Of a stretch of 64,000 nucleotides of DNA, positions 1 to 64,000 are shown piece by piece; the first letter of the stretch is position 1; the number at the start of each line of letters is the position of its first letter. The notes under the pieces were generated by a model that saw nothing but the letters and a program-made list of their open reading frames with translations, ran no database searches and had not been told where the DNA came from. This stretch comes from Bacillota bacterium (GTDB lineage Bacteria > Bacillota > Clostridia > Acetivibrionales > DTU013). A program made the position numbers and the translations under genes. The DNA is taken from assembly GCA_050261495.1 (NCBI GenBank), contig JBLNDI010000146.1:1357-65356 (forward strand), given 5' to 3'.

Positions 1-576
1 GACTACCCATATGGCGGCGGCAATGGCCTTGTAATGCTGGCCCAGCCCATTTACGACACATACATGTCCATAGCGGGAAGCCTTGATTACAAGCCGTATT
101 TCATTTACATGAGCCCGCAGGGCAAGCTCCTGACCCAGGAACTGGCCGAGAAGTTGTCATCGCTAAAGCATATTGTCATTTTATGCGGCCATTATGAAGG
201 TGTTGACGAGAGAGTGCTGGAAGAGCTTGTGGATGAGGAGATATCCATAGGGGACTATGTGCTGACAGGCGGGGAACTTCCGGCAATGGTGCTTGTTGAC
301 GCGGTTAGCAGAACGATTCCTGGTGTTTTGTCAAATAGCGGGTCTTATAAGGAAGAATCCCATACAAACGGTCTCCTTGAATACCCGCAATACACCAGGC
401 CGTATGAATTTTTAGGGAAAAAAGTTCCTGATATATTATTGTCAGGACATCATGCCAACATTGAAAAATGGAGAAGAAAGCAGTCGCTTAAGCGTACAAA
501 GGCCAGACGCCCGGACCTCTTTGAAAAGCTGGAATTATCTGAAGAAGATAAAAAACTGCTCGAGGAAGAGCCCTGA
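1..576 (+). CDS. trmD: tRNA (guanine37-N1)-methyltransferase TrmD, C-terminal part (5' end lies outside the window)
   Basis: The reading frame is open from base 1. It contains [33 protein letters not shown] and [11 protein letters not shown], all typical of TrmD. Confidence 0.93.
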
Positions 577-629
577 TGTTTTGCATGTTTTCGTTTGATG
601 GCAAGCAACGCAGCAGGGCGGCGAACAGT

Positions 630-648
630 TAAAAACCGGTAAACCGGT
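630..648 (-). terminator. Possible weak terminator for the minus-strand cupin gene
   Basis: ACCGGT-aa-ACCGGT forms a short hairpin followed on the minus strand by a T5 run (plus-strand A-run 631-635). The stem is short. Confidence 0.3.
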
Positions 649-665
649 GATAAAATCAAGTATTG

Positions 666-1013
666 CTAAAACAGCAGTATAACAGCAATGAGCACCAATT
701 GCTCATCACCGTTATTCTCTATGGAATGAGAACCTCCGTTTCCTGTGATGGAGGCATCTCCCGGTGATAATTCCGTTATATTTCCGTTATCGTTAATGAT
801 GCCTTTTCCGCTTATTACATAGTAGATTTCCTCTTCCTTGTCATGCTGATGCATCCCTATCGAGCATCCGGGATTCAGCGTGATCTTGGCAAACAGCCTT
901 GCTTTCCCGGTCATTTCATCCTGTCCGAAAATATGCATCAATTCCACGCTGCCCTTGCCGCCGCGCATCTCATGCCTTAAATCCCTGATCATCTCATTAG
1001 CTCTTTTTATCAT
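666..1013 (-). CDS. Small cupin-domain protein (metal-binding HxH...E...H motif)
   Basis: GMHQHDKEEEIYYVISG and GGSHSIEN match the cupin motifs. I prefer the ATG at 1013, which has GGTGAT upstream. The ORF track extends to a TTG at 1028. Confidence 0.75.
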   Translation of the reverse strand: MIKRANEMIRDLRHEMRGGKGSVELMHIFGQDEMTGKARLFAKITLNPGCSIGMHQHDKEEEIYYVISGKGIINDNGNITELSPGDASITGNGGSHSIENNGDEQLVLIAVILLF

Positions 1014-1102
1014 GCAAACATCACCCAATGGATATTATAACTAATATGCCATATTCATACAAGACAAGAAAAGCTTTTAAAAATTCTCGAAAAGAGAAGT
1101 GC

Positions 1103-1131
1103 TTGTCATGAATTTAGTACTATGCTATAAT
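1103..1131 (+). promoter_or_regulatory. Sigma-A promoter of the LacI-family regulator gene
   Basis: TTGTCA (1103-1108), a 17-nt spacer, then TGcTATAAT (extended -10; TATAAT at 1126-1131). Confidence 0.6.
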
Positions 1132-1145
1132 TAATTCAAAAGTAA

Positions 1146-1159
1146 TGAATACGTATTCA
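1146..1159. promoter_or_regulatory. Perfect 14-bp palindromic operator TGAATACGTATTCA (candidate LacI-family site, copy 1)
   Basis: The sequence is self-complementary. It lies 14 nt downstream of the -10 element, and the same core GAATACGTATTC recurs at 2863 and 2997. Confidence 0.65.
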
Positions 1160-1187
1160 TTAATCGTGATTAGGATGGTAAGTTAAA

Positions 1188-2207
1188 GTGAGCAAAAACA
1201 ATAATTTTAACAACAAGGTTACTTCAAAAGATGTGGCATTGTTGGCCGGAGTATCGCAATCGACAGTGTCGAAGGTCTTTTCGAAGAATGCAAAACTTTC
1301 CAAGGAGACAAAAAGAAAAGTTTTAGAAGCGGCAAAAGTGCTCAACTATCTTCCGAATGCGTTTGCCCGGAATCTAGTATTATCAAAGAGCAATATTATA
1401 GGAATTGTAAAAGGATATACCAAAAATATTGCGTTTACGGAAATGCTATCCGAACTTGTCTATTTAATACAGAAATCTAATAAGCATATCATCTATTTTG
1501 AAACGGAAAAAGGCCAGTCTATTGACGATATGATGCCGCTTATTCTGCAATACCAGATTGAAGGCCTAATACTTTTGTATGCAAACCTATCTTCAGAGTT
1601 GACATCGGCCTGCCAGCGAAAAGGTATTCCTGTAATGCAGGTGCTCAGGTATTCAACTTCAGCAAAAACAAACGTGGTTTTACCCGACAACTACAAAGCC
1701 GCTGAGGATGCAGCGACATTGTTTGTACAAAAAGGATTTCGAAATTTTATATACCTGGCGGGTGAAGTGAATTCTTCATCTAATATGGAGCGGCAATTAG
1801 GTTTTATAAAGAAATTACACGAGTATGGTTTTTCAAATCCTATTATATGCCAAGGGGATTATACATATGAGTCCGGCGTGAAGGCTATTCGTTCCGTGGC
1901 GAAAGGAATACCATTGCCATGTGCCATCCTGTCAGGAAATGATTTAATGGCTTTTGGCGCCATTGATACATTGAAATATGAATTCGGATTAACTATCGGT
2001 AAAGATGTTGCACTGATTGGGTTTGATAATTTATTTATGGGGGAATGGCCGTCTTATTCTTTGTCAAGCTATTGCCAACCTATTTCCCAAATGGCAAAAG
2101 ACGCGGTTGAATTGTTATTCAAAAATATCCAGGATAAAGACATGGTACCGGTTGAGAAACGGTATCCGCTGCAACTTATTGAAAGAAACTCAACAAAAAC
2201 GGACTAA
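1188..2207 (+). CDS. LacI/PurR-family transcriptional regulator
   Basis: N-terminal HTH VTSKDVALLAGVSQSTVSKVFS followed by a periplasmic-binding-protein-like sugar-binding core. GTG start. Confidence 0.9.
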   Translation: MSKNNNFNNKVTSKDVALLAGVSQSTVSKVFSKNAKLSKETKRKVLEAAKVLNYLPNAFARNLVLSKSNIIGIVKGYTKNIAFTEMLSELVYLIQKSNKHIIYFETEKGQSIDDMMPLILQYQIEGLILLYANLSSELTSACQRKGIPVMQVLRYSTSAKTNVVLPDNYKAAEDAATLFVQKGFRNFIYLAGEVNSSSNMERQLGFIKKLHEYGFSNPIICQGDYTYESGVKAIRSVAKGIPLPCAILSGNDLMAFGAIDTLKYEFGLTIGKDVALIGFDNLFMGEWPSYSLSSYCQPISQMAKDAVELLFKNIQDKDMVPVEKRYPLQLIERNSTKTD

Positions 2208-2221
2208 GGAGGTTAATCGCT

Positions 2222-2602
2222 ATGAAATTCATTCGGGAATCGGAAGCGCCCAAGGAACATTTTGAAGCACCTTATAAGCGTACAATTGCTCATATTGTAG
2301 CACCATGGACAGTGGGGTCCAGGCATGTATGGTTAGGTACGTGTACATATCCCCCGGGATTTACCAGCAATCCGCATTCACACGATGATATGGAAGAAAC
2401 TTTCTATTGTATTGGTGGAAAAGGCCAAATTAAGGTAAATGATACAGTTTTTAATGTAGAGATAGGCGATGCGGTTTATTGTGCTCCGGGCGAAGTCCAT
2501 CAGGTCATTAATCTGAACGGAACCGAAGATTTCAAGGTAGTGGCTGTCGTTACGCCGCCATTTACACCGGATTCATTTAAAAAAGATCACAGTGTTAAAT
2601 AA
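2222..2602 (+). CDS. Small cupin-domain protein (second copy in the island)
   Basis: NPHSHDDMEETFYCIGG and GEVHQVIN match the cupin motifs. AAGGAGG RBS 8 nt upstream. Confidence 0.75.
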   Translation: MKFIRESEAPKEHFEAPYKRTIAHIVAPWTVGSRHVWLGTCTYPPGFTSNPHSHDDMEETFYCIGGKGQIKVNDTVFNVEIGDAVYCAPGEVHQVINLNGTEDFKVVAVVTPPFTPDSFKKDHSVK

Positions 2603-2819
2603 GCATAAAAAGGTAAAGTTTAATTGAAACCGCCTGTCTTGCGGGCAGTATAAAAGCTGTGTTAAGATGAGGACTTCTGGTTCGGCTCACCATGGAATAC
2701 GAAATAATGTGCAAAAATATAAAAGAGATATTTCCCTGAGGGAGGAAATCGGAAGAACCCCCTTAGGCAGTATTCTTCAGCAGCAGTTGTTTACATGATA
2801 AAAAATCTTTCAGAAATAC

Positions 2820-2848
2820 TTGCTATTAATATAGCTCTGTGCTATAAT
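2820..2848 (+). promoter_or_regulatory. Sigma-A promoter of the ABC-transporter/catabolic operon
   Basis: TTGCTA (2820-2825), a 17-nt spacer, then TGcTATAAT (TATAAT at 2843-2848). The architecture matches the promoter at 1103. Confidence 0.6.
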
Positions 2849-2862
2849 AAAATCCATAGTAA

Positions 2863-2876
2863 GGAATACGTATTCC
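2863..2876. promoter_or_regulatory. Perfect 14-bp palindromic operator GGAATACGTATTCC (copy 2)
   Basis: Self-complementary and 14 nt downstream of the -10 element, the same spacing as copy 1. Confidence 0.65.
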
Positions 2877-2996
2877 ATACATGATTCTTGATAAAGCAAT
2901 ATTCCCGATGCGCCTTAATACAAACGTTAGCACTAAAGCAATATAAATACAGCATGAGGTTCTTATGGCTCTAAATTATAGAAATTTTTATAGCAA

Positions 2997-3010
2997 GGAA
3001 TACGTATTCT
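2997..3010. promoter_or_regulatory. Operator copy 3, GGAATACGTATTCT (12-bp perfect palindromic core at 2998-3009)
   Basis: It shares the GAATACGTATTC core and lies 134 bp centre-to-centre downstream of copy 2, inside the long leader. Confidence 0.55.
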
Positions 3011-3141
3011 TTAAATAATAATTAGACTATAAATAAAGATCGGATAAAAAAACAATTCTAATAGTAAGTTTACATCATAAGCCGTGGCTCTACTGGCCAT
3101 TGAGATATATATTGAAAGTATTCTATATTCCGGAGGTTCAT

Positions 3142-4116
3142 ATGATAGGGTCTGAAAAAGTATCTTCAACAAATTTCCTAAAAAATGTGCAGTTTAAGAA
3201 AATACTAACTAAGTCGGGCTTATGGATAATTTTTATTATACTAGTGATTATTGCTTCGATATTATCACCCAGGTTTTTAACTTATAATAATATATTTAAT
3301 GTGCTTCGTCAGATTTCCATACTTGGCATATTGGCTGTGGGAATGACATTTGTCATAATTTCCGGAGGAATTGATTTGTCTGTCGGTGGAGTCATGGCCT
3401 TCTCATGTGTTTTAGTTCCACTTGTATCGCCATATGTGGGAAATAACATAACGCTGATATGTTTGGTCAATATTTTCGTGGGAATGATACTTGGCATTGT
3501 TACGGGGTCGCTTGTTTCTTTTGGAAAGATGCAGCCTTTCATGGCAACGTTCGGTATGGCGACCATTGCTGAAGGATTGGGCTTTTTCTTCAGCGACGGA
3601 AGGCCTATCATTTTGGATGATAAGCGATGGACCGCCTTCGGCAGCGGTGCTACTCTCAGCATACCAAATATGGCCATAATTTTTATAATCGCAGTTATTA
3701 TTGGACAGTTTGTAATTTCAAAGACGTGTTATGGACTGAATACCTATGCAATTGGCAACAACGAGGTCGCGACTTCATTATGCGGCGTCAATACAAGAAT
3801 TACTAAAATGGTAGCCTATATTATCAGTGGTACATTGGCTGCAGTCGGCGGCCTGATGATGACTGCCCGAATAGGCGTCGGTGACCCTGGAGTGGGTGTT
3901 GGATATTCATTGGACACGATTGCCGCTGTCATTGTCGGTGGAACCAGGATGGGAGGAGGCTATGGAAGTATCCTTAATACGTTCCTGGGTACTTGTATTA
4001 TTGGACTATTAAACAATGTATTTAATTTGGCGGGAATTTCTCCGTATCCTCAAATGATATTCAAGGGCATGATTATTATATTTGCTGTTCTGATGGGACA
4101 GATTCGCAAGAAGTGA
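3142..4116 (+). CDS. Sugar ABC transporter permease (CUT2 / RbsC-like)
   Basis: Multi-TM protein with GGIDLSVGGVMAF and other motifs typical of the ribose/xylose-type permease family. ATG at 3142 is preceded by GGAGG. The ORF track starts at a TTG at 3100. Confidence 0.88.
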   Translation: MIGSEKVSSTNFLKNVQFKKILTKSGLWIIFIILVIIASILSPRFLTYNNIFNVLRQISILGILAVGMTFVIISGGIDLSVGGVMAFSCVLVPLVSPYVGNNITLICLVNIFVGMILGIVTGSLVSFGKMQPFMATFGMATIAEGLGFFFSDGRPIILDDKRWTAFGSGATLSIPNMAIIFIIAVIIGQFVISKTCYGLNTYAIGNNEVATSLCGVNTRITKMVAYIISGTLAAVGGLMMTARIGVGDPGVGVGYSLDTIAAVIVGGTRMGGGYGSILNTFLGTCIIGLLNNVFNLAGISPYPQMIFKGMIIIFAVLMGQIRKK

Positions 4117-4195
4117 TGAGCAAGTGTTGTACTTATTAGAACTGGTAAAAAATGCTGCTATAAAAAAACTAGTATAAATAAAGGAGGAGAAAATC

Positions 4196-5296
4196 ATGAA
4201 AAGGTCACAAATTATCTCAATTGCACTGGTCATAGTACTGATAGCATTTGCTATCGCCGGATGCGCCGCAAAAGAGCCAGCAGCGCCTGAGGCAACCAAT
4301 GAACCGGCGCAGGAAACGAAGACGCAGGAAGCTACGAATGAAAAACCGGCTCAGGAAGAGACAAAAGAAGTCGACTTGAGCAAATTCAAGGTCGGATTTG
4401 CCCAGGACACATTGAATCAGCCTTGGCGCAACTATCAAGCAGAATGTGTCAAGAAAGTTTTTGCGGAGTATGGGATTAACTGTGAAGTAACTGATGGCCA
4501 AGGGAAAGCCGAGAAGCAGATTTCCAACATTGAAGACATGGTTGCCAACGGATTGGATTTGCTAGTTGTCAGCCCGGCACAGGAAGCTGCTCTGACACCG
4601 GTTGTCGAGCAGGTATACCAAAAAGGAATTCCTGTCGTGTGCATAGACCGTGGTATTAAAAGTGATGCGTATACAACCTTTGTTCACGCTGACAATATTT
4701 TAATCGGCGCAATGGCCGCAGACTTTATCGCGGAGAAGATGACCGAGAAGTATGGCGAACCCAAGGGCAATGTAGTTGTTATCGAAGGCGTTCCGGGTTC
4801 AACGACAGCCGTACAACGTGACGAAGGATTCAGAAAGCGGATACAGGAAAAATATCCAAATCTTAAAATTTTAGCTAGCCAACCTGCAGACTATCGTCGT
4901 GATTTAGCTATGGCCGTAATGGAGGATTATCTGCAAGCCTACGACAACATAGATGCAGTTTTCACTCATGCCGATGAAATGACGATGGGAGCTATTGCAG
5001 CTATCGAGAATGCAGGACGGCGCAATGAAATGATAATTGCGAGCGTCAACGGCACCATGGAAGCTATTAAAGCAATCATGGACGGCCGTATGGACTGTTC
5101 GGTTCTGTATTCCAACTGCTCAGGTCCTGGCGTTGAATATGCCGTTAAGCTTCTTAAAGGCGAAGAAGTTCCTAAAAACGTTGTTATTGAAGCACTGGTA
5201 ATCGATACGGAAAATGCCGCGGAGTATTATAAAGAAGGCGCTTATTCTCCAGACCCGATGCCACTTGAGGAGGGCAAATATACGATCATCAAATAA
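4196..5296 (+). CDS. Sugar ABC transporter substrate-binding lipoprotein (periplasmic binding protein, ribose/galactose class)
   Basis: Signal peptide with lipobox IAGC, a Pro/Glu/Thr-rich linker, then a Peripla_BP-like core (VGFAQDTLNQPW, VVCIDRGI). AGGAGG RBS. Confidence 0.88.
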   Translation: MKRSQIISIALVIVLIAFAIAGCAAKEPAAPEATNEPAQETKTQEATNEKPAQEETKEVDLSKFKVGFAQDTLNQPWRNYQAECVKKVFAEYGINCEVTDGQGKAEKQISNIEDMVANGLDLLVVSPAQEAALTPVVEQVYQKGIPVVCIDRGIKSDAYTTFVHADNILIGAMAADFIAEKMTEKYGEPKGNVVVIEGVPGSTTAVQRDEGFRKRIQEKYPNLKILASQPADYRRDLAMAVMEDYLQAYDNIDAVFTHADEMTMGAIAAIENAGRRNEMIIASVNGTMEAIKAIMDGRMDCSVLYSNCSGPGVEYAVKLLKGEEVPKNVVIEALVIDTENAAEYYKEGAYSPDPMPLEEGKYTIIK

Positions 5297-5375
5297 ATTT
5301 CTGTGCGGTTAAAATGACGGTATCGCCGGCCGTTCCTGCTGGAATGGCCGGCAGATACAAAGGTTGGAGTGAATT

Positions 5376-6893
5376 ATGTCATTATTGTTAGAAACAAACA
5401 ATATTTGCAAATCGTTTCCGGGCGTGAAAGCTTTGAAGGATGTGAGCCTGGCTTTTAAAAAGGGAGAAGTTCACGCTTTGGTTGGTGAAAACGGCGCCGG
5501 AAAAACAACACTGATGCGGGTTATTTGCGGCATATACCAACCGGATAGCGGAGAGATTCTTCTTGAAGGCAAAAGGGTGAAATTCCAGAATCCACGCCAA
5601 TCACAGGAACAAGGTATAGCAATTATACACCAGGAATTGAACATGCCTGTCAATCTGACTATAGCCGAGTACATTTTTCTGGGACGCACTCCTAAAAATA
5701 AGCTTGGTATGGTCCGGAAGAAGGAAGCAATTTTGCAATCACAGAAATTGCTTGATTTGGTAGAGGTGAAACGGCACGCGTCCACCAAAATATACGAACT
5801 GAATGTAGCGGAACAGCAGTTGGTGGAGATTGCCAGAGCGCTTTCTCTAAACAGCAAGCTTTTAATTATGGATGAACCTACTTCTGCCCTGAACCAACAG
5901 GAAACGAATAATCTGTTTAGAATTATTCGGAGCCTCAAAAAGCAGGATGTAACGGTTATATATATTTCGCACAAGCTTAACGAGATATTTGAAATTGCTG
6001 ACGACATTACAGTGATGCGAGACGGATGTGTTATAGGAACCCACCCCGTTAAGGACTGCACGCATGAAATGATCGTAAAAATGATGACGGGTAAATCGTT
6101 TGAAGGCGACTACTATGCTAAAAACATAGAGAAGGAACAGAAGATCAACGAGAACAAGCCGGTCATGGTCGTCAAGAACTTGTCATCAAATTCGAAAAAG
6201 CTGAAAGTTGTCAGCTTTGAGGTTTATCAAGGCGAGGTTCTGGGTATCGCAGGCCTTTTGGGTTCAGGACGGACTGAGCTTTTCAGGGCTATTTTCGGTG
6301 CGGATCCAAAGACTCAGGGCGAGGTTATTATTAATGGGGAACCGGTTCGGATAAGTAGTACGACCGATGCGGTACGTGCTGGAGTAATGCTGTTACCTGA
6401 GGATCGAAAAGTAGAGGGCTTGGTTTTGCAGATGGACATTAAGAGCAATATTGCCTTACCGTCTTTGCGGTTCCTGTCATCCTGGGGTGTAATCAATAAA
6501 AGCAAAAGAAAACTCATGGCTTCACAATTTATAAAACAACTGCAGATCAAATGTACAGGAATGGACCAGGATGTAAACAATTTAAGCGGAGGAAACCAAC
6601 AAAAGGTTGTTTTTGCAAAGTGGCTTGCGGCAAGCCCAAAAGTGCTTCTGCTGGACGATCCTACCCGGGGCGTGGATGTTGGGGCAAAGCATGAGATATA
6701 TGGACTTATCCGCGAACTTGCCAGTAAGGGTATCGGCGTTGTGTTCGTATCTTCGGAGATGCCGGAACTTGTCGGTGTATGCGACAGGATTATTGTAATG
6801 CGTGATGGAGAAATTGTAGGTGAAGCAAAAGGTAATGCCATAAACGAAAATAATCTTATGATGATAGCGACAGGAGATAGTGCCAGTGTCTGA
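5376..6893 (+). CDS. Sugar ABC transporter ATP-binding protein with two fused nucleotide-binding domains (RbsA/MglA-like)
   Basis: Walker A GENGAGKTT, a signature/Walker B region (LIMDEPTSAL), and a second NBD with LSGGNQQKV and LLLDDPTRGVD. Confidence 0.92.
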   Translation: MSLLLETNNICKSFPGVKALKDVSLAFKKGEVHALVGENGAGKTTLMRVICGIYQPDSGEILLEGKRVKFQNPRQSQEQGIAIIHQELNMPVNLTIAEYIFLGRTPKNKLGMVRKKEAILQSQKLLDLVEVKRHASTKIYELNVAEQQLVEIARALSLNSKLLIMDEPTSALNQQETNNLFRIIRSLKKQDVTVIYISHKLNEIFEIADDITVMRDGCVIGTHPVKDCTHEMIVKMMTGKSFEGDYYAKNIEKEQKINENKPVMVVKNLSSNSKKLKVVSFEVYQGEVLGIAGLLGSGRTELFRAIFGADPKTQGEVIINGEPVRISSTTDAVRAGVMLLPEDRKVEGLVLQMDIKSNIALPSLRFLSSWGVINKSKRKLMASQFIKQLQIKCTGMDQDVNNLSGGNQQKVVFAKWLAASPKVLLLDDPTRGVDVGAKHEIYGLIRELASKGIGVVFVSSEMPELVGVCDRIIVMRDGEIVGEAKGNAINENNLMMIATGDSASV

Positions 6894-6984
6894 TCCAAAC
6901 AGCGTATAAATGCCATGCTCCGGACAAGGCCTGGCGTCATCTGTCGATGCTGCTGACAACATTTAGAAAAGGAGATGAATTATC

Positions 6985-7677
6985 GTGAGAGCAATTGATT
7001 TAACACAAGAAATCTATACCGGTATGCCCGTGTTCCCGGGACATGCAAAAACTGTTATTTTTGACACTACGACGCATGAAGAAATGAGGAGACGTTTGAC
7101 AGACGGCTACAGCTACAGGACGAACGGACTTCTTTTATGTGACCACGGACCAACACACGTTGATGCTGTCAGCCATATAGATCCTAGTCCAGATGCACCG
7201 ACTATTGATGAAATGTCGCTGGAAAACTTCTATGGACCCGGCATATGCCTGGATATATCTTGTTTTCCTGAGCATACCCTGATTGAACCGAAAGATATTA
7301 TTGAGGCCGAAAAAAAGGCGGTACGAAAAATCCGAAAGGGTGATATTGTCCTGTTCTATACCGGCCACTACGAACGTCATTATCCCAATCCTGAGTATTT
7401 GGAGAACTACACGGGTTTCTCATACGACGCAGCTGCATACCTGATTGAAGAAAGAGGCATAAAGAACTGGGGTACAGACACACCCAGCCCTGATCGGCCT
7501 CCTACGACGAATTATCCCGTTCACCAGCATTATAAGAAAACCCGGGTACCGCACATGGAAAACCTGTGCAACCTTGATAAACTACTGGGTAAGGAGTTCT
7601 TTTTCTACGGCTTTCCTCTTAAAATCAGAAAAGGATCAGGGTCACCGATCCGAGCAGTTGCGATAATTGATGATTAA
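6985..7677 (+). CDS. Cyclase-family metal hydrolase (kynurenine-formamidase-like fold)
   Basis: DHGPTHVDAVSH matches the HxxTHxDxxxH zinc motif of the putative-cyclase family. GTG start with an AAGGAG RBS. Confidence 0.75.
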   Translation: MRAIDLTQEIYTGMPVFPGHAKTVIFDTTTHEEMRRRLTDGYSYRTNGLLLCDHGPTHVDAVSHIDPSPDAPTIDEMSLENFYGPGICLDISCFPEHTLIEPKDIIEAEKKAVRKIRKGDIVLFYTGHYERHYPNPEYLENYTGFSYDAAAYLIEERGIKNWGTDTPSPDRPPTTNYPVHQHYKKTRVPHMENLCNLDKLLGKEFFFYGFPLKIRKGSGSPIRAVAIIDD

Positions 7678-7893
7678 TCTTACTTTTCGCCTGAAAAGAG
7701 GAGAGACATATTTACGCATGTGGTATTAAGCAGCCTAAGCGTTGTGTTTTCGGCATGGCAGGTGTTAGCACATGGATGCCTTGCCATGCCGAAAAACGAA
7801 AAAATTTTACTTTTTAATTGAGTACCAAAAAAGCAAATGAAATACCAGATATTTAACATCACTAAAAATAAAAATCAATCTAGGAGAATAAAG

Positions 7894-8730
7894 ATGAGAA
7901 GCAAAGAACTAGGCATTGGAAAATGGAAAGCAACAGCATTATATTGTGGCTATCATATTGCTCCCAAATCATTTCACACAGTCGGTTATGACGCGGATTT
8001 GGTTTTAAAGATGCCGTATTTGGCTTTTTTGCTGCAGGATGGCGAGCAGAACATATTGATCGATAACGGCATCAATGCCAGCTTCATAATCGATGGGAAA
8101 GCTTGGGCCGGATGCCCGGCAGATGCAGGCGAGAAAGATTTGATTGGATCTTTGGCAAAGGTTGGCCTCAAGCCGGAGGATATAGATCTTGTACTCTATA
8201 CCCACCTGCATAATGACCATGCGGGTAACGCACATCTGTTCCCGAATACAAAGTCCATTGCCCAAAAGGACGAATGGTACAACCTCAACCACCAGGTATT
8301 TGCCGAAAAACTAAGACGCGACTATGACTCGTCGGTTATACCTGTTTTGGCTGCGAATAAAAATTTCTTTACCGTTGAAGGCGATATACAGCTTATGGAA
8401 GGTATAAAGCTGATCAAGACCCCCGGGCATACCAGGGGAAGCCAATCCATAGTAGCTAATACGGTTAATGGCATAAGGGTATTTGTCGGCGATCAGTTCC
8501 ATCAGCTTTGCAGTTGCTTCCCGTGGATGGAGGAAATTATGGATTGCGACGGCAAAAAGTTTAAAATCACACCTGCGCCGGCGGACTGGCCTACAATACC
8601 TTCCAGCCTGGTTTACAACTATTATGCCTATTATGACAGTGCGGAAAAGATAAAGGTGCATGTTCCTGAACTGAAGCCCGAATGCATCATTTGCGGACAT
8701 GATGCTTCGCTTCTTTTCAGAGAAATATAA
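7894..8730 (+). CDS. MBL-fold metallo-hydrolase, lactonase-like
   Basis: YTHLHNDHAGN (HxHxDH) plus a downstream TPGHTRGS. ATG at 7894 is preceded by AGGAG. The ORF track starts at 7837. Confidence 0.8.
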   Translation: MRSKELGIGKWKATALYCGYHIAPKSFHTVGYDADLVLKMPYLAFLLQDGEQNILIDNGINASFIIDGKAWAGCPADAGEKDLIGSLAKVGLKPEDIDLVLYTHLHNDHAGNAHLFPNTKSIAQKDEWYNLNHQVFAEKLRRDYDSSVIPVLAANKNFFTVEGDIQLMEGIKLIKTPGHTRGSQSIVANTVNGIRVFVGDQFHQLCSCFPWMEEIMDCDGKKFKITPAPADWPTIPSSLVYNYYAYYDSAEKIKVHVPELKPECIICGHDASLLFREI

Positions 8731-8757
8731 ATCTCAAAATAAATGGGGTATGTAAAG

Positions 8758-9543
8758 ATGAGTAACTATCATTGCAGCACTCTGTTTGATATTAGAGGGA
8801 AAAAAGCGGTAGTCACCGGAGGCACAAAGGGTCTCGGACGTGAAATGGCCATATGTCTTCTTCAAAACGGATGCGATGTACTTGCCGTAAGCAGGAATAT
8901 AAGCGGGAATGAAGACATGCTTGATATTGCGGAAAAGAGTGGGACAAAGCTTTACTTTTATTCATGCGATGTGTGCGATACGGAAGCCGTTAAACAAATG
9001 GTCAAATATGCCGAGGAGACCCTGGGACGCATTGATATATTGATAAATTCCGCCGGAAAAAACATTACCAAAATGGTCGAGGAGATGGACGACGAATCGT
9101 GGGATTCCGTACTTGATTTGAACCTCAAGGCAACCTTTGTTGTAATGCGTGAAGTGATAAAAGTGATGAGAAAGCAGAAGTATGGCAAGATAATCAACAT
9201 GTCGTCCATGAAAAGCGTATTTGGCGTTTCAGACGCCGGTTATACAGCCTACTGCGCTTCCAAAGGCGCAGTTAACATGCTTTCCAAGCAAGTTGCATGT
9301 GAAGTGGCAAAAGACAATATTACCGTAAATGTACTGGCGCCGACATTTATCGAAACCGCAATCAATCGGCATCAATTGGCGGACCCGGTGTTCAAAAGCG
9401 CGTTGGAGGCGAGGATACCTATCGGACGCATAGGCCAGTTCAGTGATCTTATGGGTCCCTTGCTGCTTTTCGCATCCGATGCCTCACAGTTCCTGACCGG
9501 GCAGGTAATGTTGATCGACGGCGGCATAGCAGCGCGTCAATGA
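8758..9543 (+). CDS. SDR-family oxidoreductase (FabG / gluconate-5-dehydrogenase-like)
   Basis: TGGTKGLG cofactor motif, NSAG, and a YxxxK catalytic pair (YCASKGAV). The start is uncertain between 8743 and 8758. Confidence 0.85.
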   Translation: MSNYHCSTLFDIRGKKAVVTGGTKGLGREMAICLLQNGCDVLAVSRNISGNEDMLDIAEKSGTKLYFYSCDVCDTEAVKQMVKYAEETLGRIDILINSAGKNITKMVEEMDDESWDSVLDLNLKATFVVMREVIKVMRKQKYGKIINMSSMKSVFGVSDAGYTAYCASKGAVNMLSKQVACEVAKDNITVNVLAPTFIETAINRHQLADPVFKSALEARIPIGRIGQFSDLMGPLLLFASDASQFLTGQVMLIDGGIAARQ

Positions 9544-9593
9544 CAAACATTACGTGATATCCACGCGTTGGTGTGAAAGGAGTGAATATAAAA

Positions 9594-10370
9594 ATGGAAA
9601 AAAAGGGTTTGCAGTTATTCGACCTGACGGGTAAAAATGCTATTGTGACCGGAGCATCGAAAACAACCGGTTTGTGCTATGGTATGGCAAAGGCGCTTAA
9701 TGATGCCGGTGCTACAGTAGTACTGATGGATGTTTCGGAAGAGGTATTTAATCTCGCGAAGAACCTGGGCGGCGAAGAAATGGGGTTTTATGCCGTGCAG
9801 GCCGATTTGACCGACGAAGCGACAATAGAGGCTAAATTCAACGAAGCTGTTGGGTTATTAGGCGGCAGGCTTGACATACTTGTCAACGGCGCCGGTATTC
9901 AGTACCGTTGCGATGCCATAGACTTTCCCTTCGATAAATGGATGAAAGTTATTGACATAAACCTAAATTCCGTGTTCAGGGTGAGCCAGTTGGCTGGCAA
10001 GATAATGCTGGCCCAAGGGTATGGAAGGATTATCAATATCGCATCCATGACTTCCTTTTTCGGCAGCAAGCGAATTCCGGCATATGCAGCCAGCAAGGGC
10101 GGAATTATGCAGCTTACAAAAGCGCTTTCCAACGAATGGTGCGGGAAAGGCGTGAATGTCAATGCTATTGCACCCGGCTACATGCTTACCGAATTCTGGA
10201 TAGGAAAAACGGATACTGAGCAGGGAAGGGCAAATTCAGCGAGAATACCTGCCGGAAGGTGGGGCGTTGCGGAGGATCTTGCAGGTGTAACGATTTTCTT
10301 GGCGTCCGATGCGTCCAGCTATGTCAGCGGCGCAATTATACCCGTTGACGGCGGATATTTAGGTGCATAA
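9594..10370 (+). CDS. SDR-family oxidoreductase (KduD-like)
   Basis: TGASKTTG motif, NGAG, YAASKGG. ATG at 9594 is preceded by AAAGGAG. The ORF track starts at a GTG at 9573. Confidence 0.85.
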   Translation: MEKKGLQLFDLTGKNAIVTGASKTTGLCYGMAKALNDAGATVVLMDVSEEVFNLAKNLGGEEMGFYAVQADLTDEATIEAKFNEAVGLLGGRLDILVNGAGIQYRCDAIDFPFDKWMKVIDINLNSVFRVSQLAGKIMLAQGYGRIINIASMTSFFGSKRIPAYAASKGGIMQLTKALSNEWCGKGVNVNAIAPGYMLTEFWIGKTDTEQGRANSARIPAGRWGVAEDLAGVTIFLASDASSYVSGAIIPVDGGYLGA

Positions 10371-10397
10371 CAAAATGTTGCGTTTGGTGGTGATTAA

Positions 10398-11264
10398 ATG
10401 AATAAACAGGAACTAATAAAAAAAATGAGACGTTTTAGTGCCGATATCCGTATAGAAACTGTCAAGGAAATCGGTGAGGCCGGGTTTGGCCATATCGGCG
10501 GTTCGGCTTCAATTGCCGACGTGTTGGCTGTATTGTACGGAGGAGTTATGCGGATTGATCCGAGCAACCCGAACTGGGAAGACCGGGACTGGTTTGTGCT
10601 TTCAAAGGGTCACAGCGCGCCGGCGCTCTATGCTGCTCTGGCTCTTAAGGGGTATTTTCCCATTGAAGAGCTTAAGACCCTTAATAAGAACGGTACAAAT
10701 CTTCCCAGCCATGCTGATCGCTTAAAGGTGAGGGGAGTAGATATGTCTACCGGTTCTTTGGGTCAGGGTATATCGGCAGCAGTAGGCATAGCGCTTGCCA
10801 ATCGCATGCAAGGCAGGGACAGCTACACTTACTGTATCGTAGGTGATGGAGAACTCAACGAGGGTCAGGTATGGGAAGCCTGTTCACTAGCCAGTCATCA
10901 AAAACTGGACCATTTCTTCTGTTTTGTGGACTGGAATAAAAAGCAGATTGACGGCAGAGTGGAACAGGTAAATGATCCTATTGACATAGAATCCAAGTTC
11001 CATGCCTTTGGATTTGATGCGGTCACCGTGAAGGGCTATGACGTCGAAGAGATTTATGACGCAATTCAAAGGGGAAAGACTGTAAAAGGAAAGCCGCACT
11101 GTATTGTACTGGATACTATTAAAGGACTGGGAATATTCTTTGCCGAAGAGCAGGAATTCAACCATTACTTAAACTACGGTCCCGAGCAGGCGCAAAAGGC
11201 AGTGGAGGAGATTGAAAGGCGCTATTCGGCAGGGACGTATCCTGGAGGTGATTTTAAGTGGTAA
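10398..11264 (+). CDS. Transketolase, N-terminal (TPP-binding) subunit of a split enzyme
   Basis: GHIGGSASIADVL, SKGHSAPALYA and GDGELNEGQVWEA are the TPP-binding motifs of split transketolases. Confidence 0.9.
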   Translation: MNKQELIKKMRRFSADIRIETVKEIGEAGFGHIGGSASIADVLAVLYGGVMRIDPSNPNWEDRDWFVLSKGHSAPALYAALALKGYFPIEELKTLNKNGTNLPSHADRLKVRGVDMSTGSLGQGISAAVGIALANRMQGRDSYTYCIVGDGELNEGQVWEACSLASHQKLDHFFCFVDWNKKQIDGRVEQVNDPIDIESKFHAFGFDAVTVKGYDVEEIYDAIQRGKTVKGKPHCIVLDTIKGLGIFFAEEQEFNHYLNYGPEQAQKAVEEIERRYSAGTYPGGDFKW

Positions 11265-12220
11265 AACTGGCAGAAAAGAACGACATGGACACCAAAGAAA
11301 TGAGGCAGGCATATTGTGAGGAACTAATCGAGTTGGCCAAGACGAACGACAAGGTCGTGGTCATCAATTGCGATCTTTGCAGTTCCATGGGGCTGAAACC
11401 GTTTGAAAAGCAGTTTCCTCACCGGGCGATTAACGTTGGAGTCCAGGAAGCGAACGGCTGCAGTGTTGCAGGCGGCATGTCCGTAGCCGGGATGATACCG
11501 TTTTTTAATACGTTTGCAATATTCGCCACCCGCAGGGTTTATGACCAAATTTTTATGTGTTGTGCTTATCCGGACCTTAACGTCAAGATTGTAGGGGGAG
11601 ACGCGGGTGTAAGCGCTACTTATAATGGCGGAACTCATATGGCTTTTGAGGATGTCGGAATCATGCGCGTTATGCCCAACGTAACAATCATGGAGCCTTC
11701 CGACGCCGTAATGCTGAGAAGCTTGGTGTGGAAAATGGCAGATACTTATGGTGTGCAGTATATGCGTACACCGCGCAAGAATATGCCAAGAATATACGAA
11801 CCGGGTTCTGAATTTGAAATCGGCAAGGCAGTTGTTCTGCGGGAGGGTACTGACGTAACTCTTATTGCCTACGGAATGACAGTCATTGAATCTCTTAAAG
11901 CCGCCGATATACTGGCTGCGGAGGGTATAAGCGCTCGCGTGGTGGATATGTTCACAATAAAACCTATCGATAAGGAATGCGTGATTGAAAGCGCCCGTAA
12001 AACGGGCTGTATCGTTACCGCTGAAAATCACCAAATCATAGGCGGATTGGGGAGCGCCGTAGCCGAAACGCTGGCGGAGAATTACCCGGTTCCCATGGAA
12101 CGCGTGGGAGTGCAAGGCATCTTTGGCGAAGTGGGCACGCAAGACTATTTAATGGAACGGTTTGAATTGACTGCACCCCATATAGTGAAAAAAGCAAAAA
12201 TAGCAATTGCAAGAAAATAA
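11258..12220 (+). CDS. Transketolase, C-terminal (pyrimidine-binding) subunit
   Basis: INVGVQEANGCSVAGGMS, FATFAIFATRR and GGTHMAFEDV. The GTG start overlaps the upstream stop, indicating translational coupling. Confidence 0.9.
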   Translation: MVKLAEKNDMDTKEMRQAYCEELIELAKTNDKVVVINCDLCSSMGLKPFEKQFPHRAINVGVQEANGCSVAGGMSVAGMIPFFNTFAIFATRRVYDQIFMCCAYPDLNVKIVGGDAGVSATYNGGTHMAFEDVGIMRVMPNVTIMEPSDAVMLRSLVWKMADTYGVQYMRTPRKNMPRIYEPGSEFEIGKAVVLREGTDVTLIAYGMTVIESLKAADILAAEGISARVVDMFTIKPIDKECVIESARKTGCIVTAENHQIIGGLGSAVAETLAENYPVPMERVGVQGIFGEVGTQDYLMERFELTAPHIVKKAKIAIARK

Positions 12221-12263
12221 AATGCCATATTTTGGTGACAGGAAAAAATAAGGAGATGAGAGT

Positions 12264-13778
12264 ATGGTAGAACGTAAAAAGTATTGCGCAAACGGAATAT
12301 GGAAGGAATCAAAGACAGATAAATGGATGCCTGTGACAGATTCCAGCACGGGAGAAGTTATTGCGGAAGTACCCTGCTGCACCGCCGACGAGGTGGAGGA
12401 AGCCATAGCGGCTGCTGATGCGGCGTTCCCGGAATGGAGTCAGACGTCTCTCAGCAAGCGTACGCAAATGATGTTCCATTGGCGTAATGTATTGGTTAAG
12501 CATCTTGATGAATTGACACTGCTTTGCTCCAAAGAGCTGGGCAAAACCTTGGATGAAGCCAGGGGTGATGTCATCAAGGCTATAGAACCTACGGAATTAG
12601 CGTGCAGCCTGCCTTATATCATACAGGGCAGCGCTTCCTTGCAGGTAACGACCGGATACGACACGGCATCGTACCGGGTACCGCTTGGTGTTGTGGCAGG
12701 TATCGCGCCTTTCAACTTCCCGGCTATGATTCCATGGGGGTGGATGGTACCGCTGGCAATAGCAACTGGCAACACAGTAGTTCTAAAGGCTTCAAGCTTT
12801 ACACCGCTGACATCGATGAGAATCATGGAATTGTTCTATACCGAAGGCGGTTTTCCCGCGGGAATCGTGAATCTTGTGACCTGCTCCAGGAAGGAGTCCG
12901 AAATGTTTCTCACGGATCCCCGCATCAAGGCAGTCACATTTGTAGGCTCCACCGATGTGGGCAAGCATATTTACTCGATAGCTGCGGCGCATGGTAAGAG
13001 GGTACAGGCACAGTGCGAGGCTAAAAACCATGCGTTGGTACTCGAGGACTGCGACCTTGAAAGTACGGTGAACGCAGTAATCAACTCAACTTATGGCTGC
13101 GCCGGCATGCGCTGCATGGCTTTGCCTGTTATTGTCGTTCAGGAAAGCATCGCGGATAAATTTGTGTATCTTTTGAAAGAAAAGGCCATGCAAATAAAGA
13201 TAGGTTGTGCTTATGACCCCGAAACCAAGCTTGGGCCCGTAGTTAACGAAGGCCATAAGAAATTTGTTTGCGATTGGATACAAAAGGGCGTCGAAGAGGG
13301 CGCGGAATTGATACTGGATGGACGCAACTGCGTCGTACCGGGGTTTGAGAAAGGTTACTTTATAGGCCCAACAATTTTCGATCATGTCAAGCCGGGTATG
13401 TCCATAGGCGATAAGGAAATCTTCGGCCCTGTAACTGTTATAAAACGTGTAAAGGATTTTGATGAAGGCATAAAAATTATGAATGCCAACCAATTCGCCA
13501 ACGGTTCGGTAATATTCACACAGAATGGCTATTATGCCAGGCAGTTTGAATTGCTTACCGACGGCGGCATGGTCGGCATCAACGTCGGCATTCCCGTTCC
13601 AACGGCTTACTTCCCGTTCTCGGGCAACAAGGACAGCTTCTTTGGCGACCAGCATGTTTTAGGGTTGGACGGTGTTCGCTTCTATACACGGGCAAAGACT
13701 GTTACCAAGCACTGGTTTGATGAACACTCCAGGAAGCGTGCCGTAGATACCTGGGAAGGTACGGTAGAACGCATCTGA
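12264..13778 (+). CDS. CoA-acylating methylmalonate/malonate-semialdehyde dehydrogenase-type aldehyde dehydrogenase (MmsA/IolA family)
   Basis: ALDH fold with catalytic Cys in GCAGMRCMA. The family-specific C-terminus FPFSGNKDSFFGD...GVRFYT is typical of MMSDH. AAGGAG RBS. Confidence 0.85.
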   Translation: MVERKKYCANGIWKESKTDKWMPVTDSSTGEVIAEVPCCTADEVEEAIAAADAAFPEWSQTSLSKRTQMMFHWRNVLVKHLDELTLLCSKELGKTLDEARGDVIKAIEPTELACSLPYIIQGSASLQVTTGYDTASYRVPLGVVAGIAPFNFPAMIPWGWMVPLAIATGNTVVLKASSFTPLTSMRIMELFYTEGGFPAGIVNLVTCSRKESEMFLTDPRIKAVTFVGSTDVGKHIYSIAAAHGKRVQAQCEAKNHALVLEDCDLESTVNAVINSTYGCAGMRCMALPVIVVQESIADKFVYLLKEKAMQIKIGCAYDPETKLGPVVNEGHKKFVCDWIQKGVEEGAELILDGRNCVVPGFEKGYFIGPTIFDHVKPGMSIGDKEIFGPVTVIKRVKDFDEGIKIMNANQFANGSVIFTQNGYYARQFELLTDGGMVGINVGIPVPTAYFPFSGNKDSFFGDQHVLGLDGVRFYTRAKTVTKHWFDEHSRKRAVDTWEGTVERI

Positions 13779-14023
13779 TTACAGAAGAACATTGTTAATT
13801 TGCTGAATTTGGAGGGTATCCTCCGGACTGTGTAAAAGGTGCAATGCAGCAATAATATATGTTGAACAATAATGCTTTTATACAGTCGGACATACCGTTT
13901 TAATCTTGTTGAACTTGCACAGCATCCGATGGAAACCCTCCATTTTAATTTTAATGTTTATTATTGCTTGCACCTCTCTTGGGATATTAATGCAAGGCAA
14001 TCTAAAAGTTAAAAAGATGGGCG

Positions 14024-14053
14024 TTTACAAAAGGCAATTTTATATGTTATAAT
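14024..14053 (+). promoter_or_regulatory. Sigma-A promoter dedicated to rplS
   Basis: TTTACA (14024-14029), an 18-nt spacer, then TGtTATAAT (TATAAT at 14048-14053). It leaves a leader of about 90 nt before the rplS ATG. Confidence 0.55.
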
Positions 14054-14143
14054 ATCTCGCGTGTGTATTACGGGCGGTCCGCTGATGCAATTGATATTAT
14101 TCAAGCATTTATGAACGTCTTGGCAAGAGAGGAGGAAGTGCGA

Positions 14144-14506
14144 ATGGATATTATCAGGTCGTTGGAACAAGAGCAGTTAAGAACGGATCTTCCGGTTCTC
14201 AGTATAGGCGACTATGTTAAAGTCCACCTGAAAGTCAAGGAAGGCAACAGGGAAAGGATCCAGGTATTCGAAGGAACTGTTATTGCCAAGAAGGGCTCCG
14301 GCCTGAAAGAGACTTTTACCGTAAGGCGGGTATCCTACGGCGTAGGAGTGGAAAGGATTCTTCCGGTTCACTCTCCGAAGATAAGCAAGATAGAAGTGGT
14401 AAGAAAAGGTAAAGTCAGGAGAGCCAAGCTGTATTTCCTGCGCCAGAGAGTTGGCAAGGCTTCCAGGATAAAAGAAAAGCTGGTTGGGAAAAATTCACAA
14501 GTATAA
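14144..14506 (+). CDS. rplS: 50S ribosomal protein L19
   Basis: [51 protein letters not shown]... is canonical L19. ATG at 14144 follows GAGAGGAGG. The ORF track over-extends to 14063. Confidence 0.95.
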
Positions 14507-14507
14507 A

Positions 14508-14531
14508 GGGGACTGCAAGTCCCTTTTGTAT
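14508..14531 (+). terminator. Rho-independent terminator after rplS
   Basis: GGGACT-gca-AGTCCC hairpin followed by TTTTGTATTTT. Confidence 0.7.
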
Positions 14532-14559
14532 TTTATGCATTTGTTTGAGGGTAGTGATT

Positions 14560-15438
14560 ATGAATATTCAATGGTTCCCTGGACATATGGCGAAAACCAG
14601 GCGTATTTTATCGGAAAACCTGAAGCTTGTGGATGTTGTGGTTGAACTGCTGGACGCAAGAATACCGGCCAGCAGCAAGAATCCCGAAATAGACGGCATT
14701 ATAAGGAATAAACCCCGGGTGCTCGTACTAAACAAATCAGACCTGGCGGACGACACCATAACGAAAGAATGGCAAAACTGGTATGGAACCAAGGGAACCG
14801 TTGCGGTTCCAGTTAACTCGATCGCCGGCAAAGGATTGAAAAACCTGGTAGATAGTATAAAATATTCAGTGGCGGACAAGTTTGAAAGAGACAGGCAAAA
14901 AGGCAGGATCTTCAGACCTGTGCGTATTATGGTTGTAGGCATACCGAACGTGGGAAAATCCACGCTGGTGAATAAAATCGCCGGGAAGGCTGTTGCCATA
15001 ACGGGGGACAGGCCCGGAGTAACGCGGGGAAAGCAATGGATCCGCCTGAATCCGGGCATTGAAATGCTTGATACGCCGGGTATACTGAGCCCGAAGCTCA
15101 ATAATGCGGAAACAGCCCTGAACCTGGCTTTTACCGGGGCTATCAGGGACGAGGTTATTGACGTGGAAAACGTGGCGGCTTCGCTGGCGGAAAGACTTTC
15201 GTCATCCTACCGGGAAATGTTTAAAAACCGCTATAAGCTGCAGTGTACCGATGGGTTGGACGGCCTGAAACTGCTTGAACTCGCCGGGAAAAACAGGGGA
15301 TGCATATTGCCGGGCGGAAATATTGATATCAGAAGAATCGCTGTCATCCTCCTCGATGAGTTCCGTGGAGGGAAAATCGGCAGGATATCCCTGGAGAAAC
15401 CTGCCTGGAACGAAGAAAAAAAGATAGATGAGGAATAG
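14560..15438 (+). CDS. rbgA: Ribosome biogenesis GTPase A (YlqF/RbgA)
   Basis: MNIQWFPGHMAK start motif, circularly permuted GTPase motifs (LNKSDL ... GIPNVGKST ... DTPG). Confidence 0.93.
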   Translation: MNIQWFPGHMAKTRRILSENLKLVDVVVELLDARIPASSKNPEIDGIIRNKPRVLVLNKSDLADDTITKEWQNWYGTKGTVAVPVNSIAGKGLKNLVDSIKYSVADKFERDRQKGRIFRPVRIMVVGIPNVGKSTLVNKIAGKAVAITGDRPGVTRGKQWIRLNPGIEMLDTPGILSPKLNNAETALNLAFTGAIRDEVIDVENVAASLAERLSSSYREMFKNRYKLQCTDGLDGLKLLELAGKNRGCILPGGNIDIRRIAVILLDEFRGGKIGRISLEKPAWNEEKKIDEE

Positions 15439-15446
15439 GGGACATT

Positions 15447-16103
15447 ATGGAACGTAATATGAAACCCCGGGAAAAGATATCTGCCCGTGAAAAAAAGCGC
15501 CTGGAAGAGATGAGCAAGTACGAGAAAGAAGCCTACCTGAAAGGATTCCGTTATGTTGCCGGAATTGACGAGGCAGGGAGGGGGCCGTTGGCAGGGCCGG
15601 TAGTTGCCGCATGCGTTATGCTTCCCGAGGGATGCCTTATTGAAGGTCTGAATGATTCAAAAAAGCTGAGCCCGTCAAAAAGGAAGAGCCTGTACGATAT
15701 TATCATGGAAAGGGCCGTTTCAGTCGGTATAGGCATCGTGGACGAGAAGTACATAGATAACATGAATATATTGAATGCTACAAAACTAGCCATGAAAAAA
15801 GCAATTGACCAGGTCGATCCGAAACCTGACCTGCTTTTAATCGATGCGGTCAAGCTGCCGGATATGGATATTTTACAAGTACCGATTATTAAGGGGGACT
15901 CATTGAGCATTTCTATCGCTGCTGCTTCAATTATTGCAAAAGTGACAAGGGACCGGTTGATTGAAGAAGCCGACAGCCTTTACCCGGTATATGGATTCAA
16001 GAAGCACAAGGGATACGGTACGGCAGAGCATATAAATGCTATAAGAAAATATGGAATTTGTCCGATACATAGAATAAGCTTTACAAAAAATTTCATGGAG
16101 TAA
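15447..16103 (+). CDS. rnhB: Ribonuclease HII
   Basis: AGIDEAGRGPLAGPVVAA, DSKKLS and KGDS..SIAAASIIAK are RNase HII motifs. An alternative start lies at 15459. Confidence 0.93.
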   Translation: MERNMKPREKISAREKKRLEEMSKYEKEAYLKGFRYVAGIDEAGRGPLAGPVVAACVMLPEGCLIEGLNDSKKLSPSKRKSLYDIIMERAVSVGIGIVDEKYIDNMNILNATKLAMKKAIDQVDPKPDLLLIDAVKLPDMDILQVPIIKGDSLSISIAAASIIAKVTRDRLIEEADSLYPVYGFKKHKGYGTAEHINAIRKYGICPIHRISFTKNFME

Positions 16104-16134
16104 AGCCGGCGCATTTGTCTTAAAGGAGCCTTAA

Positions 16135-18015
16135 ATGAAAATCGAAGCCCATTTAAACGCTTCAGGGCAGCAAATTATAAATACGGGCGGCCTTGTCCAA
16201 AAGCTGGGTACCGGTGACGTAATAAGAGCAATGGTTCTTGAAATCACACCGGATGAAGCCTTGTTGAGGCTTTCCAACGGCGCCGTCCTTAAAGCCAAAA
16301 CAATGGAAACGGTAAGCCTGAAGGCGGGTCAATTTGTCGAGCTGGTTGTGGTTTCAAAAGAAGGAAGCACAATCCTGCTTGAAACCGCGCATGCCCGTCA
16401 TATTGCGCAAAACCTCGACTCCGGAACAATATCAGATATACTTGCCTCTCTTGATATCAAGCCCAATAATTTAAACATACAGCTTGCGGCGGAATTCATA
16501 AAAAACGGGATTCCTGTTACACGTGACAGGATGGATGAAGCTCAACGGCTTTTGAAGCATTTCACCGGCCTGGATGCTGAAAAAGCTGCATTTTTGTTAT
16601 CTGTTGATCATAAAGGAATAGAATTGGCAAAGCAGGTTGTATCAAGGCTTCTTGCAGGGGGAAACGGCTCTGAATTGCTTGCAAAGCTGCTTGACGGCGA
16701 ACTCAGGCTGGGGCAGTTGCTTGGTGAAATGCAGGAAATGATAAGCAGCATAAGCGGCAATGAAGAAAACAACGGCAGCGGGGCGGAGGAAAACGGAGTA
16801 ATTGCGCCTGTGCCCGGCGGCGAAGGCAAGGAACAGGCGGAGACCCACGGTAAAACAGCAGCAGAGACCAAAGGCAAAACAACAGCGGAGACTTCCATTG
16901 GCAAAACAGGAGCGGAGATTTCCACCGGCAAAACAGCAGCGGAGAATTCTACTGCTAAAACAGGAGCAGCCGCTGCCAGGGAAACAGCAAAAAGCAGTCA
17001 AAGTAAAACCGGCGCATCGATTCCCTTGAAAACAGGTAATGGCACGGAAACGCCGGGCGGCAGGGAAGCGCCTGGCGGTCCGGGGGGAGCAGCATCCGGC
17101 GCCGCCGTGGAAATTCCCGGCAAATCAGCGGAAAAAGCTCCCGGTACGGAAGGGTTCGTTGAGGGGTCCGGCATTAAAACTGCGGATATGTATGACAGGG
17201 CAGCAGCCGGCAACACTGGCGGCGCACGTGCAGACAGTATATTTAGCGCACCTTCCGGAACCACCACCGGCGTAAATGAGAGACCGGAGAACCTTGCCGA
17301 ATTCATCGAGCATTTCTTTTTAAAGATAGAAAAAGATAACCTAGAGGCAAGTCCTTCCTCTATATCCAAAACACTGGGCCCGGAGACAGAAACCCGCAAC
17401 GGTGACGCTTTGAAAACCTTTGCGGCAGGGGAAACTTTTGCGGCAGGGGAGGGTACTTCAGGCGCTGACAATGATTTGGCCGAGGCGATCGACGCCATGA
17501 AGCCTTTATTCCGCCGGGACGGGCAATATGCACCGGCGGGCGCCGAAACCGTATCCGGGACTATTGCTTTAATCAGCGGTACGATAAAGCTTATTAACGA
17601 AATTAATTGCATAGGTATTCCTTACCTCCAGCTGCCAGTAAATATCGACGGGTATAAGACAACGGCCGAGCTTTTTATAGTGAAACGGCACAAAGGCGGA
17701 AAGCGATTGGATCCAAACAACCTTGTCACGTATATTTCACTGGATACAAGAAACATGGGAAGAGTGGAAACTATCCTTGATGTGAAAGGAAAAAACATTG
17801 ATATAAGGCTGAGGACGGAAAAACAAAAAATCAGCGATTATTTAAAGGAAAATATCGAACAGCTTTATGCAGGTTTTTCCGAATGCGGCTACAGGCTGTC
17901 CGATGTCAGGTACGACGTTATTGACTCGGCTACGCCCCCGTCAAGGCTGAAAAAACTTGTGCTTGGAATGTCGCAAACCGGCTTGGGGCACGGCAGGGTA
18001 GATGTGCGGGTATAG
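16135..18015 (+). CDS. FliK-like (flagellar hook-length-control C-terminal-domain-like) protein with a long Ala/Gly/Pro/Thr-rich disordered centre
   Basis: The N-terminus resembles clostridial FliK-like hypothetical proteins. The C-terminal ~110 aa (LQLPVNIDGYKTTAELFIVK...IDIRLRTEKQKISDYLKENIEQLYAGFSECGYRL) fits the Flg_hook pattern. Its position upstream of a FlhB-C-like gene matches the ylqG-ylqH arrangement as I recall it from memory. Confidence 0.55.
   Translation: MKIEAHLNASGQQIINTGGLVQKLGTGDVIRAMVLEITPDEALLRLSNGAVLKAKTMETVSLKAGQFVELVVVSKEGSTILLETAHARHIAQNLDSGTISDILASLDIKPNNLNIQLAAEFIKNGIPVTRDRMDEAQRLLKHFTGLDAEKAAFLLSVDHKGIELAKQVVSRLLAGGNGSELLAKLLDGELRLGQLLGEMQEMISSISGNEENNGSGAEENGVIAPVPGGEGKEQAETHGKTAAETKGKTTAETSIGKTGAEISTGKTAAENSTAKTGAAAARETAKSSQSKTGASIPLKTGNGTETPGGREAPGGPGGAASGAAVEIPGKSAEKAPGTEGFVEGSGIKTADMYDRAAAGNTGGARADSIFSAPSGTTTGVNERPENLAEFIEHFFLKIEKDNLEASPSSISKTLGPETETRNGDALKTFAAGETFAAGEGTSGADNDLAEAIDAMKPLFRRDGQYAPAGAETVSGTIALISGTIKLINEINCIGIPYLQLPVNIDGYKTTAELFIVKRHKGGKRLDPNNLVTYISLDTRNMGRVETILDVKGKNIDIRLRTEKQKISDYLKENIEQLYAGFSECGYRLSDVRYDVIDSATPPSRLKKLVLGMSQTGLGHGRVDVRV
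16849..16980 (+). repeat. In-frame tandem repeat, about five units of 24-27 bp (GKT[AGT]AE-xxx)
   Basis: ggYaaaacaNNagcggagNNNNNNNNN is repeated, giving GKTAAETK / GKTTAETSI / GKTGAEIST / GKTAAENST / AKTGAAAAR. Confidence 0.85.
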
Positions 18016-18056
18016 GAAAAGCATTCTATTATATAAAATGCAGGGAGGTCATCCGG

Positions 18057-18356
18057 CTGAAAAAGAAGAAGATAAAAGAAGCAGCGGCGCTAAAATATTC
18101 GCCTGGAGAAAACGCGGCCCCTGAGATCGTTGCGCTTGGCAGGGGAGAGATAGCGGAGAAAATAATTGAAAAAGCCAGGGACAGCAATGTACCTCTGTAT
18201 GAAGATGCCGCGCTGGCCCACACGCTTAATTTTTTTAAAACAGGCAGTGAAATACCGCCGGAATTGTACGGGGTGGTGGCGCAAATACTGGTATTTGTCG
18301 GCAGGCTGGACGGCAAATTTAACGAGTCAAGGCTTTCCGGAGGCCGGTATGAATAA
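18057..18356 (+). CDS. FlhB C-terminal-domain-like protein (EscU/YscU/HrcU-family; YlqH-like). It is not in the supplied ORF track.
   Basis: The frame reads LKKKKIKEAAALKYSPGENAAPEIVALGRGEIAEKIIEKARDSNVPLYEDAALAHTLNFFKTGSEIPPELYGVVAQILVFVGRL. This aligns from memory with the FlhB region just after the NPTH cleavage site. The frame has no ATG/GTG/TTG near its 5' end. GGGAGG (18043-18048) sits 8 nt before a CTG at 18057. The stop overlaps the yraN start. Confidence 0.7.
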   Translation: MKKKKIKEAAALKYSPGENAAPEIVALGRGEIAEKIIEKARDSNVPLYEDAALAHTLNFFKTGSEIPPELYGVVAQILVFVGRLDGKFNESRLSGGRYE

Positions 18357-18717
18357 AAGGAATTACGGAACTGCCGGCGAAAATATTGCGGTCGATTATC
18401 TTGTTAAAAACGGCTTCACTATTCTTGAAAGAAACTACAGGCCGGGTAAACTGGGCGAAATAGACATTGTAGCCCAGGAAAACGAGTACATATGCTTCAT
18501 CGAGGTAAAAACCAGGACAAGCCGGCTTTTTGGAACCCCAGCCGAAGCAGTAGGTCACGCAAAAAGGGAAAAACTCAGAAGGCTGGCCTGGACTTACATT
18601 AAACACAGGAACCTTGGGGAAAGGAACATGAGGTTTGATGTCATAGAAGTCACCGGGAGTATTTCAGGCGGAATTTTCATACCAAGCCAAATAAACCTTA
18701 TAAGGAGTGCATTTTAG
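18349..18717 (+). CDS. yraN: YraN-family (UPF0102) endonuclease-like protein
   Basis: GENIAVDYLVKNGFTILERNYR...GEIDIVA...ICFIEVKTR is the UPF0102 signature. ATG at 18349. The ORF track over-extends to 18166. Confidence 0.88.
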   Translation: MNKRNYGTAGENIAVDYLVKNGFTILERNYRPGKLGEIDIVAQENEYICFIEVKTRTSRLFGTPAEAVGHAKREKLRRLAWTYIKHRNLGERNMRFDVIEVTGSISGGIFIPSQINLIRSAF

Positions 18718-19652
18718 TGATAATTGTAGACGCCCATTGTGATACGGCGTCAGTGGCGCTTGATCAAGGCGCGGACTTGTATGAAAACTCTTTGCATCTT
18801 GATTTAAAAAGGCTTCTCGCGACCGGCAAACGCGTACAGTTCTTTGCGGCGTTCGCAAACCCCGTAAAATACATGAACAGCGCACTTTCGCGCGTTTTAT
18901 CCGTTATTGATGCCGTATATGAAGCCGAGGATAAGTATAAGGATAAATTCATGGTCTGCCGCAATGCAAGGGATGTCGACCTGGCGCTTGACAGCGGGAA
19001 AGTTGCCGCATTGTTCTCTGTTGAGGGAGGCGAATGCCTGAACGGAGATCCGGCAATTCTGAGGCAGCTTTACAGGCTCGGCGTAAGGAGCATGCTTCTT
19101 ACTTGGAACAATCGCAACCTGCTGGCCGATGGGGCGGAAGAACCTATTGGGTCAGGCCTTTCGGCGTTCGGCAGAAAGGTGGTTGCCGAGATGGAAAGAC
19201 TGGGTATGATCGTGGATGTTTCACACCTTTGCGAAGCCAGTTTCAATGATGTCCTGGAAATATCCAGGAAACCTGTTATCGCTTCGCATTCTAATTCAAA
19301 AGCTATATGCAACAACGTGCGGAACCTTTCAGACCGCCAGCTTGCCGATATTAAAGCCAACGGGGGAGTGGTGGGAATCAATTTTTACCCCTGTTTTCTG
19401 AACAACACGGATAATGCCACGATTGACGATATCATCAGGCATATAGAACATATATGTTCCGTTGCCGGGGAGGACCACATAGGCATCGGTTCAGATTTCG
19501 ACGGAATAGAACCGACACCTCTGTCAATGGAAGGAACACAGTGCATTCCTGCCCTTTTTGAAAGGCTTGCCCAGTTAAATTACAGCAGTAATTTCATTGA
19601 GAAATTTGCCGGTTTGAATTTTTTAAGGGTTATAAGGCAAGTATTGAATTAG
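18717..19652 (+). CDS. Membrane-dipeptidase-family (peptidase M19) dipeptidase
   Basis: IIVDAHCDT, LFSVEGGE, LTWNNRN, DVSHL and SHSNS are renal-dipeptidase family motifs. GTG start. Confidence 0.85.
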   Translation: MIIVDAHCDTASVALDQGADLYENSLHLDLKRLLATGKRVQFFAAFANPVKYMNSALSRVLSVIDAVYEAEDKYKDKFMVCRNARDVDLALDSGKVAALFSVEGGECLNGDPAILRQLYRLGVRSMLLTWNNRNLLADGAEEPIGSGLSAFGRKVVAEMERLGMIVDVSHLCEASFNDVLEISRKPVIASHSNSKAICNNVRNLSDRQLADIKANGGVVGINFYPCFLNNTDNATIDDIIRHIEHICSVAGEDHIGIGSDFDGIEPTPLSMEGTQCIPALFERLAQLNYSSNFIEKFAGLNFLRVIRQVLN

Positions 19653-19791
19653 AGGTATCTGCTTTTCCATATCTACATGAGCATGGTCGGTGGATACGGA
19701 CAACTTATGAAATATTTTAAGCTGAAAGTTGCAATTTTATAATAAATATAATAAAATATCAGAAATACATTCAAACATGGAGGTCACTTAA

Positions 19792-21078
19792 ATGACTGAG
19801 TTTTCTAAGCTAAGCAGCAATGAGCTGAAAAATATGCTGGACTCTTTAAATATAACTTATGAAGGATTCGTCGCTCAAAACTTAAAATTGGACATGTCAA
19901 GAGGAAGACCCTGCGCCGAACAGCTTGATTTATCGATGGAAATGCTAAGTTTCCCGAGGACGCCGGAGGAATGCAAAACAGCCGCCGGAACGGACGTAAG
20001 GAATTATGGCCTGGTAGACGGCATTCCCGAGGCAAAGAAGCTTTTTGCCGAAATGCTGGAAGTCAGCCCGGAGGAAATTATAATAGGGGGAAATTCCAGC
20101 CTGAGCATGATGTATGATACCATAAGCCGTTGCATGACGTTCGGCGTTTATGGGGGCGACAGCCCGTGGAGCAGGCTGCCGAAGGTAAAATTTATATGCC
20201 CCAGCCCGGGGTATGACAGGCATTTTGCCATTACGGAGCTTTTCAATATCGAGATGATCACCGTGGATATGAAAGATGACGGCCCCGATATGGATGCCGT
20301 TGAGGATATTGTCGCATCAGACGAGCTTGTAAAAGGCATATGGTGTACTCCAAAGTACAGCAACCCTACAGGCATAACTTTTTCCGACGAGGTGGTCGAC
20401 AGGTTGGCCTCTATGAAAACTGCAGCGCCTGATTTCAGGATTTTCTGGGATAATGCTTACGCCGTGCACCACCTGACAGACCGCCCCGACCGGCTGAAAA
20501 ACATCATGGAAGCCTGCAAGCATGCAGGGAACCCAGACAGGGTGTATATTTTCTCTTCAACGTCAAAAATTACTTTTTCCGGAGCCGGCGTTGCCGTGAT
20601 GGCGGCAAGCAAAAATAACATATCCCAGGTTAAAAAGCTGTTGTCCATCAGGACTATCGGTCCTGATAAAATAAACCAGCTGAGGCATGTATGGTTCCTG
20701 AAGAATATGGACGGAATAAATGAGCATATGAAAAAGCATGCGGAAATATTAAGACCGAAATTCAATATGGTGCTTGATACGTTGGAGCGGATGCTCGGCG
20801 GGAAGAACATAGCATGGTGGAACAGGCCGAACGGGGGTTATTTCATCAGCCTGAACACTTTGCCCGGTTGCGCGTCGGCCAGCGTAAAAATGGCGCTCGA
20901 CGCGGGCGTGGTGTTTACTCCTGCGGGTGCGACATACCCTTACGGCAAGGATCCGCAAGACAGGAACATAAGGATTGCGCCTACATTGCCGCCGATAAAT
21001 GAATTAAAGACTGCCATGGAACTTCTTTGCACCTGTGTGCAGATTGTTTCAATAAGAAAAATGCTTGGAATTATATAA
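19792..21078 (+). CDS. PLP-dependent aminotransferase, class I/II fold (aspartate-aminotransferase-like)
   Basis: About 428 aa. SSTSKITFSGAGVA carries the PLP-lysine motif, and NPTG and FWDNAYAVH are also present. Confidence 0.8.
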   Translation: MTEFSKLSSNELKNMLDSLNITYEGFVAQNLKLDMSRGRPCAEQLDLSMEMLSFPRTPEECKTAAGTDVRNYGLVDGIPEAKKLFAEMLEVSPEEIIIGGNSSLSMMYDTISRCMTFGVYGGDSPWSRLPKVKFICPSPGYDRHFAITELFNIEMITVDMKDDGPDMDAVEDIVASDELVKGIWCTPKYSNPTGITFSDEVVDRLASMKTAAPDFRIFWDNAYAVHHLTDRPDRLKNIMEACKHAGNPDRVYIFSSTSKITFSGAGVAVMAASKNNISQVKKLLSIRTIGPDKINQLRHVWFLKNMDGINEHMKKHAEILRPKFNMVLDTLERMLGGKNIAWWNRPNGGYFISLNTLPGCASASVKMALDAGVVFTPAGATYPYGKDPQDRNIRIAPTLPPINELKTAMELLCTCVQIVSIRKMLGII

Positions 21079-21099
21079 ACCAGGCAATTTCAATATGCG

Positions 21100-21126
21100 A
21101 CGGGCCCATGGGGCCCGTTTTTTATT
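21100..21126 (+). terminator. Rho-independent terminator after the aminotransferase gene
   Basis: ACGGGCCC-atg-GGGCCCGT hairpin followed by TTTTTTATTTAT. Confidence 0.8.
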
Positions 21127-21174
21127 TATAGGCTTTAGCCTGTTGAGCATGAAGCGAATTTCTCAAAAGAGAAA

Positions 21175-21912
21175 TGAGCCATGCGAAACAATAAACCACC
21201 CGCTATGCGGGTGCGCGACAGACGTTATACAAAAAAGTCACATTTCCGTTAAAATAGAGTTGTTCAAGCTACTAAATTAACAAAAGGAAAGGTGACTTTA
21301 ATGGCAAACAAAGAAAACAGCTTAGCCCACACAAAATGGATGTGTAAATATCACATCGTATTCACTCCAAAGTATAGACGAAAAGTAATCTACAATCAAT
21401 ACAAGGAGAGTATACGAGAAATTATTAAGCAACTATGCAGTTATAAGGGTGTGGAAATATTAGAAGGGCATCTGATGCCAGACCATATCCACATGTTAGT
21501 AAGCATACCACCGAAACAAAGTGTATCAAGTTTCATGGGATATCTTAAAGGGAAGAGTGCATTAATGATATTCGACAAGCATGCAAACTTAAAGTACAAG
21601 TTTGGGAACCGACACTTTTGGGCGGAAGGGTATTATGTAAGTACGGTAGGACTTAATGAAGCAACCATTAGGAAATACATACAGGACCAGGAGAAACACG
21701 ATCAAATGGTTGATAAGTTAAGTGTAAAAGAATACGAGGACCCCTTTAAGGGGTAGCTGGTATTACGTTCGTCTCTTTAGAGGCGGCAAAAGTGGCAACG
21801 GCATAGTGGCTTGAACGATGTGAAAGCCAGCGTCTTTAGGCGCTGGCCGGTAACATCCCCTTATAGGGGTAGAGCAAACCACCCGTTTGACGGGTGGTTA
21901 TGATTTATCAGC
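21175..21912 (+). mobile_element. IS200-type insertion sequence (IS200/IS605 family, TnpA only). Boundaries are approximate.
   Basis: A single Y1 HuH transposase gene is flanked by subterminal hairpins that share AAACCACCCG. The left hairpin is CACCCGC-tat-GCGGGTG (21197-21213). The right hairpin is AACCACCCG-tttga-CGGGTGGTT (21877-21899). Extra hairpins lie at 21750-21870. Confidence 0.75.
21301..21756 (+). CDS. tnpA: IS200/IS605-family transposase TnpA (Y1 HuH)
   Basis: KYHIVFTPKYRRK, PDHIHMLVSIPP (HuH motif) and GYYVSTVG (catalytic Tyr). ATG at 21301 follows AAGGAAAGG. Confidence 0.93.
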   Translation: MANKENSLAHTKWMCKYHIVFTPKYRRKVIYNQYKESIREIIKQLCSYKGVEILEGHLMPDHIHMLVSIPPKQSVSSFMGYLKGKSALMIFDKHANLKYKFGNRHFWAEGYYVSTVGLNEATIRKYIQDQEKHDQMVDKLSVKEYEDPFKG

Positions 21913-22065
21913 TTTATGCCGGCTGTATTTTTCATATGTGAAAAATGTCGAAAATTTTTATGAATAATTAGGTATTTTTATATTGATTCGGATAGATAAA
22001 TCTTATAAAATTAGTAATGATGTAATTATGTGCTGCTATGCTTACGAAAATGAGGAGAGACAGGA

Positions 22066-22806
22066 ATGATAAACAAATACAGCAACGTGCCTTTGTATTC
22101 CCAGTTGAAACAGATAATCCTGGATAAAATCGCATCCGGAGAGTACCAGCAGGATTCCAAGATCCCGTCCGAGCAGGAACTTTGTGAACAGTATGACATC
22201 AGCAGGCCTACCGTAAGGCAGGCTATAAACGAGTTGACCAACAATGGACATTTATACAAGGAAAAAGGCAAGGGCACTTTTGTAGCCAGGATAAAAACAA
22301 AAATAGATATCAGGAATTTTACCGGCTTTACAGATTCCATCCTGGACAACCAGGATCCCGGGCAGCACAATATTATATCAATAAAATCCGTCAGCCAGGA
22401 TGAACATGCACTCCTGGGCAGATATTTCGAAACTTACAGCCATTCCAGGAGAAATGAATACGCGGAAATCAAGTACCTTGTTTCGGAAAAGGATAGCGTT
22501 TTATCCTACAACGTTTCATATATTCCTCTTTTCTTATTTCCTGAAATAATCGATGATATTAAAGCAAAGAAACCGTCCTATGATATCCTGAGAGGGAAGT
22601 ACCCGCTTTTGCCCGTAAGGTCCAAGAGTACGCTGGAGGTAGTATATACGGAGCAGGCGGAAGCCCAGTATCTCAAGGTACAGTCCGGGCATCCGCTGAT
22701 AAAGGTGGAGAATACGCTTTATTCGAAAAACGGGCAGGCTGTCGAGCTTATCATAGCAAAGTACCGTGCCGACAAATGCAGGCTGGTGTTCGAAAATAGC
22801 AAATGA
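22066..22806 (+). CDS. GntR-family transcriptional regulator, HutC/UTRA subfamily
   Basis: PLYSQLKQIILDKIASGEY...KIPSEQELCEQYDISRPTVRQAINELTNNGHLYKEKGKGTFV winged HTH plus a C-terminal UTRA-like domain. Confidence 0.88.
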   Translation: MINKYSNVPLYSQLKQIILDKIASGEYQQDSKIPSEQELCEQYDISRPTVRQAINELTNNGHLYKEKGKGTFVARIKTKIDIRNFTGFTDSILDNQDPGQHNIISIKSVSQDEHALLGRYFETYSHSRRNEYAEIKYLVSEKDSVLSYNVSYIPLFLFPEIIDDIKAKKPSYDILRGKYPLLPVRSKSTLEVVYTEQAEAQYLKVQSGHPLIKVENTLYSKNGQAVELIIAKYRADKCRLVFENSK

Positions 22807-23075
22807 GGACATAATACCGGTATCAAGCGGTATCCGGAATACCCATATATAATTATGCCCGGTCGGTAAAACTTGGCGGCCAGTATAATGGAGACCGGTT
22901 ATGATTTTCTGCAATAATCAAGAATAAACAGCAATAAATTGTCTAGGATATCCGGCTTTTCAATAATTGGCTTAATTTCGTCATATCAGAAGTTTTATAT
23001 TATCATCGCTATTCACTATAATTAATCAAGTATATTTAAAATTTATACTTAGTGCATGAAAGAAGATGGAATTAT

Positions 23076-24092
23076 ATGGAAAACGACAACAAACCTCCTC
23101 AATTGACCGTAGGTATTGCATATAATGTAAAAAAGGGAGTCGTTTCGGAGATAGAAGACATAGAAGCGGAATATGACTCGTATGAAACGATTGAATCCAT
23201 AAAAGAAGCACTTGAAGCTGCCGGCGCCAGGGTAGAACTCCTGGAAGCAAATGCCGGCTTTATTGATAGAGTAAAAGAAACCAAGGTTGACATAGTCTTC
23301 AATATTGCCGAAGGAACCGGAGGGAGAAGCAGGGAAGCACAAGTACCGGCGGTATTGGATTTTCTCGGGATACCTTGTTCCGGTTCGGATGCGGCTACCT
23401 TGTGCATTGCGCTTGACAAGGCGCTGACAAAAAGATATCTTTCCACATTCGGCATAACAACTCCTTCATACCAGCTTGTTAAATCACCGGACTTTCTGCC
23501 TGACACTACACTTAAATATCCGCTTATCGTCAAGCCGAATTACGAGGGTTCAAGCAAAGGCATATCGGATCTTGCCATAGTTAACAATGAAAAAGAATTG
23601 CTAAGACTGGTTGAAAAGAATTTCAAGCTTTATAAACAGCCGATGCTGATTGAGGAATATATCAGCGGGCGCGAGTTTACGGTTGGTTTGCTGGGGAACG
23701 GCGAAGATATGATAGTTTTTGAGCCGATGGAAATTTGTTATTTGAACAATGAACCGGAAAACAGGATATATAGCTATAATGTAAAAAGAAATTTCATGAA
23801 ATATATCAGGTATAGTTGTCCGCCTCTGCTGGATGCAGATACTGTCTGCAGCATGAAAGAAATAGCTGCCAAGATCTACAAGTCATTGGATTGCAAAGAT
23901 TTCGCAAGAATTGATTTCAGGCTTTCCGATGACGGAACGATTTATTTCATTGAAATAAATCCATTACCTGGGCTTGCACCAGGTTACAGCGATTATCCCA
24001 TGCTTGCGGAATTCTGCGGAATGAGTTATGGAACTCTTATAGCCAGCGTGTTAAAAAGCGCACTTAAAAGGTATGGAATGTACAAAGTGTAA
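23076..24092 (+). CDS. ATP-grasp ligase of the D-alanine--D-alanine-ligase family (substrates unknown)
   Basis: LIVKPNYEGSSKGI, IEEYISGREFTVGLLGN and ARIDFRLSDDGTIYFIEINPLPGL are Ddl-type ATP-grasp motifs. The start is either 23076 or 23052. Confidence 0.8.
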   Translation: MENDNKPPQLTVGIAYNVKKGVVSEIEDIEAEYDSYETIESIKEALEAAGARVELLEANAGFIDRVKETKVDIVFNIAEGTGGRSREAQVPAVLDFLGIPCSGSDAATLCIALDKALTKRYLSTFGITTPSYQLVKSPDFLPDTTLKYPLIVKPNYEGSSKGISDLAIVNNEKELLRLVEKNFKLYKQPMLIEEYISGREFTVGLLGNGEDMIVFEPMEICYLNNEPENRIYSYNVKRNFMKYIRYSCPPLLDADTVCSMKEIAAKIYKSLDCKDFARIDFRLSDDGTIYFIEINPLPGLAPGYSDYPMLAEFCGMSYGTLIASVLKSALKRYGMYKV

Positions 24093-24098
24093 TTTGAA

Positions 24099-25232
24099 AT
24101 GAGGCGGAATCAGGTGAATAATTATAAATATATTAAATTGTGGGAGAATATTGGTCCCGAGCAGTGGAATGATTGGAGATGGCAGGTAAAGAACAGGATA
24201 ACATCTGCTGAGCAGCTTGGTGAAATAATAGACATTAAGAATTCCGAAATCAAAGAAATAAAAAAATGCCTCGAACATTTCAGAATGGCAATAACTCCAT
24301 ATTATGCAATGCTCATTGATCCGTCCGATCCGTGCTGCCCGGTCAGGAAACAGGCAATTCCTTCAATCGAAGAACTAACCGTAAATGAATGTGATATGGA
24401 TGATCCCTTATCCGAGGAGCGGGATTCCCCGGTAAAAGGGATTGTGCACAGGTACCCGGACAGGGTGCTGTTCTTAGTAACACGGAAATGCTCCATGTAC
24501 TGCAGGCATTGCACCAGAAGAAGGGTCGTAGGGTGTGAGGATTATTCAATCAGCAGCAGGGAAATTGATGTGGCCATAGAATATATAAGGCAAAATAAAA
24601 AAATACGCGACGTGCTGATATCCGGCGGAGATCCCTTTGTGATGTCCGATAATTGGCTTGAAAATATAATTCGGAAACTTCGGGAAATACCGCACGTAGA
24701 GGTTGTCAGGATTGGTACGCGTACACCTGTGGTCCTGCCGATGCGCATTACCGACGAGCTTTTGAAAATGCTTCGCAAATATCAACCGATATGGATAAAT
24801 ACCCATTTTAACCATCCAAGAGAAATTACTGCCGAATCATCACAAGCGTGTGAAAAAATAATCGACGCTGGTATCCCGCTAGGCAATCAAAGCGTATTGC
24901 TTCGCGGTGTAAATGATAATGCGGAAATATTGAAGGAGCTTTTTACAAAACTCGTCAAGATAAGGGTCAGGCCTTATTATCTTTATCAGTGCGACATAGT
25001 GAAAGGAATAGGACATTTCAGGACTACTGTTTCTCAAGGCATTGAAATTATGAGTAGAGTAAGAGGCTATATCTCCGGTTATGCCGTGCCCACATTTGTA
25101 ATAGATGCTCCTGGCGGAGGAGGGAAGGTTCCGGTAAACCCGGAATATGTCGTAAGCATGGATGACAGGCAGGTGATTCTCAGGAATTACCTGGGCAATA
25201 TATATAAGTATCCTAACCATGTAGATTATTAA
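24099..25232 (+). CDS. KamA-family radical SAM lysine-2,3-aminomutase-like enzyme (short form, 377 aa)
   Basis: WNDWRWQVKNRI, MAITPYYAMLIDP, CSMYCRHCTRR (the CxxxCxxC cluster), LGNQSVLLRGVNDN, RPYYLYQCD and FVIDAPGGGGK (PLP Lys). The gene starts 6 nt after the ATP-grasp stop. Confidence 0.88.
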   Translation: MRRNQVNNYKYIKLWENIGPEQWNDWRWQVKNRITSAEQLGEIIDIKNSEIKEIKKCLEHFRMAITPYYAMLIDPSDPCCPVRKQAIPSIEELTVNECDMDDPLSEERDSPVKGIVHRYPDRVLFLVTRKCSMYCRHCTRRRVVGCEDYSISSREIDVAIEYIRQNKKIRDVLISGGDPFVMSDNWLENIIRKLREIPHVEVVRIGTRTPVVLPMRITDELLKMLRKYQPIWINTHFNHPREITAESSQACEKIIDAGIPLGNQSVLLRGVNDNAEILKELFTKLVKIRVRPYYLYQCDIVKGIGHFRTTVSQGIEIMSRVRGYISGYAVPTFVIDAPGGGGKVPVNPEYVVSMDDRQVILRNYLGNIYKYPNHVDY

Positions 25233-25387
25233 TGGTTTTAATATAATAGCATTAAAGGATTTGTGATTTGAGGATTATAGATTTAGATTATAGATTACGT
25301 CACGGCTGTCTTATAAGAATATGGGTTTGTTATATTATTGTTTTATATATGAAATTATTTAAAGAGGGGATTTGGCATTTTTTAAAT

Positions 25388-25423
25388 CCCAATTACGCGA
25401 AATATAAATTTCGCGTAATTGGG
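25388..25423. repeat. Perfect 16-bp inverted repeat (hairpin) CCCAATTACGCGAAAT-ataa-ATTTCGCGTAATTGGG
   Basis: Read directly from the sequence. No U-run follows on either strand, so it is not a canonical terminator. Confidence 0.8.
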
Positions 25424-25531
25424 AGGAGGTTCAGGATTGAAAAAATGCGCTGATTAGTATATTATTTTAAATAGAAATTGTGATGATAATGATTAATTAT
25501 ACAAATGATATAAAACGCGAGGAATTTACAA

Positions 25532-26539
25532 ATGAAAACAATTACGGATTTTGATATGCCACCCGTATTAAGCGATTATTTAAATTATATGCAAACTATT
25601 AAAGGAAAATCTCAAAACACCGTTAAGGTTTATTTTTATGATCTCAGGCTCTTCTTACGTTTTATGAAGGTTTATAGAAAAATTGCAGATAAAAATATTG
25701 ATTTTGATAATATTGATATTACAGATATCGATATATCCTTCATAAAATCAATTACATTAAGCGATCTGTACGCATTTATGTCATTTGTAAGCAACAGCCG
25801 CGATAATTCTTCATTTGCCCGCGCCAGAAAAGTTGCTTCATTAAAATCCTTTTTCAAATACCTTACGCTTAAGGCAAAACTGCTTGATGCAAACCCGGCC
25901 CAGGAGCTTGAATCTCCAAAAATACTCAAGAGATTGCCTAGATACCTAAATATCGACGAAAGCAAGCAGCTTTTGAATTCCGTTGATGGAACGTTTTCAG
26001 AACGGGATTATGCAATAATTACCATTTTTTTGAATTGTGGACTTCGATTATCGGAATTGGTCGGTATAAACCTTAATAATATAAAAGGAAACGTAATGAC
26101 GGTTATCGGGAAAGGCGGAAAAGAGCGCAGCATCCCCCTCAACAGCGCCTGTATGAAGGCATTGGAGTCATATATGAAAGTCCGTCCAGTGGATGGGGTT
26201 AGAGACCGGAACGCGCTTTTCCTAAGCAAGCGCAAGCAGCGTATCAGCAAGGAATTGGTCCAAAAAATTGTTAAAAAATATATCAAATCCGCGGGTCTTG
26301 ATCCCGAACGGTATTCCACGCACAAGCTGCGCCATACTGCCGCCACGCTGATGTATAAATACGGCAACGTGGATATAAGGTCCTTGCAGGAACTGCTTGG
26401 GCTTGTTAGTATTTCGACTACGCAGATTTACACGCACCTGGACGCAATACAGCTCAGGAATGCAGTCGAAAGCAACCCGCTTGCCGACTTCAGCAAAAAA
26501 GACAGCCAAGCGGAAAGGAACAATACCGGCGCATTATAG
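25532..26539 (+). CDS. Tyrosine recombinase / integrase of the XerC/XerD family (variant active site)
   Basis: N-terminal SAM-like core-binding domain. Catalytic residues are in GLRLSEL (Arg), GKGGKERSIPL (Lys), HKLRHTAAT (HxxR) and TTQIYTH (Tyr). The usual LLGH is LLGL. Confidence 0.85.
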   Translation: MKTITDFDMPPVLSDYLNYMQTIKGKSQNTVKVYFYDLRLFLRFMKVYRKIADKNIDFDNIDITDIDISFIKSITLSDLYAFMSFVSNSRDNSSFARARKVASLKSFFKYLTLKAKLLDANPAQELESPKILKRLPRYLNIDESKQLLNSVDGTFSERDYAIITIFLNCGLRLSELVGINLNNIKGNVMTVIGKGGKERSIPLNSACMKALESYMKVRPVDGVRDRNALFLSKRKQRISKELVQKIVKKYIKSAGLDPERYSTHKLRHTAATLMYKYGNVDIRSLQELLGLVSISTTQIYTHLDAIQLRNAVESNPLADFSKKDSQAERNNTGAL

Positions 26540-26619
26540 GTCTAAAAAAGGTACTGCAAAGATGCTATAATTGTAATATTATAAATTGTAATACTAATGT
26601 ATTTATGAGGTCGTTATAG

Positions 26620-27744
26620 ATGAATTTACGGAAATTTTGCTTTATATTAACGGTAATAGTCACAGTAGTGTTGTTTTTCTCGGGTATAGGCATTATTTAT
26701 TACGTGAACGAAAACCTGTCAAACGTTGAAAGCGCCTACGCTTCATTTGACAGTCCCCTGGGCAAAATACTCCAGCCTTTTGCGAAACGAAACGAACCTT
26801 TTAATGTTTTGCTGATTGGCGGCGACAAGGTTAACAAGAACTCAGATACCATGATGCTGGTAAATTTTAATCCCGAAACCATGGATATCAATATTATGTC
26901 AATCCCCCGGGATACAAAAGTAAAGATAGAAAAGATCAACAGGAAAATCAATTACGCGTTTCCCCACGGAGGCGTCGATCTCGCCGTTAAAACCGTTTCC
27001 GAGTTCCTGGACGTAAATATAAGTTACTATGTTTTTGTTGACACTGCGGCATTCAGGAATATTATCGACCTCCTGGGAGGCGTGGAATATTATGTTCCTG
27101 TCGATATGGACTACGATGATCCTACCCAGAATCTTCACATACATTTAAAAAAAGGCCGACAGATATTGAACGGGGCCAAGGCGGAGCAGTTTGTAAGATT
27201 CCGCAAGCCAAACAAGTGGAACAAGGAAATCAGGAAGTATTATGACGGAAGCGATTTGAAAAGGACTGAGGCGCAGCAGGCCTTTATACGGGAATTAATG
27301 AAACAAAAACTGAACCTTAAATACTTTCCAAAGCTTACAAGCATAATTAATGAAGTCTTTGACAACGTAGAGACCAACTTCAGCCTGAACGAGATTATAA
27401 AGCTTTCAGGATATATAAACAAGTTCAGCACAGACAAGGTCAACTTCATACAAATGCCGGGAACGACATTAGACGTCTCTCCGTATTATTTCATTTGCGA
27501 TGTTGAAAAAACAAAGCAGATTATAGCCGAGTATTTTGTTTCAGGCAGCCTGGCCGTGACCGGCAGCAATATTAGTAATTCAAATAAAGGAAAAGAAAGC
27601 AAAACCAGCAAAACGTCCGGTACGAAATCATCTTCGAACGGGAAGGCAAACGCTGGAAAAGGCGCCGGTACTAACGGCACGGCGCCCAAGGTCAATCCTT
27701 CGAATACGGAAACGTCTATAAAAGGTTCGGGCAATGATCCATAA
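26620..27744 (+). CDS. LytR-CpsA-Psr (LCP) family cell-wall polymer transferase with a low-complexity C-terminal tail
   Basis: N-terminal TM helix, then LLIGGDK...SDTMMLV...SIPRDT...IN.AF..GG, the LCP motifs. The tail is Ser/Gly/Lys/Asn-rich. Confidence 0.85.
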   Translation: MNLRKFCFILTVIVTVVLFFSGIGIIYYVNENLSNVESAYASFDSPLGKILQPFAKRNEPFNVLLIGGDKVNKNSDTMMLVNFNPETMDINIMSIPRDTKVKIEKINRKINYAFPHGGVDLAVKTVSEFLDVNISYYVFVDTAAFRNIIDLLGGVEYYVPVDMDYDDPTQNLHIHLKKGRQILNGAKAEQFVRFRKPNKWNKEIRKYYDGSDLKRTEAQQAFIRELMKQKLNLKYFPKLTSIINEVFDNVETNFSLNEIIKLSGYINKFSTDKVNFIQMPGTTLDVSPYYFICDVEKTKQIIAEYFVSGSLAVTGSNISNSNKGKESKTSKTSGTKSSSNGKANAGKGAGTNGTAPKVNPSNTETSIKGSGNDP

Positions 27745-27764
27745 AATATCCGCCTTATTTCTAT

Positions 27765-29210
27765 TTATGCCTTATGCCCGTAAAACACCTTGTATGCGTT
27801 ATATAAGGTGAATATGTCTATCTTGCTTGTGATTTCAAACGGAGAATGCATCGACAAAACAGCGACTCCGCAGTCAATTACATCGATTCCAAGGTTTGCA
27901 GCGTATTGGGCTATCGTCCCTCCCCCGCCTTCGTCAACCTTGCCTAGCTCGCCTGTCTGCCATATTATATTGTTGTCATTGAAAAGCTTGCGGATCTCCC
28001 CTACGAATTCAGCGCCGGCGTCGCTCGAATCATACTTTCCCCTGGAACCGGTGTACTTCTGCAGCACGATGCCTCGTCCAAGGTATGTAGCGTTCCTTTT
28101 CTCGTAAACGCTTTCATAGTTGGGATCAACTGCCGCGTTTACATCAGCGGAGAGCATTTTGGACCTTTCCAGGCAGTTTCGAAGCTTTAAATCGCTGTAA
28201 GCAGGATCTGTCAAGGCTATAAGTTTAGCTAAGAAATTCTGCAGGAAGCTGGCCTTTGCCCCGGTATTCCCGGCGCTTCCGATTTCCTCCTTGTCGGTAA
28301 ACAGGCATATGGACGTTCTTTCCGGGATGCCGATGTCAATGATTGATTTAAGAGACGGGTACGCGCATACCCTGTCATCCTGTCCGTATCCGCCGACCAT
28401 GCTCCTGTCCAGGCCGATATCCCTTGCCCTGTGTGCAGGAACGATTTCAATCTCCGCGGACTGGAAGTCTTCTTCCACTATTCCATACCTTTTATATAGT
28501 ATGTCCAGTATTTTAAGCTTTACCTTTTCCTTGACCTTCTCGTCATTGTAAGGCATGGAGCCGAGCAACAGGTTCAAACCCTCGCCGGTGACGGCTTCGC
28601 TCATTTTTTTCTGCATTTGCTCCCTTGCAAGGTGCGGCAGCAAATCTGTTATGACAAAAACGGGATCGTCATCTTCCTCGCCTATCCTGATTTCCACCTG
28701 CGCCCCATCCCCTTTTAACACAAGGCCGTGTATGGCAAGCGGTATCGTCAGCCACTGGTACTTCTTCAGTCCGCCGTAATAATGGGTTTTGAACATTGCC
28801 AGTTCGGTATCTTCATACAGGGGATTCGGTTTTAAGTCTATCCTGGGTGCATCGACATGCGAGCCAATGATATTAACACCGTTTTCAAGCGGCGATTTCC
28901 CGATTACTGCCAGGACGGCGGCTTTTTTCCGGTTGATATAATAAACCCTTGAGCCGGGCTTTAGCGCTGGATTTTTGCCGGCAAGCCCGTCGATGTTGAC
29001 GAAACCTGCTTCAACAGCCATCTTCTCAGCATTTGCAATGAATTCCCTTTCCGTTTTCGAGTTGTTCAGGAATTCCTTGTACCCTTCGCAGAAATCATAG
29101 CATTTTTTTATGTCTTCCTCGGTTGCCTTTTCCCATGCGTTTTTTTGTTTGTAGAATAATTTCTCCTGTAGTTTCTGGCCTTCTGTTTTCGTTTCACTCA
29201 TAGTTTTCAT
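27765..29210 (-). CDS. M18-family aminopeptidase
   Basis: About 481 aa. IIGSHVDAPRIDLKPNP, HYYGGLKKYQW, GYGQDDRVC, TDKEEIGS and LSMHSPFE fit aminopeptidase-1 / M18-like proteins. Confidence 0.8.
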   Translation of the reverse strand: MKTMSETKTEGQKLQEKLFYKQKNAWEKATEEDIKKCYDFCEGYKEFLNNSKTEREFIANAEKMAVEAGFVNIDGLAGKNPALKPGSRVYYINRKKAAVLAVIGKSPLENGVNIIGSHVDAPRIDLKPNPLYEDTELAMFKTHYYGGLKKYQWLTIPLAIHGLVLKGDGAQVEIRIGEEDDDPVFVITDLLPHLAREQMQKKMSEAVTGEGLNLLLGSMPYNDEKVKEKVKLKILDILYKRYGIVEEDFQSAEIEIVPAHRARDIGLDRSMVGGYGQDDRVCAYPSLKSIIDIGIPERTSICLFTDKEEIGSAGNTGAKASFLQNFLAKLIALTDPAYSDLKLRNCLERSKMLSADVNAAVDPNYESVYEKRNATYLGRGIVLQKYTGSRGKYDSSDAGAEFVGEIRKLFNDNNIIWQTGELGKVDEGGGGTIAQYAANLGIDVIDCGVAVLSMHSPFEITSKIDIFTLYNAYKVFYGHKA

Positions 29211-29403
29211 CCTCCATCCATGGTCTGATAATTAAATCTATTTACCTGTAATTACCATCGAATTAATTCGCGGACTTTTTTATTATATACCATTTTGCAT
29301 TTTTTTAACAACAGATTATGCGCTATGCCCGTCAATATTTGATTCACTGGATTGATTTACGCCAATGACAGTGTTAATATTATACTGTTCAGGAGGTACA
29401 TCT

Positions 29404-30198
29404 ATGTTTGATTGCCACGTACACACAACTTTTTCTGCGGACAGCTCAATTAATGCCTCATGCGCTTGCGAAACTGCCATAGAATCAGGTCTTGACGGCA
29501 TTGCATTCACCGACCACCTGGATTTTGACTACCCGGGCGAAACAATTCTTATCGACTTTGAACGCTATTTTTCCGAAATATCTTTCGTTCAGGCCGAATA
29601 TGAAAAACGCCTGAAGGTTCTGAAAGCCATTGAAGTCGGTATACAGCCGCATGTATTGGAGGAATCCCTTGGCATTGTCAGCAGTTATGATTTTGACTAC
29701 GTACTCGCGTCCGTTCATATTATCGGTGGCATTGACCCGTACAGGAACCGGGAATATTACACGATTATGGATAAAATCGAGGCATACGGCCGTTACCTGC
29801 AGGAAATCCTCTTCATGGTCAGGAATTTCAAGTCTTTTGATATGGTTGGGCATTTTGACTATATAATCCGTTACGCAAGTTATGTTGACAGGACGTTAAG
29901 ATATGATGACCATTGCGAAATACTTGATCAAATAATGAAAGAGCTTATCCGGCAAGGACGCGGATTTGAACTGAATACGGGAACATACAGGAAATCCCCC
30001 GCCGACGCGGAGTATGATATTAATATATTGAAGCGTTACAGGCAATTGGGCGGCGAACTTATCTGCCTGGGATCCGATGCGCACCGACTGGGAAATATCG
30101 CCGCGAGGTTCGGGTATTATGCAGGCATGATCCGGGACGCGGGTTTTAAATATATGGTACATTTTGAAGGACGAAAACCGGTTTTCGACAAGCTGTAG
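29404..30198 (+). CDS. PHP-domain histidinol-phosphatase-family protein (HisJ-like)
   Basis: MFDCHVHTTFSADS, FTDHLD and GSDAH are PHP metal-binding motifs. ATG at 29404 follows AGGAGG. The ORF track starts at 29365. Confidence 0.8.
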   Translation: MFDCHVHTTFSADSSINASCACETAIESGLDGIAFTDHLDFDYPGETILIDFERYFSEISFVQAEYEKRLKVLKAIEVGIQPHVLEESLGIVSSYDFDYVLASVHIIGGIDPYRNREYYTIMDKIEAYGRYLQEILFMVRNFKSFDMVGHFDYIIRYASYVDRTLRYDDHCEILDQIMKELIRQGRGFELNTGTYRKSPADAEYDINILKRYRQLGGELICLGSDAHRLGNIAARFGYYAGMIRDAGFKYMVHFEGRKPVFDKL

Positions 30199-30253
30199 CA
30201 AGTTGAGGCTTTGAACTTCGTGCTTTGGACTTTGTGTTTCGAGTTTCGCGCAG

Positions 30254-31333
30254 TCAATCGATGACGCCGCCGCCGACGACTGTATCGCCATCGTAAAAAA
30301 CCACTGCCTGGCCAGGTGTTACAGCACGCTGAGGATTGTCAAAAATAACGCTTACCCTGCCATCGTTCAGCGGGCGTATCAATGCGGGCGCCTCTTTTGC
30401 CGAATATCTGATTTTTGCCGTCACGCGCATTTCATCCCTTAATTCAGGTATTGATATGAAATTAAGGTCGGATGCCGTTAAATTCGTGGAAAACAGGTCG
30501 CATTCATCTCCAAGCACCACGGTGTTTTCCTCCGGGTTTATGGCTACGACATATGTCCGCTTGCCCAACGATATGCCCAGTCCCTTTCTCTGGCCTACCG
30601 TGTAATGGATAATGCCTTTGTGCATGCCCAGCATATTCCCGCCCCGGTCAACAAAATATCCCGGTTTGATCTCAACATCCGTGTTTTCATTTATATAGCG
30701 GCCATAATCATTGTCCTCGACAAAACATATCTCCTGGCTGTCGGGTTTATGCGCCACCGGAAGCCCAAGTTCGCGTGCGATTTCCCTTACCTTGTCCTTG
30801 GTAAGGTCACCGATTGGGAAAAGCGTCCTTGAGAGCTGCTTCTGGGTCATGGTGTAAAGGACGTAAGTCTGGTCTTTTGCATCTGAGGCCGATTTTTTCA
30901 ACAAGTATCTGCCGGTATTTTCATCGTAAACAATGCGGGCATAATGGCCTGTCGCGATATAATCCATCCCCATCGACAAAGCTTTTCTCAGAAGCGTGTC
31001 AAACTTGACAAAACGGTTGCATGCAATACAAGGATTTGGCGTTCTTCCTTTCAGGTATTCATTTTTGAAATAATCTATAACCTTTTCCTGGAACACACCC
31101 TTGAAATTCAATACATAATAGCGGATACCAAGCTTGTTCGCCACTTTTCCGGCATCATAAACCGCAGACAAGGAACAGCAGCCACCCTCGGCAAGCTTCC
31201 TTTCTTCATCCATGTCCGGCCATATTTGCATGGTGACGCCTGTGACGTTATAACCCTGTTCCAGTAAAACCGCGGCGGCGACGGAGCTATCCACCCCTCC
31301 GCTCATTCCAAGCATTACATTTCCTTTTGACAT
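30254..31333 (-). CDS. mnmA: tRNA-specific 2-thiouridylase MnmA
   Basis: [16 protein letters not shown]-loop, [10 protein letters not shown] and other motifs typical of MnmA. Confidence 0.94.
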
Positions 31334-31340
31334 AGTTCAC

Positions 31341-31805
31341 CTATTCCTGGCTGTCATCATGAAGGTGTATTTCATCGCATTTCATGCAACACCCTTCACA
31401 ACTGTCAACATCTTCAATTATTCCTTTTTTGCGCTGGTAATCCTGTATTGCCATCCTGATCGCTTCCTCGGCAAGGTTTGAGCAATGCATCTTGATCGGC
31501 GGAAGCCCGTCCAGAGCTTCTGCAACGGCTTTATTGGTGATTTTCAACGCCTCCTGAACCGTTTTCCCTTTTACCAGCTCGGTTGCCATACTGCTTGTCG
31601 CTACTGCCGCGCCGCAGCCGAAAGTCTTGAATTTTGCGTCGACTATTATATCGTTTTCGATTTTTAAGTACATTTTCATTATATCCCCGCATTTAGGATT
31701 TCCGACCTGCCCGACGCCGTCGGCGTCAGCGATCTCTCCTACATTCCTGGGATTTGTAAAATGATCCATTACTTTTTCGCTGTACATTTCCAATCCTTCT
31801 TTCAT
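31341..31805 (-). CDS. nifU: Fe-S cluster assembly scaffold NifU/IscU-type with a Cys-rich C-terminal tail
   Basis: YSEKVMDHFTNPRNVG, NPKCGD, FGCGAA and HCS are the scaffold cysteines. An alternative start lies at 31787. Confidence 0.9.
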   Translation of the reverse strand: MKEGLEMYSEKVMDHFTNPRNVGEIADADGVGQVGNPKCGDIMKMYLKIENDIIVDAKFKTFGCGAAVATSSMATELVKGKTVQEALKITNKAVAEALDGLPPIKMHCSNLAEEAIRMAIQDYQRKKGIIEDVDSCEGCCMKCDEIHLHDDSQE

Positions 31806-31835
31806 TCTTTCATCGGGCTTAAGTCCACCCGGTAT

Positions 31836-33035
31836 TTATACCTGGAGCTGCTGTCCCTGCTTCCTGCAATACGCTTCATAAAGCGGCGACATATCCCTTA
31901 AGCGCTGAACAATCGGGGGAAGCACACTCATCAGGTAATCTACATCTTCATCTGAGTTTTCCTCGCCGAATGTGATTCTCAGTGAGCCATGGGCTAACTC
32001 ATGGGGCAGCCCTATCGCAAGCAATACATGCGACGGGTCAAGGGAGCCCGATGTGCAGGCCGATCCACTTGACGCCGCGATACCTTTCATGTCGAGCATC
32101 AACAAGAGCGATTCTCCTTCTATGAATTCGAAAGTAAAGTTGACATTTCCGGGCAGCCTTTTTTCCCTATGCCCGTTTAGCCTTACAAACGGGACTTTCT
32201 CCTCTATTTCTTTTATAGTCCTGTCCCTCAGTGCAATTAGTTTTTTATTATATTGATCTATATTAGCCGCAGCTATTTCCAGCGCTTTTGCCATTCCGAC
32301 AATGCCCGCCACGTTTTCTGTGCTTGCCCTCCTGCCCCTTTCCTGGGCTCCGCCGTGAATAAAACTCGTAATCTTGACGCCTTTGTTGACATAAAGCGCT
32401 CCGACCCCTTTCGGACCGTAAAACTTGTGCGCCGACATTGAAAGCAGGTCAATATTCATTTCCGAAACGTTAATATTTACGTTTCCCATTGCCTGCACCG
32501 CGTCCGTATGGAAATACACGCCTTTTTCCCTTGTGACCCTGCCAATCTCGGCAATTGGCTGTATTGTTCCGATTTCGTTGTTGGCAAACATAATGGTGAC
32601 AAGGATCGTATCAGGTCTGATAGCGGCTCGTACCTGTTCGGCGGTTACCAGTCCGTTACCGTCCACCGGAAGGTAAGTTACTTCGAAACCGTCGTTTTCA
32701 AGGTACTGGCACGCGTGAAGCACAGCATGATGTTCGATGGCGGTGGTAATTATATGTTTGCCTTTTTGCCTGTTGGCATAGGCTACTCCCTTTATCGCCC
32801 AGTTGTCAGCTTCCGTGCCGGAACCCGTAAAGAATATCTCCTTGGGCTGGGCGCCGATTATGCCTGCTATGGTCTCCCTGGCTTCCTCTATCGCCATTTT
32901 GCTTTCCCTGCCGATGGAATATATCGATGAAGGGTTTCCGAATTTTTGGCTAAAATACGGCAGCATTGCTTCAAATACTTCTTTTCTTACTGGCGTGGTT
33001 GCTGCATGATCAAAATAAATGATTTTATCGCCCAT
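31836..33035 (-). CDS. nifS: Cysteine desulfurase (NifS/IscS class I)
   Basis: IYFDHAATTP, SAHKFYGPKG (PLP Lys) and SSGSACTS (catalytic Cys loop). Confidence 0.93.
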   Translation of the reverse strand: MGDKIIYFDHAATTPVRKEVFEAMLPYFSQKFGNPSSIYSIGRESKMAIEEARETIAGIIGAQPKEIFFTGSGTEADNWAIKGVAYANRQKGKHIITTAIEHHAVLHACQYLENDGFEVTYLPVDGNGLVTAEQVRAAIRPDTILVTIMFANNEIGTIQPIAEIGRVTREKGVYFHTDAVQAMGNVNINVSEMNIDLLSMSAHKFYGPKGVGALYVNKGVKITSFIHGGAQERGRRASTENVAGIVGMAKALEIAAANIDQYNKKLIALRDRTIKEIEEKVPFVRLNGHREKRLPGNVNFTFEFIEGESLLLMLDMKGIAASSGSACTSGSLDPSHVLLAIGLPHELAHGSLRITFGEENSDEDVDYLMSVLPPIVQRLRDMSPLYEAYCRKQGQQLQV

Positions 33036-33102
33036 AAATTTATGCTCCTTTGTATAAATTTAAATTGATAAAATTCCCGTGTCCGATAATCATTTCACTT
33101 TA

Positions 33103-33543
33103 TTATTGTTTTCTAAACTCCATGTTTCTATTGTAGTCTTCCACAAGCTCCTTCAGCGTAATATTGTCTATAACATTATTAATGCCATCCCTGATCTTTT
33201 CCCATACGCTCCTGGATACGCACAAGTCCTGGTTTCCGCAGTGACGCGTTTTACGATTTTCCATGACGCAATCAGTCGGGGCCAATGAACCCTCAAGCGC
33301 CCTTAACACATCTCCTACGGTTATGTTCTCCGGGGCATGCGCCAGGGAATATCCACCCTGTGAGCCTCTTACGCTTTTTATAATCTTGGCTTTTTTCAAT
33401 GCGGCAAAAAGCTGCTCAAGGTAATTTTCGGATATTCCTTGTCTTTCTGCTATGCTTTTCAATGCGACATTTCCTTCCCCGCAGTTAGCTGCAAGGTCAA
33501 TAATGGCTTTCAGGCCATACCTGCCCCTTGTTGAAAGCTTCAT
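33103..33543 (-). CDS. Rrf2-family transcriptional regulator (IscR/CymR-like)
   Basis: MKLSTRGRYGLKAIIDLA... is an Rrf2 winged HTH. It is the first gene of the nifS-nifU-mnmA operon. Confidence 0.9.
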   Translation of the reverse strand: MKLSTRGRYGLKAIIDLAANCGEGNVALKSIAERQGISENYLEQLFAALKKAKIIKSVRGSQGGYSLAHAPENITVGDVLRALEGSLAPTDCVMENRKTRHCGNQDLCVSRSVWEKIRDGINNVIDNITLKELVEDYNRNMEFRKQ

Positions 33544-33552
33544 GAACCTGCC

Positions 33553-33580
33553 TCCGAATTCCTAGTAAATTACTCGGGTA
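33553..33580 (-). promoter_or_regulatory. Candidate Rrf2 (CymR/IscR-type) operator overlapping the RBS of the regulator gene
   Basis: The minus strand reads ATACCCGAGTAATTTACTAGGAATTCGGAGG. It contains the AGTAA-n-TTACT dyad and a TAGGAATT element resembling the B. subtilis CymR box as I recall it. Confidence 0.3.
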
Positions 33581-33637
33581 TCAATTTAAGATTAACACTT
33601 TATTTTATTATTGTCAATAAATGATTTGATATTTTTA

Positions 33638-34885
33638 TTACTCTACCACGGGCAATGTGGATCCGCCGTGAGGCATAAGGAGCACGCGCGCATCCGGGCC
33701 GAGCTCGGAAAACGCCTTATCGATGGCTTGTTGCATATCATCGAAAGGCTCCATGTATATTTTTTTCGACATATCGAAAGGCATGTCCGAAACGATGAAA
33801 ACCTTCGCCTTCTTTTCGATCAGGGCTATCGCAGCGGCCTTGTGACCGCCCAGTTCGAAATTCATGCCAATCCTCTCAAGCAGGTCGTCCGGCGAAGACG
33901 ATTCATTTATCCATCTTTCAAAAACAGATTCCCCGTATCCTTCCGTACATGCCGCCAGCAGGATGATTATACCGCCGTCGCGTACGGCATGCTTGGCATT
34001 GTCAAGCGCCTTTTGCGCCTGGTACAGGTTGATGTCCTTCGGAAATCCGCCGGGAGTGGTAATGACAATATCCGCCCTGGAACGTATCCTGACCTTGTAA
34101 AGGCTGTCAAGGAACCTGCAGCCTTCCCGGTGCGCTTCTGCATGGTGTCCAGCCACAGCCTTGATAATCCTCTTGTTTTCGTCCAATACAACGTTCAATA
34201 TAAAATCTATCGGCAAAAACCTGGTCACTTCCTCGATATCATTGCGTACCGGGTTGTCGTCCATGGCGCCTGCCCTTGCGTCATCACTTACCATAAAACT
34301 GTGGTTTGCCTGGATTGCCGCCCTTGTGGAAACGCCGGGCATAATTGCCTTGGCGCCGCCACTGTAGCCCGCGAAGTAATGGTATTCTATATTTCCCAAG
34401 CAAATAACGCGGTCTGCCGAGGCTACCTCTTCGAATACTTCCACCGGCGTGCCGGCTGTTGTGGTACCTAATAACCTGCAGCGTTTTGCATCACTGTCGA
34501 CACACCTGATTTTGCCGTACAACTCTTCTCCGGCCAGTCGTTTCTTTTCTTCCTCCGTATGCTTGCGGTGGCAGCCAAGCGCAAAAACCAGCGTAATGTT
34601 CTCGTATTTTGCGCCTGCTTCAAGCAATTCATCCACAACAAGCGGTAATACCGTACTGGTTGGCATTGGCCTGGTAATATCGCTTGTAACTATTGCTATT
34701 TTTTCACCGGGCTTTACTATGGAAGACAACCTCCCTGTCCCGATCGGGTTTAAAAGAGCGCGCCTTACTTCATCAATCCCGGTCAATTCAACTTTGACTT
34801 CATTGCTGACCAGTTCCCCAATAATATTCCCGTCTTGAATGTCAAACTCCTTAAAACCTTTTCCGTAGCCGTATTTAAAATGCAT
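33638..34885 (-). CDS. LarA-family nickel-pincer-dependent 2-hydroxyacid racemase/epimerase homolog
   Basis: About 415 aa with a DUF2088-type N-terminus (ITRPMP..., ALGCHR). The GYSGGAKAIMPG region corresponds to the cofactor-tethering Lys segment of LarA. Confidence 0.75.
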   Translation of the reverse strand: MHFKYGYGKGFKEFDIQDGNIIGELVSNEVKVELTGIDEVRRALLNPIGTGRLSSIVKPGEKIAIVTSDITRPMPTSTVLPLVVDELLEAGAKYENITLVFALGCHRKHTEEEKKRLAGEELYGKIRCVDSDAKRCRLLGTTTAGTPVEVFEEVASADRVICLGNIEYHYFAGYSGGAKAIMPGVSTRAAIQANHSFMVSDDARAGAMDDNPVRNDIEEVTRFLPIDFILNVVLDENKRIIKAVAGHHAEAHREGCRFLDSLYKVRIRSRADIVITTPGGFPKDINLYQAQKALDNAKHAVRDGGIIILLAACTEGYGESVFERWINESSSPDDLLERIGMNFELGGHKAAAIALIEKKAKVFIVSDMPFDMSKKIYMEPFDDMQQAIDKAFSELGPDARVLLMPHGGSTLPVVE

Positions 34886-35137
34886 TTAGTTCTCCCCCTT
34901 CGTATCGCTGCCGGAAGCGTTATCGCCGTCAACGTCATTGCTACCGCGATAATGCGGGCTTTCATTCCCGTTATCGTCCTGTATATCGATCAGCTTGCCG
35001 TTCGTCATTACAAACGCAATAACTATAACAATATATACTATCATGCTAAGCTGCCAATAGAACCTGAAGATAATCAGGTTCAACAGAAGCAGGACAAAAC
35101 CCGCAAGCAATATCCATGCGATTATCCTCTTTTTCAT
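34886..35137 (-). CDS. Small two-TM membrane protein with an acidic tail, function unknown
   Basis: It has two hydrophobic helices. Its stop codon directly abuts the larA-like ATG, which suggests translational coupling. Confidence 0.5.
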   Translation of the reverse strand: MKKRIIAWILLAGFVLLLLNLIIFRFYWQLSMIVYIVIVIAFVMTNGKLIDIQDDNGNESPHYRGSNDVDGDNASGSDTKGEN

Positions 35138-35178
35138 TAGATTCCTCCTGGTTTTGCAGCTTTCCGGAAGACGTCCGG

Positions 35179-36483
35179 CTAATTACCGGGGCGCCGGATG
35201 TTCCTTGTTTTTTCGAGCCATTCCCTTATCCTGGCTTCGTAGCCGTTTGAAGTCGGCTCATAATATACCGTGCCTGCCATTTCATCGGGGAAATATTCCT
35301 GCTCAACTATATTGCCCGGGTAATCGTGCGCATATTTATAGCCCTTGCCGTATCCCTGGTCCGCCATTCCCTTGACGGGAGCGTTCCGCAGGTGCATAGG
35401 CACGTCTCCGGTATATTTAGTCTCAACATCCTTCATAGCCTTTTCAAGAGCCTTGTAGCATGAATTGGACTTTGGGCTCGTTGCCACCATCACGGCGGCA
35501 TGGGCCAATAAAAGCCTGGCTTCCGGCATTCCTATCATATGAATGCCTTCCGCTGCGGCGACGGCTAACTGGAGAGCCGTAGGGTTTGCCATCCCCACGT
35601 CCTCGGAGGCACAGATGATTATGCGCCTTGCAAGAAATTCAGGATCTTCTCCCGCGTAAAGCGCTCTTGCCAGGTAAAACAGAGCAGCGTCCGGGTTGCT
35701 TCCCCTCATTGACTTGATGAATGCGCTTATATTGTCATAATGGGCTTCTCCCGACTTGTCGTAAGTGATGGCCTTACGCTGAACACATTCCTCGATAGTG
35801 TTAACGGTTATGTGAATATACCCGTCGCTTTCAAGATCGGATGTTACGGCTGCAAGCTCGATAGCGTTGAGCGCTATCCTCGCATCCCCGTTTGATACTT
35901 CCGCCAGGTAAGCTATTGCCTCATCGTCGCAAATAATGTCATATCCGCCCAATCCGCGTTCCTTGTCGGTCAGCGCCATTCTTATGATGGTTTCAACGTC
36001 GCTTTTGTTCAGAGGATTCAGCATGAAAACCGAGGAACGCGAAATTAACGATTTATTTACTTCGAAATACGGGTTTTCCGTTGTGGCTCCTATTAATACG
36101 ATCGTACCGTTTTCGACATAAGGAAGAAGCGCATCCTGCTGTGCCTTGTTGAACCGGTGTATTTCATCTATGAACAGGACTGTCCTTCCGCTTGGATTCA
36201 GCATCGTGTTCTGCGTATCGGAAACAATTCTCTTTATATCGGCAACACCGGCAGTAACGGCATTCAATTTTTCAAACCCGGATTTCGTCGTCGAAGCTAT
36301 AATCCTGGCCAGCGATGTCTTGCCGGTACCCGGTGGACCGTACAGTATTATCGATGATATCCTGTCTGCCTTTATCATCCTGTACAGCAGTTTCCCCTTG
36401 CCGACTATATGCTCTTGCCCGACAAACTCTTCCAGGCTTCGCGGGCACATCCTGTAAGCCAGCGGCTCTTTACTTCCGGGCAT
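35179..36483 (-). CDS. rarA: Replication-associated recombination protein A (RarA/MgsA AAA+ ATPase)
   Basis: LEEFVGQEHIVG, GPPGTGKTSLA, FIDEIHRFNK and a MgsA C-terminal domain. Confidence 0.93.
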   Translation of the reverse strand: MPGSKEPLAYRMCPRSLEEFVGQEHIVGKGKLLYRMIKADRISSIILYGPPGTGKTSLARIIASTTKSGFEKLNAVTAGVADIKRIVSDTQNTMLNPSGRTVLFIDEIHRFNKAQQDALLPYVENGTIVLIGATTENPYFEVNKSLISRSSVFMLNPLNKSDVETIIRMALTDKERGLGGYDIICDDEAIAYLAEVSNGDARIALNAIELAAVTSDLESDGYIHITVNTIEECVQRKAITYDKSGEAHYDNISAFIKSMRGSNPDAALFYLARALYAGEDPEFLARRIIICASEDVGMANPTALQLAVAAAEGIHMIGMPEARLLLAHAAVMVATSPKSNSCYKALEKAMKDVETKYTGDVPMHLRNAPVKGMADQGYGKGYKYAHDYPGNIVEQEYFPDEMAGTVYYEPTSNGYEARIREWLEKTRNIRRPGN

Positions 36484-36508
36484 TGCCCCTCATCCCTTCC
36501 GGTTATTC

Positions 36509-37750
36509 CTACCTCTTGTAAAGAGGGTATTTTTCACATAGTTTTGCCACCCGGCTGCGTATATAATCTGCGGAATTCTCATAATCAACTATGGCCAGCT
36601 TGATTAACGCCGCAATTTCCTTCATGTCAGCTTCTTTCATGCCTCTCGTTGTGACGGCCGGCGTCCCTATCCTGATGCCGCTCGTTACAAACGGACCGAG
36701 CTTGTCATAAGGCACGGCGTTTTTATTTACCGTGATACCGACTTCGTCAAGCATTTGCTGCGCCATCTTTCCGGTAACATTGAAATTTGTTAAATCAACC
36801 AGCATCAGGTGGTTATCGGTGCCGCCGGATACAAGGTTGAAGCCTTCCTTTATCAGCGCTTCGGCGAGAGCCTTGGAATTCTTCAGGATTTGATGCTGGT
36901 ATTGCTTGAATTCGTCGCTTAGAACGAGTTTAAAGCTCACCGCTTTGGCAGCAATGGCATGCATAAGCGGACCGCCCTGCATTCCCGGGAATATAGCCGA
37001 ATCCACGGCCTTGGCGTGTTTTGCCTTGCACAGAATCAATCCGCCCCTTGGCCCCCTCAACGTTTTGTGGGTCGTGGAAGTTACAAAATCCGCGTACGGC
37101 ACCGGATTGGGATGAAGCCCTGCGGCAACCAATCCCGCTATGTGCGCCATATCTACCATAAAATAAGCGCCAATCTCCGCGGCAATTTCACTTAACGCCT
37201 TGAAATCGATTATTCTCGGGTAAGCGCTTGCGCCGGCAATAATCATTTTAGGTTTTGTTTCAATTGCCTTGCGGTATACTTCCTCGTAATCAATGCAGCC
37301 TGTATCTTCCCTTACCCCGTAAAATTCGGACTTGAAATATTTGCCCGAAAGATTCTTCTTCATGCCGTGCGTAAGGTGTCCTCCATGGTCGAGGCTCATG
37401 CCGAGTATCGTATCACCCGGTTCAAGCACTGCGAAATAAACGGCGGAGTTGGCCTGTGAACCTGAATGCGGCTGGACGTTCGCGTGTTCGGCTCCGAATA
37501 TTTCTTTTGCACGGTCTATGGCCAGTTGCTCAATAACATCCACGTATTCGCAGCCGCCATAATACCTCTTGCCAGGGTATCCTTCCGCGTACTTGTTTGT
37601 CAGTGGAGATCCGAGCGCCTGCAATACCGCCCCTTCCACGAAGTTTTCCGATGCAATTAATTCAAGCTTGTTTCTCTGCCTGTCGACCTCTTTTTCAATA
37701 TATTCGGCTACAACAGGATCTACCTTTTTTATCTCTTCGACCTGATACAT
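36509..37750 (-). CDS. glyA: Serine hydroxymethyltransferase
   Basis: [23 protein letters not shown] and [12 protein letters not shown] (PLP Lys) are canonical SHMT motifs. Confidence 0.96.
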
Positions 37751-37806
37751 TTTTTTACCTCCGCCCTTTTCTCAAGTTTAAGCACTTTATTTCATTTATT
37801 ACAATA

Positions 37807-37834
37807 AGAGGCCAAATCATCCGATTTGACCTCT
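37807..37834 (-). terminator. Hairpin in the glyA leader, candidate expression platform of the riboswitch
   Basis: The minus strand reads AGAGGTCAAATC-ggat-GATTTGGCCTCT (12-bp stem with one G-U pair) followed by TATTGT, a weak U tract. Confidence 0.45.
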
Positions 37835-37866
37835 GAAAACACAATATGCCTATGCATAATGTTCAA

Positions 37867-37943
37867 CTCTGTTCTTTTGCCTGAGAGATGATTTCCATGA
37901 AAAAGGAAATTTGCCCCTTCGGCGCCTTACGGTCTCTCCAGAG
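37867..37943 (-). promoter_or_regulatory. Glycine riboswitch aptamer (single aptamer) in the glyA 5' leader
   Basis: The minus strand reads CTCTGGAGAGACCGTAAGGCGCCGAAGGGGCAAATTTCC...GGAAATCATCTCTCAGGCAAAAGAACAGAG. This matches the conserved GGAGAG, CGCCGAAGGGGCAA and CUCUCAGGCAAAAGAAC blocks of the glycine aptamer. P1 pairs CTCTG with CAGAG. Confidence 0.8.
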
Positions 37944-38037
37944 GCGCGTCCGGCTACAGTCAAGAATTAACTTTTCCATAGCGTTCATCCGCCTTATTAA
38001 AATGGTCATACGTTACGTTTATTTAAACGCTAGAATG

Positions 38038-38066
38038 ATTATAAACATTCCATTTTGGCGTGTCAA
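38038..38066 (-). promoter_or_regulatory. Sigma-A promoter for the glyA leader
   Basis: On the minus strand, TTGACA (38066-38061), a 17-nt spacer, then TATAAT (38043-38038). Confidence 0.65.
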
Positions 38067-38080
38067 GTTTTATCAGAATG

Positions 38081-39067
38081 TCAAGGCGCCAGTACTTTGT
38101 ATAACTCGTCAGGTCCGGGCGGCAGAATCTCTTCGGCGCCTTCCGGCGACAATATACGCTTGTTTCCGCTATCGTTGAGCATTCCGATAATGGCAGCCTC
38201 TATCCCCTCTTTTCTTAAATGATTCACAAGCCCTTCCCCATCTGTTGCCGCCATCAGCATGCAGCCGCTCGATATCAGCTTATACGGGCTTATATTATAA
38301 TATTCGCATATCTTCCGCGTCGCCATCTTCACCGGTATCTTTTCCATATAAATTTCAACGCCCTTGCCCGACGCTTCGCATAATTCCCAAACCGCGCCAA
38401 GGACGCCTCCTTCGGTGGCGTCGTGCATCGCATTCACGCCAAACTGAACAGCCGACAGGCCATCTCTTACTACGCTTATATCTTCGATAAAACTCTTGGC
38501 TTCGTCTATAATATTCTCTCCCAAGGGTACTTTCAGGTCCTTTTCTTTTTCCCGTGCAATTATTGATGCGCCCTCAAGTCCGGCATGCTTTGTCATGACC
38601 AGGTAATCGCCGGATTTCGCGCCTTTTGGCGTAATAATCCTATCCCTGCGGCAACGTCCTATCGCCGTGCAGGAAATGACAAATCGTGATACCGCATCGG
38701 TAATTTCGGTATGTCCTCCTATGAGGTCGACGTTTATGGACGAGGCTTCCCTGATAAGCTGGTCAATAATTGATTCCAGTTCACTTTCGGACGTGCCCGG
38801 AGGACAAAGTATTGTTGCCATAAGTCCTAACGGCTCAACGCCGAATGATGCGATATCATTGCAATTGATATGTACGGCCAGCCTGCCAATTTCGTAAGCA
38901 GTGCCCGTTATTGGATCACTCGACATTATGCATAAATTTCCTCCGAAATCAACAGCGGAACAGTCAATTCCAATGCCCGGGCGGACAACTACTTCGTCCC
39001 GCTTTTTAATAAGTCTGTCAAGAATTATTTTTTTCAGCAGATCATTTGGTACTTTTCCTGTTACCAT
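38081..39067 (-). CDS. AIR-synthase-related protein (PurM/ThiL/HypE superfamily), function unknown
   Basis: GIGIDCSAVDF, MSSDPITG, DLIGGHTE and MHDATEGG are PurM-superfamily motifs. ATG at 39067 follows GGAGG with 5-nt spacing. The ORF track starts at 39097. Confidence 0.75.
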   Translation of the reverse strand: MVTGKVPNDLLKKIILDRLIKKRDEVVVRPGIGIDCSAVDFGGNLCIMSSDPITGTAYEIGRLAVHINCNDIASFGVEPLGLMATILCPPGTSESELESIIDQLIREASSINVDLIGGHTEITDAVSRFVISCTAIGRCRRDRIITPKGAKSGDYLVMTKHAGLEGASIIAREKEKDLKVPLGENIIDEAKSFIEDISVVRDGLSAVQFGVNAMHDATEGGVLGAVWELCEASGKGVEIYMEKIPVKMATRKICEYYNISPYKLISSGCMLMAATDGEGLVNHLRKEGIEAAIIGMLNDSGNKRILSPEGAEEILPPGPDELYKVLAP

Positions 39068-39103
39068 TACATCCTCCAATACATAGCTGAATCCCATGCA
39101 AAA

Positions 39104-39775
39104 CTACAGTTTTTCCTTGACCATCTGGAAACGGTCTCGCGCCGCTTCCATCAACGCAGGTTTTTTCCTTGCTTCGGCAGAACTAATCAGCTTGCTGAAC
39201 CATTTGACGGCATCATCGTAATTGCCGGTCCTGATGTGAAGCTCGGCAATCATGTACATGCACGTATACTCGTCAAGCTTGTCCACCGGAAAGCGTTCCT
39301 TTTCGTATACCTCGGTATAATATCTCAGCGCATACCTTAAAAACTCATTTTCCTTTTCTTCTTCATCGCCCTTGAACCTGTAGAGCCAGGCTATCCTGAT
39401 GCAAACTTTCGCCAGTTCGCTAGCCTTGACTCCCCTGAGCTGATTATTCAGCAGGACAAGCTTGAAAGCTTCAATAGCCGTATCTATGCTTCTTTCTCCG
39501 TCAAAACCCCTCTTTTTCCATTTTGGAGTAATCATTTTCTTTATTATATCCGCTTCCCTGGACGATATTTCAAGAAATTTGTCGGCCTGCGCCGCATAAC
39601 CGCAGTTCCCGCATACCCAGGCGTCATAATACAGCGGATTGATGCCTTCATAATGGACACAAAAATCGGTATCCCTTTCTTTTACCTTGTAAGCGCGGCT
39701 CTTTACTTTTGTCACGTTGAATTTTTTCGAACATACGGGACAGGTTACCTCTTTATGGTATAGATTTTCGTTCAT
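39104..39775 (-). CDS. DUF2225-type protein (N-terminal zinc ribbon plus helical repeats)
   Basis: VTCPVCSKKF...WVCGNCGYAA forms a four-Cys ribbon, followed by TPR-like helices. ATG at 39775 follows GAGGGGG. Confidence 0.7.
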   Translation of the reverse strand: MNENLYHKEVTCPVCSKKFNVTKVKSRAYKVKERDTDFCVHYEGINPLYYDAWVCGNCGYAAQADKFLEISSREADIIKKMITPKWKKRGFDGERSIDTAIEAFKLVLLNNQLRGVKASELAKVCIRIAWLYRFKGDEEEKENEFLRYALRYYTEVYEKERFPVDKLDEYTCMYMIAELHIRTGNYDDAVKWFSKLISSAEARKKPALMEAARDRFQMVKEKL

Positions 39776-39837
39776 TTCCAACCCCCTCGATTTTTCAGGC
39801 AGCAAGGATTATATTTATACGCTGCCGGTATTTCAAA

Positions 39838-41235
39838 TCAATAATTTGCTGCTTCTGCCCGGTACTTTTCGTACAGGTCGCCCGCAACCCGGATTTTCCC
39901 CTGGACAGGCTTGTAATAATCCTCGGTAAGCTTTTCCCTCCATTGAAGCTCCCCGTTTTTGTAAGCTTCCCTGTACAACACTACGCGCAGGCCTTTTACC
40001 TCTTTTCGCTCCACTTTTATTTCACCCGGCTGCAGTGTACTGTCGTAGATTATTTCCGGCGGTTTAGGCTTATAGACGCCTATGATATTGGTTTTCAATT
40101 CGTATACTACATCGCCTTCCCTCTTCCTCCCAAGTATGCTTATGATAAGTTTGTTCCCTTCAACACCGGCATGGAGGCATACCGGGTATTCCAGGTTGTT
40201 GACAAACCTGAAATCAATCGAGTTTTCCGTAATAGTGGCATCCCTTCCAGGGCTTATATAATACAGCGGAATTGAATGGTGTTCCCGCTCTATAACACTC
40301 ATGCCGGCAAGCAGCACCGTATTGTATAATGTTGTTGATACCTGGCAGACACCTCCGCCTGTCCCGGGGACAAGCTCGCTCTTGAATATGATCGGAGCCT
40401 CCTTGTACCCGTTTTCCCTGGTCCTGGGTCCCAATGCCCTGTTCATCGAAAAGGATTCCCCGGGAAGCAAAATCGTTCCGTTAATCCTGCTGCAGGCCAG
40501 CTTGATATTATCGGTGCGGTTTGTGTCACTCTTGTCGAACTTGGTGCTGAACCGGGACAGAACACCGTTAATTTCCTTAATGTCGTCATATACTATATGA
40601 GGTTTTTTCTCATCCACGACCAGCTCAATCTCGCTGAAATCCCTTGCAGCCAACTGTTTTTCCGCTTTTTCAAGGCTTTTTTCAATATTTAGCGATCGCG
40701 TCACCCTCTCGCGCTTGAATTTTATTTTTCCGTCCGAGTATACTATCCCAGCGTTTTCCCCGACGGCATCGCATTCTTTCTTGATTTTTTCAAGTATATC
40801 CGCCAGTTTATCCCTGTCAAAGCTCTCCTCGATCTCTACCGTGTGACCGTTTATCGATAAGAGTATCGAGTTGTACAATTTTTTGAATATATTTCCCTCT
40901 CTTCCAATATAGTAGGCCTGCTGCAAGGCATTGTCAACCATGTATTCATAACCGATATCCCGGAGCGCCACTTCCCATTTTCGGCTTCCGTAGGAAAGTG
41001 TAATACTTTCGGCGCCATGATTCTTTGCAATATACTCCAATACAGCCTTTTTTGCCTCGTCCGCAGTCATCCAGGAGACGTCTGTTTTCTCAATCCATAT
41101 GCCCTTTCTTATCGTGTTTCCGGTAAATAAACGCGTCAGTGTGAAAAAAGCTGCCAGGATAACCAATACTATTATCACTGACGTATAAATCATTCTTTTC
41201 CGAAATATACCATAAGCACCGGACATCGATAACAT
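39838..41235 (-). CDS. VanW-family protein (N-terminal TM anchor)
   Basis: GTGGGVCQVSTTLYN...EREHHS...Y..PGRDATI is the VanW domain signature. Confidence 0.82.
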   Translation of the reverse strand: MLSMSGAYGIFRKRMIYTSVIIVLVILAAFFTLTRLFTGNTIRKGIWIEKTDVSWMTADEAKKAVLEYIAKNHGAESITLSYGSRKWEVALRDIGYEYMVDNALQQAYYIGREGNIFKKLYNSILLSINGHTVEIEESFDRDKLADILEKIKKECDAVGENAGIVYSDGKIKFKRERVTRSLNIEKSLEKAEKQLAARDFSEIELVVDEKKPHIVYDDIKEINGVLSRFSTKFDKSDTNRTDNIKLACSRINGTILLPGESFSMNRALGPRTRENGYKEAPIIFKSELVPGTGGGVCQVSTTLYNTVLLAGMSVIEREHHSIPLYYISPGRDATITENSIDFRFVNNLEYPVCLHAGVEGNKLIISILGRKREGDVVYELKTNIIGVYKPKPPEIIYDSTLQPGEIKVERKEVKGLRVVLYREAYKNGELQWREKLTEDYYKPVQGKIRVAGDLYEKYRAEAANY

Positions 41236-41350
41236 ACCTTCCCGTAAATGACGTACTTTTGCGGCATATCAAGCCGCAAGGCTTAAAATGAGACTTCTCT
41301 CCCATTTTATTATTATGTTATCAACTATGCTTATAGTACATGTGTGGTAA

Positions 41351-42583
41351 TTACACGGAAACGTCCAATATTTCGGTATTATTTAAAGCATTTTCTATCA
41401 TTGCCTCCAATTTCAATCTGCTTTCATATCTTTCCACATCCTCGAGCCTGGGCTTTATTTTCGGATGCTTCGCGACAAAAACAGTGCAACAGTCCTCGTA
41501 AGGCAAAATAGACGTATTAAACGTGCCTATCTTCCTTGCTATTTCAACCACGTCGTTCTTATCCATGCCGATTAACGGCCTGAATACCGGGAGGCTGACA
41601 GTTGCGTTTGTTACTGCGAGGCTTTGCACTGTCTGGCTTGCGACCTGGCCGAGGCTTTCACCGGTTATCAAGGCATGGGCGCCGCTGTTAAGCGCTATCC
41701 TTTCTGCAATTTTCATCATTGCCCTTCTCATGATTATAGTCAGATGATCTTCCGGGCATTTGTCATTTATTTCGAGTTGTATATCCGTAAAAGGTACAAT
41801 ATGAAGTTTTATGCCCAAACAATACGGGGACAATATCCTTGCCAACTCCACGACTTTGTCTCGGGCACGTTCGCTGGTGTACGGATAACTGTGGAAATGC
41901 ACCGCTCCTATCTTCATGCCTCTTTTTGCCATCATCCATCCGGCCACCGGGCTGTCGATTCCGCCAGACAGCAGCAGTATGGCTTTTCCGTTCGTTCCGA
42001 CAGGCAAGCCTCCTCCTGCAGGAACAATATCACAATAAATGTACGCGCTTTCCCTGACTTCCACGTACAGTATAAAATCGGGCTCGTGCACGTCTACCTT
42101 TAACCCGTGTATGTTCTCCAGGAGGTATCCCCCGAGTTCGTCGCAAATCTCAGGTGATTGCATCGGATAACTTTTATTGCCTCTTTTTGCTTCGACCTTG
42201 AACCATACCGTGTCCCGGACACCGTTTTTGTCCATGTGCCTGTCCGGCCGGCTTGCGGCTTTTTCCTTCAGCACTTGCCGCATATGCTCTTTTACAAGCT
42301 CAAGCGAATGGCGTTTTATTTCTTCCCAGTCGGAGGGAATTTTCAATACAACGCTGGCGGATACTATGCCGAAAACCTTGCTCAATTTTAACACGGCTTC
42401 GCTGAAATCGTATCCCTCATCCCTAGGCTCGATAAAAATCCTGGCCTGCGATTTGTTGACCTCGATTTTACCGAGCGGTGCGAGCGCAATCCTGATGTTC
42501 TCAATCAATTTATTCTCAAATACCGGCCTGTTCAGGCCTTTTAACATTATTTCGCCATACCTTACCAAGATAACTTTTTTCAT
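41351..42583 (-). CDS. thiI: tRNA 4-thiouridine(8) synthase ThiI
   Basis: VRYGEIMLKGLNR, a THUMP domain and the LLSGGIDSPVA PP-loop. The ATG overlaps the upstream stop (ATGA). Confidence 0.92.
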   Translation of the reverse strand: MKKVILVRYGEIMLKGLNRPVFENKLIENIRIALAPLGKIEVNKSQARIFIEPRDEGYDFSEAVLKLSKVFGIVSASVVLKIPSDWEEIKRHSLELVKEHMRQVLKEKAASRPDRHMDKNGVRDTVWFKVEAKRGNKSYPMQSPEICDELGGYLLENIHGLKVDVHEPDFILYVEVRESAYIYCDIVPAGGGLPVGTNGKAILLLSGGIDSPVAGWMMAKRGMKIGAVHFHSYPYTSERARDKVVELARILSPYCLGIKLHIVPFTDIQLEINDKCPEDHLTIIMRRAMMKIAERIALNSGAHALITGESLGQVASQTVQSLAVTNATVSLPVFRPLIGMDKNDVVEIARKIGTFNTSILPYEDCCTVFVAKHPKIKPRLEDVERYESRLKLEAMIENALNNTEILDVSV

Positions 42584-43755
42584 TGACGCCTCCATGATTT
42601 CTGTCTTTTTCGTATTCTAATAACCGGGACGATTTCTTTCAACGCTTCCACGGCCGTTTCGATTTCCTGCCCGGTGTTAAGGGGTGAAAAACTGAACCTA
42701 ACCGCACCGTCTATCAATTCGTCAGGTAATCCCATGGCTTTAAGCACGTGACTCCTGGTGTTTTTTCGCGATGAACATGCCGAGCCGGTTGAGACGTAAA
42801 TGCCCCTTTGCTCCAGGTGGTGAAGCAGCACTTCGCCCCGTATGCCCTCAAAAGCTGCGTTTACAATATAAGGAGAGCCGTTGCGAGGCGAAATAATCCT
42901 ATGGCTGATACCTGACGAAGAAAGCTTGTCGATAAACATATCTTTTAACAAGCTTACTTTCCTGTAATTTTCATCAAGTCTTTTAAACATTATTGACGCA
43001 GCCAGTCCAAAACCCGCTATGCCCGGTACATTCTCAGTGCCTGAACGAAGCAGGGATTCCTGGCCTCCCCCGTAAAACAACGGTTTTATTTTCAGCTTTT
43101 CAAACACATACAATGCGCCTATACCCTTTGGACCGTGAATCTTGTGGGAACTGAACGACATAAGACCAATTCCGTATTCCCTTGGTTTTATCGCTACCTT
43201 GCAATACGCCTGTACGGCATCGGCATGGATAACCGCCTGCGGGCTTAATTCATCCCTGATTGAAGAAATATCTCCAAACCTTTGTATTGCTCCGGTCTCA
43301 TTGTTAACAGCAATTACGCTGATCAGAACGGTTTCGCGGCAAAGCTTGTCCCTGAGCTGCTTTAAGTCAATCATTCCGTTTTCGTCGACGCCGATGTAAT
43401 CCACCCTGTAGCCTTTTCCCTCGAGATGGCGGTAAACCTCCAGCACCGAAGGGTGCTCCGTTTCAGTGGTTACTATGTGGTTTCCCCGCCTGGGATTGGC
43501 TTCAAGGTAGCCCATAACGGCAAGGTTGTTCGATTCGGTTCCGCCGGATGTAAATAAAATTTCTCCAACGCTTGCTCCCAGGGTTTCCGCAATTGTTTCC
43601 CTTGCCGAGCGGACAAGTTTTTCCGCCTCTATTCCCTTCGAATGCAGCGAAGAAGGATTGCCGTATTTATTGGACGCCACATCGGCCATCAATGCTGTTA
43701 CTTCGTCAAACTGCCTTGTAGTTGAGCCGTTGTCAAGGTATATATCCGAACTCAT
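42580..43755 (-). CDS. Cysteine desulfurase (NifS/NifZ-type) partnered with ThiI
   Basis: IYLDNGSTT, SSHKIHGPKG (PLP Lys) and STGSACSS (catalytic Cys). Confidence 0.9.
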   Translation of the reverse strand: MSSDIYLDNGSTTRQFDEVTALMADVASNKYGNPSSLHSKGIEAEKLVRSARETIAETLGASVGEILFTSGGTESNNLAVMGYLEANPRRGNHIVTTETEHPSVLEVYRHLEGKGYRVDYIGVDENGMIDLKQLRDKLCRETVLISVIAVNNETGAIQRFGDISSIRDELSPQAVIHADAVQAYCKVAIKPREYGIGLMSFSSHKIHGPKGIGALYVFEKLKIKPLFYGGGQESLLRSGTENVPGIAGFGLAASIMFKRLDENYRKVSLLKDMFIDKLSSSGISHRIISPRNGSPYIVNAAFEGIRGEVLLHHLEQRGIYVSTGSACSSRKNTRSHVLKAMGLPDELIDGAVRFSFSPLNTGQEIETAVEALKEIVPVIRIRKRQKSWRRQ

Positions 43756-43961
43756 TCGTATAACCTCATATTTATATTTTGTTCATATTATACCATATTG
43801 AACAAATTGCAATGTAACCATGTTTATAACGAGACGATAGCAACAAAATTCATTTTTTCAAATAATTCATTAATTTTTTCCGAAAAACCCTCCCAAAAAT
43901 CAAATGGTAATTGTATAGATAAGTGAAAAAATAACCAAACACCTGTAAAGGAGATGTTTTT

Positions 43962-44669
43962 ATGAAAAAAAACAATAAAATGTTTGCCGTTATACTATCT
44001 CTGGCAACAATTATTTGCTTAGTCATGACGTCAAATGCTTTCGCTGCAGGAACAAAAAACGGAAATGACAAGAAGGTCGCGAATAATTCCAATACCACGG
44101 GTATCTCAAATATTCAGGCTAATGATGAAAATATGAATTCAAGCGCTGAGGCTAAAACAAAAGGTGATCAGCTAAAACAGATTCGAGAACAAATCAGGGA
44201 GAGAATACGGAATTTATATACAAAAGAGGAAAAGGACAGGTTAAAATCGCTGGAAAAGGAACTGAAGAAGAAATATAAGGATATTAAAGTTCTGCCTGTG
44301 GACAGTGTGATAACCAAAGGAGCTATGATAAAATTCGATACTCCGCCGGTTATTAAAGAGGGTAGAATCCTGATACCAGTAAGAGCCTTAACAGAAGGTT
44401 TTGGGGCATCTGTTACATGGGATCAGGCTAAAAAAGAAGTCACAATCCAGCGTGGAGAAGTAAAAATTGTTCTGCAAATTGGGAATAACCTGGCGTACGT
44501 GAACGGTGAAGAGGTAAAAATTGATGTTCCACCTGAGATAATCAATAACAGGACGGTTGTACCGTTAAGATTTATTGCTGAAAAACTGGGGTTAAAGGTT
44601 AACTGGGATGAAGAAAGTGAAACGGTTGAAGTTGAGGAGGACAGCCAGGCTGCGAGTACAAATGAATAG
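43962..44669 (+). CDS. Secreted protein with a copper-amine-oxidase-N-terminal-like (stalk) domain
   Basis: Signal peptide and coiled-coil linker. GRILIPVRALTEGFGASVTWD...NNRTVVPLRFIAEKLGLKVNWD is the typical duplicated stalk-domain motif. Confidence 0.75.
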   Translation: MKKNNKMFAVILSLATIICLVMTSNAFAAGTKNGNDKKVANNSNTTGISNIQANDENMNSSAEAKTKGDQLKQIREQIRERIRNLYTKEEKDRLKSLEKELKKKYKDIKVLPVDSVITKGAMIKFDTPPVIKEGRILIPVRALTEGFGASVTWDQAKKEVTIQRGEVKIVLQIGNNLAYVNGEEVKIDVPPEIINNRTVVPLRFIAEKLGLKVNWDEESETVEVEEDSQAASTNE

Positions 44670-44718
44670 TAGTATCGCTAAAAAATAGATAGCATATGCA
44701 TAAAGCTTGATTTTAAGG

Positions 44719-44757
44719 CCTTCCCTTGGCATTACACCAAGGGAAGGCGAATATTTT
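44719..44757 (+). terminator. Terminator after the stalk-domain gene
   Basis: CCTTCCCTTGG-cattaca-CCAAGGGAAGG (11-bp stem) followed by CGAATATTTT. Confidence 0.6.
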
Positions 44758-44850
44758 CATAAACATGTTGTTTTGCAAGCATTTATCAAAGAAAAGCAGA
44801 ATAGTGACGATAAGAATAAAAGATACAGCATCATTTTATAAGGTGGATCT

Positions 44851-45561
44851 ATGGAAAATATGCTTCTTGAGCAGAGCATACTGAGCGCTAAAAACGGAAA
44901 TGAACTGGAAAGAGAAAGGATTATTACACATAATAAACCTTTTATTATAAATGTTGTCAGCCATATCTGCAAGAAGTATATATCATGGAGTGATGAGGAA
45001 GCAAGCATTGGATTGCTGGCTTTCAACAAGGCAATCGATACTTATGAAGCTTCAAAAGGGAGGTCATTTCTTAGTTATACATACTGCTTGATTAACAGGG
45101 CATTGGTTAACTATTTCAGGAAAAACAAAAATCAGGAACAGGTTTTGTCCTTGGATTATTATGGATTCGATGAAGAATCCCATGTGACAAGCGAGGAAAT
45201 AAACGAATCGATTCATGTTTACCAGGAAAAGATTGTATCAAGTGAGATTATAGAAGAAATTTTAGAGTTGGACCGGATATTGAATGATTATGGAATAAAA
45301 TTTGAGGAACTGGAAGGTTCATCGCCTAAACATAATGATACCAGGAAACTATTATGCAAGATTGTTCATGAATTTATTACTGATGAAGAACTGGTCCGAG
45401 AGTTTACCGGAAAAAAGAGGTTTCCGGCAACAGCCTTTGCAAGAAAGACGGGTTACTCATTAAAAACAATAGAAAAACACCGGAAGTATCTGATAGCTAT
45501 GATTATCATCGGTTTACATCCCGAATGGGCGCACTTATCTTCTTACGTGAAATCAAAGTAA
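44851..45561 (+). CDS. sigI: RNA polymerase sigma factor SigI
   Basis: About 236 aa. The N-terminus (AKNGNELERERIITHNKPFIINVVSHICKKYISWSDEEASIGLLAFNKAIDTY) and the C-terminal SigI-specific domain are typical of SigI. An RsgI gene follows. Confidence 0.88.
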   Translation: MENMLLEQSILSAKNGNELERERIITHNKPFIINVVSHICKKYISWSDEEASIGLLAFNKAIDTYEASKGRSFLSYTYCLINRALVNYFRKNKNQEQVLSLDYYGFDEESHVTSEEINESIHVYQEKIVSSEIIEEILELDRILNDYGIKFEELEGSSPKHNDTRKLLCKIVHEFITDEELVREFTGKKRFPATAFARKTGYSLKTIEKHRKYLIAMIIIGLHPEWAHLSSYVKSK

Positions 45562-45576
45562 AGCGGGGAGTTTTAA

Positions 45577-46728
45577 ATGGAAGCGAAATCAGGTATAGTA
45601 GTCAAAGTGACAGAGAGTTATATAGTATTAATAATGCCGGATGGTTCATTTAAGAATGTTAAACGCTCCAATAACCAGGTTCCGCTGATTGGAGAACGGT
45701 TTAAGTATAAGGAAAAACGGTATTCTGCTTTCCATAACCGATGGACAGCGGTTGCTGCCGCAGTCTGTATGCTTATTGCAGTTGTTTTCACATACTGGCT
45801 GTTAATTATGGGCAATTTTCAGCCTGCTTATCTTGTTGCTTTGGATATAAACCCGAGCGTTGTTATATATGCGGATAAAAACCTGGTAACTACAAGTGTG
45901 ACTGCTGTAAATGAAGATGCAATGAAATTAATTAATGGAGATATTTATAATGGGAAAAACCTTCTTGACACCATAGACTTAATAGTCGAGCAGAGTGTTG
46001 CCGAAGGGTATTTGAAGCAAAACCAGGAAGGCCTTATTAAGATAACCGTCATCCCGATGCAAAAAAATAACAATATAAATGGAGATAGCATAAGAACCTC
46101 CGTACAGGAGCTTCTAGTAAATGACAATATACAGGCAGATATCGAAATTGGTTTTGAAACCAGGGATATAATTGCAGAAGCACACAAATCAGGACTTTCT
46201 ATGAATAGATATATTTTATATAAGTCGCTGAGGGAAAAAGGTGTTTCAATAACGGTTGAGGAAGCAAAAAATTTACCTTTAAAAAAACTGCAAAATTATG
46301 AAGGTCAACAAAATAATAACAATAACAGACGGATTTTACCACCACCAAATGCCAATAATGCAGGAAATTCAGGTAAGCCGGGTAATAGCGGAGAGCCAAA
46401 AAGCAAACAGGAATATAAAGATAATAATGGACAAAAAGAGAATAAAAACAGTGAGAAGCCTGATAAAGAGAAGCCCGATAATAAAAGTAACTCTGAAACG
46501 CTCAAAGAAAGTGATAAAAAAAGCAAAACAAACAGCAGCGATAAGACAGGAAAAATCAATAAAGAGGAAACGAAGAAATCGGAAACTAATAGTTCTAAAC
46601 CTGGCCAGACGAATCAGAAAGTCAAAAGTATCGAAAATTCAAATAAAGACGGCAACCGACCAGCTTCAGGGAATAATGAACGGCAGCCATGGCATGGCCC
46701 TGGTACAACAAATACGAAAAAACATTAA
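45577..46728 (+). CDS. rsgI: Anti-sigma-I factor RsgI with a disordered extracytoplasmic tail
   Basis: RsgI_N domain (GIVVKVTESYIVLIMPDGSFKNV), one TM helix, and a juxtamembrane module with the DINPS motif. About 130 aa of Asn/Lys/Ser-rich low complexity follow. Confidence 0.85.
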   Translation: MEAKSGIVVKVTESYIVLIMPDGSFKNVKRSNNQVPLIGERFKYKEKRYSAFHNRWTAVAAAVCMLIAVVFTYWLLIMGNFQPAYLVALDINPSVVIYADKNLVTTSVTAVNEDAMKLINGDIYNGKNLLDTIDLIVEQSVAEGYLKQNQEGLIKITVIPMQKNNNINGDSIRTSVQELLVNDNIQADIEIGFETRDIIAEAHKSGLSMNRYILYKSLREKGVSITVEEAKNLPLKKLQNYEGQQNNNNNRRILPPPNANNAGNSGKPGNSGEPKSKQEYKDNNGQKENKNSEKPDKEKPDNKSNSETLKESDKKSKTNSSDKTGKINKEETKKSETNSSKPGQTNQKVKSIENSNKDGNRPASGNNERQPWHGPGTTNTKKH

Positions 46729-46842
46729 ATTCTATAAGTAGTTTAAGATATCTTGTATTTGCAGCAATTCGCTTTTATATGGTAAACTATAGTTGAATTA
46801 TTTCAATGTATAACAGATTTCGGCCCGAAGGGATGAAATTGC

Positions 46843-48681
46843 ATGAATATTGTAAAACAATACATCAGCCTGGCGAGTTGTTTCATTCTATTCATATTCT
46901 TTCTGTCATTATCCGCAATTACATATGCCAGGCACGCTGCTGGCAGCAATTTGCAAGAAGGTGAAACCGCGCAGTTTGCCGATGTCCCTGCCGACAGTTA
47001 TGCCGGAGATGCAATCCATGAACTCAGGAAAGCGGGCATAATCAACGGTATAGGGAACAACCGCTTCGGCTACGGCAAAACGCTGACCAGGGGTGAATTC
47101 ATTACTCTCCTTGTCAAGATGGCGGGCTGGGACATGGTATTGCCGGAAACGCCTTCTTTTGACGATAACAAAAATGCCAATAAGTTTTATTACGCGCCGG
47201 TTGAAACCGCGCTGGCGCATGGTGTCATATCAATAAACGACGGCAAGGTGATGCCGGAAGATCCCGTCACGGGCGAAGAAGCCATAATTATGCTGATAAA
47301 AAGCCTGGGATACGGCTACCTTGCTGAAAGGCTTGACTACCTGCAAAATCCGAATTTTGCCAATACAAACAAGCCCGGTTATTTTTCGATGGCTGAAGAC
47401 TTCGGATTGATAAGCGGCATATCTTCTTTCAAGCCTGAAGAATATATTTTAAGGGAACAGGCAGCCTTTATGCTGGCACAGGCACGCGATATCCTCAATA
47501 AGCCACTTAAGAGAATTAACGCATTCTATGCAATCAGGTCTTCCCCGCAGCAGGAAAAAATCCCAAGCTTATCATCCGTTTGCTTTGGCTGGAGCAGGCT
47601 TAGTTTTGATCCGTCATCCGGCGAAATAGTGCTTAATACATCCAGGAATGCTCTCGGGACCAATGAATACTACCTTCCCGAAGGTTTCACGAAACCCCTT
47701 AAATCTGCAAAGGATGCTGGTATTCCGGCCCTGCTCGGCGTATACGCCGCACAGGACTCCAAAATAAATGATCCATCGGACGGGCGCCAGGTGGGAATCC
47801 TTGAATACGTGCTTACAAACCCGGATGTTTATAGAAAAGTTATAAAAGATATTGCCAAATCGGTAAACAGCATTTCAAGGGGCGGAGAAACAGGCTCCTT
47901 CGACGGCGTGGCGATAGATTTTGAAGGTTTGAAAGGCCAAAAACTGAAAAACCATTTTAGTGAGTTTATAAAAGAGCTTGGAACAAAATTGAAAAAAGAC
48001 GGTAAGCTGCTGTATGTCGCCGTCCATCCCCTGATTCACCCCAGAAGAAGTCCGGAAAGCATGGACGGGTATGACTACAGGACGATAGGCCAGTATGCCG
48101 ACAAGGTCATTCTAATGGCGCATGATTATTACGCAAAAAGGCTGACGGCGCAAGAGATGGCAAGGGGCTACAATATAACGCCGTTAACGCCTATAGAGGA
48201 CGTTTATTACGCGCTTAAGGCCATAACAGACACCGGGACCGGCGTTTCCGACAGGAGCAAAATAATGCTCCAGGTATCATTCGACTGGATTGTCTGGCAG
48301 AGAAAAGACGGAAAAACGCTTAATGACAGCCCTAAAAGCTTTAACCTCGAAAACTTCATGGACCTGTTGAAAAACCAAGAGAATATAGAATTTCATTATG
48401 CCAGGGAATATGCAAATCCTTATATTAAATATACTGATACAAAAACGGGAAACGAAAATACAGTGTGGTATGAAAATACCTTAAGTGTAATGGAAAAGAT
48501 AAAGCTTGCAAGGTATTTCGGAGTACAGGGAATATCCTTGTGGAGATTGGGAACGATACCTGATTATCAGCCTGACGGCGATGTTAATAATTACGGTATG
48601 GATGTATGGCAGAACATTTTAAAGGAACTAGACAGGAATAAGGATGAAAATACCAGGCAAGGCAATACTGATACGCCTTAA
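46843..48681 (+). CDS. Secreted protein with three SLH domains and a glycoside-hydrolase-family-18-like domain
   Basis: Signal peptide and three SLH-like repeats (FADVPADSYAGDAIHEL..., FYYAPVETALAHGVI..., GYFSMAEDFGLISG...). The GH18 block is FDGVAIDFEGL. Confidence 0.75.
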   Translation: MNIVKQYISLASCFILFIFFLSLSAITYARHAAGSNLQEGETAQFADVPADSYAGDAIHELRKAGIINGIGNNRFGYGKTLTRGEFITLLVKMAGWDMVLPETPSFDDNKNANKFYYAPVETALAHGVISINDGKVMPEDPVTGEEAIIMLIKSLGYGYLAERLDYLQNPNFANTNKPGYFSMAEDFGLISGISSFKPEEYILREQAAFMLAQARDILNKPLKRINAFYAIRSSPQQEKIPSLSSVCFGWSRLSFDPSSGEIVLNTSRNALGTNEYYLPEGFTKPLKSAKDAGIPALLGVYAAQDSKINDPSDGRQVGILEYVLTNPDVYRKVIKDIAKSVNSISRGGETGSFDGVAIDFEGLKGQKLKNHFSEFIKELGTKLKKDGKLLYVAVHPLIHPRRSPESMDGYDYRTIGQYADKVILMAHDYYAKRLTAQEMARGYNITPLTPIEDVYYALKAITDTGTGVSDRSKIMLQVSFDWIVWQRKDGKTLNDSPKSFNLENFMDLLKNQENIEFHYAREYANPYIKYTDTKTGNENTVWYENTLSVMEKIKLARYFGVQGISLWRLGTIPDYQPDGDVNNYGMDVWQNILKELDRNKDENTRQGNTDTP

Positions 48682-50491
48682 TAGAAAACTGAGAAACAAG
48701 TATTATTGTTGGGGCATAGTGGCAATTGCAGCGGGCATTGCTTATTGTAACAGTTTCGTTGTTCCCTTCCACCTGGACGATTTCGGTTCCATATCGAATA
48801 ATTATGCCATTCACCGGCTTTTCAATTTTCCCGAACTTTGGAAATTTTACGCCAACAGGATAATCCTCTATATTACTTTATCGATAAATTACGCGATTCA
48901 TGGAACCGCAGTCGAGGGATATCACGCCGTCAACCTTTTTATTCACATAGTTAACGGCTGCCTGTTCTATACAATACTGAAAAAACTGCTTTCACTTCAG
49001 TATTTCAAGGGCAAGGATTTGTCAAGATACCGTTACGCCGTATCCCTTGCCGCTGCAATGCTTTTTGTCAGTCATCCAATTCAGGTTAACGCCGTTACGT
49101 ACATAGTACAAAGGACGGCGTCGCTGGCAGCCTGTTTTTATATGTCCGCCATTTTGTTTTATATAAATTACAGGATATTTGACAAGTGGCATTATCTTCT
49201 GTCGACTGTTTTATTTACCATCATGGCAATGTTTACAAAGGAAAACACGGCAACTATCCCGTTTATGCTGCTTTTCACCGAGCTCATGTTTTTCCTTGGC
49301 TATAAAAAGACCTCGCGGATAAAAATGGCTGGCGTTTTCATATTTCTTTTTGCGACTATCCCGATAATTCCCGCCACGAATATCTTCTTTAAAGGATACA
49401 ACATGAGTGATCCCAACCAGGCTTTCAAGGCCAGCACTTCCATGGACAGGTTTCAATACTTTTACACGCAGTTGAACGTGATACTTCACTATATACGGCT
49501 CCTGTTTATTCCTATAGGACAAAATTTCGATTACAGCGACGACTACCCCTTGTCTGTTGCAATATGGGAAAATTACTCATACGTATCGCTGGCCGTTTTG
49601 TTGGTGATAGTGTTTTTTGGCATCTATGCGCTGAAGAGAAACCGCCTTGTCTCCTATGGCATTGCATGGTTTTTTATCGCGCTTGCCGTGGAATCCAGCT
49701 TCATATCAATAAAGGACGTATATTTCGAACACCGTGTTTACCTGCCGTGTGCCGGTTTCATAATTTTTCTGGCAGGCATGTCCGCCTGGGTGAAAAAGGA
49801 TCCTGGCGCATTTATGACTGTCGAAAACCGCCTTGTTCACGTTCAAAAAGGCGCAAGCCTGCGCATGGCAAACCCTGCCGTGATTTTCGTTGCCTTATCG
49901 GCAGTGTTGTTCCCTGTCTATGCAGGACTGACGGTTTACAGGAATTATATTTATTCCGATACCATACGCCTTTGGAGCGATGTCACGGCAAAAGCTCCGG
50001 CCAGCGACAGGGCACATAGTTCATTGGCCACGGGATATCTTAACGCTTACGATGAAAAGGAAAAAAACACGGAATACCTTGATTTGGCCGAGATAGAGTT
50101 TAAAAAGGCCATATCGTTGAACAACGGAAACAGCACGGCTCATACCAATCTTTCAAAAGTGTACCTCCTGAAGGGAGACTACCAGAAATGCATCAAAGAG
50201 GCAAAACGCGCGCTTCAAATATCAAATTCGGAGTATGCGCAGTTTAACATGGGTTCCGCACTGAAAAACCTCGGCAGGACGGATGAGGCTCTTAAAGCTT
50301 TTCTTAAGGGTTATAGTTACAACAAGCACAGCAGCTTCATCCTGAAGGCGCTTGGAGACATTTATTATGAAACAGGAGATTATGCAAATGCCGCTAAATA
50401 TTACAAAGAATACCTGGAACATGTTAAAGTATCCCCGAATAGTGAAATCCGAAAGAGACTTGACGAAATAAAAGAGAGACCTGGCGGTTAA
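48644..50491 (+). CDS. Polytopic membrane protein with C-terminal TPR repeats (TMTC / PMT_2-like GT-C glycosyltransferase candidate)
   Basis: There are more than 10 predicted TM helices. FHLDDFGSISNN near the first loop resembles the DD/DE loop of GT-C mannosyltransferase-like proteins. The C-terminal ~170 aa contain TPR-like repeats. The start overlaps the upstream gene by 38 nt. Confidence 0.6.
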   Translation: MKIPGKAILIRLNRKLRNKYYCWGIVAIAAGIAYCNSFVVPFHLDDFGSISNNYAIHRLFNFPELWKFYANRIILYITLSINYAIHGTAVEGYHAVNLFIHIVNGCLFYTILKKLLSLQYFKGKDLSRYRYAVSLAAAMLFVSHPIQVNAVTYIVQRTASLAACFYMSAILFYINYRIFDKWHYLLSTVLFTIMAMFTKENTATIPFMLLFTELMFFLGYKKTSRIKMAGVFIFLFATIPIIPATNIFFKGYNMSDPNQAFKASTSMDRFQYFYTQLNVILHYIRLLFIPIGQNFDYSDDYPLSVAIWENYSYVSLAVLLVIVFFGIYALKRNRLVSYGIAWFFIALAVESSFISIKDVYFEHRVYLPCAGFIIFLAGMSAWVKKDPGAFMTVENRLVHVQKGASLRMANPAVIFVALSAVLFPVYAGLTVYRNYIYSDTIRLWSDVTAKAPASDRAHSSLATGYLNAYDEKEKNTEYLDLAEIEFKKAISLNNGNSTAHTNLSKVYLLKGDYQKCIKEAKRALQISNSEYAQFNMGSALKNLGRTDEALKAFLKGYSYNKHSSFILKALGDIYYETGDYANAAKYYKEYLEHVKVSPNSEIRKRLDEIKERPGG

Positions 50492-50525
50492 GTCAGTAAA
50501 ACATATAAAATAGCTAGAGACTTTC

Positions 50526-50564
50526 AAGGCATATAAGACATATAAGGTATATAAGGCATACAAG
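50526..50564. repeat. Tandem 9-bp repeat, four and a third units (AAGGCATAT AAGACATAT AAGGTATAT AAGGCATAC AAG)
   Basis: Read directly from the sequence, in the convergent intergenic region between the TPR-membrane gene and the yneA-like gene. Confidence 0.8.
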
Positions 50565-50639
50565 CAGCCAAGCCATGCAAAAACGGACAAGAGTATAAAG
50601 TAAATCCACGGTAACAACAGCAGTTGTGCAGCCTGGAGG

Positions 50640-50930
50640 TTAAGACATCTCGGGCAGTATCAGCACGTCGCCTTCATATATAATACCGTCCTTCAGGTTG
50701 TTTATCTCCTTGATCTTCCTGATATACCGGCGCACGTCGGTTCCCTTGCCGTATTCCCTCGAAATATCCCACAAGGTATCACCCTTCCTGACAATCACCG
50801 TTCTTGGGCATTCATCGACGCCCTCGCCCTTTGCCGCGCTTGATATGACAAGCAAGGAAGTTAATACGATGACAGTTATAATAAATATGCTAAAGCGTTT
50901 ACGGTTTTTCAACACATATTTCCTATTCAT
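50640..50930 (-). CDS. yneA: LysM-domain SOS cell-division inhibitor, YneA-like
   Basis: N-terminal TM helix plus a LysM domain (VIVRKGDTLWDISREY...INNLKDGIIYEGDVLILP). It is divergent from lexA with SOS boxes in its promoter, as in B. subtilis yneA-lexA. Confidence 0.75.
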   Translation of the reverse strand: MNRKYVLKNRKRFSIFIITVIVLTSLLVISSAAKGEGVDECPRTVIVRKGDTLWDISREYGKGTDVRRYIRKIKEINNLKDGIIYEGDVLILPEMS

Positions 50931-50957
50931 AACAACCCCCGGTTACAACAACACACG

Positions 50958-50969
50958 GAACATATGTTC
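50958..50969. promoter_or_regulatory. LexA (Cheo) box 1, GAACATATGTTC
   Basis: Perfect GAAC-N4-GTTC palindrome just downstream of the yneA -10 element. Confidence 0.8.
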
Positions 50970-50986
50970 TGCATCTATATTATAAT

Positions 50987-51000
50987 CGAACAGATGTTCA
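50987..51000. promoter_or_regulatory. LexA (Cheo) box 2, CGAACAGATGTTCA
   Basis: GAAC-N4-GTTC core. It lies in the spacer of the minus-strand yneA promoter (TTGACA at 51008-51003, TATAAT at 50984-50979). Confidence 0.8.
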
Positions 51001-51017
51001 CTTGTCAATATTATTTT

Positions 51018-51031
51018 CGAACATTTGTTTG
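51018..51031. promoter_or_regulatory. LexA (Cheo) box 3, CGAACATTTGTTTG (one mismatch)
   Basis: It overlaps the -35 element of the lexA promoter. Confidence 0.65.
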
Positions 51032-51057
51032 ACATACACAAAAAATTTTATTATAAT
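51029..51057 (+). promoter_or_regulatory. Sigma-A promoter of lexA
   Basis: TTGACA (51029-51034), a 17-nt spacer, then TATAAT (51052-51057). Confidence 0.7.
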
Positions 51058-51108
51058 GAAACAGTAGTAAATAATTAGAAATTCCGCTAATACGAAGGGG
51101 TGTAAAGG

Positions 51109-51759
51109 ATGAATAAGAAACTTACCGATAAGCAACAGCAGATCCTTGATTTCGTAAATAAGCAGGTCGAGGAAAAAGGTTATCCACCCTCGGTGCGTGA
51201 AATATGCAGCGCTGTTGGCTTTAAATCAACCTCTACCGTGCACGGATACCTGGAGAAGCTGAAAAATGAAGGACTTATACTGAAGGATCCCACAAAACCC
51301 CGGGCCCTGAGAGTGCTGAACGGCAATAAAAAGCCGCGGCAGAGCGGAAATATATACCCTAAGGATTATTATTCCGGAAAAGAACTGGTTGATATCCCTA
51401 TTGTCGGCAAAGTAACCGCCGGAGCTCCTATTCTCGCTGTTGAAAATATAGAGGATACGTTCCCTCTTCCCGTAGAATATGTCCAGAATTCCACGGCGTT
51501 CATGCTCAGGGTTAGAGGTGAAAGCATGGTTGAAGCCGGTATCCTGGACGGCGATCTTGTGCTGGTAAAACAGCAGCCCACCGTTTCAAACGGCGATATA
51601 GCGGTAGTTCTTATCGGCGATGAAGCCACAGTCAAAACATTCTACAAGGAAAAAGGATATGTGAGGCTTCAGCCTCAAAACCGCTACATGGACCCCATTA
51701 TTGTACGCGACAACCTGACGGTGCTGGGTAAGGTAATCGGTTTGTTCAGAAAGTTTTAA
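51109..51759 (+). CDS. lexA: LexA repressor
   Basis: LTDKQQQILDFV...GYPPSVREI HTH, the VAAG-type cleavage region (GKVTAGAPI), and the S24 peptidase residues in the GESM and KTF regions. Confidence 0.95.
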   Translation: MNKKLTDKQQQILDFVNKQVEEKGYPPSVREICSAVGFKSTSTVHGYLEKLKNEGLILKDPTKPRALRVLNGNKKPRQSGNIYPKDYYSGKELVDIPIVGKVTAGAPILAVENIEDTFPLPVEYVQNSTAFMLRVRGESMVEAGILDGDLVLVKQQPTVSNGDIAVVLIGDEATVKTFYKEKGYVRLQPQNRYMDPIIVRDNLTVLGKVIGLFRKF

Positions 51760-51831
51760 GCGTATCAGCGCATCAAAAATTTTATGAAAGCCCATCGTCA
51801 AAGCATAGAAGACATATCGCACGCATGTATA

Positions 51832-51857
51832 ATCAAAGGGCATTTATGCCCCTTGAT
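51832..51857. terminator. Hairpin between convergent lexA and hfq (possible bidirectional terminator)
   Basis: ATCAAAGGGCAT-tt-ATGCCCCTTGAT, a 12-bp stem with one mismatch. There are no clear U tracts. Confidence 0.4.
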
Positions 51858-51881
51858 TATAAAATAAGCAAATCGGAATGA

Positions 51882-52124
51882 TTATTCCTTGTTTGCATCG
51901 TTAAATATGAAATTTACCGCTTTCATCGGGCTGATGGTTGAAATGGCATGTTTATAAACCAGTTGCTGCTTGCCGTCCGTCTCAAGCACAACCGTAAAAT
52001 TATCAAAACCTTTGACCAATCCTTTCAGCTGGAAACCATTCGTAAGGTAAATGGTAACCGCCATGTGCTCTTTCCTCACCTGGTTTAAAAATACATCCTG
52101 CAGATTAATATTTGGCTTATTCAC
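51882..52124 (-). CDS. hfq: RNA chaperone Hfq
   Basis: [58 protein letters not shown] is canonical Hfq. The GTG start at 52124 lies 7 nt after AAGGAGG. The ORF track over-extends to 52217. Confidence 0.93.
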
Positions 52125-52278
52125 CTGGTAATCCTCCTTAAAAATACTTCCTGCATGCGGGCAATATCGCAAAAGCAAGAACCATTGTAATGTAATATTT
52201 TGTTTTAATAAATTCATAACATATATATGCTGCGCTTAAAAAGGCAAATCATATCTTTATTGCCCCGGTTCAATTCTA

Positions 52279-53253
52279 CTAAATTATTCCATGTGTTGCA
52301 ATACACTCCTGAACAATTTTTTCCGCCAGCGCCCTGAAATCGCTATCCTCATCAACATCAATCCAGTTTATTTCCTTCATTCTCCGAAACCAGGTCATCT
52401 GGCGCTTCGCATAACGTCTTGTGTTTTGCTTCAGTAAATTTACGGTCTCCTCAAGCGTTCGTTCCCCTCTTATGTACCCAAGCACCTCCTTGTACCCTAT
52501 TCCCTGCATGGCCGTCGGGCCTTTATCATAGCCCATTTTCACCAGTCTTTCGACCTCTTCTGTCAGTCCTTTTTCAAGCATCATATCCACGCGTTTATTG
52601 ATTCGTTCATACAATTTCTGCCGTTCCCAGTTCAAGCCGAATAACAGGAACCTGTAAGGCGGCGGCTTGAGCCTGGACATCCTCGAATGCTCGGAAATAG
52701 GCTTGTTCGTGTATGTGTAAACCTCAATAGCGCGTATTATTCTTTTTAAATCGTTCTCATGTATCCTGGCGGCAGCTTCCGGATCGATTTCCTTAAGCTT
52801 TTCGTGCAGGAAACGGTTGCCTTTCTCCGCCGCCTCTTTTTTCAGTGTTTCCCTAAATCCTTCGTCACAAACTGTTTCGGCGAAATCTATGTTATATACG
52901 AGCGAATTGATATAAAGCCCCGTGCCTCCGACGACTATTGCGCGCTTTCCTTCTTCGTTTATTTTCTTTATGTATCCCAATGCCAGTTCACGGTATTTGG
53001 CCACGCTAAATTTCTCGTCAGGATACGCCTCGTCGATCATGTAATGCTTTATGCCCGACATTTCCTCCTTGTCCGGTTTTGCAGTCCCGATATCCATATA
53101 CTTGTAAACCTGCATGGAATCAGCGGAGACAATGCTTGCGTCAATCAACCGGGCAAGTTCTATGGACAGCCTTGTTTTTCCAGACGCCGTTGGACCTACG
53201 ATAACAATAATAGGCTCCATTTCAGGTAGCAGCGCTCCTTCCTCACTTACCAA
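52279..53253 (-). CDS. miaA: tRNA dimethylallyltransferase MiaA
   Basis: IVGPTASGKT P-loop, DSMQVYK and other typical MiaA motifs. The start may be the ATG at 53220. Confidence 0.93.
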   Translation of the reverse strand: MVSEEGALLPEMEPIIVIVGPTASGKTRLSIELARLIDASIVSADSMQVYKYMDIGTAKPDKEEMSGIKHYMIDEAYPDEKFSVAKYRELALGYIKKINEEGKRAIVVGGTGLYINSLVYNIDFAETVCDEGFRETLKKEAAEKGNRFLHEKLKEIDPEAAARIHENDLKRIIRAIEVYTYTNKPISEHSRMSRLKPPPYRFLLFGLNWERQKLYERINKRVDMMLEKGLTEEVERLVKMGYDKGPTAMQGIGYKEVLGYIRGERTLEETVNLLKQNTRRYAKRQMTWFRRMKEINWIDVDEDSDFRALAEKIVQECIATHGII

Positions 53254-53274
53254 TTATACCCAGTGTAAGGTCTT

Positions 53275-55233
53275 TTATACAATACGTTTAAATAATTTTT
53301 CCAGTTCATAACGGCCAAGCCTGAACAGTACCGGCCGCCCATGCGGACATGTATATGGATTTTCCAGTCCGCCCAGCCTTTCAAGAAGCGCTTCGATTTC
53401 CCTTTCATCGAGCTTCTTGTTAGCCTTGACTGCCGATCTGCACGCAATCCTGTACAATACTTCGTCGGCTATGACGCTTTTATCGGCGCTCTTGCCGTTC
53501 ATGGCAAAATCAAGCATCTGCATGAACAATTCCTTTATGTTTGCGCCATCTTCCATGTATGGCACGGAACGTATTATCAATGAATTCCTTCCGAAGCTTT
53601 CATAAGTGAAACCCAATTTTTCAAAAAACGGCGCTTCCTCCATTGCAAACCGGTACTCGCCGGCCGTGAGCTCAACATGCACGGCGTCAATCAGCACCTG
53701 GGAATAAACCTCGTTTTTTTCGTAAGCTTTTTTCAATTCCTCGTACCGTATGCGTTCATGCGCGGCATGCTGGTCCAAAAGGTAAATTTCATCGTTTCCT
53801 TCAATCAAAACATATGTATTAAACGCCTGGCCTATAATTTTCATTCCCCTCTTGAGTGAAAAACCGGCGCCGGATTCCGCCAGCAGCCCGGCTTCGTCGC
53901 AGTCGGGGGTTGCCTTGGCACATTTTCGCGAGCCTGACAGAATCAACCCGGTATTTATCCCGATTTTCTGCGGCACCACGTCTTTGTGCAGTATCATACC
54001 TTCGGATACTTTCCCGTCTCCCGGTATCGAGCCGCCTTCTGTTGCCGTCTCGTACACCTCGGCTATTCCGCCTCCCTCTGCTGTCTCACTTCCCGTGGCT
54101 GCCCCCCCTGCTGAAACTTCGCTGCTTCCCAGCAGCGTCGCGCCTCCCCGTACATCCCGGGCTCCGCGGGTTGCCCATGATGTGTGGGCTGCCCAGCCTT
54201 CATCGCTTTTCCATCGCTCCGGGACCGTTCTTATGCCGGACTGCAAAATCAGCGCATTGTTTACCGCGTGATATACCGCCCTGTAAATATCCTGCTCATT
54301 TGAAAACTTGACTTCCATTTTCGTAGGATGCACATTTACATCAACAGCAGCGGGATTTACCATGATATCGAGCAAAACAAAGGGATGCCTGTTCTTCATC
54401 AAAAACGTGGCATATGCCGCGTCTACTGCCGATGAAATAATCTTGTTCCTTATGTTTCTGCCGTTTACAAAAAACAACTGTCGATTCCTGTTAGAGCGCG
54501 CAATTTCTGCTTTCCCGGCAAAGCCCCGCACGCTTGCATATTCATCGCTGTAATTTACATCCAACAGGTTCCTGGACGTTTCCGAGCCGTAAATACAGAA
54601 TACCGCGCTTTTCAGATCACCGTTGCCGGGCGTGTGCATAATTGTTTCGCCATTGCTGGTAAGCCTGAAGGAAATATCCGGACGTCCAAGCGCTATCCTG
54701 CTTAAAACATCCGCGACCTGGTTTGCCTCTATTGAGTCTTTTTTAAGAAATTTATATCTCGCCGGCGTATTATAAAACAGCTCACGGACCGTTATCGACG
54801 TCCCGACAGGACAACCGGCAGGCTTTTTTTCAATAATGCGCCCGCCTTTTATTTCCACGGATGTTCCCTGGACCGAATTTGCTGTTCTTGTCAGCATCAA
54901 AACGGAGGATACGGCGGAAATGCTTGCAAGCGCTTCTCCCCTGAATCCCATGGTTGTGATGTTTTCCAGGTCTTCCGGCTTTCTTATCTTGCTCGTGGCG
55001 TGCCTTTCAAAAGATAGTTCCGCGTCATCTTCCTCGATGCCGCTGCCGTTGTCTGTAACACGGATAAATTTAATCCCGCCTCCGCGGATTTCGACGGAAA
55101 TAATTGTAGCCCCGGCGTCGATGGAGTTCTCAACCAGTTCTTTTACAACCGATGCAGGCCTTTCAATCACTTCGCCGGCTGCTATCTTATTGGAGGTGTT
55201 TTCATCAAGTATGATTATTTTTCCCATGATCAA
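53275..55233 (-). CDS. mutL: DNA mismatch repair protein MutL
   Basis: LDENTSNKIAAGEVIERPASVVKELVENSIDAG GHKL ATPase N-terminus, an internal Gly/Ala-rich linker, and a MutL C-terminal dimerisation domain. Confidence 0.95.
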   Translation of the reverse strand: MIMGKIIILDENTSNKIAAGEVIERPASVVKELVENSIDAGATIISVEIRGGGIKFIRVTDNGSGIEEDDAELSFERHATSKIRKPEDLENITTMGFRGEALASISAVSSVLMLTRTANSVQGTSVEIKGGRIIEKKPAGCPVGTSITVRELFYNTPARYKFLKKDSIEANQVADVLSRIALGRPDISFRLTSNGETIMHTPGNGDLKSAVFCIYGSETSRNLLDVNYSDEYASVRGFAGKAEIARSNRNRQLFFVNGRNIRNKIISSAVDAAYATFLMKNRHPFVLLDIMVNPAAVDVNVHPTKMEVKFSNEQDIYRAVYHAVNNALILQSGIRTVPERWKSDEGWAAHTSWATRGARDVRGGATLLGSSEVSAGGAATGSETAEGGGIAEVYETATEGGSIPGDGKVSEGMILHKDVVPQKIGINTGLILSGSRKCAKATPDCDEAGLLAESGAGFSLKRGMKIIGQAFNTYVLIEGNDEIYLLDQHAAHERIRYEELKKAYEKNEVYSQVLIDAVHVELTAGEYRFAMEEAPFFEKLGFTYESFGRNSLIIRSVPYMEDGANIKELFMQMLDFAMNGKSADKSVIADEVLYRIACRSAVKANKKLDEREIEALLERLGGLENPYTCPHGRPVLFRLGRYELEKLFKRIV

Positions 55234-57845
55234 CCCTTCCTGGCTTTTTGCTGCAGCCTGTACAATGTGTTCATGGCATCTATAGGCGTTATGTTTGAGA
55301 TGTCAAAGGATTTCAGTTCTTCCAGCACTTCCTTGCCAATTTTATCTTCACTGCCGTTGGCAATGAAAAACTCGATCTGGCCTTCAATCGGCAGCTTGCT
55401 GCGGCGGACTTTCTTCTTGCTGATATCGGCTGCCTCCAGTTCCTTCAGCAGTTCCTTGGCCCTGTCAATGACGATCTGCGGAACGCCGGCCAGTTTTGCG
55501 ACCTGTATTCCGTAGCTTCCGTCTGCTCCTCCCCGGATTATTTTTCTCAGGAAAATTATATCGTCCCCTTTTTCTTTTACCGCTATGCAGTAATTTTTTA
55601 TTCCCGGAAGCTTGCCTTCCAGTTCGGTCAATTCGTGGTAATGCGTCGCAAAAAGCGTCCTGCTTCCTACTTTTTCCTTGTCGGAAATGTACTCTATCAC
55701 CGACCAGGCTATACTGAGGCCGTCAAAAGTACTCGTTCCCCTGCCGATTTCATCCAGCACAAGCAAGCTTCTCCGGGTCGCGTTTTCCAATATGTTCGCG
55801 ACTTCCGACATTTCTACCATGAATGTGCTCTGACCCGCCGCGAGGTCGTCCGATGCGCCTACTCTCGTGAATATCCTGTCCGCAACGCCTATCACCGCGG
55901 AATCGGCAGGCACAAAACTCCCTATCTGGGCCATTATTACAATCAAAGCAACCTGCCTCATATATGTCGATTTGCCTGCCATATTGGGCCCGGTAATAAT
56001 GGAGAGCCTGTTGTCTTCCATGTCAATATACGTGTCGTTCGGAACGAAAGCCCCCTGTTCCAGCATTTTCTCAACCACGGGATGCCTTCCGGCCTTTATG
56101 TCTATGACGCCGTCATTATTCACTTCAGGTTTGCAATAGTTTTCCCTGTCTGCAACTTCTGCAAGCGTGCACAGCACATCCAGCTCGGATATGCACGCGG
56201 CTGTTTTTTTAATCCTTTCGGCCTGTAAAGCGATTTTTTCCCTTATCTCGGCAAATAACCCGTATTCAAGCTCTACTACCTTGCTTTCGGCGCCCAGGAT
56301 GGTTTCCTCCATCTCTTTAAGCTCCTGCGTCACGTACCTTTCGCAATTGGCCAGCGTCTGTTTTCTTATGTATTCCGGCGGGACCAGGTGGTAGTATGAT
56401 TTCGTAACCTCAAGGTAATAGCCGAATACTTTTGTATAGCCTACTTTCAGGTTTTTGATTCCTGTTTTTTCCCTTTCGGAAGCCTCCAGCGACAGGATCC
56501 ACTCTTTTCCCCCCGCGGCTGCTTTCCTGAGCCTGTCCACTTCCTCGCTGAATCCTTCCCTGATAATTCCGCCTTCCTTTACGGATAAGGGCGGGTCGTC
56601 AACAATTGAGCGCCCGATAAGGTCAGTTATGTCCTCCAGGCTTTCCATCATTTCATTATTCTTAACGGCAAGGCATGAACTGCACGCCGACAGCATCTCT
56701 TTTATGTACGGAACCTGCAGGAGCGAATTTTTCAATGCGACAAGGTCCCTGCAGTTGGCGCTGCCCATTACCACTCTTCCTGCCAGTCTCTCAATATCAT
56801 ATACTCTTTTGAGCAATTCCCGCAGTTCCATCCGTACCATGAACCTGTCCTTGAATTCGGCAACCGCCTCAAGCCGCTCCTCTATGTCCCCGGTATTCAC
56901 CAGCGGCTGTTCCAGCCACCTTCTGAGGGTTCTTGCGCCCATGGAGGTAACAGTCCTGTCAAGCACCCATAATAGCGTGCCTTTTTTCAGCTTGTCCCGG
57001 ATGGTTTCAGTCAATTCAAGGTTTCTCCTCGTGGATGCGTCAAGCGTCATGTATTCTTCAATCCGGTATACGTTGATGTTTCGAATGTTATCAAGGCTGG
57101 ATTTCTGCGTTTGCTCGAGGTAATGAAAAAGCGCCCCGCACGCATTCAGGCTTAATTCCGCCTGATCGTCGGGCAGAGGCGCCGGGCCGAATCTCCTGGA
57201 GAGTATTTCCGCCGCGTAATTGTCGCTGAAGTATTGGTCGTCAATCAAGGTAAAAAACGCGTTGAACCGCGTCTTCAACCGTTCCATGAACGCGGTGTTC
57301 CCGTAAAGCGCATTGTTTGCGATAATTTCGGCGGGAGAGTATTTTGCAATCTCATCCTGAATCTTGTCAAAAGTATTACCCCAGGTTATCCTGGTAGTCG
57401 AAAAATCCCCTGTGGAAACATCCACAACTGCAAAACCGCACATGAAGCCTTTCAGGTATATCGATACAAGAAAGTTGTTCTTCTTCTCGTCAAGCATGGA
57501 TGTTTCGGTTACCGTGCCGGGAGTGACAACCCTTACAACCTCCCTTTTTACCAGCCCCTTGGCCAGCGCCGGGTCCTCAACCTGTTCGCATATGGCCACC
57601 TTGTATCCTTTTGATATGAGCTTTGCAATATATCCGTCAACCGAATGGTAAGGCACCCCGCACATCGGGGCCCTTTCATCAAGCCCGCAATCACGGCCGG
57701 TCAGCGCAATCTCCAGTTCCCTGGACGCCAGGACCGCGTCGTCGAAAAACATCTCGTAAAAATCGCCCAACCTGAACATGAGTATGCAATCCCTGTATTG
57801 TTCTTTTGTATCCAGGTATTGCTGCATCATTGGCGTGACAGGCAT
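55230..57845 (-). CDS. mutS: DNA mismatch repair protein MutS
   Basis: TPMMQQYL...FRLGDFYEMFFDDA mismatch-binding motif and GPNMAGKSTYMRQ Walker A. The stop overlaps the mutL start. Confidence 0.96.
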   Translation of the reverse strand: MPVTPMMQQYLDTKEQYRDCILMFRLGDFYEMFFDDAVLASRELEIALTGRDCGLDERAPMCGVPYHSVDGYIAKLISKGYKVAICEQVEDPALAKGLVKREVVRVVTPGTVTETSMLDEKKNNFLVSIYLKGFMCGFAVVDVSTGDFSTTRITWGNTFDKIQDEIAKYSPAEIIANNALYGNTAFMERLKTRFNAFFTLIDDQYFSDNYAAEILSRRFGPAPLPDDQAELSLNACGALFHYLEQTQKSSLDNIRNINVYRIEEYMTLDASTRRNLELTETIRDKLKKGTLLWVLDRTVTSMGARTLRRWLEQPLVNTGDIEERLEAVAEFKDRFMVRMELRELLKRVYDIERLAGRVVMGSANCRDLVALKNSLLQVPYIKEMLSACSSCLAVKNNEMMESLEDITDLIGRSIVDDPPLSVKEGGIIREGFSEEVDRLRKAAAGGKEWILSLEASEREKTGIKNLKVGYTKVFGYYLEVTKSYYHLVPPEYIRKQTLANCERYVTQELKEMEETILGAESKVVELEYGLFAEIREKIALQAERIKKTAACISELDVLCTLAEVADRENYCKPEVNNDGVIDIKAGRHPVVEKMLEQGAFVPNDTYIDMEDNRLSIITGPNMAGKSTYMRQVALIVIMAQIGSFVPADSAVIGVADRIFTRVGASDDLAAGQSTFMVEMSEVANILENATRRSLLVLDEIGRGTSTFDGLSIAWSVIEYISDKEKVGSRTLFATHYHELTELEGKLPGIKNYCIAVKEKGDDIIFLRKIIRGGADGSYGIQVAKLAGVPQIVIDRAKELLKELEAADISKKKVRRSKLPIEGQIEFFIANGSEDKIGKEVLEELKSFDISNITPIDAMNTLYRLQQKARKG

Positions 57846-57931
57846 AATTCAAAGACCTCACTTGAAAATTTATATCTATATCATAATCCTGTATCTATTT
57901 CGCAAGCTTGCAAGCAGCTTTATTCCGGATT

Positions 57932-59341
57932 TCAGACCGGTTCGCCATCCAGCGACCACGTGCCGGTACCGGTTATTTTCACGTTTGCAAGTCTTCCCGT
58001 CATTTCGGGATTTCCCTTGAAGTTTACAATCTTGTTTGTCCTCGTCCGTCCCGTCAGCACGTTTATATTGTTCTTGCTCGGCCCCTCGACCAGCACTTCC
58101 AGGACTTTGCCTGCAAGCCTTTCATTAATTTCCCTGCCGATTTCGTTTTGTATGGAAACGAGAGCGTCGAAGCGCGCTTTTTTTACTTCCTCGCTGACTT
58201 CCCAGCCCTTTTCCGCGGCAGGAGTACCCATTCGCTTTGAATAAAGGAACGTGTATACAAAATCGAATTTTACCCTTTCAACAAGGTCCAGCGTATCTTC
58301 AAAATCTTTATCGGTTTCTCCCGGGTAACCGACAATTATATCGGTCGTAATGGAAATATCCGGTACGTGTTCCCTTATCCGGTTCACAAGGGCGAAATAG
58401 TGTTCCCTTGTATACTTCCGGTTCATATCTTTCAATACTGCGTTGCTTCCGGCTTGCACTGGCAGGTGCAGGTGTTCGCACACCTTGCCGCAATCACGCA
58501 TTGCAAGTATCAATTCGTCCGAAAGGTCCTTCGGGTGCGAAGTCATGAAGCGGATCCGTTCAATACCGTCCACCTCGTTCAGTCTTCTCAGGAGCCCGGC
58601 AAAGCTGATCTTTTCCGCCAGGTCTTTACCGTATGAATTTACGTTCTGCCCTAACAGCGTAATCTCCTTGTAACCCTGGCGCCCGAGCATCCTGGCCTCA
58701 TTAATGATGTCTTCGGGCTTCCTGCTTCTTTCGCGCCCCCTGACATACGGCACAATGCAGTAGGAGCAAAAATTATTGCATCCGTAAATTATTGTTATCC
58801 ATGCCTTAACGCCGTGCTCGCGTCTTATCGGCATCCCTTCGGCAATATGCCCGTCCCCGGCGGATACATCGACGACGGGGGCTTCGGAGTTCAGGGCCTT
58901 GTAAAGCAATTCAGGAAACCTGTACAGGTTGAATGTTCCGAATACCAGGTCAACATGCCTGTATTTTTCCAGGATATGATTCACGACCCTGTCTTGCTGC
59001 GCCATGCAGCCGCAAACAGCGATTATTGCATCAGGTTTCCGGTTTTTCAGCGCCTTTAGCGAGCCGAGATGGCCATAAACCTTGAGTTCTGCGTTTTCTC
59101 TCACGCAGCAGGTATTATATATAACCAGGTCGCTTTCCCCGAGCCTGTCCGCCCGTGCGTACCCCATTGCCTCAAGCATACCTGCCAGCTTTTCCGAGTC
59201 GTTTTCATTCATCTGGCAGCCATAGGTACGTATTGAATATCTCTTGTTCAATCCCGGCTCCCGTTCCCGGACCAGGCGCATAAATGCTTCCTGCCTGGTG
59301 GTTTCTTCTTCGTTGACTATAGCCTCATTCCTTGTGTCCAA
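57932..59341 (-). CDS. miaB: tRNA-2-methylthio-N6-dimethylallyladenosine synthase MiaB
   Basis: UPF0004 N-terminal Cys residues, the radical SAM motif [11 protein letters not shown], and a C-terminal TRAM domain. Confidence 0.94.
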
Positions 59342-59447
59342 AAGCTGTATTCCTCCATAAACAATTAAGCGCCGGACGCTGGACTACAACCCGGATCCAC
59401 GCGTCTTACCGGGGCAATGCCAGTATCCGGCTTCTGGTTTATTCTCT

Positions 59448-60812
59448 TCACCTATTATACCATTTGACCTTTAGCGCTTCAATTTTTTTATTGATCCCGT
59501 CCACGTCAACGGTATCAACCGGGTTGTCCGTCAATCCGTACTTTTTCTTCAACTCCAGTATTCTTTGCACGCTTTCATTTATTCTTGCCTCGGTTATGGA
59601 ACCTGCCGCAACTGCCGCTTTTACTGCCTCGACCGCTTCTTTTTGCTCCCGGTAGCCGTGGCATACCAAAATGATGTCGCAACCTGCAATTATCGATCTT
59701 ACGGCGGCATCGCCGATATTATAATTCTCTTCAATCGCGCCCATCGTCATGTCGTCTGTTATGACCAAGCCGTCAAATTGCATCTTGCCGCGCAATAACC
59801 CGGTAATTACGGCTTCCGAAAGTGTAGCGGGATATTCAGGGTCAATTTCCGTCAGTAAAATATGACCAACCATAACTACGTCGGCATTGTTAACGATAGC
59901 CTCTTTAAAAGGGACCAGTTCGAAATTCATCAGCCTGTCGAGGCTATGATTCACTTTTGGCAGTTCCTTGTGGGAATCGGCAACCGTATCGCCGTGTCCG
60001 GGAAAATGCTTGACCACCGGGATGACGCCTTCGCCGGATATGCCCTTCATTGCCTGTACGCCCAGTCTTGCGACAATGTCGGGGTCCTGGCCGTACGACC
60101 TGTCACCGATAACCGTATTCCGGGGATTGCTCCATATATCAAGAACAGGGGCAAAGTTCATATTAAAGCCGAAAGCTTTAATCATTTCGGCAATCAAAGA
60201 GCCCATTTCATACGCACAATTGATATCGCCCGTTTCACCGATCGAAAAAGCCGTGGGTAATTCCGCAAGCTCGCCGGGCATCCTGCTTACACTGCCTCCT
60301 TCCTCATCAACGGATATGAAAAGAGGCGCCCTCGCGGAAATCCGTCCGTTACCGGCATTATTCCCGGTACACCCGGCATTTATGGTTTTGATGGAGTTCA
60401 ACAAGCCAAGCAGTTGTTCCGGGCTGACAACATTGCGGCGGAACAGCACGACGCCGCCAACGTGCTTTTCACATATCATTTCTTTCAGCTTGACGTCCGG
60501 TTCGCTTCCATCAAAGCCAATTATAAACATCTGGCCTATTTTTTCTTCCAGGCTCATATTATTAATTGCGGCGCCGGTTAAATCCGCATCGCCGCCGGTT
60601 TGCCGCGGGTCAAGCCAATGTGCGTTATTCCGCCCGTTTTCTTTTTTACCCGGGTCACCTGGCGTTTCTTTAACAGCCGTGTTACTGTTTTCGGCATGCG
60701 TCGTTTTTTCAGAGCCGTCATCCCCTCCGGCGTAACCGCAGCAAGTGAATATACAAATAAAAGCTGCCAGTACGACAAGTGCTTTCCATGCTTTTTTAAG
60801 ACAACCGTTCAA
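59448..60812 (-). CDS. Glycoside hydrolase family 3 beta-N-acetylhexosaminidase (NagZ-like), secreted or lipoprotein-like
   Basis: EKIGQMFIIG, VKHFPGHGDT..DSH and GLVITDDM are GH3 N-terminal-domain motifs. I prefer the TTG start at 60812, preceded by AAGGAAG. The ORF track start at 60893 would overlap the upstream gene by 64 nt. Confidence 0.82.
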   Translation of the reverse strand: MNGCLKKAWKALVVLAAFICIFTCCGYAGGDDGSEKTTHAENSNTAVKETPGDPGKKENGRNNAHWLDPRQTGGDADLTGAAINNMSLEEKIGQMFIIGFDGSEPDVKLKEMICEKHVGGVVLFRRNVVSPEQLLGLLNSIKTINAGCTGNNAGNGRISARAPLFISVDEEGGSVSRMPGELAELPTAFSIGETGDINCAYEMGSLIAEMIKAFGFNMNFAPVLDIWSNPRNTVIGDRSYGQDPDIVARLGVQAMKGISGEGVIPVVKHFPGHGDTVADSHKELPKVNHSLDRLMNFELVPFKEAIVNNADVVMVGHILLTEIDPEYPATLSEAVITGLLRGKMQFDGLVITDDMTMGAIEENYNIGDAAVRSIIAGCDIILVCHGYREQKEAVEAVKAAVAAGSITEARINESVQRILELKKKYGLTDNPVDTVDVDGINKKIEALKVKWYNR

Positions 60813-60829
60813 TTTTATCCGTTCTTCCT

Positions 60830-61705
60830 TTATTCGTATATTCCCTTGCTGATGCAAAGCTTCGCCCTTTCCCTTGTTTTGGCATCGCCGCAAAGCGAGT
60901 TTTCAAGGAATTCAGGGTGCTCCTCAAGGAACTTCTTCATTGATTTGCGCGGGTCCCTGGCATAATCCAGCAGCATTTCATACTGGCCCTTATTTATAAG
61001 GCCTCTTTCGAGAGCTTTCCCGAAGAATTCCCTGTCAATGCACACCATGGTGAATGAACTGATATTATACCTTTCCAGTATTTCCTTGCCGCCCTGCAGC
61101 CTGTCGACGACAGCCACGCTATATGCAAGTTGCCCGCATATATTCTGTATGGCAGGTATCCATGCTCTTTCAAAGCTGGACGCCTCGGTTACAAGGTCGG
61201 TTATGTGCATCACCCTTGCGCCGCATATGGAATCGGCATGGTAAGTTTCACCATCCTCGGTGATCACGGCATCAAGGTCCTTAAAAATCGTGATGTGCGG
61301 TTTTTTCAGTTTTGATGCCACGATCAGCGAAAAGAACCAGTCGCGCCTCTCGCCGCCCGATATGTAGCCGACGCTGTCCAAGTCAACATTATTCTTTATA
61401 AATTCGAGCATGCTGTCTATAACGCCTTTATATATCTCGTCGGAATCATAATTATTTTCAACGATCGGCAGCAGGCTTCCGTGACAACCAAGCTTGTCCG
61501 CTTTTACCGCATCGATTTTTTCAAGCAGTTCAAGCGCTTTCCTTTCGCTCCCGTATAAAAAATGCGTATTCACGTAGTAAGGCCCGATTGTCCCTGATGT
61601 GTACCAGAAAGGCTTGCCCTCCGGGCAAACCTTGAATGCTCCTGTTTTGTACAACCAATCAACCAGCTTCCCGCCGGGCATGGCAATATTCCTCCCACCA
61701 CTCAT
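60830..61705 (-). CDS. Type-I phosphoribosyltransferase-like protein (orotate-PRT-like paralog), function unknown
   Basis: About 291 aa. VMHITDLVTEASSF resembles a degenerate PRPP-binding loop, and the N-terminal FKVCPEGKPFWYTSGTIGPYYVN resembles the OPRT hood region. Confidence 0.5.
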   Translation of the reverse strand: MSGGRNIAMPGGKLVDWLYKTGAFKVCPEGKPFWYTSGTIGPYYVNTHFLYGSERKALELLEKIDAVKADKLGCHGSLLPIVENNYDSDEIYKGVIDSMLEFIKNNVDLDSVGYISGGERRDWFFSLIVASKLKKPHITIFKDLDAVITEDGETYHADSICGARVMHITDLVTEASSFERAWIPAIQNICGQLAYSVAVVDRLQGGKEILERYNISSFTMVCIDREFFGKALERGLINKGQYEMLLDYARDPRKSMKKFLEEHPEFLENSLCGDAKTRERAKLCISKGIYE

Positions 61706-62388
61706 TTTAGTTTATTATTCTTCACTTTTTCCATAAATTCATACCACCAATCCTGGTTGACAATCGTTCCAAGATCGCTTCCCAGGTGCGATGCGTCACC
61801 CTCGACAACTGGGAAAAACCTGCCGTCCTCATAATCAATTATGGTTATCGCGGTATTGTCGCACCACGCTATATTAATCATCTCTTCAAGCGTACATTCC
61901 CTGAAACGGCAAAGCATTGCCCTTATTGCCGTTCCATGCGTGACAATCAGGATATTCTTTCCTTCATTCCGGCCAATAATCCACATTACTTCCTGCAGAA
62001 GCCTGTTCTGAAACTCTTCCATTGATTCGCCGTTCGGCATCCTGTGTTCGTACGGACGGTTTTCCCAGATTTCGTATTCTTCAGGCCACCGTTTTTGCAA
62101 TTCATCCCACGGGACATCCTCCCAATCCCCGCCGTTTATTTCCTTCAGGCGGTCCGAGGCAATTACCGGGAGATTCAATGCTTCCGATATATAGGAAGCT
62201 GTCTGAATTGTTCTCTTCAGGCTGCTGGAATAAATAACGTCAATGTTCATTGACTTTAACCGTTCAGCCACACGCTTTGCCTGGAGATGTCCTTTCTCGG
62301 TAATGCCGGAATCAGTCCATCCGTGGAACCTCCTGTTTTTATTTCCTTCCGCCTCCGCATGACGTACAAAAATAAGCCTGGTTTTCAT
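61702..62388 (-). CDS. Histidine-phosphatase-family protein (phosphoglycerate-mutase / CobC-like)
   Basis: LIFVRHAEAEGN (RHG motif) plus a downstream TH(G) motif in IVTHGTAIR. Confidence 0.82.
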   Translation of the reverse strand: MKTRLIFVRHAEAEGNKNRRFHGWTDSGITEKGHLQAKRVAERLKSMNIDVIYSSSLKRTIQTASYISEALNLPVIASDRLKEINGGDWEDVPWDELQKRWPEEYEIWENRPYEHRMPNGESMEEFQNRLLQEVMWIIGRNEGKNILIVTHGTAIRAMLCRFRECTLEEMINIAWCDNTAITIIDYEDGRFFPVVEGDASHLGSDLGTIVNQDWWYEFMEKVKNNKLK

Positions 62389-62413
62389 CTTTACTACCTT
62401 TCTGTTGCTGCGA

Positions 62414-63337
62414 TTATTCGTTCAGTTCAAGTTTGCCGGTCAAATCGGCAATCCGACTCATCTTATTTTTTATCATGTATTCCTTTATACCATCGATTAC
62501 CCTTATGAAAACATCAGGATAAACCAGCCCTGCCGTTCCGACCATTACTGCGGAAGCGCCCGCAAGCATGAACTCAACCGCGTCGCTGCCGCTTGATATT
62601 CCGCCCATGCCGATTATGGGTATTTTAACCGCCTGGGCTGCCTCGTAAACCATGCGCACCGCTATCGGTTTTATCGCAGGACCGGATAATCCTCCCGTGT
62701 TGTTCGCAAGAACAGGCCGTCTTTTTTCAATATCGATTGCCATGCCAAGCAGCGTATTGATCAAGGATAATGCGTCCGCGCCCGATTCTTCCGCTGCAGC
62801 GGCGATTTCAGCGATGCTTGCGACATTTGGCGTCATCTTAACTATCAATGGTTTCTTGCAGAGCTTTCTTACTTTTGAAGTAATCTCCGCGATTCCTGAA
62901 GGAGTATTTCCAAAAGAAATACCGCCGGCTTTGACGTTCGGGCAGGATACATTCAGCTCTATAGCGTCAATATCGGCGTCCGACAATATACTGGCCATCT
63001 CGCAATACTCTTCCATGGTATTGCCTGCTATGTTCGCAATTATTGCCGTGGAAAATGTGCGCAAAAAAGGTATTTCATCTTCAATGAAAGACTTGACTCC
63101 CGGATTCTCAAGCCCTATACTGTTTAGCATTCCGGCCGGAGTTTCGGCTATCCTCGGGGGCTTGTTGCCCTTCCTTGGCATCAGCGTCAGACCTTTAACG
63201 CTAATGCCGCCTAATTTATTCAAATCAATAAACAAGGAATGCTCCCTGCCGAAACCGAATGTCCCTGACGCGGCTATAACCGGGTTTTTCAGCTTCAGTC
63301 CGCTTATATCCACCGATAAATCCACCATTTTGCCCAA
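62414..63337 (-). CDS. pyrD: Dihydroorotate dehydrogenase 1B, catalytic subunit
   Basis: LKNPVIAASGTFGFG, NVSCPN and GGLSGPAIKP are class 1B PyrD motifs. Confidence 0.94.
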   Translation of the reverse strand: MGKMVDLSVDISGLKLKNPVIAASGTFGFGREHSLFIDLNKLGGISVKGLTLMPRKGNKPPRIAETPAGMLNSIGLENPGVKSFIEDEIPFLRTFSTAIIANIAGNTMEEYCEMASILSDADIDAIELNVSCPNVKAGGISFGNTPSGIAEITSKVRKLCKKPLIVKMTPNVASIAEIAAAAEESGADALSLINTLLGMAIDIEKRRPVLANNTGGLSGPAIKPIAVRMVYEAAQAVKIPIIGMGGISSGSDAVEFMLAGASAVMVGTAGLVYPDVFIRVIDGIKEYMIKNKMSRIADLTGKLELNE

Positions 63338-63356
63338 TGCCTCCGGTGCTTGTTAT

Positions 63357-64000
63357 TTATTCGAATATAACATCACTGCCGTTAAAAACAGGACCGTCCC
63401 TGCATACGTGCTTATACTCCCATCCGCCATCCTTGGAACGCATCTTCACCGCGCAGCCCAGGCACGCCCCGAAACCGCATCCCATACGTTGCTCAAGCGA
63501 AACCTGGCAGCGCATTTCGGCGGATCCCGCTTGCCTTGCAACCTTTTTCAGCATGGGAACGGGTCCGCAAGCATATATTATATCAAATTTTTCAACCTCA
63601 ATGTCTCTTTTTAATAAATCCGTGATAAAGCCCTTGATCCCGTAACTGCCGTCATCGGTCGTTATTTCCAGGGAAAGGGAATTGCGCCTGAATTCATCTT
63701 CCAGGACCATCAGCCCGGAGTCTCTGAATCCAAGGTATGACCTTTTTATAACAGCCTTGCTTTTTTCAAGGACATACAGCAGCGGGAAAATGCCCAATCC
63801 GCCTCCCACTACCGCAATTTTTCCGTATTTTATGTCGAGGTCAAAACCGTTTCCCAACGGCCCGAGCACATCCAGCGTGTCTCCTTCTTTCTTCCCGGAA
63901 AGCAATGCGGTCCCAGCTCCTATCTTTTTAAAAACCACGCAATATGTCCCTTCCGCCGCATTTGCAGAACAAATGCTCAAAGGCCGCCTCAGGAAGGCAT
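63357..64000 (-). CDS. pyrK: Dihydroorotate dehydrogenase electron-transfer subunit PyrK (N-terminus outside the window)
   Basis: FNR-like NAD/FAD domain and the C-terminal 2Fe-2S motif CGFGACLGCAV. The frame continues to the window edge. Confidence 0.9.
   Translation of the reverse strand, partial: AFLRRPLSICSANAAEGTYCVVFKKIGAGTALLSGKKEGDTLDVLGPLGNGFDLDIKYGKIAVVGGGLGIFPLLYVLEKSKAVIKRSYLGFRDSGLMVLEDEFRRNSLSLEITTDDGSYGIKGFITDLLKRDIEVEKFDIIYACGPVPMLKKVARQAGSAEMRCQVSLEQRMGCGFGACLGCAVKMRSKDGGWEYKHVCRDGPVFNGSDVIFE

Follow-up and report, generated by a model that had tools for sequence, protein, structure and literature searches.

The window analysed here, a 64-kb stretch of DNA from a Clostridia genome of gut type, contains a putatively LacI-controlled island of 13 genes at positions 666-13778, and the remainder of the window is occupied by housekeeping genes. 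The gene content that the original prediction had attributed to this interval was borne out by profile searches, which placed every gene at or near its predicted position; the predicted lack of kinase, aldolase, dehydratase and glycosidase also held, as the domain search found none of these domains in 577-14062. The genes of the island are the following.

666-1028, minus strand: cupinA, Cupin_2 (56.6 bits), HxH...E...H motif in the translation, divergent from the LacI gene
1188-2207, plus strand: LacI-family repressor, LacI HTH plus Peripla_BP_3/1
2222-2602, plus strand: cupinB, Cupin_2, conserved small metal cupin always following LacI
3142-4116, plus strand: CUT2 ABC permease, BPD_transp_2 (142 bits), ORF opening at 3100
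4196-5296, plus strand: lipoprotein solute-binding protein, Peripla_BP_4 (196 bits), lipobox IAGC
5376-6893, plus strand: fused double ABC ATPase, two ABC_tran domains
6985-7677, plus strand: cyclase-family metal hydrolase, PF04199 (112.6 bits), HxxxHxDxxxH intact
7894-8730, plus strand: MBL-fold lactonase-like hydrolase, Lactamase_B, HLHNDH motif, ORF opening at 7837
8743-9543, plus strand: SDR1, adh_short, in the conserved upper module
9573-10370, plus strand: SDR2, KduD-like, TIGR01832 (252 bits against a cut-off of 339)
10398-11264, plus strand: transketolase N-terminal (TPP-binding) subunit, NF004559 (250 bits)
11258-12220, plus strand: transketolase C-terminal subunit, NF004559 (270 bits), non-canonical subfamily
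12264-13778, plus strand: CoA-acylating MSDH (MmsA/IolA type), TIGR01722 (552 bits against a cut-off of 448)

Conservation and regulation of the cluster

A neighbourhood comparison had been suggested as a check on the original prediction, and it showed that a string of 12 genes, running from LacI to MSDH and excluding cupinA (LacI, cupin, CUT2 importer, cyclase-family hydrolase, MBL hydrolase, two SDRs, split transketolase and MmsA-type dehydrogenase), occurs in the same order in L092, L177 and L178 with 61-88% protein identity. These loci represent two further versions of the cluster, one of them present in two assemblies, and the genes flanking the string differ among the window, L092 and L177/L178. 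The LacI repressor is 66-80% identical to its orthologues in L001, L092 and L177, and 49% identical to that of L089. Predicted regulatory sites are found in two regions of the cluster.

1103-1131, plus strand: promoter-like site before LacI-cupinB, TTGTCA-17-TATAAT, 11/12 matches, extended TG, identified by consensus match only
1144-1161, no strand assigned: operator candidate O1, perfect 18-bp palindrome AATGAATACGTATTCATT, after the promoter and ahead of the LacI start
2820-2848, plus strand: predicted promoter-like site of the transport/catabolic operon, TTGCTA-17-TATAAT, 10/12 matches, TG
2861-2878, no strand assigned: operator candidate O2, AAGGAATACGTATTCCAT, directly 3' of the -10 element
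2995-3012, no strand assigned: operator candidate O3, AAGGAATACGTATTCTTT

The GAATACGTATTC-core palindrome has three matches in the whole window (one perfect and two near copies, with 0.07 expected), all of them within the two promoter regions of the cluster, and the same operator core is also present upstream of LacI in L092, L177 and L089. Since the gene string recurs with differing flanks and the operator copies are confined to the cluster promoter regions, the arrangement exceeds a chance neighbourhood. These candidate operators suggest that the cluster forms one regulon, repressed by LacI.

Importer and upper module

The permease is likely to start at the ATG at 3142, which is preceded by GGAGG 5 nt upstream. 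The binding protein matches the RbsB (164 bits) and YtfQ (159 bits) models, both far under their cut-offs, and its best PDB matches are the ribose-binding protein 2ioy, 2x7x (labelled just "SENSOR PROTEIN") and YtfQ. Compared with the pocket of E. coli RbsB, residues D89, R90 and R141 are kept and F15W, F16R and N190A are changed, and the protein carries a Trp-Arg pair like that of YtfQ; it is of the furanose type (ribose / galactofuranose). Two cupins had been predicted in the set and both belong to Cupin_2, but cupinA, a small metal cupin whose role is probably accessory, is missing from the other cluster copies (L092, L177 and L001). CupinB represents a tiny family (28 clusters in 5.8 billion proteins), and the closest folds to its predicted model (pLDDT 93.5) are TM1287, archaeal mini-PMI cupins and KdgF; it is proposed to act as a helper in sugar ring-opening or as an isomerase helper.

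The nearest structures to the cyclase-family hydrolase, which is 83-86% identical in L001, L092 and L177, are isatin hydrolases and kynurenine formamidases, and a function as second lactonase is proposed. For the MBL hydrolase the start was set at 7894, as its homologues have 278 aa, and its matches to the AiiA and 4-pyridoxolactonase models are far under the cut-offs; that both metal hydrolases are lactonases is an assumption. SDR1 matches the gluconate 5-dehydrogenase and FabG-like models under their cut-offs, and its orthologues (57-79% identity) adjoin MBL orthologues or share a cluster with them, the two being paired in L001, L004, L085, L089, L092 and L177. A role as sugar 1-dehydrogenase is proposed for SDR1. 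Alternatively, it may be an aldonate 3-dehydrogenase, or the upper-module enzymes may be generalists, as in L085/L086 the orthologues of MBL (71%) and SDR1 (~59%) are accompanied by an FGGY kinase, an OMPdecase-family decarboxylase and an AP_endonuc_2 protein, a Ula/Yia-like set whose route requires a 3-keto-hexonate with a 2-OH.

The sister clusters L001-L003 keep the genes from LacI through SDR1 at 66-88% identity and are devoid of SDR2, transketolase and MSDH, in place of which they carry a CoA-transferase, a thiolase and a 3-hydroxyacyl-CoA dehydrogenase. In Anaerotruncus (L004), MBL and SDR1 orthologues are interleaved with a CoA ligase, a CoA-transferase, a thiolase and a 3HCDH, the CoA-transferase and thiolase being 61% identical to their L001 counterparts. 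In Klebsiella michiganensis, the CoA-transferase/thiolase enzyme set shared by L001-L004 is the one proposed to act on deoxyribonate (PMC6365646). The cluster is thus modular, with a common upper module and an exchangeable lower module (transketolase/MSDH versus thiolase). For both thiolysis to acetyl-CoA and the release of malonate semialdehyde, C2 of the acid must be a CH2.

Lower module: SDR2, transketolase and MSDH

SDR2 is confined to those clusters that encode the transketolase: L092 and L177 have it at 80-81% identity, and L001 lacks it. Its best PDB matches are KduD ("2-deoxy-D-gluconate 3-dehydrogenase"), a hexonate dehydrogenase and gluconate 5-dehydrogenases. In the reactions of KduD and gluconate 5-dehydrogenase it is the carbon adjoining the terminal CH2OH that is oxidised, which yields the transketolase donor motif; SDR2 is proposed to be a hydroxy-acid omega-1 dehydrogenase that makes the donor.

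Both subunits of the predicted split transketolase are present, but the enzyme is not of the standard type. H26, H66, H100, D155, N185 and H261 are conserved in the N-terminal subunit, and all catalytic and TPP residues as well as Arg358, Ser385 and Arg520 are kept, whereas His461 is replaced by Gly and Asp469 by Asn. His461 to Gly/Cys/Ala together with Asp469 to Asn was found in the window and in 120/120 closest homologues, and the same substitutions occur in all 13 transketolases that adjoin this MSDH type among the aligned related loci. Carboxydothermus has a characterised split transketolase (6yaj), which served as control; its sequence is ATHAGLTVGEDGASHQ at the site where the window reads GGDAGVSATYNGGTHM, and His461 and Asp469 are kept in that enzyme, in E. 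coli TktA and in human transketolase; the 150 nearest 50%-identity representatives include 66 canonical and 53 window-type sequences. In transketolases, Asp469 of E. coli (Asp477 in yeast) binds the 2-OH of the acceptor and His461 binds the phosphate. With both lost, the expected product aldehyde lacks an alpha-OH and the anion is one other than phosphate, and malonate semialdehyde is such an aldehyde; the substitutions fit the predicted C2 transfer from a non-phosphorylated donor. Asp469Asn is suggestive rather than decisive for a lost reading of the 2-OH, since Asn is still able to hydrogen-bond a hydroxyl. A window-type transketolase at 51% identity adjoins a PFK-family kinase and a TRAP transporter, so kinase-independence is not subfamily-wide, and a kinase or aldolase encoded elsewhere in the genome, of which these 64 kb were seen, may take part.

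In agreement with the predicted CoA-acylating semialdehyde dehydrogenase, MSDH exceeds its TIGR01722 cut-off and aligns with B. subtilis MSDH 1T90 (444 bits), SYRVP, GMRCMA and AKNH corresponding to NYRYP, GERCMA and AKNH. In this enzyme type the stretches contain the Arg residues that bind the carboxylate, the catalytic Cys and an Asn in place of the general-base Glu. Score and alignment mark the protein as a bona fide CoA-acylating malonate/methylmalonate-semialdehyde dehydrogenase. An MSDH-type gene lies directly downstream of this transketolase type in all five contexts examined (67-81% identity), each with different genes upstream of the pair; the pair is a widespread module. In L091 it is accompanied by an aminotransferase and SDR2 is missing, a context that the proposed pathway leaves unexplained. 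The same MSDH type, at 80-85% identity, is also found in dozens of unrelated neighbourhoods and is thus, taken by itself, a poor guide to the chemistry that precedes it.

Proposed pathway

The locus may be a LacI-repressed, kinase-free island for the catabolism of a furanose-type sugar or of the corresponding gamma-lactone, a reading to which we give a probability of about 0.42; we infer all the chemical steps, the regiochemistry of the SDRs, the donor and acceptor of the transketolase and the identity of the substrate. The substrate would be brought in by the CUT2 importer, with cupinB aiding ring opening or anomer handling, and SDR1, acting as sugar 1-dehydrogenase, would oxidise C1 to give a lactone, which the MBL and cyclase-family hydrolases would convert to the hydroxy-acid. 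The KduD-like SDR2 would then oxidise the penultimate carbon to a keto-acid of the HOCH2-CO-CHOH-CH2-COO(-) type, from which the split transketolase would move the C2 ketol unit to an acceptor, a phosphorylated aldose such as glyceraldehyde-3-P (giving xylulose-5-P), with release of malonate semialdehyde for conversion to acetyl-CoA and CO2 by the MmsA-type dehydrogenase. The substrate would in this way be activated without ATP, the carboxylate standing in for phosphate.

The leading candidate substrate is 2-deoxy-D-ribose, at best guess derived from DNA, which would proceed through 2-deoxyribonolactone and 2-deoxyribonate to 3,5-dihydroxy-4-oxopentanoate; it is favoured because, among common sugars, it alone gives an acid that could feed both the transketolase and the thiolase lower modules. 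An aldose rather than an acid is the probable starting compound, since such a start matches the number of oxidising enzymes, three in this cluster and two in the clusters with a thiolase. Why two hydrolases and a cupin would be needed is not explained by the deoxyribose route.

The defining genes of the sulfo-transketolase, Iol and published deoxyribose routes were absent from the cluster in profile searches, as the claimed mismatch with canonical routes had implied, and no characterised pathway fits the cluster. The overall interpretation of the original prediction is partly supported, the points open to computational testing having turned out in its favour, and the modularity of the cluster, the thiolase route of the sister clusters and the widespread transketolase/MSDH module go beyond it. 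A transketolase that cuts a sugar acid and passes malonate semialdehyde to the next enzyme would constitute a route so far undescribed. The proposed scheme combines the known logic of the oxidative deoxyribose routes with that of the sulfo-transketolase pathway, in which a sulfonate takes the role of the phosphate much as the carboxylate would here.

Gene content and candidate operators of the cluster

The cluster occupies positions 577-14062 of the window, and its genes, taken from an ORF listing and profile scans of the block between trmD and rplS, are the following.

Genes of the cluster and its flanks (coordinates, strand where given, description)
34-576: trmD, left flank of the cluster
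666-1028, minus strand: cupinA, small metal cupin, divergent
1188-2207, plus strand: LacI-family regulator
2222-2602, plus strand: cupinB, second small cupin, 14 nt 3' of LacI
about 3142-4116, plus strand: CUT2 ABC permease, preceded by a 540-nt gap
4196-5296, plus strand: lipoprotein binding protein
5376-6893, plus strand: fused double ATPase
6985-7677, plus strand: PF04199 'cyclase'-family metal hydrolase
7894-8730, plus strand: MBL-fold hydrolase (MBL)
8743-9543, plus strand: SDR dehydrogenase 1 (SDR1)
9573-10370, plus strand: SDR dehydrogenase 2 (SDR2)
10398-11264 and 11258-12220, plus strand: split transketolase, two subunits
12264-13778, plus strand: MmsA/IolA-type CoA-acylating semialdehyde dehydrogenase (MSDH), 552 bits against a curated cut-off of 448
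about 14063-14506: rplS, right flank of the cluster

The start of the MBL gene was placed 57 nt downstream of the long-ORF start after comparison with homologues. The gene content named in the original prediction was borne out by the ORF listing and the profile scans, as was the absence, within the cluster block, of kinase, aldolase, dehydratase and glycosidase domains; the other 50 kb of the window are made up of housekeeping genes. That the gene set co-occurs elsewhere, a point which the original prediction had raised, is seen in two related loci with other flanks, L092 (73-85% identity per protein) and L177/L178 (61-88%), where the complete 12-gene order from LacI to the aldehyde dehydrogenase recurs. 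The trmD-rplS pair, inside which the ~13 kb cluster sits, is usually contiguous, and rplS has a strong promoter-like site of its own at 14024-14053. No direct repeats longer than 9 nt were found flanking the cluster, which behaves like an island because its neighbours differ in L092 and L177.

Past a strong promoter-like site (1103-1131) and ahead of the LacI start stands a candidate operator, the perfect 18-bp palindrome AATGAATACGTATTCATT; two near copies were found, one directly past the -10 of a further promoter-like site (2820-2848) and the other 130 nt further on, 5' of the permease gene. These three matches, all at the cluster, are the only ones in the 64 kb (0.07 expected), and the candidate operators share the motif GAATACGTATTC; the operator core also stands 5' of LacI in L092, in L177/L178 and in L089, a locus with MBL and SDR1 orthologues. 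The operator-bearing divergent promoter region is shared by LacI and cupinA, the latter having no counterpart in the other cluster copies and being ~32-34% identical, over some 60 residues, to cupins of clusters that combine a transaldolase with an MSDH. Elsewhere in the window, a 154-aa ORF (21292-21756) has an N-terminus that by eye resembles an IS200/IS605-type transposase, and a 626-aa ORF 3' of rnhB (16135-18015) has a long central stretch of low complexity in which Gly, Ala, Thr and Glu abound.

The transketolase subfamily and its dehydrogenase partner

In an alignment with E. coli TktA, whose numbering is used here, the TPP/metal and catalytic residues H26, H66, H100, D155, N185, H261, E411 and H473 are all kept in the window transketolase. 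The phosphate-binding set is incomplete, Arg358, Ser385 and Arg520 being kept and His461, one of the phosphate ligands of transketolases, being replaced by Gly; in addition, Asp469 is replaced by Asn. Asp469 (Asp477 in yeast) hydrogen-bonds the 2-OH of the acceptor aldose, which corresponds to the C4-OH of the donor, and its mutation is the classical means of making the E. coli enzyme take non-hydroxylated aldehydes; the argument is weakened by the fact that Asn can still bind a hydroxyl. Asp469 is kept in E. coli TktA, in the human enzyme, together with His461, and in the split transketolase of Carboxydothermus hydrogenoformans (PDB 6yaj/6yak), a biochemically characterised enzyme. The last resembles the window enzyme in having two subunits (304 bits to its C-terminal chain) and in keeping the TPP/catalytic His and Arg residues, but the window enzyme has other residues for the phosphate-binding His and for the stereo-reading Asp, the active-site loop being ATHAGLTVGEDGASHQ in 6yaj and GGDAGVSATYNGGTHM in the window. 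Of the two-subunit transketolase of the original prediction, what stands is a split TPP enzyme with its catalytic residues kept; it is not a canonical one, positions 461 and 469 being replaced.

All of the 120 closest homologues (62-100% identity) carry Asn469, and their position 461 is Gly or Cys, with one Met and one Ser besides. The 150 nearest clusters, found by searching 1.84 billion representatives exhaustively, comprised 66 canonical and 53 window-type ones (His461 lost, Asp469 replaced by Asn), the rest being other variants, and the nearest 11 were all window-type. A third kind of split transketolase, with Gly in place of Asp469, was noticed at L090 1793-6879 and L096 6224-7996 ('ATHSGTSSG-GGTTH' and 'GAYCGLPTGRGGATH'); in L090 it adjoins a KduI/IolB-family protein and a 791-aa glycyl-radical enzyme, and in L096 it accompanies a CUT2 importer, a CN-hydrolase and a dihydropyrimidinase-like amidohydrolase.

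Relatives of the window transketolase at 67-81% identity are directly followed by an MmsA-type aldehyde dehydrogenase (486-506 aa) in all five contexts looked up, and the genes upstream of the pair vary. The full sugar cluster precedes it in L092 and L177/L178; in L091 AraC stands before it, along with a class III aminotransferase, an Opp-type ABC system and a C45/AAT-family hydrolase. In L090 the genes upstream are those of a KduI/IolB-family protein, a glycyl-radical enzyme and a second transketolase, and in L175 the pair has GntR upstream and, downstream, a transaldolase as well as a three-subunit xanthine-dehydrogenase-family enzyme. Among the aligned loci, transketolases adjoining an MSDH-type dehydrogenase carry Asn469 without exception (13/13). 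In the cluster versions compared, SDR2 occurs only where transketolase and MSDH occur. A more distant relative (51% identity) lies in L180 between a PFK-family kinase and a TRAP transporter, with no aldehyde dehydrogenase visible near it up to the contig end.

These observations bear on whether the enzyme may simply be an ordinary pentose-phosphate transketolase, the sugar handled by the upper genes (importer, cupinB, hydrolases and SDR1) being phosphorylated by a kinase encoded elsewhere and the MSDH being an unrelated, frequent neighbour. Only 64 kb of the genome is visible, and the two halves, taken together, score at the level of the NCBIfam transketolase model; two substrate-reading residues, however, differ from every characterised transketolase checked. 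This type of MSDH is found in many contexts, yet the five pairs are preserved under differing upstream genes, and in L177 the transketolase (70% identity) and MSDH (61%) are more diverged from those of the window than the upper genes (78-88%) while both functions are kept. The restriction of SDR2 to clusters with both enzymes also speaks against an ordinary transketolase, and the adjacency of the window-type L180 enzyme to a PFK-family kinase speaks for it; on the whole, this explanation is regarded as decidedly unlikely.

The MSDH matches TIGR01722 over residues 9-484 (model positions 5-477 of 477), and can be aligned from end to end with B. subtilis MSDH (1T90, 444 bits), as well as with human ALDH6A1. 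Its GMRCMA, SYRVP and AKNH stretches align with GERCMA, NYRYP and AKNH of 1T90, and we take them to hold the catalytic Cys with its preceding Arg, the second of the two carboxylate-binding Arg, and the Asn replacing the general-base Glu. A metagenome scan seeded with the MSDH returned 434 relatives, of which 80 loci, 80-85% identical, were kept. Their neighbourhoods are very different, a variety which, at such identity, suggests that these bacteria conserve the MSDH as a 'terminal' enzyme acting on malonate semialdehyde. A transketolase lies upstream in about one fifth of the 80 loci and a transaldolase downstream in seven, and several of the transaldolase/MSDH loci also carry a Zn-ADH, an SMP30-type lactonase and a cupin that shares ~30% identity with cupinB; a theme of cupin, lactonase, dehydrogenase, transketolase or transaldolase, and MSDH thus recurs with non-orthologous parts.

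It is proposed, with a probability of about 0.4 for the reading as a whole, that the window transketolase belongs to a large unrecognised subfamily (at least 53 clusters at 50% identity) whose donors would be non-phosphorylated keto-acids. With its dedicated MSDH, and elsewhere also a transaldolase, it would make up a kinase-free 'carboxy-sugar' cleavage module widespread among anaerobic Bacillota, the carboxylate counterpart of sulfoglycolysis, here allowing an ATP-free conversion of 2-deoxyribose to xylulose-5-P and acetyl-CoA. For specialists, it is the transketolase subfamily, so tightly linked to MSDH, that is of interest. If true, the proposal would amount to a new type of transketolase reaction, with a carboxylate sugar acid as ketol donor, and to a new ATP-sparing use of deoxyribose or a related sugar by gut and digester Clostridia; it would also explain the highly conserved MmsA-type dehydrogenase scattered over many orphan catabolic islands of these bacteria, and provide a signature, GxDxGVxAxxNGGTHM, for re-annotating many genes labelled simply 'transketolase' in the searched sources.

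Proposed route and candidate substrates

In the proposed scheme, a furanose-type sugar would be imported and oxidised to a lactone by SDR1, the MBL and the cyclase-family hydrolase would open the lactone(s) to the acid, and SDR2 would oxidise the position next to the terminal CH2OH, giving HOCH2-CO-CHOH-CH2-COO(-). The transketolase would then pass the C2 ketol to a phosphorylated aldose and release OHC-CH2-COO(-), malonate semialdehyde, which the MSDH would convert to acetyl-CoA and CO2. The overall balance would be deoxyribose + glyceraldehyde-3-P + CoA + 3 NAD+ → xylulose-5-P + acetyl-CoA + CO2 + 3 NADH, with no ATP spent. The acid must be 2-deoxy in such a scheme because only then would the released aldehyde be malonate semialdehyde, which lacks an alpha-OH and fits the Asp469Asn replacement, and because only then could the thiolase of the sister clusters yield acetyl-CoA. 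We infer that 2-deoxy-D-ribose, as the sole abundant natural sugar fitting the route, is the leading candidate, and the C3 configuration of the 4-keto acid derived from it presumably matches the donor requirement of transketolase. The number of oxidising enzymes (three here, two in the thiolase version) fits an aldose start. Weak points are that two hydrolases and a cupin exceed the needs of a deoxyribose route, that the L180 transketolase stands beside a PFK-family kinase, and that in L091 (1050-12527) a window-type transketolase and MSDH (76-83% identity) are kept without SDR2.

SDR1 is nearest to FabG and gluconate 5-dehydrogenase, and SDR2 to KduD ('2-deoxy-D-gluconate 3-dehydrogenase'), a hexonate dehydrogenase and gluconate 5-dehydrogenases; at 252 bits against a cut-off of 339, SDR2 is related to KduD without being a member. 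The nearest matches of the binding protein are a ribose-binding protein, 2x7x (listed only as 'SENSOR PROTEIN') and the galactofuranose-binding YtfQ, with scores below the equivalog cut-offs of both RbsB (164 vs 337 bits) and YtfQ (159 vs 510 bits). It retains three of the ten RbsB contact positions, the diol-binding triad Asp89/Arg90/Arg141, and has Ala for Asn190 and Trp-Arg for Phe15-Phe16, a pair which we take to be as in YtfQ. For the cyclase-family protein the nearest matches are isatin hydrolases and kynurenine formamidases, and the MBL has an invariant HLHNDH (HxHxDH metal motif), all its scores against named lactonase models being far below the cut-offs (AiiA 93 vs 375). The cupinB family counts only 28 clusters; its sequence gives weak, generic cupin matches among solved structures, and the folds most like that of its confident model (pLDDT 93.5) are those of TM1287, of archaeal mini-phosphomannose isomerases and of KdgF, which narrows it just to the KdgF/mini-PMI class and points to sugar isomerisation or ring-opening rather than oxygenase chemistry. 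A relation to vitamin B6 degradation, by way of an SDR, an MBL-fold 4-pyridoxolactonase and a 3HCDH-family dehydrogenase, was considered and rejected, all similarities being far below the cut-offs; the known route needs oxygenases.

The upper genes also occur with another set of partners. The closest MBL homologues (88% identity) are those of L001-L003, where LacI, cupinB and the importer are retained along with the cyclase-family enzyme, MBL and SDR1, all at 66-88% identity. These loci are without SDR2, transketolase and aldehyde dehydrogenase; a thiolase and a 386-aa 3-hydroxyacyl-CoA dehydrogenase stand directly upstream, together with a fused CoA-transferase. Anaerotruncus rubiinfantis (L004) has its MBL (62%) and SDR1 (69%) orthologues interspersed with genes for a 3HCDH, a TRAP transporter, an AP_endonuc_2 protein and an AMP-forming ligase, and with those for a CoA-transferase and a thiolase that are each 61% identical to their L001 counterparts. 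In L089 the MBL and SDR1 orthologues are accompanied by no more than a TAXI-TRAP system plus an Asp-Al_Ex transporter; the locus shares the operator motif with the window and is a minimal version of the regulon, possibly serving substrate/product exchange; at 8510-9936, four copies of the operator core GAATACGTAT flank a LacI 49% identical to that of the window.

A different setting is found in L085/L086, where MBL (71%) and SDR1 (~59%) orthologues occur in a Ula/Yia-like set of DeoR, an OMPdecase-family protein (217 aa), PTE, an FGGY kinase (503 aa) and AP_endonuc_2 (285 aa), of which DeoR, OMPdecase, FGGY and AP_endonuc_2 presumably mirror UlaR, UlaD, LyxK and UlaE. This context argues that relatives of MBL and SDR1 handle 2-hydroxylated hexonolactones, and the window cluster might likewise serve a hexonolactone of the ascorbate family. 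The MBL would then open an L-gulono-, dehydroascorbate- or ascorbate-type gamma-lactone, SDR1 would make or use a 3-keto-hexonate, other enzymes would process the C6 (or decarboxylated C5) compound, and the transketolase would act on a different keto-acid or a free ketose. A gamma-lactone would suit a furanose-type binding protein, and the TRAP transporters of L004 and L089 may be likened to YiaMNO, the TRAP transporter for 2,3-diketogulonate; however, with the enzymes present no route could be drawn that would turn a 2-hydroxylated C6 acid into malonate semialdehyde or into a thiolase substrate, the Asp469Asn replacement speaks against a donor with a normal C4-OH, and no decarboxylase, kinase or epimerase was found in the window by profile scans. 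A hexonolactone substrate is considered unlikely. The ascorbate and 2,3-diketogulonate (Ula/Yia) systems use an MBL-fold lactonase on a sugar lactone, as the cluster would, and are linked to it through the close MBL/SDR1 relatives of L085, but PTS and TRAP transporters, the kinase, the decarboxylase and the epimerases are missing from the window, and no specific similarity of its MBL to UlaG was found. The L085/L086 cluster itself (946-11956) has an ABC importer in place of PTS or TRAP and two lactonase candidates, the PTE-family protein and the MBL, and may encode an ABC-dependent ascorbate or gulonolactone route.

The KduD-like SDR2 and the KdgF-like fold of cupinB would also be in keeping with a C6 deoxy-keto-acid donor, either 2-deoxy-5-keto-D-gluconate (the IolB product) or 2,5-diketo-3-deoxygluconate (a KduI/KduD intermediate), the released aldehyde then being malate semialdehyde or formylpyruvate. 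Both compounds have HOCH2-CO-CHOH followed by, or near, a CH2 and a carboxylate end. A KduI/IolB-family protein stands beside the variant transketolase of L090, and L104 joins to the transketolase/MSDH pair a GFO/IDH/MocA-family oxidoreductase (143 vs 355 bits for the IolG model) and a TPP enzyme (262 vs 715 for IolD). A transaldolase directly after the same type of MSDH, as found in seven metagenome loci and L175, would free malonate semialdehyde from a C6 compound; profile scans of the window, on the other hand, found no transaldolase, and no dehydratase, IolD, IolE, IolG or genes for lyase-derived uronates. The intermediates do not suit the thiolase module of the sister clusters, and the MSDH keeps the stretches common to the B. 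subtilis enzyme, which is specific for C3/C4 beta-carboxy aldehydes, so that such a donor is held to be very unlikely here. The loci with transaldolase directly 3' of MSDH (L103, L129, L140, L142, L150, L158, L162, and L175 at 9141-17576) may themselves release malonate semialdehyde from a C6 deoxy-keto-acid by a kinase-free transaldolase step; in L175 the transaldolase is accompanied by a window-type transketolase, a three-subunit molybdenum dehydrogenase and a PPDK_N/PEP-utilizer pair.

Relation to described pathways

Full-text literature searches found no published description of this gene set or of a transketolase yielding malonate semialdehyde, and the original view that no canonical route matches was upheld, membership of the sulfo-transketolase, inositol (Iol) and published oxidative deoxyribose routes failing in each case. 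By analogy, the cluster under the deoxyribose scheme would work like a hybrid of the oxidative deoxyribose/deoxyribonate routes of Proteobacteria and the kinase-free logic of the sulfo-transketolase pathway.

[quoted passage not shown] 2019, PMC6365646). Like these routes, the cluster has an SDR and a lactonase-like protein, and the conversion of sugar to lactone and 2-deoxy acid, the second oxidation, the C-C cleavage and the formation of acetyl-CoA would be common to both. The cluster differs from the P. simiae type in having no iorAB-like molybdenum dehydrogenase, DUF849 cleavage enzyme, glycerate kinase or MFS transporter. The K. michiganensis acyl-CoA set is absent from the window, and L001 and L004 have beside their MBL/SDR1 orthologues a Klebsiella-type CoA ligase or transferase, hydroxyacyl-CoA dehydrogenase and thiolase, matched by enzyme type. 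The published routes oxidise C3 and yield acetyl-CoA and glyceryl-CoA, whereas here C4 would be oxidised and the transketolase would cut at C3-C4, giving malonate semialdehyde and a C2 unit; the hosts, anaerobic Bacillota, also differ.

With the sulfo-transketolase pathway, whose gene definitions are available (PMC9594981), the scheme would share the absence of a kinase, a split transketolase acting on a non-phosphorylated sugar that bears another anion, and the transfer of the ketol to glyceraldehyde-3-P. The anion would be a carboxylate made by oxidation instead of a sulfonate, one transketolase round would be expected, and the product would be assimilated fully as acetyl-CoA and not excreted. 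The last aldehyde of the known pathway, sulfoacetaldehyde, also has no alpha-OH; it is handled by the SqwF reductase and an exporter, or by SqwD and the SqwKL ligase, usually with a sulfoquinovosidase in the set, and in one variant it is oxidised by a CoA-acylating dehydrogenase, as malonate semialdehyde would be here. That the cluster might itself be a sulfosugar route is suggested by sulfoacetaldehyde being the sulfonate isostere of malonate semialdehyde and by the pairing of SqwGH with a CoA-acylating aldehyde dehydrogenase in known variants (PMC11659671, PMC12890257), but SqvD (FucI family), SqvB (DUF4867), SqwI (RpiB family), SqwF, the SqwKL ligase, the sulfonate exporter and the sulfoquinovosidase are all absent. 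The ten cluster proteins scanned against Pfam gave no match to SqvD (PF02952), SqvB (PF16161) or SqwI (PF02502), the other three matching, from end to end, the NCBIfam models of transketolase and MSDH, and no Fe-ADH, succinyl-CoA-synthetase-like ligase, exporter or glycosidase was found in 577-14062. Oxidation at C1 to a lactone would, moreover, destroy the only end of sulfoquinovose able to become a ketol donor, and the same type of MSDH neighbours beta-alanine-forming enzymes. The binding protein is RbsB/YtfQ-like, a type to which SQ binding proteins are not known to belong. A sulfosugar route is therefore disfavoured, its probability being extremely small.

The lower myo-inositol route (IolB-IolC-IolJ-IolA) and the deoxyribose scheme would both pass through a deoxy-keto-acid, with a cupin isomerase, and end in malonate semialdehyde and an IolA/MmsA-type CoA-acylating dehydrogenase. 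Of the Iol set, however, only the IolA-type enzyme is in the cluster, IolG, IolE, IolD, IolB, the kinase IolC and the aldolase IolJ being absent, and C-C cleavage would occur by TPP-dependent ketol transfer instead of phosphorylation and aldol cleavage. Membership of the sulfoquinovose and inositol pathways was rejected on the absence of their defining genes from the cluster in profile scans; the apiose transketolase route, which needs a kinase, was rejected as none is present in the cluster. An origin of malonate semialdehyde from pyrimidines or beta-alanine was suggested by the aminotransferase, CN-hydrolase and dihydropyrimidinase-like gene of L091 and L096, and was rejected for the window because the latter is without aminotransferase and amidohydrolase. 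The commonest MSDH neighbourhood (L093-L172), found in 21 of the 80 kept loci, many from the human gut, has an IclR regulator, a xanthine-dehydrogenase-family molybdenum enzyme with its FAD subunit and a 426-aa membrane protein.
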